Positions 1-32,000 of a stretch of 32,000 nucleotides of DNA are shown here, piece by piece (position 1 is the stretch's first letter; every line of letters begins with the position of its first letter). The position numbers and the translations under genes were made by a program. This DNA is from Candidatus Saccharimonas sp. Its GTDB lineage: Bacteria; Patescibacteriota; Saccharimonadia; Saccharimonadales; Saccharimonadaceae. Under the pieces are notes generated by a model. That model made no database searches. It saw only the letters and a list, made by a program, of their open reading frames with translations, and was not told where the DNA came from. The stretch lies in contig CP076101.2 of the NCBI GenBank assembly GCA_015256915.3, forward strand, positions 150,001-182,000. Reading direction: 5' to 3'.

Positions 1-459
1 GGTATTCAGGGCATTGCTGGAGTTGGTATACCTCAAACTCTAAGCTTAAATAATGGCATTCTTTCGCTTTCTCATGGGGGTGGAAGTATAGCGTTGCCAA
101 ATAATAATCTTGGTGCTTACTCTGTATTTCGAATGACTTCTGCTGATACTTCAAATGTTTTCGCTTCCGGAAGACTTGCACGAGAATTTGACGCTAATCG
201 AAACTACATGATAATCAATAACGCAACAGGTCAAGGCTTTATTCACGTTGATTTCTGGGCGAGTTCGGTTTCTGATAGTAAGCAAATTCTAAGCCTACCA
301 GCCAATGCTCCTACACCAAAAGAACTTTCTGAAGTCCAGTTGTTCGATGGTGGTAGTGTTTGGATTGTGCCGGGTGCTAAAAATGTACAGATTCAAGGTC
401 TTTCACCAAATAGGCGATATGTTAATAACATTCCAGTAATGGTTGAGCCTATCAAATAA
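1..459 (+). CDS. 3' end of a larger CDS entering from the left edge; collagen-like (G-X-Y) / tail-fibre-like repeat protein with a ~120 aa C-terminal globular domain
   Basis: Frame 1 is open from nt 1 (GIQGIAGVGIPQTLSLNNGILSLSHGGGSIAL...) and runs into the listed 94..459 ORF. Stop TAA at 457-459, followed by a hairpin terminator. The product call is by resemblance to tail-fibre/BclA-like proteins only. Confidence 0.55.
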   Translation, partial: GIQGIAGVGIPQTLSLNNGILSLSHGGGSIALPNNNLGAYSVFRMTSADTSNVFASGRLAREFDANRNYMIINNATGQGFIHVDFWASSVSDSKQILSLPANAPTPKELSEVQLFDGGSVWIVPGAKNVQIQGLSPNRRYVNNIPVMVEPIK

Positions 460-466
460 TATAAAA

Positions 467-493
467 AAGAGCGTCTAAAAAGGCGTTCTTTTT
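467..493 (+). terminator. intrinsic terminator
   Basis: aagagcgtct-aaaa-aggcgttctt forms a 10 bp stem (2 G-U pairs), followed by TTT. Confidence 0.65.
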
Positions 494-521
494 AAAGGTT
501 ATGGTTTTTTTAAAAAAAATA

Positions 522-535
522 TGATATAATATAAT
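522..535 (+). promoter_or_regulatory. extended -10 promoter of parA, (near-)leaderless
   Basis: TGaTATAAT at 522-530, with an overlapping second TATAAT at 530-535. The ATG at 540 lies only 4-9 nt downstream and there is no SD. Confidence 0.5.
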
Positions 536-539
536 TATT

Positions 540-1310
540 ATGAAGGTAATTTCGATAACCAATCAAAAGGGAGGAGTCGGCAAAACAACCAGCGCTATTA
601 ATATTGCTTATTTTATCGCAAAAAAGGGTTTTCGAACGCTTCTTGTAGATTTTGACCCACAAGGAAATGCAACTAGCGGTCTTGGTATTGACAAGAATAA
701 TCTTGATTTTACTATGGCAGATGTAGTTTCTGGTGAAAAGCAGTTAGGTGAAATCATTATTGAAACAGAATTTTCGAAATTAAAAATTGCACCAAGTACA
801 CCGATTTTAGCTAATGCTGAAGTTGAGCTCGCGTCAGCAAAAGGTCGATTTACTCGATTGAAAGATGCTTTAAAATCTGTCGAAGCCGATTTTGACTATG
901 TTATTTTAGATTCTCCACCAAGTTTGAGTCTATTGACTGTGAATGGTTTTATTGCTAGCGATTATTTAATACTACCAGTTCAGGCTGAATTTTATGCGAT
1001 GGAAGGCCTTGGCCAGCTTCTTGAAAGCATGAAGCTTGTGAAAAAGGGGATGAATCCAAACCTTGAGCTTCTTGGGGTTCTTCCAACAATGGTGGATTCT
1101 CGCACAACTTTGGGTGGGCAAGTCCTTGAAGAAATTAAAAAATTCTTTCCAGATAAGATTTTTTCGAATGCAATTCCGCGGAATATTCGTCTTGCAGAAG
1201 CTCCAAGTCATGGTGTTCCTATTGGTGTTTATGATAGGTTTAGTAAGGGGGCTCGTGCTTATAAAGCAGTTTCGAAAGAGATTATTCAGCGTATAGAAGG
1301 GAGCAAATAA
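540..1310 (+). CDS. parA: ParA/Soj chromosome-partitioning ATPase
   Basis: Deviant Walker A KGGVGKTT near the N-terminus. Has the DFDPQGN and LDSPPS motifs typical of ParA/MinD ATPases. 256 aa. Confidence 0.93.
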   Translation: MKVISITNQKGGVGKTTSAINIAYFIAKKGFRTLLVDFDPQGNATSGLGIDKNNLDFTMADVVSGEKQLGEIIIETEFSKLKIAPSTPILANAEVELASAKGRFTRLKDALKSVEADFDYVILDSPPSLSLLTVNGFIASDYLILPVQAEFYAMEGLGQLLESMKLVKKGMNPNLELLGVLPTMVDSRTTLGGQVLEEIKKFFPDKIFSNAIPRNIRLAEAPSHGVPIGVYDRFSKGARAYKAVSKEIIQRIEGSK

Positions 1311-2194
1311 TGGCAAAAAAAGGACTTGGTCGTGGATTCTCTTCTTTGATTCCAACCGAGATGATTATTGATGAAAAAATCGATTCAGAATTGGGTTTAG
1401 AATATGATAAAAGCCAACTAAAAGAACTAAAAATTAGTGATATTTCGCCTGATCCAGAGCAACCTCGCCGACACTTCAATAAGGAAAAGCTTGAAGAACT
1501 CGTGAACTCAATTAGAATTCATGGTGTTTTACAACCGATTGTAGTCGTTCGAAAAAACTCTAAGTTTTTAATTGTTGCTGGTGAGAGGCGTTATCGCGCC
1601 TCAAAGCTCGCGGGGCTAGAAAGGGTTCCTGCAGTTGTTCGTGAGCTTTCTGACCAGAACCGCCTCGAATTAAGTTTGATTGAAAATATTCAGCGCGATA
1701 ATTTAAATGTTCTTGAAATGGCTGAAGCCTATTTAAAACTTCGTGAACAATTTAATTTAACGGCAAAGGAAATTGGTGAACGCGTTGGTGGAAGGAGCGA
1801 AAGTGCAGTTTTAAATACCTTGCGCTTATTAAAACTTCCACAAATTGTTAAAGACTATATCATTTCTGGCAAACTAAAAGAAGGCCAAGCGCGCCCACTT
1901 TTAAAGATTGATGAGGAAACTATCAAAAAAATTCTACCAAAAATTATTGAAGAAAATTGGAGCTCACGTAAAATTGAACAATTCTTGGTGAATTATAAAA
2001 AGCAGATTGAAGAGTCTAAAAAAGTTGAACCTAAAAAAGTGAACAATCCTTTCGAAAAAACAGTTAAGCATATTTCGAAAAAGCTGAGTGCAGATGTAGA
2101 TATTAAAACTTCTGCAAGAGGTTCAGGAAAGATCGTTATAAAATTTAAAAGTGAAGAAGAATTAAAGCGACTTGAGAAAATTCTTTCAAAATAA
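1310..2194 (+). CDS. parB: ParB/Spo0J partition protein
   Basis: ParB box LIVAGERRYRAS and an HTH region (LTAKEIGERVGGRSESAVLNTLRLLKLP). The start overlaps the parA stop (TAATG). Confidence 0.93.
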   Translation: MAKKGLGRGFSSLIPTEMIIDEKIDSELGLEYDKSQLKELKISDISPDPEQPRRHFNKEKLEELVNSIRIHGVLQPIVVVRKNSKFLIVAGERRYRASKLAGLERVPAVVRELSDQNRLELSLIENIQRDNLNVLEMAEAYLKLREQFNLTAKEIGERVGGRSESAVLNTLRLLKLPQIVKDYIISGKLKEGQARPLLKIDEETIKKILPKIIEENWSSRKIEQFLVNYKKQIEESKKVEPKKVNNPFEKTVKHISKKLSADVDIKTSARGSGKIVIKFKSEEELKRLEKILSK

Positions 2195-2226
2195 AATAAC
2201 CCCCGTTAAAAGGGTTATTTTTTATA
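2195..2226. terminator. bidirectional intrinsic terminator (parB / lepB convergent)
   Basis: AATAACCC-ccgttaaaa-GGGTTATT, flanked by an A-run and a T-run. Confidence 0.75.
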
Positions 2227-2228
2227 TT

Positions 2229-2846
2229 TTAATAGTTCTGAGAATATTCAAAATTTCGAATTTTGTTAAAAGGAAAGATTCGGAAGGCAACAGGACCAAC
2301 AATTTTATATAGCGGAACGGTACCAAGACCACTTCGGGAGTCATACGAATTATTTCCCTCGCGATTATCACCTGAAACGAATATTTCATTTTCTGGAACA
2401 GTCCATTCTCCATCATGACTTGTATACTTTTTTGGTTCATTGTTAAAATTATCATCTGGGCTAAAACCGTCAGGATGCTTATCGTTGTAAACTGTTAATT
2501 TTCCTTTTTCAACTTTTACTTTTTCACCAGCAAAGGCGATCACGCGTTTAATGATATATTGATCTTTCATCCCGTCGATAAACTGTGGGTTTTCGAAAAC
2601 AATAATCTCACCACGTTTTGGTATAAATTTTGTGTTCGTAAAATTTGCCCAAGTTAAGGGTAAGCGATTTATAATGGCTTTATCGCCGTCTTTAAAAGTT
2701 GGTTCCATGCTCGAGCCGACGATTGTGAAGCTTTGAAAAATAAAAGTATTAATAAAGATTGTTCCTAAAGTTACACAAAAAAAGAAAACAAAAATCCCGA
2801 AAGTGTCGGCTATTCGAGGATGCCGTTGCCAAAAATTACTCTTCAT
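2229..2846 (-). CDS. lepB: signal peptidase I (S26)
   Basis: N-terminal TM segment, catalytic Ser box GSSMEPTF, Lys box YIIKRVIAFAGEKV, and box E GDNREGNNSYDSR. Confidence 0.9.
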   Translation of the reverse strand: MKSNFWQRHPRIADTFGIFVFFFCVTLGTIFINTFIFQSFTIVGSSMEPTFKDGDKAIINRLPLTWANFTNTKFIPKRGEIIVFENPQFIDGMKDQYIIKRVIAFAGEKVKVEKGKLTVYNDKHPDGFSPDDNFNNEPKKYTSHDGEWTVPENEIFVSGDNREGNNSYDSRSGLGTVPLYKIVGPVAFRIFPFNKIRNFEYSQNY

Positions 2847-2852
2847 TTTTAT

Positions 2853-2861
2853 ATTTTAGCA
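2853..2861 (-). promoter_or_regulatory. extended -10 promoter of lepB, leaderless
   Basis: The minus strand reads TGCTAAAAT, then 6 nt (ataaaa), then the ATG at 2846. Confidence 0.5.
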
Positions 2862-2904
2862 TGATTTTTAAAGATTTTCAATTATGGTTATTTTTAAAAT
2901 TGTG

Positions 2905-2913
2905 TGATATAAT
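2905..2913 (+). promoter_or_regulatory. extended -10 element upstream of 2923 gene
   Basis: TGaTATAAT, then 9 nt (ggaggaagt), then ATG. The GGAGG lies between the -10 and the start, so whether it is transcribed from this promoter is unclear. Confidence 0.4.
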
Positions 2914-2922
2914 GGAGGAAGT

Positions 2923-3708
2923 ATGGATTTTATTAGAATTTCGAAAAAATATTCTTTTTGGGGAAATATTGCGCATATTTTTTTAAATATTATTTTGGCG
3001 GTTATAGTTTGGCTCTCCATTTATATTACTAAAACCCCTTGGATTGCAATTCTCTTGGTTTTTGTGAGTAAATGGCGAACTTTTGCTGTTAGGCCAAGAT
3101 TTTGGCTTGCAAACGTAAAATCAAATCTTGTTGATTTAATTTTTTCGTTAAGTATAGTTATTTTAATGTTCTCAACAGGTATAGACTATATTTTTTCGCA
3201 AGGGCTACTCTTGGCTTTATATATATTTTGGTTAACAATCATCAAGCCAAGCTCAAAAGAATTATTCGTGCAAGTTCAAGCTCTTTTCACCGTATTCTTT
3301 GGGTTTTCGGCTTTATATTCGATTGCCTATGGTTGGAACGAAGCTTTAATTTTTATCTTGGCATTTTTGCTCGGATATTCAACAATTCGGCATATTATTT
3401 CATCTTATGCAGATTTAAATATTGAGATTTTCAGTCTTTTTTGGGGTCTAATTGTTGCTGAATTTGCTTGGATATTTAACTTTTTGGTGATTGGCTATCG
3501 CATTAACTTTGCGCCATATTTTAATTTTGTAATTCCTCAGGCTGCAATTATTTTAACAGTTTTAAGTTTTATTGGTTTTAATGTGATTGTTTCAGATAAA
3601 GATAAAGAAAGGGAACGAAAAGAATTTCTACCAGAGGTGATTTTTGCAACAATTCTCATCTTGACTTTATTGTTATTCTTTTCTTCAATCCCAGTTGCGA
3701 AAGGTTAA
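2923..3708 (+). CDS. polytopic integral membrane protein, function unknown
   Basis: 261 aa with at least 6 long hydrophobic segments and no motif I recognise. Probably co-transcribed with htrA (4 nt gap). Confidence 0.7.
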   Translation: MDFIRISKKYSFWGNIAHIFLNIILAVIVWLSIYITKTPWIAILLVFVSKWRTFAVRPRFWLANVKSNLVDLIFSLSIVILMFSTGIDYIFSQGLLLALYIFWLTIIKPSSKELFVQVQALFTVFFGFSALYSIAYGWNEALIFILAFLLGYSTIRHIISSYADLNIEIFSLFWGLIVAEFAWIFNFLVIGYRINFAPYFNFVIPQAAIILTVLSFIGFNVIVSDKDKERERKEFLPEVIFATILILTLLLFFSSIPVAKG

Positions 3709-3711
3709 GGT

Positions 3712-4869
3712 ATGAATTTTCAAAAATATTTTAAAAAGCCAAAAAGTCAATTTTTAATAGCCATAATTATGGTGGTGGTTGTATTTTGTATAATTATTTT
3801 AGCTCAAATTATATCAAAAAGTAATTTTAATAAGAATAAAACTGGGTCTGCAAACTTTAACTTTTCGGCAAGCGATAAAGCTTCGAATTTTGCGAATCAA
3901 ATGGATTCTAATTCGATTGAGTCGGTTGCGAATAGGGTTTCGCAAAGTGTTGTTTCTATTGTTAGCAAAAATCAAAAAAGTTCAAGATTCTTTTATTCAA
4001 CAGAAGATTCTGCAAGCGCAGGAACGGGAATTATTATTAGTGAAAATGGCTATATCTTAACGAACAAGCACGTTATTGAAAAATCTTCTGAAATCTTAGT
4101 TGTTACTAATAATGGCGATTCTTATGAAAACGTTAGAGTGGTTATGGTCGACCCAATGAGTGATATTGCGATTTTAAAGATTTCGAACGCAAAAGGATTG
4201 AAAGCTGCCGAGCTTGGAGATTCGAAGAAAATAAATATCGGACAGCAAGTGATTGCGATCGGAAATGCTTTGGGCGAATATGACGGTACTGTCACAAGTG
4301 GCATTATTTCTGGAATTGGTCGTACAGTTGAGGCTTCTAGCGAAGACGGTTCTTCGAGAGAAGTTTTGACCGATATGATTCAAACAGACGCGGCAATCAA
4401 TAGTGGAAATTCTGGTGGTCCTTTAGTGAATGCACAAGGACAGGTAATTGGAATTAATACTGCAGTAGCCTCTAAAGCTCAAAGCATTGGTTTTGCAATA
4501 CCGATATCTTCAGTAAAGGGTATCTTAAAATCTATTAGTAAAGGCAAGGAACCGAAACGAGCTTATCTTGGAGCGAGTTATATATCAATTAATCAGCAAA
4601 TTAGAAAAAAATATAATCTTGATGTTTCGAAAGGCGCTTTAGTTAAGTCGAGAAAAGGCAATGCTATTGTCTATGGTAGCCCTGCGCAAAAAGCTGGTTT
4701 AAAAGACGGAGACATAATCACAAAAATTGATGGTGTTGAGGTTTCTAAAAATTCCAGCATTAGTTCTTTAATCGGTGAAAAGTCCGTTGGTGATATTATT
4801 GAAATTTCTTATATTCGAGACGGTAGAGAAAAATCTACTCGCGCAACTCTTGAAGAATATCATAAATAA
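3712..4869 (+). CDS. htrA: HtrA/DegP-family serine protease (S1C) with C-terminal PDZ domain
   Basis: N-terminal TM anchor. Catalytic triad contexts are TNKHV, DIAILK and GNSGGPL. PDZ signature GSPAQKAGLKDGDIITKIDG. Confidence 0.9.
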   Translation: MNFQKYFKKPKSQFLIAIIMVVVVFCIIILAQIISKSNFNKNKTGSANFNFSASDKASNFANQMDSNSIESVANRVSQSVVSIVSKNQKSSRFFYSTEDSASAGTGIIISENGYILTNKHVIEKSSEILVVTNNGDSYENVRVVMVDPMSDIAILKISNAKGLKAAELGDSKKINIGQQVIAIGNALGEYDGTVTSGIISGIGRTVEASSEDGSSREVLTDMIQTDAAINSGNSGGPLVNAQGQVIGINTAVASKAQSIGFAIPISSVKGILKSISKGKEPKRAYLGASYISINQQIRKKYNLDVSKGALVKSRKGNAIVYGSPAQKAGLKDGDIITKIDGVEVSKNSSISSLIGEKSVGDIIEISYIRDGREKSTRATLEEYHK

Positions 4870-4898
4870 AAATAACCCCTTGTTGGGTTATTTTTTTT
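4870..4898. terminator. bidirectional intrinsic terminator (htrA / prmC convergent)
   Basis: AATAACCC-cttgtt-GGGTTATT followed by T8. It overlaps the last codons and stop of prmC. The arms are identical to the terminator at 2195. Confidence 0.75.
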
Positions 4899-5721
4899 CG
4901 AAAACAATTGTGTAATTTTCTGAATAAGTTTTTGAGAAACCACATTTTTTGGCGTAATTCTCAATTTCCTCAAATTGAGATGGGTCGGCTTCAAGAATAA
5001 TTTTTTGTAATTTTGGTAAATCTTGAGCTTGAAAAATTAAATTAAAGATTGCCTCTAATCCGTTTTTCTGAGCATAAAGTGCAATTTGTGGTTCATAATG
5101 TAGCTCATTATTCTTTTCGAAATTTACCCAATCTTTATTAACATAAGGCAGATTTGCTGTAATTATTGTTATTTTTGAAAGAATTTCTGACGGTATTTGG
5201 CTTAAAAGGTCACTTTCGAAAAGCTCAATTTTACTTTCAAGGATTTTTATAGCGTTTAGATTCGCCACAGAAAGCGCTTGAAGTGAAATGTCGCTCGCAA
5301 AAAAATCAATATTTTCGCCAAGCTCAGCTTTTAGAGTGATTGGAATTATTCCAGAACCTGTACCAACATCTAAAATTTTATCACCTTTTTTGGCAATTTT
5401 TTTAGTAATTTCAATTAAGGTTTCAGTTTCTGGGCGAGGAACTAGTACATTTTCGTTCACGAAAAAAGTTCTTCCAAAAAACTCCTTTTCTCGAAAAATA
5501 TAAGCGAGCGGAATCCTCTTCAGGCGCTTATTTAAAAAATTATTTGCGTGAAAAACCAGAGTTTTCGAAAGCTTTTTTTGCGGATTTGCATGTAAAAAAG
5601 TTCGTTCAACTTTTAAAACGTTTGCTAAAATTAGCTCAGCATCAAGTTGTGAACTCTCAATTTTAGCATTTCTAAGTTTTTGAGCTGATTTTTTCAGCCA
5701 AGATTCAATAGTCTCTCGCAT
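4888..5721 (-). CDS. prmC: release-factor glutamine N5-methyltransferase PrmC/HemK
   Basis: SAM-binding motif ILDVGTGSGI. Sits immediately downstream of prfA, the conserved pairing. The catalytic tetrapeptide reads NLPY rather than NPPY. Confidence 0.85.
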   Translation of the reverse strand: MRETIESWLKKSAQKLRNAKIESSQLDAELILANVLKVERTFLHANPQKKLSKTLVFHANNFLNKRLKRIPLAYIFREKEFFGRTFFVNENVLVPRPETETLIEITKKIAKKGDKILDVGTGSGIIPITLKAELGENIDFFASDISLQALSVANLNAIKILESKIELFESDLLSQIPSEILSKITIITANLPYVNKDWVNFEKNNELHYEPQIALYAQKNGLEAIFNLIFQAQDLPKLQKIILEADPSQFEEIENYAKKCGFSKTYSENYTIVFEKK

Positions 5722-5724
5722 AAA

Positions 5725-6804
5725 TTAGTTATTTTCTGAAGCGTTAGCGGCCAAGAATTCAAGTTCGGCAGCTTGCAAGTGCTCAACAATATCTGAAATT
5801 TGCCCATTCATTGCGGCTGGAATATTGCTTCTTGAAAAGCCAATCCGGTGGTCGGTGATGCGATCTTGCGGGAAGTTGTAAGTTCGAATCTTTTCGGAGC
5901 GGTCACCAGAGCCAATTAGGCTGCGGCGTTCGGCTGTAAGTTTGGCGTTTTCTTCATCAATTTTAGCTTGAAGTAGGCGCGCACGCAAAATTCCAAGGGC
6001 TTTTTCCTTGTTCTTAATTTGTGATTTTTCATCTTGGTTTGTAACCACCATGCCAGTTGGAATGTGGGTGATTCGCACAGCAGAATCGGTCGTGTTCACA
6101 CTCTGACCGCCATGACCACCCGAACGATAGACATCAATTCGTAAATCATTCGGATTGATCTCAATATCAGCCTCTTCGGCCTCAGGCAAAACTGCTACTG
6201 TTACAGTTGAAGTGTGGATTCGCCCTTGCGATTCAGTAGCCGGAATGCGTTGAACTCGATGAACGCCACTTTCGAATTTTAATTTTGAGTAAGGAGCATC
6301 GCCTTTTACCCCAAAAACAACTTCTTTATAGCCGCCAGCATCGTTTGCAGATTCGCTCAAAAGTTCGGTCTTTAAGCCATTTTGTTCGCAATATCGCAGA
6401 TACATGCGGTAAAGTTCGCTCGCAAAAAGGGAAGCTTCGTCGCCACCGGCTCCTGCACGGATTTCAACAATCACGTTCTTCTCATCATTCGGATCTTTAG
6501 GGAGAAGCATTTCGAAAAGCTCCTGTTCGAGATTAGCAAGCTTTTCTTCGCTTTCAGCGATTTCAATTTTGGCAAGTTCTGCAAGTTCACCAGTCTCAAG
6601 ACTAGCAAGTTCACGCGCTTCTTCGATATTTTTTTCAAGATTTTCGCGCAATTCACCACGCTCGATAATTTTTTCGAGTTCAGTAAATCGCTTATTTTTG
6701 GTAGAAAAATCAGGCGAAGAATAAGCGTTTGGTTCGCTCAAAAAAGCCTGAATTTCTTCGCGCTCAGTTTTAAGTTTCTCAAGATTTAAATCAATTTTTG
6801 GCAT
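5725..6804 (-). CDS. prfA: peptide chain release factor 1
   Basis: GGQ motif ([24 protein letters not shown]) and RF1-type PAT tripeptide ([14 protein letters not shown]). Start placed at MPKIDLN (6804), because the upstream Met lies inside the promoter. Confidence 0.93.
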
Positions 6805-6811
6805 ATAAAAT

Positions 6812-6820
6812 ATTATACCA
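6812..6820 (-). promoter_or_regulatory. extended -10 promoter of prfA-prmC, leaderless
   Basis: The minus strand reads TGGTATAAT, then 7 nt, then the ATG at 6804. Confidence 0.5.
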
Positions 6821-6863
6821 GAAAATCGCATAAATTTGAAGTATTGAAATTTGATTGTGGTTA

Positions 6864-6872
6864 TGATAAGAT
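6864..6872 (+). promoter_or_regulatory. extended -10 promoter of ung, leaderless
   Basis: TGaTAAGAT, then 6 nt (tttgat), then the ATG at 6879. Confidence 0.45.
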
Positions 6873-6878
6873 TTTGAT

Positions 6879-7541
6879 ATGAAAATAACTTCTTGGCGAG
6901 AATTTATCGAAAATGAAGCCGAAAAGCCATATTTTAAAAAGTTGTGGCAAAAAGTTGAACGTGAACGCATTTCGAAAGATATTTTTCCTGCAAGAGAAGA
7001 TATTTTTTCTTGTTTTAAAGAATGCCCACTTAAAAAAACTAAGGTTGTGATTATTGGTCAAGATCCTTATCATGGAGAAGGGCAGGCACATGGAATGAGT
7101 TTTTCGGTCAAAAAAGGTGTTAGAATTCCGCCAAGTTTGCAAAATATTTATAAAGAACTTCAAAGTGATCTAGGAATTGAGCCGGCCAGCGATGGTTTTT
7201 TAGAGTCTTGGGCCGAGCAAGGTGTTTTACTGCTGAATACTTCTTTTAGTGTTGAAAAAGGCAAGCCAGCAAGTCATGCAAATTTTGGCTGGATGGAGTT
7301 TTCTGAACATGTTTTAGATTTTTTAAATGATTTCGAAAAGCCGTTAGTTTTTATTTTGTGGGGAGCACATGCACAAAAAGTTGGTGCCCGAATAACTAAT
7401 TCAAAACACCTTAAAATTGAGAGTGCACACCCTTCGCCATTTTCAGCGCGGCGTGGATTTTTTGGCTCAAAGCCTTTTTCTAAAGTGAATAAATTTTTAG
7501 AACAAAATGGTGAAACTCCAATTGATTGGCGTGTAAAATAA
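6879..7541 (+). CDS. ung: uracil-DNA glycosylase, family 1
   Basis: Motifs [18 protein letters not shown] and HPSPFSA. 220 aa. Confidence 0.93.
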
Positions 7542-7569
7542 AAATCTCGCAATTAAATGCGAGATTTTT
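7541..7569. terminator. bidirectional intrinsic terminator (ung / rpmE convergent)
   Basis: ATCTCGC-aattaaat-GCGAGAT, flanked by A4 and T4. Confidence 0.75.
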
Positions 7570-7581
7570 CGATTAAACGAA

Positions 7582-7902
7582 TTATCGTTCAGCTTTTTTA
7601 GCTTTTTCAGCAGCTTGTTTTTTGGCTTTATTTGCCAAAGCAGCTTTGCGAGCTTCTGCCATTTCTTGGGCTCGTTTGAAGCGATCAACACGACCTTCGG
7701 TGTCGATGATTTTTTCTTCACCAGTAAAGAATGGGTGAGAAGCACTTGAGATGTGCATTTTTACAAGTGGGTATTCGTTGCCGTCTTCCCATTTGATTGT
7801 TTCTTTTGAATCTGCTGTTGAGCGAGTCAAGAAAGCAAATCCAGCCACCTCGTCGCTAAATACGACAGGGCGATATTCGGTTGGATGTAAATTCTTTTTC
7901 AT
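7582..7902 (-). CDS. rpmE: 50S ribosomal protein L31, type B (no CxxC zinc motif), with Lys/Ala-rich C-terminal extension
   Basis: [15 protein letters not shown]...HPFFTG core. 106 aa, with the tail [31 protein letters not shown]. Confidence 0.88.
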
Positions 7903-7911
7903 AACTTTTCC

Positions 7912-7920
7912 ATTTTAGCA
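7912..7920 (-). promoter_or_regulatory. extended -10 promoter of rpmE
   Basis: The minus strand reads TGCTAAAAT, then 9 nt, then the ATG at 7902. Confidence 0.45.
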
Positions 7921-7985
7921 GATTATTTCGAAAAAAGCAAATTTAATTTTCTTAAAAAGATATTTATGAAACATTATGCTCGTGC

Positions 7986-8014
7986 TTGCAAATAATTTTG
8001 AAATAGTGTATTTT
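7986..8014 (+). promoter_or_regulatory. sigma70-type promoter of 8048 surface protein
   Basis: TTGCAA-N17-TATTTT. An AAGGAG SD precedes the ATG. Confidence 0.4.
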
Positions 8015-8047
8015 GGTGCCATAAATAGTTAATTTAAGGAGTTACAA

Positions 8048-9064
8048 ATGAAAAAACTAACCATTCTAATGGTTGTGGGAATTCTTACTTTCTCTGGTTT
8101 TGTGAGTTTATTGACTGGCAAAAATGTATCCGCCGTTAAATCTGGCGACATGCAAAGTTTGGAAGAAGAAATCGCAAGTAATAAAGCTAAACTTGAAAAC
8201 CAAATAGCTTTTCTTAAGAATTTAGAAATTAAGGCAGATAAATATATTAAAAATGAAAGTTCAATTTCGCCATCAAATCAAGCTCAAAGATATTTAGAAA
8301 AATTGAATAAAGACGATTTTTATGTTCTTGAATATCGAGAAGCTGTTATGAAAGAGATTGAGCATATTAACGAATTGGCTGAGAAAAAATATCAAGGCGT
8401 TTATGAGCAACTTCCGGAATTAAAAGAATTGCAAGAACGAATTGCAAATGCAATTTTGGCGCTAACAGATGAAGGAAATTTTATCGCACATATCGAAAAT
8501 CGTCAAAAAGAACTTTTGGGTGAAAAAGATTTGAACAAAGCTGAGCAAAATGCAAAAATGCTTAAAGCTATCATTAATAGATATTTTAATAAATTGCGAG
8601 CTCAATATGGAAACGAGTTTCTTCTTGCTGATCGTTTCAAATCTAGCTTGATTGCTGGAATCGACAACGTTACAAATCAAATTAATAAAAAAATTGAAGA
8701 ACAAAAGATGAAGGCTGCTGAGGAAGAGCTCAAAAAGGCCGCACAAGAAGAAGCTGATCGTTTGAAGAAAGACGAAGAAAATAATTCTGACGCTTGGGAG
8801 AAAATCGCAAACGAAGAAAATAAGAAAAATGAGAATAAAAAGCAAGACGAAAAGCTTGATGAAAAACAGGGGCAGAATTTGAGCGAAGTAAAAGCTTCCG
8901 AATTACTTGAAAATCAAATTTCAAAAAAAGATAATAAACAGATTCAAAAACTTCAAGCTCCGAATACTGGTGAAAACCGAAAGCAGAGCTTCGAAATTGC
9001 TTTGATCAGTGTTATTTCAATAATTCTTGCGGTAATTTCTGGGGTTGTTATCAAACGACAATAA
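8048..9064 (+). CDS. secreted coiled-coil surface protein with C-terminal APNTG cell-wall sorting-type signal
   Basis: Signal peptide (MKKLTILMVVGILTFSGFVSLLTGKNVSA). Long Glu/Lys-rich heptad-like region. C-terminus has QAPNTGE (nt 8957-8971), a hydrophobic helix, then KRQ. Confidence 0.75.
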   Translation: MKKLTILMVVGILTFSGFVSLLTGKNVSAVKSGDMQSLEEEIASNKAKLENQIAFLKNLEIKADKYIKNESSISPSNQAQRYLEKLNKDDFYVLEYREAVMKEIEHINELAEKKYQGVYEQLPELKELQERIANAILALTDEGNFIAHIENRQKELLGEKDLNKAEQNAKMLKAIINRYFNKLRAQYGNEFLLADRFKSSLIAGIDNVTNQINKKIEEQKMKAAEEELKKAAQEEADRLKKDEENNSDAWEKIANEENKKNENKKQDEKLDEKQGQNLSEVKASELLENQISKKDNKQIQKLQAPNTGENRKQSFEIALISVISIILAVISGVVIKRQ

Positions 9065-9070
9065 AATTAT

Positions 9071-9100
9071 AGAAGAGAGGTAATTTGCCTCTTTTCTTTT
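9071..9100 (+). terminator. intrinsic terminator
   Basis: agaagagagg-taatttg-cctcttttct forms a ~10 bp stem, followed by a T-run. Confidence 0.65.
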
Positions 9101-9111
9101 TATGCAAAGTG

Positions 9112-9120
9112 TGGTAGAAT
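9112..9120 (+). promoter_or_regulatory. extended -10 promoter of rpsB-tsf with ~90 nt leader
   Basis: TGGTAGAAT. Unlike most housekeeping genes here, a long leader and an AAAGGAG SD follow. Confidence 0.45.
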
Positions 9121-9215
9121 TGAAAAGTATATAAATTTAATGAAACAATTTTTGGGAGAATTCCTTTCGAAAGCTTTTCGAAATTATCCCCAAAAATGAA
9201 GACAAAGGAGTTAAA

Positions 9216-9908
9216 ATGTCTGTAAAAGTTGATATCAAGCAATTGCTTGAAGCTGGCGTTCATTTTGGTCACAAAACTTCACGCTGGCACCCAAAAATGG
9301 CGCCATATATTCACAGTAAGCGTCAAGATAGCCACATTATTGATCTAACTAAAACTGTTGAAGGTCTTGAAAAAGCTCTTCCAGCTATTACTAAAGCGGT
9401 TGAATCTGGCCGAAAAGTTCTTTTTGTTGGAACTAAAAAACAAGTTAAAGAAGCTGTTCGTGAAGCTGCTGAAAGCGTAAAACAGCCATATGTTGTTGAA
9501 CGATGGGTTGGCGGAATGCTTACAAACTCAGCAACTGTAAACCAACAAATCAAGAAATTAAAAACTCTTGAAAAACGAATGGATAGCGGTGAGCTTTCAA
9601 AACGATATTCAAAACTTGAAGTTCAACGATACGCTGAAGAAATCGAAGCTTTAAACACAAAATACGGTGGAATCAAAGATTTGATGGGTCGCCCAGGAAT
9701 TTTGTTTGTAACTGATTCAATTGCTGACGCAAACGCAATTCGTGAAGCTAAAACTTTGAATATTCCAGTGGTTGCAATTGTTGATACAAATGTAAACCCA
9801 GATGGAATTGATTATGTAATTCCAGCAAATGATGACGCTATTAAAGGTGTTAAATTGCTTTTGGACTATGTGATCGAAGCTATCAAAGAAGCTAAAACTG
9901 ATAAATAA
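9216..9908 (+). CDS. rpsB: 30S ribosomal protein S2
   Basis: LLEAGVHFGHKTSRWHPKM N-terminal signature. 230 aa. Followed by tsf. Confidence 0.95.
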   Translation: MSVKVDIKQLLEAGVHFGHKTSRWHPKMAPYIHSKRQDSHIIDLTKTVEGLEKALPAITKAVESGRKVLFVGTKKQVKEAVREAAESVKQPYVVERWVGGMLTNSATVNQQIKKLKTLEKRMDSGELSKRYSKLEVQRYAEEIEALNTKYGGIKDLMGRPGILFVTDSIADANAIREAKTLNIPVVAIVDTNVNPDGIDYVIPANDDAIKGVKLLLDYVIEAIKEAKTDK

Positions 9909-9931
9909 TTCTTAAATTCGAAAGGATAAAA

Positions 9932-10528
9932 ATGGCTGTTTCTATTGAAGAAATTAAGAAACTTAAAGAATTGACAGGTCTTGGCTTGACCGATGCCAAA
10001 AAAGCCCTTATTGAAGCTGAAGGTGATTTTGATAAAGCGCTTGAAGCTCTTCGTAAAAAAGGTCTAACAAAAGCTGAGAAAAAAGGTGACCGCGAAGCTC
10101 GTGAAGGTTTGGTTGAAGCTTACGTTCACGGTGGTCGAATTGGTGTAATTGTTGAAGTTAACTGTGAAACTGATTTCGTTGCACGAACTGAAGATTTCAA
10201 AAACTTTGCACACCAAATTGCTATGCAAATTGCTGCTATGGCGCCAGTTTATGCTACTGAAGCTGATATTCCGGCTGAAGAAATTGCTCGTGTTAAAGCT
10301 GAAGCTGAAGAGCGAGTTTCGAAAGAAGGAAAGCCAGCTGAAATTGCTGCTAAAATTGTTGATGGCCAAGTAAAAAAATACTTTGCTGAAAAAGTTCTTC
10401 TTTCACAAGCTTACATTATGGATGACAGCAAAACTGTTGAACAATTCTTAAAAGAAACTGTTGCAAAACTTGGTGAAAATATCGTTGTGCGACAATTCTC
10501 ACGAATTGAACTCGGTGTTAACGAATAA
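9932..10528 (+). CDS. tsf: elongation factor Ts (short form)
   Basis: UBA-like N-terminus IKKLKELTGLGLTDAKKALIEAEGDFDKALEALRKKG and the core VEVNCETDFVART. 198 aa. Confidence 0.93.
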   Translation: MAVSIEEIKKLKELTGLGLTDAKKALIEAEGDFDKALEALRKKGLTKAEKKGDREAREGLVEAYVHGGRIGVIVEVNCETDFVARTEDFKNFAHQIAMQIAAMAPVYATEADIPAEEIARVKAEAEERVSKEGKPAEIAAKIVDGQVKKYFAEKVLLSQAYIMDDSKTVEQFLKETVAKLGENIVVRQFSRIELGVNE

Positions 10529-10547
10529 TAAATAGTGCATTTGTAAT

Positions 10548-10576
10548 AAAGCTCCACTAATAACGGTGGAGTTTTA
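10548..10576 (+). terminator. intrinsic terminator
   Basis: CTCCAC-taataacg-GTGGAG followed by TTTT. Confidence 0.7.
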
Positions 10577-10596
10577 TTTTTGTGATTATTTAAGCC

Positions 10597-10625
10597 TTGA
10601 CTTTTTATGCATAACCAGTTATAAT
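10597..10625 (+). promoter_or_regulatory. consensus sigma70 promoter of adhesin gene
   Basis: TTGACT-N17-TATAAT, both hexamers exact apart from the last -35 base. An AGGGAGAG SD precedes the ATG at 10663. Confidence 0.65.
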
Positions 10626-10662
10626 TTTATGAACATAAGTAATAGAAAATAAAGGGAGAGAA

Positions 10663-12204
10663 ATGTTTAAGAACAAAATAGCAGTTTATGCTTTTATGGG
10701 TGCTGTTTGTGCTATGTTTTTAGCTCAGCCCGCGTTTGCTGACACAGCAAAGAGAATTGATGTTGTCGCAACGGGTGAGATTAAAGAACTTACCATAGGG
10801 TCTGCATCTAATCGTACCAATACTAAAATTAATATAAATGTCAAAAATGGTCAGGTCATTAATGCCGGTGACTATGTTGATATTAGCTTGAATAATCTTT
10901 TTGATTATGGACTATTGAATAGGGATATTCGCTATAAAGATACAATTATTGGTAAAATTAAGTCTATTAAGGCTGAAGATAACTTAGACGGTTTCAAGCG
11001 AAGAGCTATAAAAGGTCATCCTGAAGCTGAGGATATTATACCAGAGAAAACTGTGGGTAGAAATTCAGAGTATAGGTTAATTTTTAATGAGCAAGCTAAG
11101 AAATTTACGAATATGGACCTTTCTATTGAACTTGTTGATTATAATTATGCCGGCTGGGTTAATCATAAATATAATGTTGAGCAATCCGTAAAGGTTAATG
11201 ATAAAGATATTGCGCGTAAAACCGGCACAATTAATGGGGTTGATAAAACATCGCCAGTAGTCGATTTTAGTTTTAGAATTTTTCATGCTTCTAGCCAAGA
11301 TGGCGAAAATTTAAATGGCGCTTTCTTTGATTTTGGATTGATGCAGTCCGATAAAAATAATCCTAAACATATTAAATCAGGTGATATTGTTAAGATGAAA
11401 TTACCACAATCTTCTGGTATTGCATTTGACATAAAATTGAATCCAAAAGAGGGAGCGGTCGGCACTATAAATACTCAAGAGCTATATGCTAATTTTGGTG
11501 ATAATGCTACTTCAAAAGGAGTCTTGCTTAAAACTGGTATAAACTTAAAATATAAAGTTATAAAAAACTCAAGCCACGAGCTTGTGTACCAGATTGTCGA
11601 GATTTCTAATGATAAAGCCTCGTATCAATTCTTACCAAGATTAACTATTTTAGACACTAGCGAAAAAACAGTTAACTATAATGAAGGTAAATTAAATCCA
11701 ATTTCTGCAACCACAGAAATTTACCGAGGTGATGATAAATATTTTTCTCTAGATAAACCAGCTGCAGGTGTTATAAGTGGTACGAAAATGAAATCTTACG
11801 CAGATATTAAAAAGCGTGGATCTGTGATTGTGCGATATCAAGATGAGAACGGTGTGAGCCTTGCTCCTGAAGTTTTATTAGCGAATAAAGTTCAAGTGGG
11901 TACAGATTATTCTGCCGAAGAAAAGCAATTCGAAGGATTCGAAAAAGCTGAACTATTTAAAAACTCATCGCCTAAAACTGGAAAAGTTGAAGAAGGTGTA
12001 AAGATTGTAACATTTGTTTATAAAAAGAAAAGCATTCCTGCGCCTGAAAAACCTTTGAATCTAGTAAAAGAAGAGAAGAAGCCAAAAGAAAATATTAGTG
12101 CACCAAACACAGGTTTTGAAAATAATTTTATTAAAAATTTACTTTTCATGGGCGGTGCTGCACTTTCTATAATTTCTATAATTGTTATTAGAAAAAACTA
12201 TTAA
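10663..12204 (+). CDS. cell-surface adhesin: signal peptide, MSCRAMM-like N-terminal region, MucBP-like domain, APNTG sorting-type signal
   Basis: Signal peptide ...LAQPAFA|DTAK. The MucBP-like segment GSVIVRYQDENGVSLAPE...GVKIVTFVYKKK spans nt 11818-12030. C-terminus has SAPNTGF (nt 12100-12114), a hydrophobic helix, then RKNY. Confidence 0.8.
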   Translation: MFKNKIAVYAFMGAVCAMFLAQPAFADTAKRIDVVATGEIKELTIGSASNRTNTKININVKNGQVINAGDYVDISLNNLFDYGLLNRDIRYKDTIIGKIKSIKAEDNLDGFKRRAIKGHPEAEDIIPEKTVGRNSEYRLIFNEQAKKFTNMDLSIELVDYNYAGWVNHKYNVEQSVKVNDKDIARKTGTINGVDKTSPVVDFSFRIFHASSQDGENLNGAFFDFGLMQSDKNNPKHIKSGDIVKMKLPQSSGIAFDIKLNPKEGAVGTINTQELYANFGDNATSKGVLLKTGINLKYKVIKNSSHELVYQIVEISNDKASYQFLPRLTILDTSEKTVNYNEGKLNPISATTEIYRGDDKYFSLDKPAAGVISGTKMKSYADIKKRGSVIVRYQDENGVSLAPEVLLANKVQVGTDYSAEEKQFEGFEKAELFKNSSPKTGKVEEGVKIVTFVYKKKSIPAPEKPLNLVKEEKKPKENISAPNTGFENNFIKNLLFMGGAALSIISIIVIRKNY

Positions 12205-12219
12205 ATAGAATAAATAAGA

Positions 12220-12257
12220 TAAAAGACCTCTTTCGCTAAAATTTAAGAGGTCTTTTA
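12220..12257. terminator. bidirectional intrinsic terminator (adhesin / orphan A convergent)
   Basis: AGACCTCT-ttcgctaaaattta-AGAGGTCT, flanked by A4 and T4. Confidence 0.75.
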
Positions 12258-12277
12258 TTGTTGTTGCTATGATTATA

Positions 12278-12595
12278 TTAAGCTAAACTCTTTTCGATAA
12301 AGGCGATTATTCGCACGTCGCGAGATTCTAACTCGCTTTCTTCATTAATTTCATTCACACCGAATATTTCTTCTGCGCCTTCACCAAATTTTGCATGCAA
12401 AGTTTTGATCCAGTTGCCATTTGCGAGCTTTTTTAGGCTAACATTTTCGCTAAAGCTCACACCACGAAAGAAGTTTTTTTCGTTGGGTAGTTCAATTTTT
12501 ATTTCTTTGTTATTTTTTTCAATCTTCAATTTAAAATTTTTCTTAAAAATTGGGTCAAAGTATTCAATTACTTTTTTAATCTTTTTTTGTTTCAT
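12278..12595 (-). CDS. orphan A: 105 aa hypothetical cytoplasmic protein
   Basis: Start set at MKQKKIKKVIEYFDP (ATG 12595), preceded by an AAGGAA SD. The 170 aa ORF in the track reads through the promoter and the upstream gene's terminator. No signal peptide or known motif. Confidence 0.65.
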   Translation of the reverse strand: MKQKKIKKVIEYFDPIFKKNFKLKIEKNNKEIKIELPNEKNFFRGVSFSENVSLKKLANGNWIKTLHAKFGEGAEEIFGVNEINEESELESRDVRIIAFIEKSLA

Positions 12596-12631
12596 TTGAT
12601 TCCTTTTTTGTTTTTGCTTTAAAACATAACT

Positions 12632-12660
12632 ATAATAACATAAAAAAATAAAAAAGTCAA
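12632..12660 (-). promoter_or_regulatory. sigma70 promoter of orphan A
   Basis: The minus strand reads TTGACT-N17-TATTAT. Confidence 0.6.
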
Positions 12661-12663
12661 TAG

Positions 12664-12688
12664 AAAACCCCGCCATTTTGGCGAGGCG
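12664..12688 (-). terminator. intrinsic terminator of orphan B
   Basis: The minus strand reads CCTCGCC-aaaat-GGCGGGG followed by TTTT. Confidence 0.7.
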
Positions 12689-12698
12689 TGTTGACCGC

Positions 12699-13073
12699 TT
12701 AGGGTTTATAATACTTGTGGCCCTTAGGAAGGAACTTCCTAATGTCGCCACGGAGCCAAACCCTAATATGCTTTTCACCATTTTTATCAAAGAATGCCAC
12801 TCTTTTCACTGTTTGGAATAGGGGACTCATTCGAATGGTGTTATTGATATAATAGAGATATTTCTCTTCAAAAATATCGCTAGCCGGAATTTCAATAATA
12901 TAACATTTTCCTGCAGAACAAGAACTGATCGCATTTTTAATCTCTTGATCGCTTAATCCTGCAAAAACTTCACGAATCTTCAATGAAAGTTTATCGTGAT
13001 AATCTTTCGCATCAATTGTGCGAGCTTTTTCGGTCAATTCTGCATTTGATCTAGTTGTAACAGCTGTACCCAT
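12699..13073 (-). CDS. orphan B: 124 aa hypothetical protein
   Basis: Start set at MGTAVTTRSN (ATG 13073), 8 nt after an AAGGAGG SD. No recognisable family. Contains CSAGKC. Confidence 0.7.
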   Translation of the reverse strand: MGTAVTTRSNAELTEKARTIDAKDYHDKLSLKIREVFAGLSDQEIKNAISSCSAGKCYIIEIPASDIFEEKYLYYINNTIRMSPLFQTVKRVAFFDKNGEKHIRVWLRGDIRKFLPKGHKYYKP

Positions 13074-13120
13074 AGTAGTCCTCCTTAAAGTGCATCCCCG
13101 AAGGGAATAGTGATATACCA

Positions 13121-13149
13121 ATTATACCACTTTTAAAAATAAAAGTCAA
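13121..13149 (-). promoter_or_regulatory. consensus sigma70 promoter of orphan B
   Basis: The minus strand reads TTGACT-N17-TATAAT. The 5' UTR contains a CCC-UUCG-GGG tetraloop hairpin (13096-13105). Confidence 0.65.
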
Positions 13150-13150
13150 T

Positions 13151-13180
13151 TAAAAAGCCCCAAATTTAAATTGGAGCTTA
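13151..13180 (-). terminator. intrinsic terminator of orphan C
   Basis: The minus strand reads AGCTCC-aatttaaattt-GGGGCT followed by TTTTT. Confidence 0.65.
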
Positions 13181-13184
13181 AGGA

Positions 13185-13847
13185 TTAAAAATCCAGTCCG
13201 TGTATTTGAACATACAGATTGTATCCCTTTTTTCGGGATTCACTATCAATGTGCGGTCGCCTGAAACCAGTAATATTTTTAAATACTGTCTTCTGTCTCT
13301 TTAGGTATCTATATAAGGATGACGGATGAATATTCTCTGGTAAAACAATTGGAATTTCAATCATTTTGTTAATGCGAATTTGCTCACAAAGATCGTCGTA
13401 TTCATCTTTCGAAAGTTTTCGAAGGTGTTTCTTAACTTCTTCCGATATTGCTTCATAATAAATATTAACTTTACCGTTTTGACTTGGCTTATCAGATTCC
13501 AAAATCAATTTTGGCTCTATTAGAAATATGATTTGTTCTACACCGTCTTTTTCAGCTTCATATTCTTCAAAAATATGAAACTTCCTATTGACGGTTCCGC
13601 GAACCTCAATAAATTTATCATTGCCATATCCTATTTCGATCGCTTCTTTCTTTGGAATACTAATCCTTGTGGAATACTTCCTCCAATGATCATAGTAATT
13701 GAATGGAATTGTTTGCCGTTCGGCAGATTGGCCGAGCTCTTTTATGATATGCCTAATAATCTTATATAAGATTATTGTATATTCTTCTTCAAGCTTTTTC
13801 AGCTTTTCTTCGCTTTGTAGAGGCCCAACGAGTTTACTTCTTTCCAT
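13185..13847 (-). CDS. orphan C: 220 aa hypothetical protein
   Basis: Start set at MERSKLVGP (ATG 13847), preceded by an AGGAGGAA SD. No signal peptide or TM segment, and no motif I recognise. Confidence 0.7.
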   Translation of the reverse strand: MERSKLVGPLQSEEKLKKLEEEYTIILYKIIRHIIKELGQSAERQTIPFNYYDHWRKYSTRISIPKKEAIEIGYGNDKFIEVRGTVNRKFHIFEEYEAEKDGVEQIIFLIEPKLILESDKPSQNGKVNIYYEAISEEVKKHLRKLSKDEYDDLCEQIRINKMIEIPIVLPENIHPSSLYRYLKRQKTVFKNITGFRRPHIDSESRKKGYNLYVQIHGLDF

Positions 13848-13904
13848 GAAAACTTCCTCCTGGATTTTTTTCTGCACAGTTTTTGAAAGAACTAATACTT
13901 ACAT

Positions 13905-13933
13905 ATTATATAATTTTATATTAATAAAGTCAA
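13905..13933 (-). promoter_or_regulatory. consensus sigma70 promoter of orphan C
   Basis: The minus strand reads TTGACT-N17-TATAAT. Confidence 0.65.
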
Positions 13934-13968
13934 GTTAAAAAGGGGTTATTTTTTTGCCGAAACTGTAG

Positions 13969-13974
13969 TATAAT
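13969..13974 (+). promoter_or_regulatory. -10 box of serS, leaderless
   Basis: TATAAT, then 6 nt (tattat), then the ATG at 13981. No SD. Confidence 0.45.
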
Positions 13975-13980
13975 TATTAT

Positions 13981-15243
13981 ATGTTAGATATTAGATTTAT
14001 TCGTGAAAATGCTGAGCGTGTGCAAAAAGATGCGTTGAATAAAGGTTATAAAAATGCTGATGTCCAAGCTGTCATTTCGCTCGACGACGAAAGAAAAGCT
14101 CTTACGGCTCAAATTGACGAACTTCGAACTCGCCGTAACCAAATTGCGGCCTCAATGAAAAACTCTGGTGGAAAGCCGAGTGATGAACAAATTGCAGAAG
14201 GCAAGAAAATCAAAGAAGAGCTTGCCGAGCTTGAAAAAACTTATCGCGAACTTGACGAAAAACTTTCGAATGCTTTAAACGGTATTCCAAATATTCTTCA
14301 AGCTGATGTGCCGATTGGTGAGGAAGGCGAAGATGATTTGGTAAAAGCTTGGGGCGAAGAACTTTTCGAAAGTCGTAAAGGTGCTGAAGACCACTTAGAT
14401 TTTGCAAACAAAAAAGGTTGGGTTGATTTTGAGCGTGGCTCGAAGGTTGCTGGAACGAAATTCTATTTCTTGAAAGGCGATTTGGCGCTTCTTGAAAATG
14501 CTATTTATCAGTTCGCTCTGAATAAATTGATTTCGAAAGGCTTTAATTTTATGACCGTTCCGCATATGGTTAATGGTGAAGTTGCCACGGGAACTGGATT
14601 TGCACCTCGTTCAAGCGAACAAAGTGATGAATATTTCATTGAAGGTGAGGATTTAAGTTTGATTGCAACTGCTGAAATGTCATTAACTGGTTATCATGCT
14701 GGTGAAATTTTGAACGAGAAAGATTTGCCAATTTTTTACGCTGGATATTCTCCTTGCTATCGAAAAGAGGCGGGAACTTACGGTAAGCACACGCGCGGGC
14801 TTTTCCGTGTTCATCAGTTCAACAAGCTTGAAATGTATGCCTATGCCTTACCGGAGCAAAGTGTTGATGTCCACGAGAAAATTTTGGTGGTGGAAGAAGA
14901 GATTTATCAAGAGCTTGGTATTCCTTATCGCGTGATTAATATCGCGAGTGGCGACTTGGGCGCACCAGCTTCAAAGAAATATGATATTGAATATTGGAGC
15001 CCAGTCGATGGTAGTTATCGCGAGATTACGAGCTGCTCAAACTGCACCGACTATCAAGCACGAAATTTGAATATTCGCGTGCGTCGTGAAAATGGTGAAT
15101 TGCAAGTTGTTCACACTTTGAATGGTACAGCTGTTTCACTTGCGCGATGTTTGGTGGCGGCAATTGAAAATTTTCAAGATGGGGAAGATCTTGTTTTACC
15201 AAAAGTTCTTCGACCATATATGAATAATCGCGAACGAATCTAA
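13981..15243 (+). CDS. serS: seryl-tRNA synthetase
   Basis: N-terminal coiled-coil arm (MLDIRFIRENAE...). Class II motif 2 is FRVHQFNKLE and motif 3 is GTAVSLARCLVAAIEN. 420 aa. Confidence 0.94.
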   Translation: MLDIRFIRENAERVQKDALNKGYKNADVQAVISLDDERKALTAQIDELRTRRNQIAASMKNSGGKPSDEQIAEGKKIKEELAELEKTYRELDEKLSNALNGIPNILQADVPIGEEGEDDLVKAWGEELFESRKGAEDHLDFANKKGWVDFERGSKVAGTKFYFLKGDLALLENAIYQFALNKLISKGFNFMTVPHMVNGEVATGTGFAPRSSEQSDEYFIEGEDLSLIATAEMSLTGYHAGEILNEKDLPIFYAGYSPCYRKEAGTYGKHTRGLFRVHQFNKLEMYAYALPEQSVDVHEKILVVEEEIYQELGIPYRVINIASGDLGAPASKKYDIEYWSPVDGSYREITSCSNCTDYQARNLNIRVRRENGELQVVHTLNGTAVSLARCLVAAIENFQDGEDLVLPKVLRPYMNNRERI

Positions 15244-15252
15244 AAAATAAAA

Positions 15253-15308
15253 TAAGCACTAAATATAGAGTTTTGTAAATTTTACAACACTATATATAGT
15301 GCTTTTTT
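15253..15308 (+). terminator. long hairpin terminator after serS
   Basis: AAGCACTAAATATAG ... CTATATATAGTGCTT gives a ~15 bp stem with 1 mismatch, plus inner pairing, followed by T6. Confidence 0.7.
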
Positions 15309-15318
15309 GATTTGTTTA

Positions 15319-15327
15319 TGCTATAAT
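15319..15327 (+). promoter_or_regulatory. extended -10 promoter of nrdH-like gene
   Basis: TGcTATAAT. Followed by a ~25 nt leader with an AAGAAGG SD. Confidence 0.45.
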
Positions 15328-15359
15328 CTAAATATAAATTAAGAAAGAAGGTGTCTAAT

Positions 15360-15623
15360 ATGCCAGTACTTTTCGTAGCTAAAAATTGTATGGCTTGCAC
15401 TATGACAAAAAAACAACTAGAAAGAGAAGGTGTTTTAGATTGTTTTACTATTTATGATGCAAGCAATGACCCTGATGGTTCTATAGCGATAATGACTGAC
15501 GAGTTGAAGCGGGACTACGGTCTATCGGGCGCTCCGTTCGTAGACCCAAGAGATTTGGGCCTCGAACCTTTTGTTGGGTTTAATCCCGATAAAATCAATG
15601 AAGTTATAGACAAGCTTAAGTAG
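15360..15623 (+). CDS. nrdH: NrdH-like glutaredoxin-fold redoxin
   Basis: CxxC motif (NCMAC) near the N-terminus and a C-terminal FVGFNPDKI resembling the NrdH WSGFRPDKI signature. The ATG at 15360 is preferred over the GTG at 15351, which lies inside the SD. Confidence 0.7.
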   Translation: MPVLFVAKNCMACTMTKKQLEREGVLDCFTIYDASNDPDGSIAIMTDELKRDYGLSGAPFVDPRDLGLEPFVGFNPDKINEVIDKLK

Positions 15624-15632
15624 CTAGTGTAG

Positions 15633-15656
15633 AGCTCGCATTCGCGGGCTTTTTTC
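15633..15656 (+). terminator. intrinsic terminator
   Basis: AGCTCGC-attc-GCGGGCT followed by T6. Confidence 0.7.
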
Positions 15657-15685
15657 TTGACAAAATAAAATGTTTATGCTAATAT
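15657..15685 (+). promoter_or_regulatory. sigma70 promoter of hpf
   Basis: TTGACA-N17-TAATAT. Confidence 0.6.
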
Positions 15686-15716
15686 AGAGATATAAACTAA
15701 CAAAAAAGGATTATAT

Positions 15717-16085
15717 ATGATCTCACAGATTGAAATTACAGGAAATAAATACGAAATTGACGAAACGACCAAAAAATACGCAGAAAAACACATCGGTAAA
15801 TTAGATAAATATTTGCCACGACATGCTAAAAAATCAGCTTCAGCTCGCGTGGTGATTTCGCAAATCAATGGCACTCACGATAATAAATATGAAGTTGAGG
15901 CGGTTATTAACGTACCAGACAAAACTCTTGTTGCAAAAGACCAAAGTTCAAATGTTTTAGCGGCAATCGATATTGTTGAAGCGAAGCTTGATGGGCAAAT
16001 TCGCCGTTATAAAACTGAGAAAAATCCACGCCTTGGCAAAGCTGGTATTATGGCGAAATTCAAGCGTTCTCTAAAACGTGGCTAA
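15717..16085 (+). CDS. hpf: ribosome hibernation promoting factor / RaiA family (short form)
   Basis: S30AE-family pattern: IEITGNKYEIDETTKKYAEKHIGKLDKY...YEVEAVINVP...SSNVLAAIDIVEAKLDGQIRRYK. Confidence 0.85.
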   Translation: MISQIEITGNKYEIDETTKKYAEKHIGKLDKYLPRHAKKSASARVVISQINGTHDNKYEVEAVINVPDKTLVAKDQSSNVLAAIDIVEAKLDGQIRRYKTEKNPRLGKAGIMAKFKRSLKRG

Positions 16086-16103
16086 AAACTTTCGAAAACT
16101 TAA

Positions 16104-16138
16104 AAAATCTCTGCAATCTGGCAGAGATTTTGCTTTTT
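16104..16138 (+). terminator. intrinsic terminator
   Basis: AATCTCTGC-aatctg-GCAGAGATT followed by a T-rich run. Confidence 0.7.
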
Positions 16139-16157
16139 AAATAAAATATGATATAAT
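16130..16157 (+). promoter_or_regulatory. promoter of orphan operon 16198-17194
   Basis: TTGCTT-N16-(TGa)TATAAT. The leader carries a GGGGGTGA SD. Confidence 0.5.
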
Positions 16158-16197
16158 TAAGCTATTGCTATTTTAAAATTTTTGTGGGGGTGAAAAT

Positions 16198-16749
16198 ATG
16201 AATAAACACACAAATGAGCAGCAAGAACTTTTACGTGAGATGTTACATCGCAAGTCGAGTGAAATACTAGCTTGCCTTCATCGTAAACAGGAAAGTGAGT
16301 CTTCTATAACGTATAGGATTGTGTTTTTTCGAAAAGATGGGAAGAATATAATTCCAGAAATTGGTGTTCGAGTTCAATTTTTGAAAGAGATTGAAGACCT
16401 CAAAGGTGATTCGGTTTTTACTGTTTTAGATTGGTTTTTCGAGCAAGATCAAGGTTTGGAATATCGACCATGTAAGGTTGAAATAATTGGTCGTGGTATG
16501 CTCAAAGAATTAAGCATTGAAGAATGCCTTGAGAATTATAGGCATTTTGTTTGGTATAATTCCTTAAGTTGGACTGATCGGCTTTTCGAAATTCAAGATA
16601 TCGCAGAAGTTATTAAGCGCGAATTTATGAGTGGAGAAAGCAAAGAAGTGGTTGGTCAAGATTTAACATATCTTGGCGAAAGAGTCCAGGATATTATACC
16701 TTATTTTTGCATGCATATTAATGAAGGAGATTTTAGCTATGAATGGTGA
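16198..16749 (+). CDS. orphan F: 183 aa hypothetical protein (Trp- and Cys/His-containing)
   Basis: Good SD. No signal peptide. Has four Cys in the contexts ACLH, PCK, ECLENYRH and FCMH. No family recognised. Confidence 0.7.
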   Translation: MNKHTNEQQELLREMLHRKSSEILACLHRKQESESSITYRIVFFRKDGKNIIPEIGVRVQFLKEIEDLKGDSVFTVLDWFFEQDQGLEYRPCKVEIIGRGMLKELSIEECLENYRHFVWYNSLSWTDRLFEIQDIAEVIKREFMSGESKEVVGQDLTYLGERVQDIIPYFCMHINEGDFSYEW

Positions 16750-17194
16750 ATTAACAATTAAAGACTTATTCAGAAAATATGGTCGGCGATTCGTAACTAT
16801 CTTTAAGAATGCTGATGGTATTAATACTGTTGGCTTCTATGAAATCATTACAGTTAAAGGTGAACCGCCAATAATTAAGCTGAAAGTAGTTGAATTTGAT
16901 GAAAATAATCAAGAGCTTTTTATTTCAAGTGATGACGAAGGAGAAAACTGGTTTGAAGCTTATGAATTGAAAACTCTTGTTGAAAATGGATTTTTCTTTC
17001 CACTTTCCAGCCCGCCAACTAAAGCTAGTAGAAGATACCTAAAATTACTTGATAAATATCGAAAATTAGCTTTGAAAGTTTTTGAATATGAAAAGTTGCT
17101 TGATGATCTTGAGCTCTTTTCTCAGAAGTATGAACAGCTTAGAGTTGAGATAATTAATTCTTTGAATGATGTTATCAACACGGTTTTTGAATAA
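16739..17194 (+). CDS. orphan G: 151 aa hypothetical protein with C-terminal coiled coil
   Basis: Start set at MNGELTIKD (ATG 16739), 8 nt after a GAAGGAGA SD. It overlaps the end of orphan F by 11 nt, suggesting translational coupling. Confidence 0.7.
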   Translation: MNGELTIKDLFRKYGRRFVTIFKNADGINTVGFYEIITVKGEPPIIKLKVVEFDENNQELFISSDDEGENWFEAYELKTLVENGFFFPLSSPPTKASRRYLKLLDKYRKLALKVFEYEKLLDDLELFSQKYEQLRVEIINSLNDVINTVFE

Positions 17195-17217
17195 AGTCCT
17201 GAAAGGGGCTTTTTTTA
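17195..17217 (+). terminator. intrinsic terminator (GAAA tetraloop)
   Basis: AGTCCT-gaaa-GGGGCT (includes G-U pairs) followed by T7. Confidence 0.55.
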
Positions 17218-17229
17218 ATATTCAAATTA

Positions 17230-17238
17230 TGGTAAAAT
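17230..17238 (+). promoter_or_regulatory. extended -10 promoter of secA
   Basis: TGGTAAAAT. The leader carries a GGAGAGGG SD before the ATG at 17277. Confidence 0.45.
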
Positions 17239-17276
17239 ATAAGATAGATTTTATACTGTTTTTAATGGAGAGGGAA

Positions 17277-19937
17277 ATGTCTAAAAAAACTGCGAAGAAA
17301 AAAAATGTAATGGTGGAAGAAAACAAAGTTGATAAACTTTTGACTACTGTTTTTGGTGACCCGCAAAAGAAAGTTTTGCGCCGATTGCAACGAAAAGTTG
17401 ATGAAATTAATAATCTAAGCGAAAAATACAAAAAAATGAGTGATGAAAAGCTCAAAGAAGCTTTTAAAAAACTCAAAAAAAGCCTTTCGAAAAAAGATTT
17501 AGATGATATTTTGCCAGATGTTTTTGCGCTTGTGCGTGAAGCTTCAACTCGTGTGCTTGGAATGCGACATTTTGATGTTCAATTGATTGGTGGAATGGTT
17601 TTACATGAAGGAAAAGTTGCAGAAATGAAAACTGGTGAAGGTAAAACTTTGGTGGCAACTTTACCGGTTTCTCTTAACGCGATGGAAGGAAAAGGCGTTC
17701 ATGTTGTAACCGTGAACGATTATCTTGCTCAGCGCGATGCATCTTGGATGGGTAATCTATATGATTTTCTTGGCCTTTCGGTTGGTGTAATTATTAATGA
17801 AACAAGCTTTATTTTTGATCCAGAATATGACAACGAAGAACACGAAGATGAAAATATGCGAAAGCTTCGCCCAGCAACTCGAAAAGAGGCTTATGCGGCA
17901 GATATTACCTATGGAACAAATAATGAATTTGGCTTTGATTATTTGCGTGATAACATGGTGAATGAAGTTGAACTTTTACGCCAGCGTGAGCTTAATTTTG
18001 CAATTGTCGATGAGGTTGATTCTATCTTAATCGATGAGGCTCGAACTCCATTAATTATTTCTGCTCCTGCGGCTGAAAACCCAGAAAGCTATATTCAATT
18101 TGCGCAAGTTATTTCGCAGCTTTCGAAAGATGATTATGAAGTTGATGAAAAACGCCGAAGTGTAGCATTGACTGAATCTGGAATTGATAAAATCGAAAAA
18201 CTTCTCAATATGAAGAATCTTTACACGCCAGAACATTCTCGTGCAGTTTACCATGTTGAGCAAGCTTTGCGTGCTGAAACCCTCTTCAAACGTGACAAAG
18301 ATTATGTTGTGACAAATGATGGTGAGGTGATTATTGTTGATGAACACACTGGTCGTTTAATGAACGGTCGTCGATACAATGAAGGCCTACACCAAGCTAT
18401 TGAGGCGAAAGAAAAAGTGCCGGTTCTTCAAGAATCAATGACACTTGCTACAATTTCGTTCCAGAATTTCTTCCGCCTTTATAATAAACTTTCTGGTATG
18501 ACTGGAACTGCTTTTACTGAGGCCGAAGAATTTCAACAAATTTATTCTTTAGAGGTTGTGCAAATTCCTTCGAATAAACCAGTTATCCGTGACGATAAAG
18601 AAGACTTAATCTTTAAAACTGAAAAGGCAAAACTTAAAGCCGTTGCAGAAGCAATTAAAGAATATCATGCACAAGGTCGCCCAGTTTTGGTTGGTTCAGG
18701 TTCAATTGAAAAGAATGAACAAATTGCGAAATATCTTGATCAAGAAGGAATCAAGTATAACCTTTTGAATGCTAAAAATAACGAACATGAAGCCGCAATT
18801 GTAGCGCGTGCTGGAGAAAAAGGCGCAATTACGCTCGCAACGAATATTGCTGGTCGTGGAACCGATATTAAGCTTGGTAAAGGCGTGAAAGAATTGGGTG
18901 GACTAGTTGTTATTGGTTCAGAACGTCATGAATCTCGCCGAATCGATAATCAGTTCCGTGGTCGTGGTGGACGTCAGGGTGACCCTGGTGAAACGCAATT
19001 TTATGTTTCAACTGAAGATGATTTGATGCGAATTTTCCAGGGTGAACGAATTGCAATGTTGATGGATAGACTCGGTGTGCCAGAAGATATGCCAATCCAG
19101 CATAAATCTGTTTCGAAAACTCTTGAGAACGCTCAAAAACGTGTTGAAGGCTTTAATTTTGATACGCGTAAAAATGTTGTTCAATACGATAATGTGATTA
19201 ATCGTCACCGAAAAGTTGTCTACACGATGCGCCGAAAAATTCTTGAAGGCGAAGATATTACAGATGAAATTAAGGCTTTGTTTATTTCTAAAGCAGAAGA
19301 ACTTGCTGAACTTCCTTCAAAAAATAACGAAAAGTTTGTTTCGAATTTTACTGAAATCTTCCCAATCGAAGAAGAGAAAATTGAAGCACTTGGTCGAATT
19401 TCGAACGATAAAAAACGTATGAAATTAGCAAAACATATTGCCGAAGAACTTTACCAAGATAAAGAAAATGAGATCGGTAAAGAAGCGTTCCAAAAAGTTG
19501 AACGTGAAGTTTATATGCAAATTCTTGATACGCTTTGGATGAACCATCTTGAAAATATGAATTTCTTGCGTGAAGGAATTCATTGGCGAAGTGTTGGCCA
19601 GCGTGATCCGTTAGTTGAATATCGTGCTGAATCACAAAAATTGTTTGATGGTTTGCAAAATACTTTGCGTGATGAGACTATTCGAATTTTAACTAGAATT
19701 ACACCTAATGATGCTGCTGTTCGTCAAGAAGAAGATCATGATACCGAGCTCACTCGCCTTGCTGAAAATTCGGTTGAGAAAGGTGTTAATGAAATTCAAT
19801 CTGGTGAAAAAAACCGAGATGAAGACTTTTCGAAAGCTAAAAAAGTGTCTTCAAAAAATAGTGAAAATGCCAAGAAAAATAACGCACGGAAAGCTAAAAA
19901 AGCTCAACGTCAGAACAAGAGGAAGGGTCGTAAATAA
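17277..19937 (+). CDS. secA: preprotein translocase ATPase SecA
   Basis: Walker A MKTGEGKTL and DEAD-like VDEVDSILIDEARTPLIIS. TNIAGRGTDIKLG is also present. Start set at MSKKTAKKK after the SD. The C-terminus is a Lys/Arg-rich tail with no Cys-rich zinc motif. Confidence 0.95.
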   Translation: MSKKTAKKKNVMVEENKVDKLLTTVFGDPQKKVLRRLQRKVDEINNLSEKYKKMSDEKLKEAFKKLKKSLSKKDLDDILPDVFALVREASTRVLGMRHFDVQLIGGMVLHEGKVAEMKTGEGKTLVATLPVSLNAMEGKGVHVVTVNDYLAQRDASWMGNLYDFLGLSVGVIINETSFIFDPEYDNEEHEDENMRKLRPATRKEAYAADITYGTNNEFGFDYLRDNMVNEVELLRQRELNFAIVDEVDSILIDEARTPLIISAPAAENPESYIQFAQVISQLSKDDYEVDEKRRSVALTESGIDKIEKLLNMKNLYTPEHSRAVYHVEQALRAETLFKRDKDYVVTNDGEVIIVDEHTGRLMNGRRYNEGLHQAIEAKEKVPVLQESMTLATISFQNFFRLYNKLSGMTGTAFTEAEEFQQIYSLEVVQIPSNKPVIRDDKEDLIFKTEKAKLKAVAEAIKEYHAQGRPVLVGSGSIEKNEQIAKYLDQEGIKYNLLNAKNNEHEAAIVARAGEKGAITLATNIAGRGTDIKLGKGVKELGGLVVIGSERHESRRIDNQFRGRGGRQGDPGETQFYVSTEDDLMRIFQGERIAMLMDRLGVPEDMPIQHKSVSKTLENAQKRVEGFNFDTRKNVVQYDNVINRHRKVVYTMRRKILEGEDITDEIKALFISKAEELAELPSKNNEKFVSNFTEIFPIEEEKIEALGRISNDKKRMKLAKHIAEELYQDKENEIGKEAFQKVEREVYMQILDTLWMNHLENMNFLREGIHWRSVGQRDPLVEYRAESQKLFDGLQNTLRDETIRILTRITPNDAAVRQEEDHDTELTRLAENSVEKGVNEIQSGEKNRDEDFSKAKKVSSKNSENAKKNNARKAKKAQRQNKRKGRK

Positions 19938-21227
19938 ATGCGGCACACCGTTGAAGAAGTACGCCTAAAAAATGGCGTACGCGGCCTTCTTGTAAATGTT
20001 CCAGATGCAACGGTGATGAGTTTTCAATTTCAGTTTCGGGCTGGTTCGCGTTATACGAAAAGTCCAAAAATTTATGAAACCGCTCATATTATGGAACATA
20101 TGGCTTTTGGCGCAAACGCAAAATTTGTCAGCGAGCATGAATTTGAAGCTGAATTCACTAAAAATGGTGCTTATCACAACGCTTCAACTTCAGATATGAG
20201 TATGAACTATGTGGCGGATTGTGCCGATTTTGAGTGGGATAGGATTTTTGAACTTCAACTCCTATCAATTAGTCAGCCTAAATTTAATGAATTTGAGTTT
20301 AAAGCTGAAAAGGGGAACGTTCGAAATGAGCTTACAGGCTATTTGAATAATAATGCGCGTCTTCTTTGGCCAAAAATTCAGCAGGAATTTGGTGAGAAAG
20401 TTCTAACTTATGAAGAGCGACTTAAAACGATTGACAATATCACTCTTGAAGATATTTGCGAGCATCATAAACGTACGCACACAACCGATAATCTGCGTTT
20501 TGTGATTGCCGGAAAAATCACACCAACTCGCAAAAATAAAATTCTTGAAGGCTTTGAAAATTTACCGCTTGAAAGAGGTGAGCGTTTCGAAATCATTACT
20601 GATGAAATGAAAAAACCGAAAGAGCCAATTTTTATTTATCGCCCAGATTTGAAAAACATAAGTTTTGGTATTTCGCTTTTGCTTCCACGAAAACTTACAA
20701 CATCTGAAATGGATGCAATGCACGCTTTGAACCATATTTTAACTGGTACAATGCACGCTCGAATCCTTGGCCAAGCTCGCAAACGCGGTTTAACTTATGG
20801 TATTTATTCTGGTGCTTCACGTGGCCCAAAAGATTCTTCTTGGGATTTTGAAGGGCAAACTAATTATGGAACCGCTAAAGAGCTTTTTGAATTAATTGTT
20901 TCAGAGCTCAAAAAGGTTCTAAACGAAGAAATTACCGAAGAAGAGCTTGACGCTATGAAGAGCTATTCTCTTGGTTCGTTTCAAATGGGCGGGCAAACGG
21001 TAGCTTCAACGGCAGGATTTTATGCTTCTAGATATTTTTGGGATGGGCATCTTCGAGATTATAAATCTCAGCCAAAATTTATTAAGCAGATTTCTCGCGA
21101 GCAAATTTTTAAAGTTGCGAAAGAATTTATAGACGCAAATACTTGGATTTTGGGTGCAGTTTCTGGCGGTGAAAAATCACAAATTCAAGAGTTGAACCGG
21201 GAATTTTCTAAAATATTCGAAAAATAA
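19938..21227 (+). CDS. M16 (pitrilysin/insulinase) family zinc peptidase
   Basis: Inverted zinc motif HxxEH (AHIMEHMAFG). 429 aa. The start directly abuts the secA stop. Confidence 0.85.
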   Translation: MRHTVEEVRLKNGVRGLLVNVPDATVMSFQFQFRAGSRYTKSPKIYETAHIMEHMAFGANAKFVSEHEFEAEFTKNGAYHNASTSDMSMNYVADCADFEWDRIFELQLLSISQPKFNEFEFKAEKGNVRNELTGYLNNNARLLWPKIQQEFGEKVLTYEERLKTIDNITLEDICEHHKRTHTTDNLRFVIAGKITPTRKNKILEGFENLPLERGERFEIITDEMKKPKEPIFIYRPDLKNISFGISLLLPRKLTTSEMDAMHALNHILTGTMHARILGQARKRGLTYGIYSGASRGPKDSSWDFEGQTNYGTAKELFELIVSELKKVLNEEITEEELDAMKSYSLGSFQMGGQTVASTAGFYASRYFWDGHLRDYKSQPKFIKQISREQIFKVAKEFIDANTWILGAVSGGEKSQIQELNREFSKIFEK

Positions 21228-21250
21228 TCGCTTCGCGGCGGTTATTTTTT
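21225..21250 (+). terminator. intrinsic terminator
   Basis: TAATCGC-ttcgcg-GCGGTTA followed by T6. The stem includes the stop codon. Confidence 0.65.
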
Positions 21251-21262
21251 ATGCTTAAAATA

Positions 21263-21271
21263 TGTTATAAT
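21263..21271 (+). promoter_or_regulatory. extended -10 promoter of xseA-xseB, leaderless
   Basis: TGtTATAAT, then 8 nt, then the ATG at 21280. No SD. Confidence 0.5.
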
Positions 21272-21279
21272 AGTTTTAT

Positions 21280-22425
21280 ATGGATTTTGATGAATTCGAA
21301 GAGTTGTTAAATTTTGAAATAAAAAAACCTCAACCGAACGAGGTAATTTATAGCGTCTCAGATTTTATTGCAACTAGCAATGATATTTTTGAAAAGAGTT
21401 TTCCGAGTATTCTGATTGAAGGTGAAATTTCAAGCTTTAAGGTGAACCACAATAAGTTTGTTTTTTTTGATTTGAAAGATGAAGATTCGGTTCTTGGTTG
21501 CTTTATGACGGTTTGGCAAATGCGATTTCCGCTCGAAGATGGAATGAAGGTTATCGTACAAGCAAAGCCAAAACTCACAAATTGGGGAAAATTTAGCCTA
21601 ACAATTGAGAAAATCATACCAAAAGGTGAAGGAAGTCTCAAAAAATCTTTCGAAATTTTAAAGGAAAAGTTAATAAAAGAGGGCTTATTTGATGAAAGCC
21701 GCAAACGTGAAATTCCACGAAATCCTCAAAAAATTGCTGTTATTTCGAGCGTTCAGGCAGCGGGCTATGCTGACTTTATTAAGATTATTAACGAGCGTTG
21801 GGGTGGGTTAGAAATTACTGTTGCACATACGCAGGTGCAGGGAATTTCTGCGAGCGACCAGATTATTCGAGCAATTGATTTTTTCAATTCGCAAAGTGAA
21901 TTGCCAGATGTGATTACTATTATTCGTGGTGGTGGAAGTACTGATGATTTAGCGGTTTTTAATGACGAAAAATTAGTTCGTGCGATCTCTGCTTCTCGGG
22001 TGCCAGTTATTACAGGAATTGGCCACGAAATTGATGAAAGTTTGTGTGATTTAGCGGCAGATTTTGCGGCTTCAACACCAAGTAACGTTGCGCAATTTTT
22101 AACACCGAATAAATTTGACGAAATGAGATTTTTATGTTCAAAAATTTTGCACACAAACGATTTTATTATTTCGAAGATTGATGAATTGAAAATTGAAAAC
22201 CATCAAAAGATTTATAAAATGAAAGATTTAATTTTGAATAATATTTTTGAACAGCAAAGAGAAATTCAAGCTAAAAAGCGAATTTTAGAAAGCTACAATC
22301 CACAAAACATACTTTCGAAAGGCTATGCTTTAGTAAGCGGAAAATTAGCGGCTGGTGAAGAAATTATGATTCAAACAATTGATAAAAAAATAACGGCGGA
22401 GGTAAAAAATGTCGAACAAAATTAG
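21280..22425 (+). CDS. xseA: exodeoxyribonuclease VII large subunit
   Basis: N-terminal OB-fold pattern (ILIEGEISSFKVNHNKFVFFDLKD) and the catalytic region IIRGGGSTDDL...GIGHEIDESL. Followed by an overlapping xseB. Confidence 0.9.
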   Translation: MDFDEFEELLNFEIKKPQPNEVIYSVSDFIATSNDIFEKSFPSILIEGEISSFKVNHNKFVFFDLKDEDSVLGCFMTVWQMRFPLEDGMKVIVQAKPKLTNWGKFSLTIEKIIPKGEGSLKKSFEILKEKLIKEGLFDESRKREIPRNPQKIAVISSVQAAGYADFIKIINERWGGLEITVAHTQVQGISASDQIIRAIDFFNSQSELPDVITIIRGGGSTDDLAVFNDEKLVRAISASRVPVITGIGHEIDESLCDLAADFAASTPSNVAQFLTPNKFDEMRFLCSKILHTNDFIISKIDELKIENHQKIYKMKDLILNNIFEQQREIQAKKRILESYNPQNILSKGYALVSGKLAAGEEIMIQTIDKKITAEVKNVEQN

Positions 22426-22606
22426 TAAAAAAATGGCTGAAATTGATGATATTTTAATAAAAATTGAAAGTGGTGAGATTCCTCTTGAAGAGGTTTTTGA
22501 AAAATATAAAGAAGCAATTTCGAAAGCCGAAAAACTCGAGGGGGAACTTGATTCACTTAAAAATGAAATTCAAATTTTGAGTAAAAATTTTGCACAAGAA
22601 GAATAA
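22409..22606 (+). CDS. xseB: exodeoxyribonuclease VII small subunit
   Basis: 65 aa helical protein (LEEVFEKYKEAISKAEKLEGELDSLKNEI). GGCGGAGG SD. Overlaps the xseA 3' end. Confidence 0.85.
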   Translation: MSNKISKKMAEIDDILIKIESGEIPLEEVFEKYKEAISKAEKLEGELDSLKNEIQILSKNFAQEE

Positions 22607-22630
22607 AATCTCGCCGTAGCGAGATTGAAG
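22606..22630. terminator. hairpin terminator; U-tract only on the minus strand
   Basis: AATCTCGC-cgta-GCGAGATT. The plus strand has an A-run before it and no T-run after. The minus strand reads the hairpin then TTTTATT, so it fits best as the terminator of the minus-strand transcript from 22990. Confidence 0.6.
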
Positions 22631-22731
22631 CTAAACCGAAAAAATGAAAACTTGTGTTTTATATCTACCACGAGAATCTCCTTCTGCAATATGAAGGAGA
22701 AGGTCTATCTTGTGTCGTTTACAAAAGTCAA

Positions 22732-22990
22732 TCAAAATTTTACGCTGATAGTTTGAGTCTTTAGACTCACTGTAGCACTCAATATCACGGAGGTATTCTT
22801 TGAGTCAAAATTTATTTTGTGCATTTTCTTTGAAAGAATCTCAGCATCTTTGACTTTCGAAAAGCGAGAATTTTTATCAAAAATATGAATAAATTCTTGA
22901 TTCCTTCGACCGCGGTCAGAAAGTTTAATTTGCAATACTCCAAATCTATCAATTAAATCAGTTTTGCTTAGGTAAAAGTTCTTGGCTCAT
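22732..22990 (-). pseudogene. orphan E: apparently frame-disrupted small gene (10-codon start ORF, then ~85-codon ORF in another frame)
   Basis: A strong promoter and a TGGAGGTGG SD lead to the ATG at 22990, which encodes MSQELLPKQN and then TGA. The longer reading frame (…KNFYLSKTDLIDRFGVLQIKLSDRGRRNQEF…ISVKF, stop at 22732) is offset by one nucleotide. Its first ATG (22935) has no SD. Confidence 0.45.
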
Positions 22991-23016
22991 TTGCCACCTC
23001 CATTTTTAGTTTTAAT

Positions 23017-23045
23017 ATTTTAACATTTTATATAATTTTAGTCAA
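23017..23045 (-). promoter_or_regulatory. sigma70 promoter of orphan E
   Basis: The minus strand reads TTGACT-N17-TAAAAT. Confidence 0.6.
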
Positions 23046-23073
23046 GAAAAACCCCGCAGTTTGTTGCGGGGGA
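23046..23073 (-). terminator. intrinsic terminator of orphan D
   Basis: The minus strand reads CCCCGC-aacaaact-GCGGGG followed by TTTTT. Confidence 0.75.
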
Positions 23074-23091
23074 GAGAAATGTACTGTCTGC

Positions 23092-23451
23092 CTACCAAAC
23101 CTGCATTCCGTATAGCTCTTCGCTTAAGTTTATATCAACTTCTCTGAAGAAATATGAGTCATCTTCCTCCTCTTCAGGATCTTCGTTTTTACAATAAAGC
23201 GAAATACTTAGTTCGATTCCTGCTTTACTGCACTCATTTTTCAATATGAGTAAGTTTCCAAGCTTATCGTTTTGCTTGTCAGCAAAAACGAGGAGCTTAT
23301 CTTCTACTTCTACTCTCTTCTTAAGAAATTTTTGAATAATCTTTCGAGTTGTTTTCTCTTGAGATGGGTTATATTGAAGAATAGCTTCTTTAACGTCTAG
23401 ATGAGTATGATCTAGTGCTGATTTAGTAAGTTTTACACATACTAGTGCCAT
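23092..23451 (-). CDS. orphan D: 119 aa hypothetical protein with strongly acidic C-terminal patch
   Basis: AGGAGGTG SD 6 nt before the ATG at 23451. Contains the acidic patch NEDPEEEEDDSYFF. No signal peptide or known motif. Confidence 0.7.
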   Translation of the reverse strand: MALVCVKLTKSALDHTHLDVKEAILQYNPSQEKTTRKIIQKFLKKRVEVEDKLLVFADKQNDKLGNLLILKNECSKAGIELSISLYCKNEDPEEEEDDSYFFREVDINLSEELYGMQVW

Positions 23452-23500
23452 TTTGGCACCTCCTTTTTATTTTTTAGCTTTCTAAAAAGCTATAACTAAT

Positions 23501-23529
23501 ATTATAGCATAAAAACTCTTAAAAGTCAA
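23501..23529 (-). promoter_or_regulatory. consensus sigma70 promoter of orphan D
   Basis: The minus strand reads TTGACT-N17-TATAAT. The 5' UTR contains the hairpin AGCTTT-ttag-AAAGCT. Confidence 0.65.
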
Positions 23530-23551
23530 TTTGAATAATAATGGTGATGTA

Positions 23552-23560
23552 TGATATAAT
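23552..23560 (+). promoter_or_regulatory. extended -10 promoter of frr, leaderless
   Basis: TGaTATAAT, then 6 nt (agtgtt), then the ATG at 23567. Confidence 0.5.
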
Positions 23561-23566
23561 AGTGTT

Positions 23567-24121
23567 ATGTTTGATACAGATGAATTTAAATTAAAAATGA
23601 CTGAAGCCGTTGAGCATTTTAAGGGTGAAATGAAGAAGGTTCGAACGGGTCGAGCGCATCCTTCAATGCTTGATAGTGTTATGGTTGAAGTTTATGGTAC
23701 AAAAATGCCATTAAACCAAGTTTCGAATATGACTGCACCAGAGGCGGGGATGATCTTAATTACGCCATTTGACGCGAATAATATTTCAGCAATTTCGGCT
23801 GCAATTCGTAACGATCAAAGCCTTGGATTCAATCCAAGCGATGACGGCCGAGTTGTTCGAGTGCCAGTTCCGCCACTAACAGAGGAGCGTCGTAAGCAAA
23901 TCGTAAAACAAACTTCAGAAAAAGTTGAAGGCGCAAAAATTACGCTTCGAAATATTCGCCAAGATGCTTTAAAACATGCCAAAAAACTTAAAGATGAAAA
24001 ATCTTTAACTGAAGACGATTTAAAGCGAATTGAAAAAGAAATTGACGCTGAAATTAAAGATTTTAGCGCACAAATTGATGTAATTTTTAAAGAAAAAGAG
24101 AAAGAAATTCTCACAATTTAA
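23567..24121 (+). CDS. frr: ribosome recycling factor
   Basis: 184 aa with VRTGRAHPSMLDSVMVEVYG...RVPVPPLTEERRKQIVK, the typical RRF pattern. Confidence 0.94.
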   Translation: MFDTDEFKLKMTEAVEHFKGEMKKVRTGRAHPSMLDSVMVEVYGTKMPLNQVSNMTAPEAGMILITPFDANNISAISAAIRNDQSLGFNPSDDGRVVRVPVPPLTEERRKQIVKQTSEKVEGAKITLRNIRQDALKHAKKLKDEKSLTEDDLKRIEKEIDAEIKDFSAQIDVIFKEKEKEILTI

Positions 24122-24187
24122 ATTATTTTTTGCTGGCGCTTTAAAAACGTCGGCAAAAGCTAATTTAAAGAATTTCGAAAGGGCAGG

Positions 24188-25366
24188 ATGGAGATTTTGA
24201 ATTTAGTTTTTGGGATAATTATTGGTCTAATTTCGCTAACTTTTTTAGTTGCAATACATGAACTTGGTCACGCGCTTGCGGCCAAGAAAAACGGTGTAAA
24301 ACTTAAAGAATACGCAATCGGTTTTCCGCCAAGAATTAAAAGTTTTAGAGCAAAAACTAACAAAATTCTACCAAAAAACACAAAAATTTCGATCGGTGCG
24401 ATTCCATTAGGTGGTTTTGTTCGGTTGAAAGGGGAACACGATTCAGATTCTAAAAAAGGTGATTATGGTGCGGCAAGTTTTTGGGCAAAAACTCAAATTT
24501 TATTTGCCGGTGTTGCAATGAATTGGCTAGTTGCTTTTGTTATTTTTACGATCCTGTCGATTTTTGGAATGCCAAAGTTAATTTCGAATCAGTTTTATTT
24601 AGGTTCTGATGTTAGAATTTCTGGTGGTGGCGTGCAGGTTTCACAGATTTCGAATGATTCGCCTGCACAAAAAGCTGGCTTGCAAAAAAATGATATAATT
24701 TTGGAATTTAATGGTAAAAAAGTTGATAATTCTACCACCGTTAAAGAAGATTTGCGTAGTAATGCTGGCAAAAGTGTGAATTTAAAAATTCAGCGTGGCG
24801 ATCATTTTTTTTCAAAAGATGTTAAGCTAAACGAAAATAATAAGAATGGTTTTTTGGGCGCATTTTTGACTGATGGGATGCAAAAAATTCATGCAACTTG
24901 GAGCGCACCGATTGTTGGGCTTGGCACAACAATTCAATTTACGGGTGAAACTTTTAAAGGTGTTGGCGAACTTTTTATGAACTTTTTTGGCGGGGTTTTC
25001 GAAAAGCTAATTCCGAATCAGCAATCACAGCAGAAAGCAAATTCTCAACTTTCAAAAGCAGGTGAAAGTGTCTCTGGCCCAATTTTAGTGATTGGTGAAA
25101 TCTTCCCAAACATCATCTCGATGGGGCCTGATATGGTCTTAATGCTAACTGCAATTATTTCAATTAGTTTGGCGTGCATGAATATTCTGCCAATTCCTGT
25201 ACTTGATGGTGGTCGTTGGCTAATGACTTTCATTTTTCGAATTTTGCTCAAAAAGCCACTTTCAAAAGAGAATGAAGAGAATATCAACGGTTGGAGTTTT
25301 ATATTTTTGATGGGGCTTTCACTTTTAATTATTTTTCTAGATTTTACAAAGATTTTTAGAGGTTAA
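24188..25366 (+). CDS. rseP: site-2 (RIP) zinc metalloprotease RseP/RasP, M50 family with PDZ domain
   Basis: HELGHAL in the first TM segment. PDZ signature SPAQKAGLQKNDIILEFNG. C-terminal NILPIPVLDGG motif. Confidence 0.9.
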   Translation: MEILNLVFGIIIGLISLTFLVAIHELGHALAAKKNGVKLKEYAIGFPPRIKSFRAKTNKILPKNTKISIGAIPLGGFVRLKGEHDSDSKKGDYGAASFWAKTQILFAGVAMNWLVAFVIFTILSIFGMPKLISNQFYLGSDVRISGGGVQVSQISNDSPAQKAGLQKNDIILEFNGKKVDNSTTVKEDLRSNAGKSVNLKIQRGDHFFSKDVKLNENNKNGFLGAFLTDGMQKIHATWSAPIVGLGTTIQFTGETFKGVGELFMNFFGGVFEKLIPNQQSQQKANSQLSKAGESVSGPILVIGEIFPNIISMGPDMVLMLTAIISISLACMNILPIPVLDGGRWLMTFIFRILLKKPLSKENEENINGWSFIFLMGLSLLIIFLDFTKIFRG

Positions 25367-25368
25367 AA

Positions 25369-26175
25369 ATGAAGAATAAATTTAAAAATATATTTTTAAA
25401 ACTTCAAAAAAAGAATGATGAAATGCTTTCAAAAAAGCCTTTAAAAATTATTTTTTGGACAATTTTTCCAATTTTGTCATATTTTGCGGCAAGTTATTTT
25501 TCAGCTGTAATAATTCGACTTTCACTCGCTTTGATTTTTTGGAATAACGATGCAGGCTATCAAAGTGCGGCTTCAAACACGATTACTACTACAATTTATT
25601 CAGCATTATTTCTTGGATTAATGCTTGCGATGGTATATTTCATCCCGACTAAACTTTTCAAGCAGAAGATTTCGAAAGATGATATCGCTTTAAATGGTGT
25701 GATTACTTGGCAAGATTTAGGTTTAGCAATTTTAGGTTTTATAGCCTCGATGATTATTTCTGGGATTTTGTTAGAATTTTTGCCTAATATTCTTCATTTT
25801 GATAAATTGCAAGTTCAAGATTTGGTTTTTCAACGCAGCGGGATGATTCATTCTTGGCAATTTTTGCTAGCTTTTATTTCAATTGTTATTATTGCGCCGG
25901 TTTTTGAAGAATTGATTTTTCGCGGAATAATTTATGGTCAACTTCGAAAAGTGAATATTCCACTTGCAATTTTTATAACGAGTTTACTTTTTGGATTTGT
26001 ACATTTTCAAATGAATGTTGGCGTAACGGTATTTGTGATGAGCGTTGTGATGTGTCTTATTCGCGAAAAATGGACACAAACAATTTGGTCGGGGATTGTA
26101 ATTCATATGATTAAAAATGGGATTGCTTTCTTTCTGCTTTACGTTTTGCAAACTATTCAATTCTTTCAAGCTTAG
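25369..26175 (+). CDS. CPBP (CAAX prenyl protease-like) intramembrane protease family protein
   Basis: Polytopic membrane protein with EELIFRG and FGFVH motifs. Confidence 0.8.
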   Translation: MKNKFKNIFLKLQKKNDEMLSKKPLKIIFWTIFPILSYFAASYFSAVIIRLSLALIFWNNDAGYQSAASNTITTTIYSALFLGLMLAMVYFIPTKLFKQKISKDDIALNGVITWQDLGLAILGFIASMIISGILLEFLPNILHFDKLQVQDLVFQRSGMIHSWQFLLAFISIVIIAPVFEELIFRGIIYGQLRKVNIPLAIFITSLLFGFVHFQMNVGVTVFVMSVVMCLIREKWTQTIWSGIVIHMIKNGIAFFLLYVLQTIQFFQA

Positions 26176-26177
26176 CG

Positions 26178-26206
26178 TTGACTTGAATCGAAAACTTTGA
26201 TATAAT
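26178..26206 (+). promoter_or_regulatory. consensus sigma70 promoter of greA
   Basis: TTGACT-N17-TATAAT. Confidence 0.6.
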
Positions 26207-26236
26207 TATAAGACTTATTTAGAGGATTTTTATTTT

Positions 26237-26698
26237 ATGAAACAAGAATTTAATATTACGAAAATAGGAAAAAAAGAACTCGAAGCTGAACTAGAGCTTT
26301 TGATTTCGCAGCGTAAAGAAATTTCAGAAGAAGTTGCTACTGCGCGTGATTTTGGTGATTTGCGTGAAAATTCAGAATACGATGCCGCTCGCAAAAAACA
26401 AGCTTTAGCAGAATCTCGAATTATGGAAATTGAAAATATTTTGCAAAATGCTGTAATTATTGGCGGTGGTGAAAAGGGCGTTGTATCTCTTGGTAATCAA
26501 GTTAGCTTAAAAAACCTAGAAAACGGTAAAGAAGTAAAATATACAATGGTTGGTGCGGTTGAGGCGAACCCCCTTGAGGGTAAGATTTCGAATGAATCAC
26601 CAATCGGCCAACAGATCATGGGCAAAAAGCTCGGCGAAGAAGTAGATATTACGACACCAAAAGGTGTAATCAAATACGAAATTACAGAAATTAACTAA
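26237..26698 (+). CDS. greA: transcription elongation factor GreA
   Basis: GDLRENSEYDAARKKQ motif at the coiled-coil tip. 153 aa. Confidence 0.92.
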   Translation: MKQEFNITKIGKKELEAELELLISQRKEISEEVATARDFGDLRENSEYDAARKKQALAESRIMEIENILQNAVIIGGGEKGVVSLGNQVSLKNLENGKEVKYTMVGAVEANPLEGKISNESPIGQQIMGKKLGEEVDITTPKGVIKYEITEIN

Positions 26699-26705
26699 TT
26701 TTTAA

Positions 26706-26738
26706 AGCTCGGTTGGCCAATTCAGCCGAGTTTTATTT
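26706..26738 (+). terminator. intrinsic terminator
   Basis: CTCGGTT-ggccaattc-AGCCGAG followed by TTTTATTTT. Confidence 0.65.
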
Positions 26739-26754
26739 TCGAAAAGGAGATTTT

Positions 26755-28005
26755 ATGCGATTATCAAAATTATATACAAAAACGAGTAAAACAGTTCCAT
26801 CTGGTGAAGAAGCTAAGAATGCGCAACTTTTAATTAAAGCCGGATTTGTTCATAAAGAAATGGCAGGCGCTTACGACTACTTACCACTTGGTTTTAAAGT
26901 GCTAGAAAACATTAAAAAAATTGTGCGTGAAGAGCTTGAAAAAATCGACGCAAATGAGATTTTAATGACAACGCTTCAACGCCGTGAAATTTGGGAACGC
27001 ACAACTCGCTGGAGCGATGATGTTGTGGATGTTTGGTTTAAAACCAATCTGAAAGATAATACAGAGGTTGGATTAGGTTGGAGCCATGAAGAACCAATTG
27101 TTGAAATGCTTAAGAATCATATTCAATCTTATAAAGATTTGCCAGTTTCGGTTTTTCAATTTCAAAATAAAATGCGAAACGAGCTCCGTGCAAAAAGTGG
27201 AATTATGCGTGGTCGCGAATTTTTGATGAAAGATTTGTATTCAATTCACGAAACTAAAGAAGATTTAGAAGCATATTATGCCAAAGTTTCAAAAGCTTAT
27301 GAACGAATTTTCGAACGCCTCGGTTTAGGCAAAGATACTTTTGTGACATTTGCTAGTGGCGGGGCATTTACAAAATTCAGCCACGAATTTCAAACGATTT
27401 GCGATGCTGGTGAAGATTATGTTTATTTAAAGCGTGATGGTGAAAAAACTCTTGCTTTTAACGAAGAAATCTTAGACCAAGCAATTGAAGCTGGCGAAAT
27501 TAGTTCGAAAGAAGGATTAGAAAAGGTTAAAACTGCAGAAGTCGGAAATATCTTCAACTTTGGCACGCAAAAAACTGATGAAATGGGGCTTTATTTTACT
27601 GACAAAAATGGCGAACGAAAATCAGCTTGGATGGGATCTTACGGAATTGGAATCACTCGTGTAATGGGTGTTATTGCTGAAAAATTTAGTGATGAAAAAG
27701 GTTTAATTTGGCCAGAAAATATTGCTCCAGCTAAAATTTACCTTGTGCAAATTGGTGAAAAATCGCAAGAATTAGCAGAAGAAATTTATAATGAATTTTC
27801 AAAAAAAGGAATTGAGGTTCTATTTGATGACCGCAATCTTCGCCCAGGCCAAAAATTTGCCGATGCTGAATTAATGGGTATTCCATATCGCTTGACAGTT
27901 TCTGATCGTTTGATTGAAAGTGGAAAATTCGAAGTTGTAACGCGCGTAAATGGTGAAGTCGAATTGCTTTCAAGAGAAGAACTTTTTGAAAAATTTGTAA
28001 AATAA
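26755..28005 (+). CDS. proS: prolyl-tRNA synthetase, bacterial-like N-terminus but lacking the INS editing insertion
   Basis: Start set at MRLSKLYTKTSK after an AAAGGAGA SD. Motif 2 is MRNELRAKSGIMRGREFLMKD and motif 3 is GSYGIGITRVMG. Only ~130 aa separate these motifs. 416 aa in total. Confidence 0.88.
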   Translation: MRLSKLYTKTSKTVPSGEEAKNAQLLIKAGFVHKEMAGAYDYLPLGFKVLENIKKIVREELEKIDANEILMTTLQRREIWERTTRWSDDVVDVWFKTNLKDNTEVGLGWSHEEPIVEMLKNHIQSYKDLPVSVFQFQNKMRNELRAKSGIMRGREFLMKDLYSIHETKEDLEAYYAKVSKAYERIFERLGLGKDTFVTFASGGAFTKFSHEFQTICDAGEDYVYLKRDGEKTLAFNEEILDQAIEAGEISSKEGLEKVKTAEVGNIFNFGTQKTDEMGLYFTDKNGERKSAWMGSYGIGITRVMGVIAEKFSDEKGLIWPENIAPAKIYLVQIGEKSQELAEEIYNEFSKKGIEVLFDDRNLRPGQKFADAELMGIPYRLTVSDRLIESGKFEVVTRVNGEVELLSREELFEKFVK

Positions 28006-28037
28006 TCTCAGCTCTTGAAAAAAATAAGTATAAGCAT

Positions 28038-28043
28038 TATAAT
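28038..28043 (+). promoter_or_regulatory. -10 box of the dehydrogenase gene, leaderless
   Basis: TATAAT, then 6 nt (tgatgt), then the ATG at 28050. Confidence 0.45.
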
Positions 28044-28049
28044 TGATGT

Positions 28050-29039
28050 ATGAAAATTATTGCTTATAGTGTACGAAAAGATGAGCTCCAATATTTCGAA
28101 AAATTCGCGGAGCAGTTTGGTATTGAATATGCTACAACTCCAAAAGATTTAAACGCTGAAACTGTAAAATTGGCTGAAGGTTTTGACGCGGTTTCATCTT
28201 ATACTTCAAGCGAAGAACTCAACGATGTTTGGGAAACTCTTTCGAAAATGGGAATTTCTTATTTTACTGTTCGAACGGCCGGGTTTGATGGAATTGATAT
28301 TGAAAAAGCTAAAAGCTTCGGTATTAAAATTTCAAACGTACCACAATATTCGCCAAGCGCAATTGCTGAATTTGCTGTTGCATTGGCACTAGCAACAATT
28401 CGAAAAATCCCACTTTGTCTTTCGCGCGCCAAAAATCAGAACTTTTCGGTAGATAATTTGATGGGTCGCGAACTTAATACAATGACCATTGGAATTATCG
28501 GCGTGGGTCATATTGGCTTAACAACCGCGAAGGCTTTTAAAGCTTTTGGCGCAAAAATAATTGCTTATGATACTTTCGAAAATGATGCTGCTCGTGAAAT
28601 TTTGGAATATAAAAGTTTAGATGAAGTTTTCGCAGAAAGCGATTTGATTTCACTTCATATTCCTTTAACACCAGAAAATCGCCACATTATCAACGCAGAA
28701 AGTATTTCGAAAATGAAAGATGGAGTAGTCATTATTAATACTGCGCGTGGTGGACACATTAACTCCAAAGATTTGCGAGATGCTTTGGTGAGCGGAAAAG
28801 TTGCAGCAGCCGGCCTTGATGTTTTTGAGCATGAAAAGAATCTAATTCGAAAAGATTTGAGTGGAAAAATTATTAAGGATGCCGTTTATCGCGATCTAGC
28901 GAACTTTCCGAATGTTATTATTACTCCACACGTTGCGTTTAATACAGATGTTGCCGTGCAAAATATGGTAAAAATGTCAACTGAGAATTTAATTAATTTT
29001 AAAAATGCAGGAACAACCGACAATGAAATTACAAAATAA
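28050..29039 (+). CDS. ldhA: D-isomer-specific 2-hydroxyacid dehydrogenase (D-lactate dehydrogenase-like)
   Basis: NAD-binding GIIGVGHIGL and catalytic-region pattern ARGG...GLDVFEHE...TPHVAFNT. 329 aa. Confidence 0.85.
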   Translation: MKIIAYSVRKDELQYFEKFAEQFGIEYATTPKDLNAETVKLAEGFDAVSSYTSSEELNDVWETLSKMGISYFTVRTAGFDGIDIEKAKSFGIKISNVPQYSPSAIAEFAVALALATIRKIPLCLSRAKNQNFSVDNLMGRELNTMTIGIIGVGHIGLTTAKAFKAFGAKIIAYDTFENDAAREILEYKSLDEVFAESDLISLHIPLTPENRHIINAESISKMKDGVVIINTARGGHINSKDLRDALVSGKVAAAGLDVFEHEKNLIRKDLSGKIIKDAVYRDLANFPNVIITPHVAFNTDVAVQNMVKMSTENLINFKNAGTTDNEITK

Positions 29040-30897
29040 TTTTATTCGAAAAATCACCAAAATTATGCCACTATTTTTAGTGGCAGTTTTGGCTTTTAGT
29101 TTTACTTTTGGCAGTTTTTCAAATCAAGCTTTTGCCAGAAGACGGCGGAATCGTGATGCTGAAGAAGCTGAGCTGCGAATAAAAAATAATAATATTATTT
29201 TTTCGAAGTTTGATGCAAAATATAATTTTAGCGCCGACCAAAAAGGAAATACGAATCTTGAAATTACTGAAAATATTTCGACATATTTTATCCGTGATGG
29301 TATAAATCACGGAATCGAGCGTGCAATTCCGCGGTTTTTTAATGGTAAAACTATTTTTGATGGTAAAGCTGAAATTGAAATGGATGGCAAAAAAGTTTCA
29401 TATTCAACTTATGAAAGTGACGGAAATATCGTATTTCGAATTGGCGAAAGCGGAAGTTTCGTTTATGGAAGACATAAATATCAGCTAAAATATCGGTTTA
29501 AAAATCTACTGTTAACAGATGGTAGTGTACAAAAAATGATTATGAACACCAATGGAACTCAGTGGAAACGACCTTTTAATGAAGTTATTGCAACAGTTAA
29601 TTTAGATTCATCAGTTTTGAAAGAATTTAATGGTACGGTGAGATGTTTTGCTGGAATGCAAGGCTCAACTGAAGAGTGCAATACTTTTGAGCGTAAGTCG
29701 GAAGAGGGAGTTTTTAAGTTCTCGCAAAAAGATGTTCAAGCTGGCGAGAATTTAACATTTGAAATTGACTTTAATAGTAAATTTGCTCAACCAGAAGCGA
29801 GCGGTATTGACGTAAATACAATAATTTTTGGAATTTTGGCGTTAATTTTGGCGGTAATTACACTATTCTTTGCTGTTCGGGTTATTTTAAAATATAATTC
29901 AGTTAAGAGAGAAAACAAGGTTTCGAAAGCGGTTGTTCCGCAATATTTGCCGCCAAAAATTGAAGAATTAGATATTTTGGATGCGGGGAATTTAGTAAAA
30001 TCAAATAAAAAACTTACTGCTGCAATGCTATTTTTTGCGGTGAATGGCAATATTCAGATTGTTGAAAAAACTTCGAAGGGCTTTTTGGGTGGCAAGAAAA
30101 AGAGCTATACAATTCAGCTATTAAATCGAGATAATTTGAATCAAGATATGCTTTCATTATTAAATTCATTTTTTAGAAGTAAAACTGAGATTGATTTATC
30201 TAAACAAATGAGTAGTACGCAAGCCTCTGATATTTCTTCGAAAGTTTTAAACTCCGCATTTAGCGGAACTTCTTACTATGTTCAAGAAAAGCCAGCAGTG
30301 TTCAGTAATTCTCAGTTTTTTGCTGGCGGAGTGACTATTTTATCTGTGGTATTGTTTTTTGCGAGCGGAATAATAGTTAATTTTATTTCAACTATTTCAC
30401 CTTGGTTTACGGTAGCTATATGTTCTTTCATTGCAGCCGTTATGCTCTCAATTTTAATATTTACTATTTCAAATATAAAAATTCCATCTCGAAAAGGTTT
30501 TGAAGCAAAAAATTATCTTGAAGGTTTAAAGCTTTATATTTCAGTAGCAGAAAGCGAACGGTTAAAATTTTCGCAAAGTTTGCAGAATTCTGAAAGATTC
30601 CAAACTGAATTTGGTGGCTCTCGCGTAAAACTTTATGAAAAACTTTTACCTTGGGCAGCGTTGTTCGGGCTAGAGAAGTCTTGGGCGAAGGTGCTTGAAT
30701 TGCAATTTCAAGATGAAAATTATCTACCAGATTGGTATGTTGGCTCAACAGCATTTAATGCTATGGTGTTTTCTAATAGCTTGAATAGCTTTAATAGTGC
30801 AATGAACAGTTATTCTGCGCCAAGTTCGAGCAGTTCTGGTGGAGGTGGTGGATTCTCTGGCGGCGGCGCTGGCGGCGGCGGTGGTGGTGGTTGGTAA
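29023..30897 (+). CDS. DUF2207-type membrane protein with Gly-rich C-terminal tail
   Basis: N-terminal signal/anchor, an extracellular domain, several TM segments, and a C-terminal SSSSGGGGGFSGGGAGGGGGGGW tail as in DUF2207 proteins. The start is uncertain (ATG at 29005, 29023 or 29062). It overlaps the ldhA 3' end. Confidence 0.75.
   Translation: MKLQNNFIRKITKIMPLFLVAVLAFSFTFGSFSNQAFARRRRNRDAEEAELRIKNNNIIFSKFDAKYNFSADQKGNTNLEITENISTYFIRDGINHGIERAIPRFFNGKTIFDGKAEIEMDGKKVSYSTYESDGNIVFRIGESGSFVYGRHKYQLKYRFKNLLLTDGSVQKMIMNTNGTQWKRPFNEVIATVNLDSSVLKEFNGTVRCFAGMQGSTEECNTFERKSEEGVFKFSQKDVQAGENLTFEIDFNSKFAQPEASGIDVNTIIFGILALILAVITLFFAVRVILKYNSVKRENKVSKAVVPQYLPPKIEELDILDAGNLVKSNKKLTAAMLFFAVNGNIQIVEKTSKGFLGGKKKSYTIQLLNRDNLNQDMLSLLNSFFRSKTEIDLSKQMSSTQASDISSKVLNSAFSGTSYYVQEKPAVFSNSQFFAGGVTILSVVLFFASGIIVNFISTISPWFTVAICSFIAAVMLSILIFTISNIKIPSRKGFEAKNYLEGLKLYISVAESERLKFSQSLQNSERFQTEFGGSRVKLYEKLLPWAALFGLEKSWAKVLELQFQDENYLPDWYVGSTAFNAMVFSNSLNSFNSAMNSYSAPSSSSSGGGGGFSGGGAGGGGGGGW
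30838..30894 (+). repeat. GGN codon run (poly-Gly tail)
   Basis: ggtggaggtggtggattctctggcggcggcgctggcggcggcggtggtggtggt. Confidence 0.8.
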
Positions 30898-30928
30898 AAC
30901 CGCACCTTTCTATAAAGCAGATTTTCGA

Positions 30929-30963
30929 AAAGTAGCTTGCAAAAAATGTAAGCTACTTTTTTG
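30929..30963 (+). terminator. intrinsic terminator
   Basis: AAGTAGCTT-gcaaaaaatgt-AAGCTACTT followed by T6. Confidence 0.75.
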
Positions 30964-31021
30964 TAGTAAAAAGCATAACTATATTGATTTTTTTGCTTTT
31001 TTGTGATTAAATATAAGCATT

Positions 31022-32000
31022 ATGAAAAGATTTTGGGTTGGGTTGAAAAATAAAAAAGTTTTGATTATTTTTACTTTAATTTGTAGTTTTTTTGGGCTTA
31101 GTATTTTTTTGAATAACAATGTTTATGCTGAGAATATTGGTCAGGGAGGACAATCATTCAGAACTCAATATGAAGGTGCTTCTAAGTCTGGATGCGATTA
31201 TTTTCAAACTTATGGACCTACTGGTCAAAGACAGGAAAGTGATAGTAGTAGAGCTTGTAAAAAAGCTATTGAGGAAGGCGCATCCGGAAATGGTAAGAAA
31301 GTTACTAACGCACAAGAATGGGTTCTTCTAAGATGTGAAGCATATGGAACTCGAGGTGTAAGTATTAGTGATGGATATAGTGGAGCTACAAAAAATTCAA
31401 AAGAATGCCAAGAGGAATCTATAAAGCAGGGTTTTTCTAAGAAAGACAGTGTTGCTACTGATAAGGAAGTTACTAAAGATGCTTCAAAATCTTCATCAGA
31501 CAATAAGCCTGGTGAAGGTGATAAAGATAAAGATAAAGATAAAGATAATAAAGACAAAAATTCTTGCGCTATTGAATGGATTGGCTGGATTGTTTGCCCG
31601 ATTGTTCGTGGTTCAACTGGTGTTGTTGTTGGTCTATATAATTTTATGCAAGCTAATTTCTTAAATATTAAATCTGATCAACTTTTTTCAAATTCTGGGA
31701 AGGGCCAAGAGGCATTTAAACACTGGGTAACATTTAGAGATATTGCAAATATATTTTTTGTGATTATGATTGCGATAATAATTTTCTCGCAAGTAACTGG
31801 TGTAGGGATTTCTAACTACGGTATTAAGAAGATGCTTCCAAAAATTATTATTTATGCAATTTTAGTGAATATTTCTTGGTATATCGTTGTGATTGCTATT
31901 GATATTTCGAATATTGTTGGTAGTACTTTATTTAAGTGGCTATCAAATGATGGAAATTGGAACTTTTCTAGTGACGTCCAGAAAGAAACATCTCCTGTTG
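31022..32000 (+). CDS. 5' part of a CDS running off the right edge (not in the ORF track): signal peptide, secreted Cys-containing domain, (KD)n linker, polytopic membrane domain
   Basis: My own translation from the ATG at 31022 has no stop to nt 32000. It reads MKRFWVGLKNKKVLIIFTLICSFFGLSIFLNNNVYA|ENIG...GDKDKDKDKDNKDKNSCAIEWIGWIVCPIV...IFFVIMIAIIIFSQVTG...IIIYAILVNISWYIVVIAIDI... The listed ORFs 31119..31331 and 31449..31664 are off-frame. Confidence 0.7.
   Translation, partial: MKRFWVGLKNKKVLIIFTLICSFFGLSIFLNNNVYAENIGQGGQSFRTQYEGASKSGCDYFQTYGPTGQRQESDSSRACKKAIEEGASGNGKKVTNAQEWVLLRCEAYGTRGVSISDGYSGATKNSKECQEESIKQGFSKKDSVATDKEVTKDASKSSSDNKPGEGDKDKDKDKDNKDKNSCAIEWIGWIVCPIVRGSTGVVVGLYNFMQANFLNIKSDQLFSNSGKGQEAFKHWVTFRDIANIFFVIMIAIIIFSQVTGVGISNYGIKKMLPKIIIYAILVNISWYIVVIAIDISNIVGSTLFKWLSNDGNWNFSSDVQKETSPV
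31520..31549 (+). repeat. hexanucleotide tandem repeat (GATAAA)x4 plus one imperfect unit
   Basis: gataaagataaagataaagataaagataat, encoding the DKDKDKDKDN linker. Confidence 0.85.

Follow-up and report, generated by a model that had tools for sequence, protein, structure and literature searches.

A lineage-specific, highly iterated TTCGAA palindrome in a subclade of Saccharibacteria clade G6 and its possible role as a tag of self DNA

The closest analogues of the motif described here are the cyanobacterial palindrome HIP1 and the DNA-uptake sequences. Transformation is up to 100-fold higher with methylated HIP1 (10.1101/2024.09.10.611283), and in Campylobacter, uptake is limited to methylated DNA (PMC8468864). 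The DNA that we analyzed, a stretch of 32,000 bp with 35.3% GC (the window), comes from Saccharibacteria clade G6 (Nanogingivalaceae), in agreement with the CPR epibiont source suggested in a first-pass annotation. The members of this clade are tiny mouth and gut bacteria. HIP1, the closest known analogue, was not among the explanations offered in that annotation.

The exact count in the window was 89 for TTCGAA and 43 for TTTCGAAA, close to the ~86 and ~43 tallied at first. Base composition alone (order 0) predicts 10.9 and 1.14, as had been estimated (~11 and 1), while the expectations are 25.0 and 4.75 under the dinucleotide (order 1) model, and 48.8 and 7.7 under the order 3 model. At both order 1 and order 3, TTCGAA headed the ranking of 6-mers, and TTTCGAAA headed that of 8-mers at order 3. 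Across the subclade, the motif recurs about once per 360–750 bases (~0.4–0.75 kb), in genes and spacers. The sites of the window are listed below as exact matches (n=89; strand "." throughout; (-), gene on the minus strand).

128..133. TTCGAA, 5'-cut ORF, xTT-CGA-Axx
631..636. TTCGAA, parA, xTT-CGA-Axx
772..779. TTTCGAAA, parA, xxT-TCG-AAx
1163..1168. TTCGAA, parA, xxT-TCG-AAx
1270..1277. TTTCGAAA, parA, xxT-TCG-AAx
1548..1553. TTCGAA, parB, xTT-CGA-Axx
2050..2057. TTTCGAAA, parB, TTC-GAA
2073..2080. TTTCGAAA, parB, xxT-TCG-AAx
2255..2260. TTCGAA, signal peptidase I (-), xTT-CGA-Axx
2591..2598. TTTCGAAA, signal peptidase I (-), TTC-GAA
2939..2946. TTTCGAAA, membrane ORF, xxT-TCG-AAx
3882..3887. 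TTCGAA, htrA-like, xxT-TCG-AAx
4182..4187. TTCGAA, htrA-like, xxT-TCG-AAx
4221..4226. TTCGAA, htrA-like, xxT-TCG-AAx
4625..4632. TTTCGAAA, htrA-like, xxT-TCG-AAx
4896..4903. TTTCGAAA, prmC (-), TTC-GAA
5115..5122. TTTCGAAA, prmC (-), TTC-GAA
5214..5221. TTTCGAAA, prmC (-), TTC-GAA
5563..5570. TTTCGAAA, prmC (-), xxT-TCG-AAx
5883..5888. TTCGAA, prfA (-), xTT-CGA-Axx
6271..6276. TTCGAA, prfA (-), TTC-GAA
6510..6517. TTTCGAAA, prfA (-), TTC-GAA
6970..6977. TTTCGAAA, ung, xxT-TCG-AAx
7331..7338. TTTCGAAA, ung, TTC-GAA
7926..7933. TTTCGAAA, intergenic, 25 nt upstream of rpmE (-)
8990..8995. TTCGAA, secreted ORF, TTC-GAA
9165..9172. TTTCGAAA, intergenic, rpsB leader, member 1 of hairpin-forming pair
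9176..9183. TTTCGAAA, intergenic, rpsB leader, member 2 of hairpin-forming pair
9917..9922. TTCGAA, intergenic rpsB-tsf, immediately upstream of tsf ribosome-binding site
10317..10324. TTTCGAAA, tsf, xxT-TCG-AAx
11929..11934. TTCGAA, MucBP surface ORF, TTC-GAA
11938..11943. TTCGAA, MucBP surface ORF, TTC-GAA
12830..12835. TTCGAA, hypervariable ORF (-), xTT-CGA-Axx
13407..13414. TTTCGAAA, hypervariable ORF (-), xxT-TCG-AAx
13418..13423. TTCGAA, hypervariable ORF (-), xTT-CGA-Axx
14123..14128. TTCGAA, serS, xTT-CGA-Axx
14265..14270. TTCGAA, serS, xxT-TCG-AAx
14364..14371. TTTCGAAA, serS, TTC-GAA, kept in L022, L015 and L016
14531..14538. TTTCGAAA, serS, xxT-TCG-AAx
16090..16097. TTTCGAAA, intergenic, immediately past hpf stop
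16327..16334. TTTCGAAA, ORF, xTT-CGA-Axx (F-R-K)
16584..16591. TTTCGAAA, ORF, TTC-GAA
17485..17492. TTTCGAAA, secA, xxT-TCG-AAx
18121..18128. TTTCGAAA, secA, xxT-TCG-AAx
18569..18574. TTCGAA, secA, xxT-TCG-AAx
19111..19118. TTTCGAAA, secA, xxT-TCG-AAx
19340..19345. TTCGAA, secA, xxT-TCG-AAx
19400..19405. TTCGAA, secA, xxT-TCG-AAx
19681..19686. TTCGAA, secA, xTT-CGA-Axx
19828..19835. TTTCGAAA, secA, xxT-TCG-AAx
20320..20325. TTCGAA, M16 peptidase, xTT-CGA-Axx
20585..20592. TTTCGAAA, M16 peptidase, TTC-GAA
21216..21221. TTCGAA, M16 peptidase, TTC-GAA
21295..21300. TTCGAA, xseA, TTC-GAA
21648..21655. TTTCGAAA, xseA, TTC-GAA
22170..22175. TTCGAA, xseA, xxT-TCG-AAx
22313..22320. TTTCGAAA, xseA, xxT-TCG-AAx
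22518..22525. TTTCGAAA, xseB, xxT-TCG-AAx
22855..22862. TTTCGAAA, intergenic (22607-23091)
23640..23645. TTCGAA, frr, xTT-CGA-Axx
23722..23727. TTCGAA, frr, xxT-TCG-AAx
23946..23951. TTCGAA, frr, xTT-CGA-Axx
24173..24180. TTTCGAAA, intergenic, 14 nt upstream of rseP start
24583..24588. TTCGAA, rseP, xxT-TCG-AAx
24649..24654. TTCGAA, rseP, xxT-TCG-AAx
24997..25004. TTTCGAAA, rseP, TTC-GAA
25236..25241. TTCGAA, rseP, xTT-CGA-Axx
25670..25677. TTTCGAAA, CPBP protease, xxT-TCG-AAx
25943..25948. TTCGAA, CPBP protease, xTT-CGA-Axx
26587..26592. TTCGAA, greA, xxT-TCG-AAx
26737..26744. TTTCGAAA, intergenic, adjoins 5' side of proS AAGGAG ribosome-binding site
27310..27315. TTCGAA, proS, TTC-GAA
27504..27509. 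TTCGAA, proS, xxT-TCG-AAx
27928..27933. TTCGAA, proS, TTC-GAA
28094..28101. TTTCGAAA, 2-hydroxyacid dehydrogenase, TTC-GAA
28240..28247. TTTCGAAA, 2-hydroxyacid dehydrogenase, xxT-TCG-AAx
28270..28275. TTCGAA, 2-hydroxyacid dehydrogenase, xTT-CGA-Axx
28399..28404. TTCGAA, 2-hydroxyacid dehydrogenase, xTT-CGA-Axx
28574..28581. TTTCGAAA, 2-hydroxyacid dehydrogenase, TTC-GAA
28705..28712. TTTCGAAA, 2-hydroxyacid dehydrogenase, xxT-TCG-AAx
28846..28851. TTCGAA, 2-hydroxyacid dehydrogenase, xTT-CGA-Axx
29045..29050. TTCGAA, DUF2207, xTT-CGA-Axx
29202..29207. TTCGAA, DUF2207, xxT-TCG-AAx
29435..29440. TTCGAA, DUF2207, xTT-CGA-Axx
29921..29928. TTTCGAAA, DUF2207, xxT-TCG-AAx
30072..30077. TTCGAA, DUF2207, xxT-TCG-AAx
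30237..30242. TTCGAA, DUF2207, xxT-TCG-AAx
30923..30930. TTTCGAAA, intergenic, past DUF2207 stop
31906..31911. TTCGAA, trbL-like ORF (3' cut), xxT-TCG-AAx

The intergenic copies named in the first-pass annotation (7927, 9166/9177, 16091, 24174, 26738 and 30924) and its codon readings (F-R-K at 16327, F-E at 16585 and 24998) were right to within 1–2 bases. Within genes, where TTCGAA occurs 79 times and TTTCGAAA 35 times, a synonymous-codon shuffle of each gene gave 24.7±4.2 and 6.0±2.3 (z of about 12.8 for both), and codon permutation in coding DNA gave 19.7±4.2 and 2.7±1.7. The codon-pair-preserving shuffle of coding DNA gave 68.9±3.0 for TTCGAA (z 3.4) and 18.1±2.9 for TTTCGAAA (z 5.9); TTTCGAAA still occurred at twice its expectation, but TTCGAA came down to an observed/expected ratio (O/E) of ~1.15. 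As the motif is either in-frame TTC-GAA or made of the codon pairs xTT-CGA, CGA-Axx, xxT-TCG and TCG-AAx, this null contains the motif itself and retains most of the signal by construction, and the ratio of ~1.15 is therefore no refutation.

That the bias acts on DNA and not on protein, as proposed earlier, was borne out by the use of all three reading frames (22, 20 and 37 sites), by genes of both strands carrying the motif, and by 9 sites in 2,311 bp of intergenic DNA, where 0.75–1.1 would be expected (~8–12 fold). TTC-GAA encodes 22 of the 45 F-E pairs versus 7.5 expected, and where Arg stands in the TT_A context, 61% of its codons are CGA versus 28% overall. The rare codon TCG had been thought to serve mainly the motif; only 38 of the 102 TCG codons do so, but where Ser stands in the T_AA context, TCG is chosen in 45% of cases versus 15% overall. 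A codon effect as the cause was rejected, given the excess over synonymous shuffles, the three frames and the spacers. In motif-poor relatives of similar GC, the orthologous genes carry 0.2–0.6 sites/kb versus 2.8/kb here.

At orthologous positions, motif-poor relatives have variants of the motif that differ by 1–3 bases, non-synonymous ones included. This comparison indicates that copies arise one by one, by point substitution at motif-like sites, in any frame and in spacers, and sometimes with an amino-acid change. Sequence conservation ends with the motif's 8 bases, and a mobile repeat was rejected, as copies arise singly and none is conserved beyond them. Once formed, copies persist much longer than comparable 6-mers: L001 kept 44 of 50 sites (88%), versus 0.65 of frame-matched and 0.55 of CG-containing control 6-mers, L012 kept 29 of 45 (versus 0.37 and 0.26), and L022 kept 9 of 22 (versus 0.21 of control 6-mers). 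Where the core was kept, the flanks were kept too. Since copies are made in any frame or spacer and kept longer, the force acts on the DNA sequence itself.

The motif is not confined to the window. Adjoining DNA outside it carries 2.5–3.6 sites/kb, and two unlinked metagenome contigs (dnaE/eno/gltX; clp/rpoB) with a Nanogingivalaceae-like tetranucleotide signature carry it as well. The enrichment, whose conservation in related genomes had been raised earlier, characterizes L015 and L022 as well as the window clade, and is missing in the sister G6 lineages L017, L018 and L020; relatives down to ~83% SerRS identity have it in common. Elsewhere in the phylum TTCGAA is under-represented (166 observed vs. 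293–353 expected), and GATC and CATG are avoided in the window, so the enrichment is indeed the opposite of the usual restriction-site avoidance. We are highly confident in describing TTTCGAAA, with the strict core TTCGAA, as a palindrome that is highly iterated throughout the genome and specific to one lineage, a G6 subclade, and whose copies are made singly and kept long by a DNA-level force.

The O/E was 8.7 for TTTCGAAA, 3.3 for outer-position variants, and 0.7–1.0 for any inner-position variant; all six core bases are required, and the outer T and A are merely preferred. This pattern suggests an enzyme-like specificity, and the same position-specificity pattern was found by Elhai for HIP1 and its methyltransferase core (PMC4390886). 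The earlier alternative that CpG is retained mainly within TCGA was not supported: CpG is not depleted in the window (O/E 1.21), TCGA shows no enrichment once the copies within TTCGAA are set aside (174 vs. 169 expected, order 2), and TTTTGAAA/TTTCAAAA, the C-to-T product, is not depleted but in slight excess (42 vs. 28.6 expected). Thus, neither CpG retention nor a drive by Vsr-type T:G repair fits, and the motif is not a footprint of such repair. The higher site conservation is also compatible with a continuous biased-repair process, and conservation therefore does not prove function. Close motif pairs, potential terminator-like hairpins, occurred in the window only at the chance rate.

The uptake-signal and methyltransferase-target readings are compatible with each other, and both are viable. 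We tentatively propose a mechanism that joins them, which we consider somewhat less than an even bet: a methyltransferase-read hexamer tagging self DNA for natural transformation. TTCGAA would be the recognition site of a protein found in the motif-rich subclade and lacking in the sister lineages. The most plausible candidate would be a BstBI/AsuII-type N6-adenine methyltransferase that is specific for TTCGAA. It could be an orphan, or be left over from a restriction-modification system of the kind avoided by the rest of the phylum. Tagged sites would mark "self" DNA, and fragments with (methylated) copies would be preferentially taken up or recombined via type IV pili and ComEC. Copy-creating variants would then spread and copy-destroying ones be replaced; this would be a molecular drive, to which selection may add. 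To our knowledge, orphan methyltransferase targets such as GATC and GANTC are not normally several-fold enriched, which counts against this mechanism. We know of no G6 member in culture, and competence in G6 is therefore extrapolated from clade G1. Natural transformation of Saccharibacteria runs through ComEC (PMC10633639), and N6-adenine methylation of TTCGAA is known in other bacteria (PMC4101878; 10.64898/2026.06.24.734251). In the window lineage, ~49 kb (~8% of the ~0.66-Mb genome) yielded no DNA methyltransferase, restriction enzyme or candidate receptor, and neither did ~10 kb from L015 and a further ~10 kb from L022.

Known uptake sequences are 9–12 bases long and non-palindromic, whereas the G6 motif is a palindrome of 6–8 bases; this counts against the uptake reading, as does the poor discrimination against foreign DNA of so short a tag. 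In other respects, TTTCGAAA resembles the tags that Neisseria and Haemophilus use for DNA uptake: in density (~1 per 0.4–0.75 kb), in the lower conservation of the codons under it when compared with motif-poor orthologues (0.64 vs. 0.80), and in its scarcity in hypervariable and orphan genes, with 1.4 sites/kb versus 3.2/kb in other genes (compare PMC2817400). It is likewise similar to HIP1, the long-puzzling palindrome of cyanobacteria, for which a self-tag/drive mechanism is now proposed, as has been shown for RAATTY/CtsM in Campylobacter.

The window (32,000 bp, 35.3% GC) contained exactly 89 copies of TTCGAA, and 43 of them were the 8-base palindrome TTTCGAAA, which consists of the hexamer core with an outer T and A. 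This corresponds to 2.8 hexamers and 1.3 8-mers per kb, or to one 8-mer per 744 bp. The first-pass annotation, which had tallied about 86 and about 43 copies by eye, had not grossly inflated the numbers, and the positions it had assigned to the motif hold, being off by at most one or two bases. It had also proposed a comparison with a third-order Markov model; the excess persisted there (89 versus 48.8 hexamers and 43 versus 7.7 8-mers), as well as against the simpler models. Among all 6-mers of the window, TTCGAA ranked first in over-representation under Markov orders 1 and 3, and TTTCGAAA ranked first among all 8-mers under order 3.

Expected numbers of the hexamer and the 8-mer in the window under three background models
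Model; TTCGAA; TTTCGAAA
Base composition (order 0); 10.9; 1.14
Dinucleotides (order 1); 25.0; 4.75
Third-order Markov; 48.8; 7.7

In the flanks of the window copies, the information content was about 0 outside the eight bases, and thus the motif is not part of a longer repeat. A mobile or dispersed repeat of the REP or MITE type was rejected, as the flanks are unconserved and orthologous positions differ by point substitutions alone. The local spacing of sites in the window was slightly more even than random, but not significantly so (CV 0.84 versus 0.98, P ~0.055). Motif pairs separated by at most 30 bp occurred there at the chance rate (5 versus 7.1 expected), which argues against their acting as hairpins or terminators; only the pair in the rpsB leader looks structural. 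In this leader (9148-9197), two copies of TTTCGAAA located 3 nt apart pair with each other as part of a longer stem, GGGAG...CCCC (-16 kcal/mol, z -2.2). Other strains conserve this structure, L201 with an A-to-G change that leaves a G-U pair. The leader had no match in Rfam, and its predicted fold may serve autoregulation by S2. Two of the strain loci, L201 and L202, carry an extra gene for a 198-aa protein (PF27257, HI_0787_N; 18622-19218 in both) between a secreted ORF and rpsB, at the place corresponding to about 9065-9140 of the window. The gene is missing from the window and from the strain loci L203 and L204, and the junctions of this indel are not motif copies.

The motif occurred in genes in all reading frames. 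Among the 79 sites assigned to gene interiors, 22 were read as TTC-GAA, 20 as xTT-CGA-Axx and 37 as xxT-TCG-AAx. Shuffling of synonymous codons within genes left 24.7±4.2 hexamers and 6.0±2.3 8-mers, compared to 79 and 35 observed (z ~13). In the window genes, F-E dipeptides were encoded by TTC-GAA in 22 of 45 cases versus 7.5 expected, TTC being the minor Phe codon outside the motif context. Serine that follows a T-ending codon and precedes a codon starting with AA was encoded by TCG in 45% of cases versus 15% overall, and arginine in the TT_A context by CGA in 61% versus 28%. The use of TCG mainly within the motif, which had been suggested by the first-pass annotation, was not borne out, as only 38 of the 102 TCG codons were located there. 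Intergenic DNA (2,311 bp, 27% GC) contained 9 sites where 0.75-1.1 were expected, so that the density was higher there than in coding DNA (3.9 versus 2.7 per kb).

When codon pairs were also preserved, the shuffle yielded 68.9±3.0 hexamers and 18.1±2.9 8-mers. A ratio of about 1 under such a null model had been named in advance as evidence against the enrichment; the hexamer ratio of 1.15 is indeed near 1, but the 8-mer was still in twofold excess. As this null model retains the motif by construction, the preserved pairs being the motif itself, the hexamer ratio is not a refutation, and the question that it raises is settled by the intergenic and cross-species controls. Clearly, the motif is a DNA-level signal and not a by-product of coding, as had been suspected from the sequence: the three frames, the codon choice, the spacers and the synonymous shuffles agree on this. 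An artefact of composition or codon usage was rejected, as it is contradicted by Markov orders 0-3, by the synonymous and codon shuffles, by the intergenic counts and by the motif-poor orthologues. Three of the nine intergenic copies, at 9917, 24174 and 26738, directly precede a ribosome-binding site (TTCGAAAGGA, TTCGAAAGGG and TTCGAAAAGGAG) at a distance of 14-17 nt from the start codon, which probably reflects where very short spacers tolerate a copy.

The enrichment was specific for the word itself. Compared to the dinucleotide model, the full 8-mer was enriched 8.7-fold and its variants at the outermost positions 3.3-fold, while those with a change within the core hexamer, at whichever position, were found at 0.7-1.0 of expectation, indicating that the hexamer is strictly required, with a preference for T and A on its two sides. 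CpG was not generally depleted in the window (observed/expected 1.21), and TCGA occurred at expectation once trinucleotides were accounted for, contrary to the earlier proposal that CpG is kept mainly within TCGA. Other palindromes were about twofold depleted in the window (GATC, 47 versus 86-95 expected; CATG, 42 versus 60-91), and all NGATCN and NCATGN hexamers were rare, indicating ordinary restriction avoidance of other palindromes in the same genome.

Methyltransferase sites can become more frequent through a repair bias tied to them, as in the case of Vsr/Dcm very-short-patch repair at CCWGG in E. coli, and under such a bias the T:G-derived neighbour should be in deficit. In contrast to that, the T:G-derived neighbour of the motif was not depleted, and the known methylation of TTCGAA is on adenine. 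The depletion of TTTGAA/TTCAAA (observed/expected 0.74-0.9) was no stronger than that of other neighbours, and the transition product of the 8-mer, TTTTGAAA/TTTCAAAA, was slightly over-represented (42 versus 28.6 expected). These two observations disfavour a Vsr-like drive, and we rejected T:G repair of this type.

The gene set of the window comprises parA-parB, prfA-prmC, ung, rpsB-tsf, serS, secA, xseAB, frr, rseP, greA, proS, a DUF2207 gene and a trbL-like gene. By the relatives of its SerRS, the window belongs to clade G6 of the Saccharibacteria (Nanogingivalaceae) and falls among genomes from human oral and gut metagenomes. Site densities were compared at SerRS loci of at least 9 kb among the 80 species retrieved.

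Density of TTCGAA at SerRS loci of clade G6
Window clade: 93-97% SerRS identity, 35-36% GC, 2.4-3.1 sites per kb
L015 and L022: 83-84% SerRS identity, 42% GC, 3.6 sites per kb
L017: 81% SerRS identity, 0.56 sites per kb
L018, Ca. Nanogingivalis gingivitcus: 77% SerRS identity, 0.23 sites per kb
L020: 0 sites per kb

Thus, the enrichment in related genomes, which the first-pass annotation had proposed to look for, was present in the window clade, L015 and L022, and absent from L017, L018 and L020. In a single-gene tree, in which placement is uncertain, the motif-rich lineages grouped together with L017 nested among them, and L018 and L020 fell outside. In the rest of the phylum (52 loci, L023-L080, 0.99 Mb) TTCGAA was under-represented, with 166 copies versus 353 (order 1) or 293 (order 3) expected, and it was below expectation in 49 of these 52 loci. 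It was their fifth most avoided palindromic hexamer, together with GGATCC, GGCGCC, GGGCCC and TTTAAA, which suggests that TTCGAA-specific restriction is common around Saccharibacteria. The element is restricted to one subclade; in the sister lineages the motif is missing or avoided.

Within the lineage, the enrichment extended beyond the window, with 2.5-3.6 sites per kb over 9.5 kb on the upstream side and 7 kb on the downstream side. It also appeared in two metagenome contigs unlinked to the window: L317 (dnaE, eno, gltX), with 28 sites in 12.8 kb, and L225 (clp, rpoB), with 15 sites in 4.5 kb. They were obtained from a metagenome pattern scan for pairs of TTTCGAAA, the 120 matches of which were mostly random, and were assigned to the lineage by composition alone, their tetranucleotide signature being within that of the G6 loci. 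The same scan of a viral collection gave essentially random matches. By extrapolation, a genome of ~0.66 Mb (PMC8354532) would hold roughly 1,800 copies of TTCGAA. A contig of a co-assembled genome (L016:1-15216) is a mosaic, in which segments 95-98% identical to L022 were motif-rich and segments 73-80% identical to it had 0-1 site per kb; either motif-rich and motif-poor lineages have truly recombined, or the assembly is chimeric. As in exposing this contig, motif density separates the DNA of the subclade in metagenome binning. Another metagenome contig (L262:1-8220, 64% GC) had 16 copies of TTCGAA, all in 7-bp tandem repeats (TTCGAAN)n at four places, and is unrelated to the finding.

At the positions of window copies, motif-poor relatives differed by 1-3 substitutions, which were of every kind, affected each of the six positions and were often non-synonymous (e.g., GCT-AAA versus TCG-AAA). 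Some copies arose independently in different lineages at existing near-matches. Amino-acid identity to the motif-poor orthologues was 0.64 for codons under the motif and 0.80 for other codons of the same genes. By our own arithmetic on tabulated counts, hypervariable and orphan genes had 1.4 sites per kb, compared to 3.2 in the remaining genes (binomial z ~-2.6). Once present, copies were retained in motif-rich relatives more often than control words.

Retention of window sites in three mutually non-independent relatives, with the retention of frame-matched and of CG-containing controls (z values are our own arithmetic on tabulated counts)
L001 (91.6% nucleotide identity): kept 44/50 (0.88); frame-matched 0.65; CG-containing 0.55; z ~3.4
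L012 (83.6% nucleotide identity): kept 29/45 (0.64); frame-matched 0.37; CG-containing 0.26; z ~3.8
L022 (76% nucleotide identity): kept 9/22 (0.41); frame-matched 0.21; CG-containing 0.22; no z value

In motif-poor relatives, the retention of sites was at or below that of control 6-mers. The outer T and A were also preserved wherever the core survived, and losses inside the clade were mainly changes of CG to TG or CA. There was no clear difference in conservation between 8-mer and hexamer-only sites. The maintenance of the motif is at the DNA level, lineage-specific and non-neutral; every further step we infer.

Genes for a methyltransferase, a restriction enzyme or a receptor were not found in ~49 kb of the lineage, which is under a tenth of the genome. 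Nor was such a gene seen in a further ~20 kb of L015 and L022, the flanks of which are arranged differently. Searches of the unassigned window ORFs against Pfam, PADLOC and NCBIfam, as well as the inspection of 10 kb upstream and 10 kb downstream on the encoding contigs, revealed no methyltransferase or restriction gene, and L317 and L225 had no methyltransferase gene. The following features of the window were considered.

4888-5721: prmC, adjoining prfA; protein-glutamine methylase, rejected as a DNA methyltransferase
12278-13877, minus strand: hypervariable ORFs
16198-17194, plus strand: hypervariable ORFs
23092-23451, minus strand: hypervariable ORFs
31022-32000, continuing in the flanking contig at L205:12973-15480: last ORF of the window, an 835-aa TrbL_3 protein, a component of a type IV secretion or conjugation-like system

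The hypervariable ORFs are small and flank serS and frr; their amino-acid identity is 32-87% between strains that share 97% identity in SerRS. No match was found for them in Pfam, PADLOC or NCBIfam, and they are confined to the window clade. The counterpart of the TrbL_3 gene in L022 and L015 is located directly upstream of serS, indicating that gene order varies between motif-rich lineages.

We tentatively favour the view, based on analogy, that TTCGAA is a self-tag recognised by a lineage-specific protein, probably when methylated, and that it would bias uptake or recombination during natural transformation. Our preference is due to the likeness to HIP1, the highly iterated palindrome GCGATCGC of cyanobacteria, and to DNA uptake sequences such as those of Neisseriaceae (DUS), to the self-tag of Campylobacter jejuni, to the methylation of TTCGAA elsewhere and to transformability through ComEC. 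It is a rather unlikely alternative, in our judgement, that TTCGAA is methylated by an orphan enzyme for some internal role without any part in transformation, and that selection keeps the sites at about one per 0.4-1 kb, since a methyl-directed process would depend on having one close by. The internal role could be in replication timing, in chromosome organisation or, as Elhai modelled for HIP1, in telling the strands apart during mismatch repair. The palindromic core with relaxed outer positions, resembling HIP1 and CGATCG (PMC4390886), fits this well, and so do the conservation of sites and the frequency of the 8-mer, which is close to the ~1 per kb derived by Elhai for methyl-directed repair. 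In support of that, other palindromes are avoided elsewhere in the genome, so the enriched site is likely protected. However, known methyl-directed systems do not have a several-fold enrichment of their sites, neither a methyltransferase nor a MutH-like gene was present in the DNA examined, and the even spacing that an internal role might explain is not significant. We regard it as unlikely that the motif is a purposeless by-product of a lineage-specific enzyme that converts near-matches to TTCGAA or preferentially repairs damage inside it. The origin of copies by point substitution at near-matches, sometimes in parallel, the mild depletion of every inner one-off variant and the amino acids changed to suit the motif are as such a bias would leave them, and the continual re-creation of sites would also mimic conservation. 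Yet the only well-understood mechanism of this kind, the Vsr type, predicts a deficit of TTTGAA/TTCAAA, which stood at 0.74-0.9 with the 8-mer forms in excess, the required conversions include transversions and affect all six positions, CpG is otherwise ordinary, and comparable conservation of HIP1 was read as selection by Xu et al. (PMC5861425).

A site that a nucleoid-associated or chromosome-structuring protein would bind without methylation, as Xu et al. proposed for HIP1 on the grounds of long-range periodicity (10-90 kb), seems quite improbable here. A symmetric 8-bp site would suit a dimeric DNA-binding protein, and the graded preference at the outer positions, the conserved positions and the high intergenic density are consistent with it, but there is no known candidate protein, the known sites of such proteins are far rarer or degenerate, and the strict need for six core bases is more enzyme-like than architectural. 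The weakest reading, which we find hardly credible, is a signal at the level of RNA or translation, be it a preference for certain codon pairs or a target of an RNase or RNA-binding protein. As a palindrome, the motif is present in every transcript regardless of the gene strand, several intergenic copies are just 5' of ribosome-binding sites, one pair forms the hairpin of the rpsB leader, and the codon-pair-preserving shuffle removes most of the hexamer excess (79 versus 68.9). That shuffle, however, keeps the motif by construction and leaves the 8-mer twofold over expectation, the three frames encode unrelated peptides, the density is higher in intergenic than in coding DNA, and motif-poor relatives encode the same proteins without the motif.

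If the self-tag reading is extended, a G6 subclade would have evolved a methylation-read transformation tag by co-opting a restriction-modification specificity that other members of the phylum avoid, which would make it the first signal for uptake or recombination in CPR bacteria and the first HIP-type element outside cyanobacteria; we consider this extended claim possible, but doubtful. The HIP1 puzzle is 30 years old and has so far concerned cyanobacteria only, and a second hyper-abundant palindrome, in an unrelated genome of ~0.66 Mb, offers another system in which the function of such motifs can be studied. As sister lineages lack the motif, a comparison of motif-rich and motif-poor G6 genomes could reveal the responsible gene among fewer than 700. 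If the motif does mark self DNA, it would bear on gene exchange in uncultured epibionts, and the addition of TTCGAA sites, possibly methylated, to constructs would be a practical lever for Saccharibacteria genetics.

In the literature searched, no paper linked TTCGAA with Saccharibacteria, and neither motifs nor methylation come up in the papers on G6 genomes. Restriction-modification systems of the BstBI/AsuII type recognise the same hexamer, and other Saccharibacteria avoid it as is expected of a restriction target; such targets are usually avoided, whereas TTCGAA is enriched here, which is the opposite sign. Methylation of TTCGAA at adenine N6 is known from other bacteria (PMC4101878; 10.64898/2026.06.24.734251). 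In C. jejuni, the short palindromic hexamer RAATTY, adenine-methylated by the orphan enzyme CtsM, serves as a self-tag for uptake (PMC8468864), indicating that six bases can suffice for a tag that is read in its methylated form. RAATTY owes its abundance to the AT-richness of the C. jejuni genome, with no several-fold excess reported, in contrast to TTCGAA, and its methylation and role in uptake were demonstrated, while both are hypothesised for TTCGAA.

The DUS and the uptake signal sequences (USS) of Pasteurellaceae are, like the motif, short words found about once per kb in a lineage-specific 'dialect' (PMC3630211, PMC2397512, PMC2817400). As with them, the motif is found in all frames, prefers poorly conserved residues, is scarcer in orphan and variable genes, and increases the frequency of the peptides that it encodes. 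Natural competence, based on type IV pili and ComEC, occurs in the phylum as it does in the hosts of DUS and USS, but transformation through ComEC was shown for clade G1 only (PMC10633639), and competence of G6 would be an extrapolation from that clade. On the other hand, DUS and USS are asymmetric, comprise 9-12 bases, are read by a dedicated receptor (ComP) and are often paired as terminators, whereas the motif is a palindrome of 6-8 bases with pairs at the chance rate.

The anatomy of the motif matches the highly iterated palindrome phenomenon of cyanobacteria. HIP1 and its alternates are likewise perfect 8-base palindromes with a hexamer core (PMC4390886, PMC5861425), hyper-abundant in all frames of genes and in spacers, of substitution origin with unconserved flanks, kept at their positions between related genomes beyond matched controls, and present clade-wide with exceptions at about one per kb. 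One-off variants are concentrated at the first and last base in both cases; the inner hexamer of HIP1 is a methyltransferase site, and the tolerance of its outer positions was described by Elhai (PMC4390886). Comparable conservation of HIP1 was judged a sign of selection (PMC5861425), methylated HIP1 raised natural transformation up to 100-fold (10.1101/2024.09.10.611283), and HIP1 abundance co-varies with type IV secretion system proteins, which its authors linked to DNA transfer (10.64898/2026.06.24.733823). Unlike HIP1, TTTCGAAA is AT-rich, has a CG centre and lacks GATC, and its host is a member of Patescibacteria with an epibiont genome of ~0.66 Mb. It is spread over a subclade of one family instead of a phylum, its excess is 38-fold by composition and 6-9-fold by Markov models, compared to 15-300-fold for HIP1, and no cognate methyltransferase gene was found in the DNA covered here, whereas HIP1 is tied to methyltransferases that read its core. 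As the motif is TTTCGAAA in Saccharibacteria and not GCGATCGC in a cyanobacterium, it is not HIP1 but a HIP-like element of a different sequence and in a different phylum.

What the first reader, a model, noticed from the sequence alone, without database searches (positions are those of the whole stretch)
12205..13980. Three consecutive self-contained orphan gene cassettes between an adhesin gene and serS
Three minus-strand genes have no family I can recognise: A (105 aa), B (124 aa) and C (220 aa). Each is a stand-alone unit with its own promoter, SD and terminator.

- Promoters are TTGACT-N17-TATAAT (TATTAT for A).
- SD sequences are AAGGAGG, AGGAGGAA and AAGGAA.
- Each has its own hairpin plus U-tract terminator.

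The array therefore reads terminator-promoter-gene three times in 1.7 kb. None has a signal peptide or a TM segment. The region looks more AT-rich than the flanking housekeeping genes by eye (not computed). Most housekeeping genes in the window have only a -10 box and no leader.

Tightly packed, individually and probably strongly expressed genes of unknown function form a plausible accessory island. Candidate roles include host-interaction, immunity, anti-defence or defence factors. I cannot assign a function.
Basis: partly seen in the sequence, partly recalled or inferred. Interest (0 to 1): 0.7.

Follow-up and report, generated by a model that had tools for sequence, protein, structure and literature searches.

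The report
Hypervariable orphan gene cassettes in TM7
Three small genes of unknown function in an uncultivated human oral bacterium (Saccharibacteria/TM7, clade G6) are real, separately switched genes, and two of them vary enormously between near-identical strains and are swapped like cassettes, the pattern usually seen in genes caught in an arms race.

Summary
Genes A (105 aa), B (124 aa) and C (220 aa) lie on the minus strand. Each has a near-consensus sigma-70 promoter, a Shine-Dalgarno sequence and a hairpin/U-tract terminator, and these signals are conserved across the genus. None matches Pfam, NCBIfam, PHROGs, PADLOC, PDB sequences or PDB/BFVD folds.

The window is an oral Saccharibacteria G6 (Nanogingivalaceae) genome. 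The trio is not a mobile or presence/absence island. It occupies the same tsf–serS slot in every genus-level relative with enough upstream sequence, has ordinary composition, and is absent from phage and plasmid collections.

New results:
- B and C form a sharply bounded divergence island. Flanking proteins are 93–100% identical, but B is 40–71% and C 58–89% identical.
- dS is raised two- to five-fold or saturated; dN/dS is about 0.2–0.4 against about 0.04 in the flanks.
- There are at least 9 deep B allele classes.
- C is mosaic, and B and C alleles reassort independently across the conserved terminator–promoter joint.
- B appears to be a paralogue of C's C-terminal domain.
- A is conserved.

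Function is unproven. The best reading is abundant cytoplasmic binding proteins whose surfaces diversify against a variable antagonist (phage, host bacterium or competitor).

The parts
12219..12258 (.). Bidirectional intrinsic terminator shared by gene A (minus strand) and the convergent MucBP adhesin gene (plus strand). It has a 14-bp stem and U-tracts on both strands.
   Evidence: Folds at -16.6 kcal/mol (minus strand) and -20.4 kcal/mol (plus strand), z about -5.2, with 0 of 200 shuffles folding as well.
12278..12595 (-). Gene A, 105 aa, basic (pI 9.3) and lysine-rich at the N-terminus. It is a genus-restricted orphan but is conserved.
   Evidence: 29 homologue clusters, all unnamed. dN/dS is 0.05, and identity to relatives is 78-99% in two allele types of 105 and 108 aa. 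The only family hint is a sub-threshold FKBP26_C hit (21.9 bits against a cut-off of 27, in 6 of 16 members).
12600..12605 (-). Shine-Dalgarno sequence of A (AAGGAA).
   Evidence: Read from the sequence. Invariant in 15 relatives.
12632..12660 (-). Promoter of A: TTGACT-N17-TATTAT with a TG extension.
   Evidence: Promoter scan, 10 of 12 matches. Both hexamers are invariant in all 15 aligned relatives.
12667..12687 (-). Intrinsic terminator of B (9-bp G+C-rich stem, then UUUUCU). It marks the low-coordinate boundary of the divergence island.
   Evidence: -14.8 kcal/mol, z = -3.0. Compensatory stem changes occur in L020 and L022.
12699..13073 (-). Gene B, 124 aa, pI 9.4. It is a hypervariable allelic cassette with a single alpha-alpha-beta-alpha-beta-beta domain and a conserved basic tail, WL(R/K)GDIRKFLPK.
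   Evidence: AlphaFold2 pLDDT 83. 79 clusters at 90% identity, and at least 9 classes at 70% identity. Identity to relatives is 40-71% while the flanks are 93-100%. dN 0.32, dS 1.35 or saturated, dN/dS 0.2-0.4.
13080..13086 (-). Shine-Dalgarno sequence of B (AAGGAGG).
   Evidence: An AAGGAGG or closely similar purine-rich Shine-Dalgarno is present in all 15 aligned relatives (displaced in the alignment in L022) although the neighbouring 5'UTR varies.
13121..13149 (-). Promoter of B: TTGACT-N17-TATAAT with a TG extension. Together with the C terminator it forms the conserved joint across which B and C alleles reassort.
   Evidence: The 29-nt sequence is identical in L101, where the C protein is only 37% identical. 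It is conserved in all relatives.
13155..13179 (-). Intrinsic terminator of C.
   Evidence: -11.5 kcal/mol, z = -2.4. Conserved, with compensatory changes in L022.
13185..13496 (-). C-terminal domain of C (residues 118-220), a B-like alpha-alpha-beta-alpha-beta-beta domain carrying the invariant GFRRPH..SE.RK.GYNLYV motif.
   Evidence: pLDDT is about 88 over this half. hhalign against B gives E = 2.4e-5, probability 75.5%, over 79 columns. Control comparisons give E of 0.03-0.8. The secondary-structure order matches that of B.
13497..13847 (-). N-terminal half of C (residues 1-117): an amphipathic helix followed by a beta-rich domain with invariant KISIPK and EEYEAEKDG motifs. It recombines independently of the C-terminal half.
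   Evidence: Low-confidence model, pLDDT 28-70. Mosaic structure: against L014 the N half is 8% and the C half 36% distant, and against L018 the values are 36% and 16%.
13854..13861 (-). Shine-Dalgarno sequence of C (AGGAGGAA).
   Evidence: Conserved.
13905..13933 (-). Promoter of C: TTGACT-N17-TATAAT, placed back to back with the serS promoter.
   Evidence: Conserved in all 15 relatives.
13945..13975 (+). Divergent serS promoter (extended -10, no -35). It marks the high-coordinate boundary of the cassette array.
   Evidence: Repeat family D1. The intergenic alignment is conserved.

Best explanation
**Shown.**
- A, B and C are three genus-restricted, independently transcribed genes of an oral Saccharibacteria G6 (Nanogingivalaceae) lineage.
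- They are fixed in the tsf-serS interval of that genus.
- A is a conserved small basic protein.
- B and C are two hypervariable allelic cassettes.
- Each keeps a conserved hydrophobic core and a conserved basic motif. In B this is WLRGDIRKFL; in C it is GFRRPH..SE.RK.GYNLYV. The remaining positions, interleaved with the conserved ones, are replaced wholesale.
- B is probably a duplicate of C's C-terminal alpha/beta domain.
- Deep allele lineages are shared among species and strains.
- Alleles are re-sorted by homologous recombination. The breakpoints fall in the conserved terminator-promoter joints and inside C.

**Inferred.**
- The conserved near-consensus promoters and strong SDs make these abundant, constitutively made cytoplasmic proteins.
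- Their variable surfaces are specificity determinants kept diverse by frequency-dependent selection from a variable antagonist.
- The antagonist would be phage proteins, toxins or defences of the bacterial host on which the epibiont lives, or competing strains.
- The conserved motif docks each protein to an invariant partner, possibly nucleic acid given pI of about 9.
- Because B and C alleles reassort freely, they act as two independent recognition modules, not as a matched pair.
For: **Lineage restriction.**
- A profile HMM of C searched against 1.84 billion representative proteins finds only one full-length 50% cluster, plus one 192-aa divergent relative (P0233, profile positions 37-220) and fragments.
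- B has 79 clusters and A has 29, all unnamed.

**Fixed position.**
- Every relative with serS at 93% identity or more that has enough upstream sequence carries the trio upstream of serS (L015 has only about 130 nt upstream).
- Relatives with serS at 84% or less do not carry it within 6 kb of serS.

**Divergence island.**
- Nucleotide identity falls from about 94-97% to 60-85% exactly over 12600-13800, then recovers in serS.
- dN is 10-25 times that of the flanks.
- dS is 2-5 times that of the flanks, or saturated.
- dN/dS is 0.2-0.4 against about 0.04.

**Functional constraint.**
- No disrupted B or C copy was noticed among the roughly 55 loci examined, although ORF integrity was not checked locus by locus.
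- 78 columns of C and 24 columns of B are invariant.
- Promoters, SDs and terminators are conserved.
- The B promoter is identical over 29 nt even where C is only 37% identical.

**Allele sharing and incongruence with the species tree.**
- C of L023 and L063 is closer to the window (dS 0.22-0.29) than their serS is (dS 0.82).
- Mantel tests against serS distances are not significant.

**Independent reassortment.**
- L018 and L021: C 99% identical, B 57%.
- L013 and L018: B 95% identical, C 77%.
- L114 and the window: C 100% identical, B 71%.

**Recombination.** The PHI test gives p <= 0.003 for both B and C.

**Paralogy of B and C's C-terminal domain.**

**Not mobile.**
Against: - No window of either gene has pN/pS above 1; the maximum is 0.82. 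Positive selection is therefore not demonstrated, and relaxed constraint plus recombination could produce much of the pattern.
- Other lineage-specific genes nearby are as variable or more so: orf183 at 32-97% identity, grx replaced or absent, and the N-terminal part of the adhesin. Hypervariability may be a general property of non-housekeeping genes in this genus.
- PHI also detects recombination in serS and rpsB.
- No antagonist, partner or biochemical activity is identified.
- No fold match exists: best TM-score is below 0.3.
- Expression is inferred only.
- The B / C-terminal-domain homology rests on one profile alignment (probability 75%) and on matching predicted topology.
Confidence: 0.5

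Rival explanations
1. B and C are ordinary fast-evolving orphan genes. They are young, weakly constrained proteins of marginal function. Their divergence reflects relaxed purifying selection plus the high recombination of this genus, with no arms race involved.
For: - dN/dS is 0.2-0.4 and never exceeds 1 in any 15-codon window.
- Neighbouring orphans (orf183, orf173, grx) are equally or more divergent.
- Recombination is also detectable in housekeeping genes.
Against: - No disrupted B or C copy was noticed among the roughly 55 loci examined, whereas the adhesin next door and cassette E are often frameshifted.
- Many residues are invariant and the regulatory DNA is strongly conserved.
- Synonymous divergence is itself 2-5 times the background, and alleles are discrete and shared across species. 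Relaxed protein constraint does not explain either.
- Orphan A, in the same array, is under tight constraint (dN/dS 0.05).
Confidence: 0.25
2. The trio is a horizontally acquired accessory or defence island, or a toxin-antitoxin-like module.
For: - The genes are small, tightly packed and of unknown function, next to a variable adhesin.
- One A-like gene lies beside an IS110-family transposase and inovirus-like genes on an IMG/VR contig (L100).
Against: - There are no PADLOC, PHROG or Pfam hits.
- The trio is present at the same locus in every genus member with enough sequence.
- GC and GC3 are normal.
- There is no tRNA, integrase or flanking repeat.
- B and C are absent from IMG/VR, INPHARED phages and PLSDB plasmids.
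- The monocistronic layout with a terminator between genes, and the free reassortment of B and C alleles, are the opposite of a co-regulated cognate toxin-antitoxin pair.
Confidence: 0.07
3. B and C are effectors exported without a Sec signal, for example by the type IV secretion or pilus-related machinery of Saccharibacteria, into or onto the host bacterium. They would diversify against host targets, and the conserved basic C-terminal motif would be the export or docking signal.
For: - There is no signal peptide, yet the evolution is arms-race-like.
- The conserved, positively charged C-terminal segment sits in an otherwise variable protein.
- The genes are adjacent to a sortase-anchored MucBP adhesin.
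- A VirB6/TrbL-like membrane protein sits upstream of serS in an outgroup (L027; this family assignment was made by eye and not tested).
Against: - No secretion-system gene lies in this window's neighbourhood.
- The tail of B is predicted to be ordered and packed (pLDDT above 90), unlike a flexible signal.
- No test of export is possible with these tools.
Confidence: 0.12
4. The divergence is mutational. A, B and C are strongly transcribed head-on to replication, because the cumulative GC skew rises through the window and almost all genes are on the plus strand. Replication-transcription conflicts would then raise the local mutation rate.
For: - Cumulative GC skew rises monotonically except over minus-strand genes.
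- dS as well as dN is elevated.
Against: - Gene A has the same orientation and a similar promoter but is conserved.
- The intergenic DNA inside the island is nearly invariant.
- Alleles are discrete, shared among species and mosaic. This indicates old lineages plus recombination, not in-situ hypermutation.
Confidence: 0.05

Closest known systems
Polymorphic 'pherotype' or recognition loci flanked by conserved core genes (Bacillus comQXP, Staphylococcus agrBDC, Streptococcus comCD/blp). This comparison is from established knowledge, not tested here.
   Same: - A sharply bounded island of deep allelic divergence inside otherwise near-identical chromosomes.
- Discrete allele classes shared across species.
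- Allele exchange by homologous recombination in the conserved flanks.
   Different: - No peptide precursor, membrane sensor kinase or processing enzyme is present.
- The proteins are soluble, basic orphans.
- The two variable genes reassort independently instead of co-varying as interacting partners.
- Each has its own promoter and terminator.
Orphan immunity-gene arrays against polymorphic toxins (for example acquired interbacterial defence clusters of Bacteroidales, or orphan cdiI / rhs immunity genes). This comparison is from established knowledge.
   Same: - Small cytoplasmic proteins of 100-220 aa.
- Tandem and individually expressed.
- Highly variable, with no adjacent toxin.
   Different: - Those arrays vary by gene content and sit on mobile elements.
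- Here the same two families occupy a fixed core locus and vary by allele.
- No Imm/SUKH-type family is detected.
Type I restriction specificity subunit (HsdS) domain shuffling. This comparison is from established knowledge.
   Same: Mosaic exchange of two half-protein modules across conserved joints, generating new combinations (the N and C halves of C).
   Different: - No Methylase_S domain is detected.
- No hsdM or hsdR gene is nearby.
- C is half the size of HsdS.
- The fold is unrelated.
G6-specific core genes of unknown function (Baker 2021, mSphere, PMC8386444).
   Same: A, B and C fit the description of clade-restricted core genes without an assigned function. That paper reports that only about 50% of 244 G6 core genes have putative functions.
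   Different: That study did not describe allelic hypervariability, cassette reassortment or these genes specifically. No paper found in two full-text searches does.

Membership tests
Sigma-70-type promoter / intrinsic terminator transcription units | -35 and -10 hexamers close to consensus at 17-nt spacing, more frequent than chance. | tested here: met
   The three promoters match 11, 11 and 10 of 12 positions. The exact TTGACT-N17-TATAAT pattern occurs 5 times against 0.02 expected.
Sigma-70-type promoter / intrinsic terminator transcription units | Phylogenetic conservation of the signals relative to surrounding sequence. | tested here: met
   Hexamers, SDs and terminator stems are conserved in 15 relatives, with compensatory stem changes. 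The B promoter is identical where C is 37% identical.
Sigma-70-type promoter / intrinsic terminator transcription units | Mapped transcription start and end points, and measured expression level. | not testable with these tools
   No RNA-seq or TSS data are accessible.
Type II toxin-antitoxin module | Two co-transcribed, closely spaced or overlapping genes under one autoregulated promoter. | tested here: not met
   Each gene has its own promoter and is separated from the next by a terminator.
Type II toxin-antitoxin module | A recognisable toxin or antitoxin domain. | tested here: not met
   No Pfam, NCBIfam or PADLOC hit. An AbrB/MazE-like look of C residues 57-85 was not supported: hhalign E = 0.13, and the reversed control scored better.
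Type II toxin-antitoxin module | Cognate pairs stay matched (co-variation of the partners). | tested here: not met
   B and C alleles reassort freely. For example C is 99% and B 57% identical between L018 and L021, and C is 100% and B 71% between the window and L114.
Known anti-phage defence systems (PADLOC-DB v2) | An HMM match to a component of a described system. | tested here: not met
   0 families at E <= 1 for A, B and C.
Mobile genomic island / prophage remnant | Integrase or tRNA target, flanking repeats, and atypical composition. | tested here: not met
   No tRNA. No flanking direct or inverted repeats. GC and GC3 lie within the gene distribution.
Mobile genomic island / prophage remnant | Variable presence among close relatives, and homologues on phages or plasmids. 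| tested here: not met
   Present at the same site in every genus-level locus with enough upstream sequence. No B or C homologue in IMG/VR, INPHARED or PLSDB. One A-like gene sits next to an IS110 element on L100.
Diversity-generating retroelement target | A nearby reverse transcriptase and a template/variable repeat pair, with variation confined to a C-terminal variable region. | tested here: not met
   No repeat pair lies in 9000-17500. No RT-sized ORF adjoins B or C and the nearest genes are a MucBP adhesin and serS. Variation is spread along both genes and includes synonymous sites.
Balanced or diversifying polymorphic locus (pherotype-like) | A sharply bounded divergence island with elevated dN and dS inside conserved flanks. 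| tested here: met
Balanced or diversifying polymorphic locus (pherotype-like) | Discrete allele classes shared across species or strains and incongruent with the species tree. | tested here: met
   At least 9 B classes at 70% identity. B ranges from 61.5 to 100% among contigs with identical Tsf.
Balanced or diversifying polymorphic locus (pherotype-like) | Sites or windows with dN/dS above 1. | tested here: not met
   The maximum window pN/pS is 0.82 and gene-wide values are 0.2-0.44. Proper site models could not be run.
KH / ribosomal protein S8-like small alpha/beta RNA-binding folds | A significant structural superposition and the family motif (GXXG for KH). | tested here: inconclusive

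The most novel reading that the evidence does not exclude
B and C would be the specificity modules of a previously unrecognised recognition or immunity layer in ultra-small epibiotic bacteria. They would be abundant cytoplasmic proteins built on a new alpha/beta fold, each binding a variable phage-, host- or competitor-derived molecule. They would be maintained as a trans-species balanced polymorphism and re-sorted as plug-in cassettes. The conserved terminator-promoter joints would serve both as expression signals and as recombination homology.
Probability: 0.25. Interest if true: 0.75.

Novelty: new variant of a known kind. Interest (0 to 1): 0.5.

Why it matters
**Open question.** Saccharibacteria are obligate epibionts, and what determines their strain-level host range, phage susceptibility and competition is essentially unknown. 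Clade G6 has no cultivated representative.

**What this locus offers.**
- It is compact and easy to type: about 1.2 kb between conserved anchors.
- It has at least 9 to 19 deep allele classes that reassort among otherwise near-identical genomes.
- It is therefore a concrete candidate for a specificity determinant.
- It is also a ready-made strain marker for oral metagenomics.

**Wider point.** In reduced CPR genomes, conserved regulatory joints can act as boundaries for allele-cassette exchange, a form of modular evolution without any mobile-element machinery.

**If the rival explanation holds.** If B and C prove to be merely weakly constrained orphans, the result still calibrates how fast lineage-specific genes turn over in this group.

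Tried and rejected
**Family searches that found nothing significant.**
- Pfam, PHROGs, PADLOC and NCBIfam on single proteins and on whole alignments.
- The only repeated hint is a sub-threshold FKBP26_C hit for A.

**Structure-based searches.**
- PDB sequence profiles: 0 hits at E <= 1.
- Foldseek against PDB and BFVD: no match at E <= 0.001 and TM below 0.3.

**AbrB/MazE idea for C.**
- By eye, residues 57-85 of C (STRISIPKKEAIEIGYGNDKFIEVRG) resemble an AbrB/MazE swapped-hairpin domain.
- A domain-only profile found no such PDB or Pfam hit.
- hhalign against AbrB, Abh, SpoVT and MazE sequences recalled from memory gave E = 0.13, worse than a reversed-sequence control. Rejected.

**Common origin of all three genes.**
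- Only B and the C-terminal domain of C are related.
- A, the N-terminal half of C, orphans D and E, and orf183 are unrelated: E of 0.04-0.8.

**B-C coevolution as an interacting pair.**
- The Mantel correlation between B and the C-terminal half of C is r = 0.40.
- That equals the correlation between the two halves of C, so it is explained by linkage. Alleles reassort freely.

**Mobile origin.**
- Three IMG/VR scans, phage tblastn and plasmid blastn gave nothing for B or C.

**Other checks.**
- DGR: no template/variable repeat pair and no adjacent RT-sized ORF.
- Rfam and tRNA scans of the window: nothing.
- Literature: two full-text searches and three papers gave no prior description of these genes or of this locus's variability.


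Full report
**1. What is there**

The minus strand between the MucBP adhesin gene (10663-12204, plus strand) and serS (13981-15243, plus strand) carries three ORFs. With the start codons indicated by their Shine-Dalgarno sequences they are:
- A, 12278-12595, 105 aa;
- B, 12699-13073, 124 aa;
- C, 13185-13847, 220 aa.

Independent gene calls on public contigs give the same lengths.

The consensus scan finds three promoters:
- TTGACT-N17-TATAAT at 13933-13905 (C);
- the same motif at 13149-13121 (B, TG-extended);
- TTGACT-N17-TATTAT at 12660-12632 (A).

The exact 29-nt pattern occurs five times in the window against 0.02 expected. The other three copies precede the adhesin, greA and another orphan gene.

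Three hairpin/U-tract terminators fold at -11.5, -14.8 and -16.6 kcal/mol (z = -2.4 to -5.3). The last is bidirectional and also serves the convergent adhesin gene.

The proteins are hydrophilic and basic (pI 8.9-9.4) and have no hydrophobic segment.

The region is only slightly AT-rich: 32.8% GC against 35.3% for the window. The coding sequences have ordinary GC and GC3.

**2. Organism and distribution**

Exact and near-exact copies occur on many human oral metagenome contigs.

A serS-anchored scan of 185,579 species genomes returned Saccharibacteria only. Relatives with serS at 93% identity or more include a 'Candidatus Nanogingivalaceae' MAG. Candidatus Nanogingivalis gingivitcus (TM7 G6, HOT-870) has serS at 77%.

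- Every genus-level locus with enough upstream sequence has tsf-(adhesin)-A-B-C-serS in the same order and orientation.
- Loci with serS at 84% or less have a different upstream neighbourhood and no A, B or C homologue within 6 kb of serS.
- A profile of C searched against 1.84 billion representative proteins finds one full-length cluster, one 192-aa divergent relative and fragments.
- B and C have no homologue in IMG/VR, INPHARED phages or PLSDB plasmids.
- The window has no tRNA, Rfam hit or island-type repeat.

The trio is thus a genus-specific core feature and not a mobile accessory island.

**3. No known family or fold**

- Pfam, NCBIfam, PHROGs and PADLOC give nothing significant, either for single sequences or for all alignment members.
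- PDB sequence profiles give nothing.
- AlphaFold2 models B confidently (pLDDT 83) as alpha-alpha-beta-alpha-beta-beta.
- C is modelled poorly in its N-terminal half. Residues 124-220 are modelled well (pLDDT about 88) and have the same order of secondary-structure elements.
- Foldseek against PDB and BFVD finds no match at E <= 0.001. The best hits are ribosomal protein S8 and KH domains, with query-normalised TM-scores below 0.3.
- Profile-profile comparison aligns C(128-206) with B(23-113) at E = 2.4e-5 and probability 75.5%. Eleven control comparisons give E of 0.03-0.8.

I conclude, tentatively, that B is a paralogue of C's C-terminal domain.

**4. The unexpected result: B and C are a divergence island**

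Against species-level relatives, flanking proteins are 93-100% identical. B is only 40-71% identical and C 58-89%. A is 78-99% identical.

Sliding nucleotide identity drops from about 95% to 60-85% exactly between the B terminator and the C start codon, then recovers in serS.

| Gene(s) | dN | dS | dN/dS |
|---|---|---|---|
| rpsB, tsf, serS, hpf | 0.011-0.030 | 0.29-0.65 | about 0.04 |
| A | – | – | 0.05 |
| B | 0.32 | 1.35 (21 of 120 pairs saturated) | 0.23 |
| C | 0.19 | 0.89 | 0.21 |

These are Nei-Gojobori medians. The ratio stays at 0.2-0.44 in every divergence class.

- B falls into at least 9 classes at 70% identity and 19 at 80%. C falls into 14 classes at 80%.
- No disrupted B or C copy was noticed, and 78 columns of C and 24 of B are invariant.
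- Variable and conserved positions interleave along the helices. The most conserved stretch in both families is a basic motif at the equivalent place: WLRGDIRKFL in B and GFRRPH..SE.RK in C.

**5. Alleles are old, shared and shuffled**

- Distances in B and C do not follow serS distances; the Mantel tests are not significant.
- C of L023 and L063 is closer to the window (dS 0.22-0.29) than their serS is (dS 0.82). C of L011 is far (dS 1.5) although its serS is near (dS 0.35).
- C is mosaic. Against L014 the N half is 8% and the C half 36% distant; against L018 the values are 36% and 16%.
- B and C reassort independently:
  - L018 and L021: C 99% identical, B 57%.
  - L013 and L018: B 95% identical, C 77%.
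  - Among contigs with identical Tsf, B ranges from 61.5 to 100% and C from 87 to 100%.
  - L114 has C 100% and B 71% identical to the window.
- PHI indicates recombination in both genes (p <= 0.003), and also in serS and rpsB.
- The intergenic terminator-promoter joints are nearly invariant, with compensatory changes in the stems.
- In L101, where C is 37% and B 55% identical, the 29-nt B promoter is identical to the window's.

Conserved regulatory joints delimit independently exchangeable coding units.

**6. Interpretation**

Shown:
- independent transcription-unit architecture that is phylogenetically conserved;
- genus restriction and a fixed position;
- purifying selection on a core of residues;
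- deep, shared, recombining allele lineages for B and C, with a conserved A.

Inferred:
- high constitutive expression;
- a cytoplasmic location;
- variable surfaces acting as specificity determinants under frequency-dependent selection from a variable antagonist (phage, host bacterium or competitor);
- a conserved motif that contacts an invariant partner.

Free reassortment argues against B and C being a matched pair, so a toxin-antitoxin, toxin-immunity or ligand-receptor relationship is unlikely.

The main caveats are these:
- No window reaches pN/pS above 1.
- Neighbouring orphans (orf183, orf173, grx, the N-terminal part of the adhesin) are similarly or more variable.
- 'Weakly constrained orphan genes in a highly recombining genus' therefore remains a serious rival.

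Against that rival stand several points. dS is elevated. Alleles are discrete and trans-specific. No disrupted B or C copy was noticed, while the adjacent adhesin and cassette E are often frameshifted. Regulatory DNA is strongly conserved. Orphan A, in the same array, is under tight constraint.

**7. Comparison with known systems**

The behaviour is closest to polymorphic recognition or pherotype loci and to orphan immunity genes. Every family-specific feature tested was absent:
- no kinase, peptide precursor or immunity domain;
- no co-variation between the two genes;
- no mobile context.

[quoted passage not shown] I found no description of this locus.

**8. Verdict**

- The accessory-island interpretation is partly supported. 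The cassette and conflict flavour holds for B and C. The mobility and accessory claims do not hold, and none of it holds for A.
- Novelty: a new variant of a known kind. It is a balanced or diversifying allelic locus built from unknown protein families, with regulatory joints as recombination boundaries.
- Interest is moderate (0.5). The evolutionary pattern is clean and useful, but function is unknown and positive selection is not demonstrated.

Noticed in passing
window 22631-23529 (minus strand): A second pair of monocistronic orphan cassettes lies between xseB and frr, with the same terminator-promoter-SD-gene layout.
- D is 23092-23451 (119 aa), with an exact TTGACT-N17-TATAAT at 23529-23501.
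- E is 22631-22990, with promoter TTGACT-N17-TAAAAT at 23045-23017.
- E is intact (119 aa) in L001 and L003 but carries two frameshifts (+A and -A) in the window and in L002.
- Neither is related to A, B or C.
   Followed up: partly
window 15351-15623 and 16198-17194: Two further divergence islands lie in the conserved serS-hpf-secA backbone. The small glutaredoxin-like gene is replaced or absent in many close relatives. The two orphans upstream of secA (183 aa and 173 aa) range from 32 to 97% identity.
   Followed up: partly
window 10663-12204: The MucBP adhesin, which ends in an APNTG sortase-like motif plus a transmembrane anchor, is an insertion/deletion polymorphism. It is absent in L016, L020, L022-L024 and L112. 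It is split by frameshifts in several strains (L002, L102, L109, L114, L118, L120). Its N-terminal part is only about 65-70% identical at the nucleotide level between species.
   Followed up: partly
L112 (whole locus) against window 9216-15243: A recombination breakpoint lies between tsf and A. The rpsB-tsf segment is 99.85% identical to the window at the nucleotide level. Everything from A to serS comes from the other clade: A 78%, B 61.5%, serS 86.6% nucleotide identity, and the adhesin is absent.
   Followed up: yes
L100:1-4990 (IMG/VR UViG_3300008637_000131): An A-like gene (77% identical) sits at the end of a contig, directly after an IS110-family transposase and Zot-like / inovirus-like genes. 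This is either an IS or filamentous-phage insertion next to A in some strain, or a chimeric assembly.
   Followed up: no
window 13087-13110 (minus strand, B 5'UTR): A small stem-loop, TCCC-(UUCG or a variable loop)-GGGA, lies just upstream of the B Shine-Dalgarno. The stem is conserved and the loop varies across alleles. It is not thermodynamically significant on its own (z = +0.8).
   Followed up: partly
window 12740-12751 (B residues 108-111): A conserved RGD or KGD tripeptide sits in the invariant tail of B, WL(R/K)GDIRKFLPK. It is probably coincidental for a protein without an export signal.
   Followed up: no
window 9091-9121, 13945-13975, 16128-16158, 17209-17239: The housekeeping genes rpsB, serS and others use a shared extended -10 promoter type (TGnTAtAAT) without a -35 box. 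This contrasts with the full-consensus promoters of the adhesin, B, C, D and greA.
   Followed up: partly
window 14800-15000 (inside serS): A local patch of lower identity (83-90%) to all relatives lies within the otherwise roughly 95% identical serS. This suggests an imported recombinant segment in the window's lineage.
   Followed up: no
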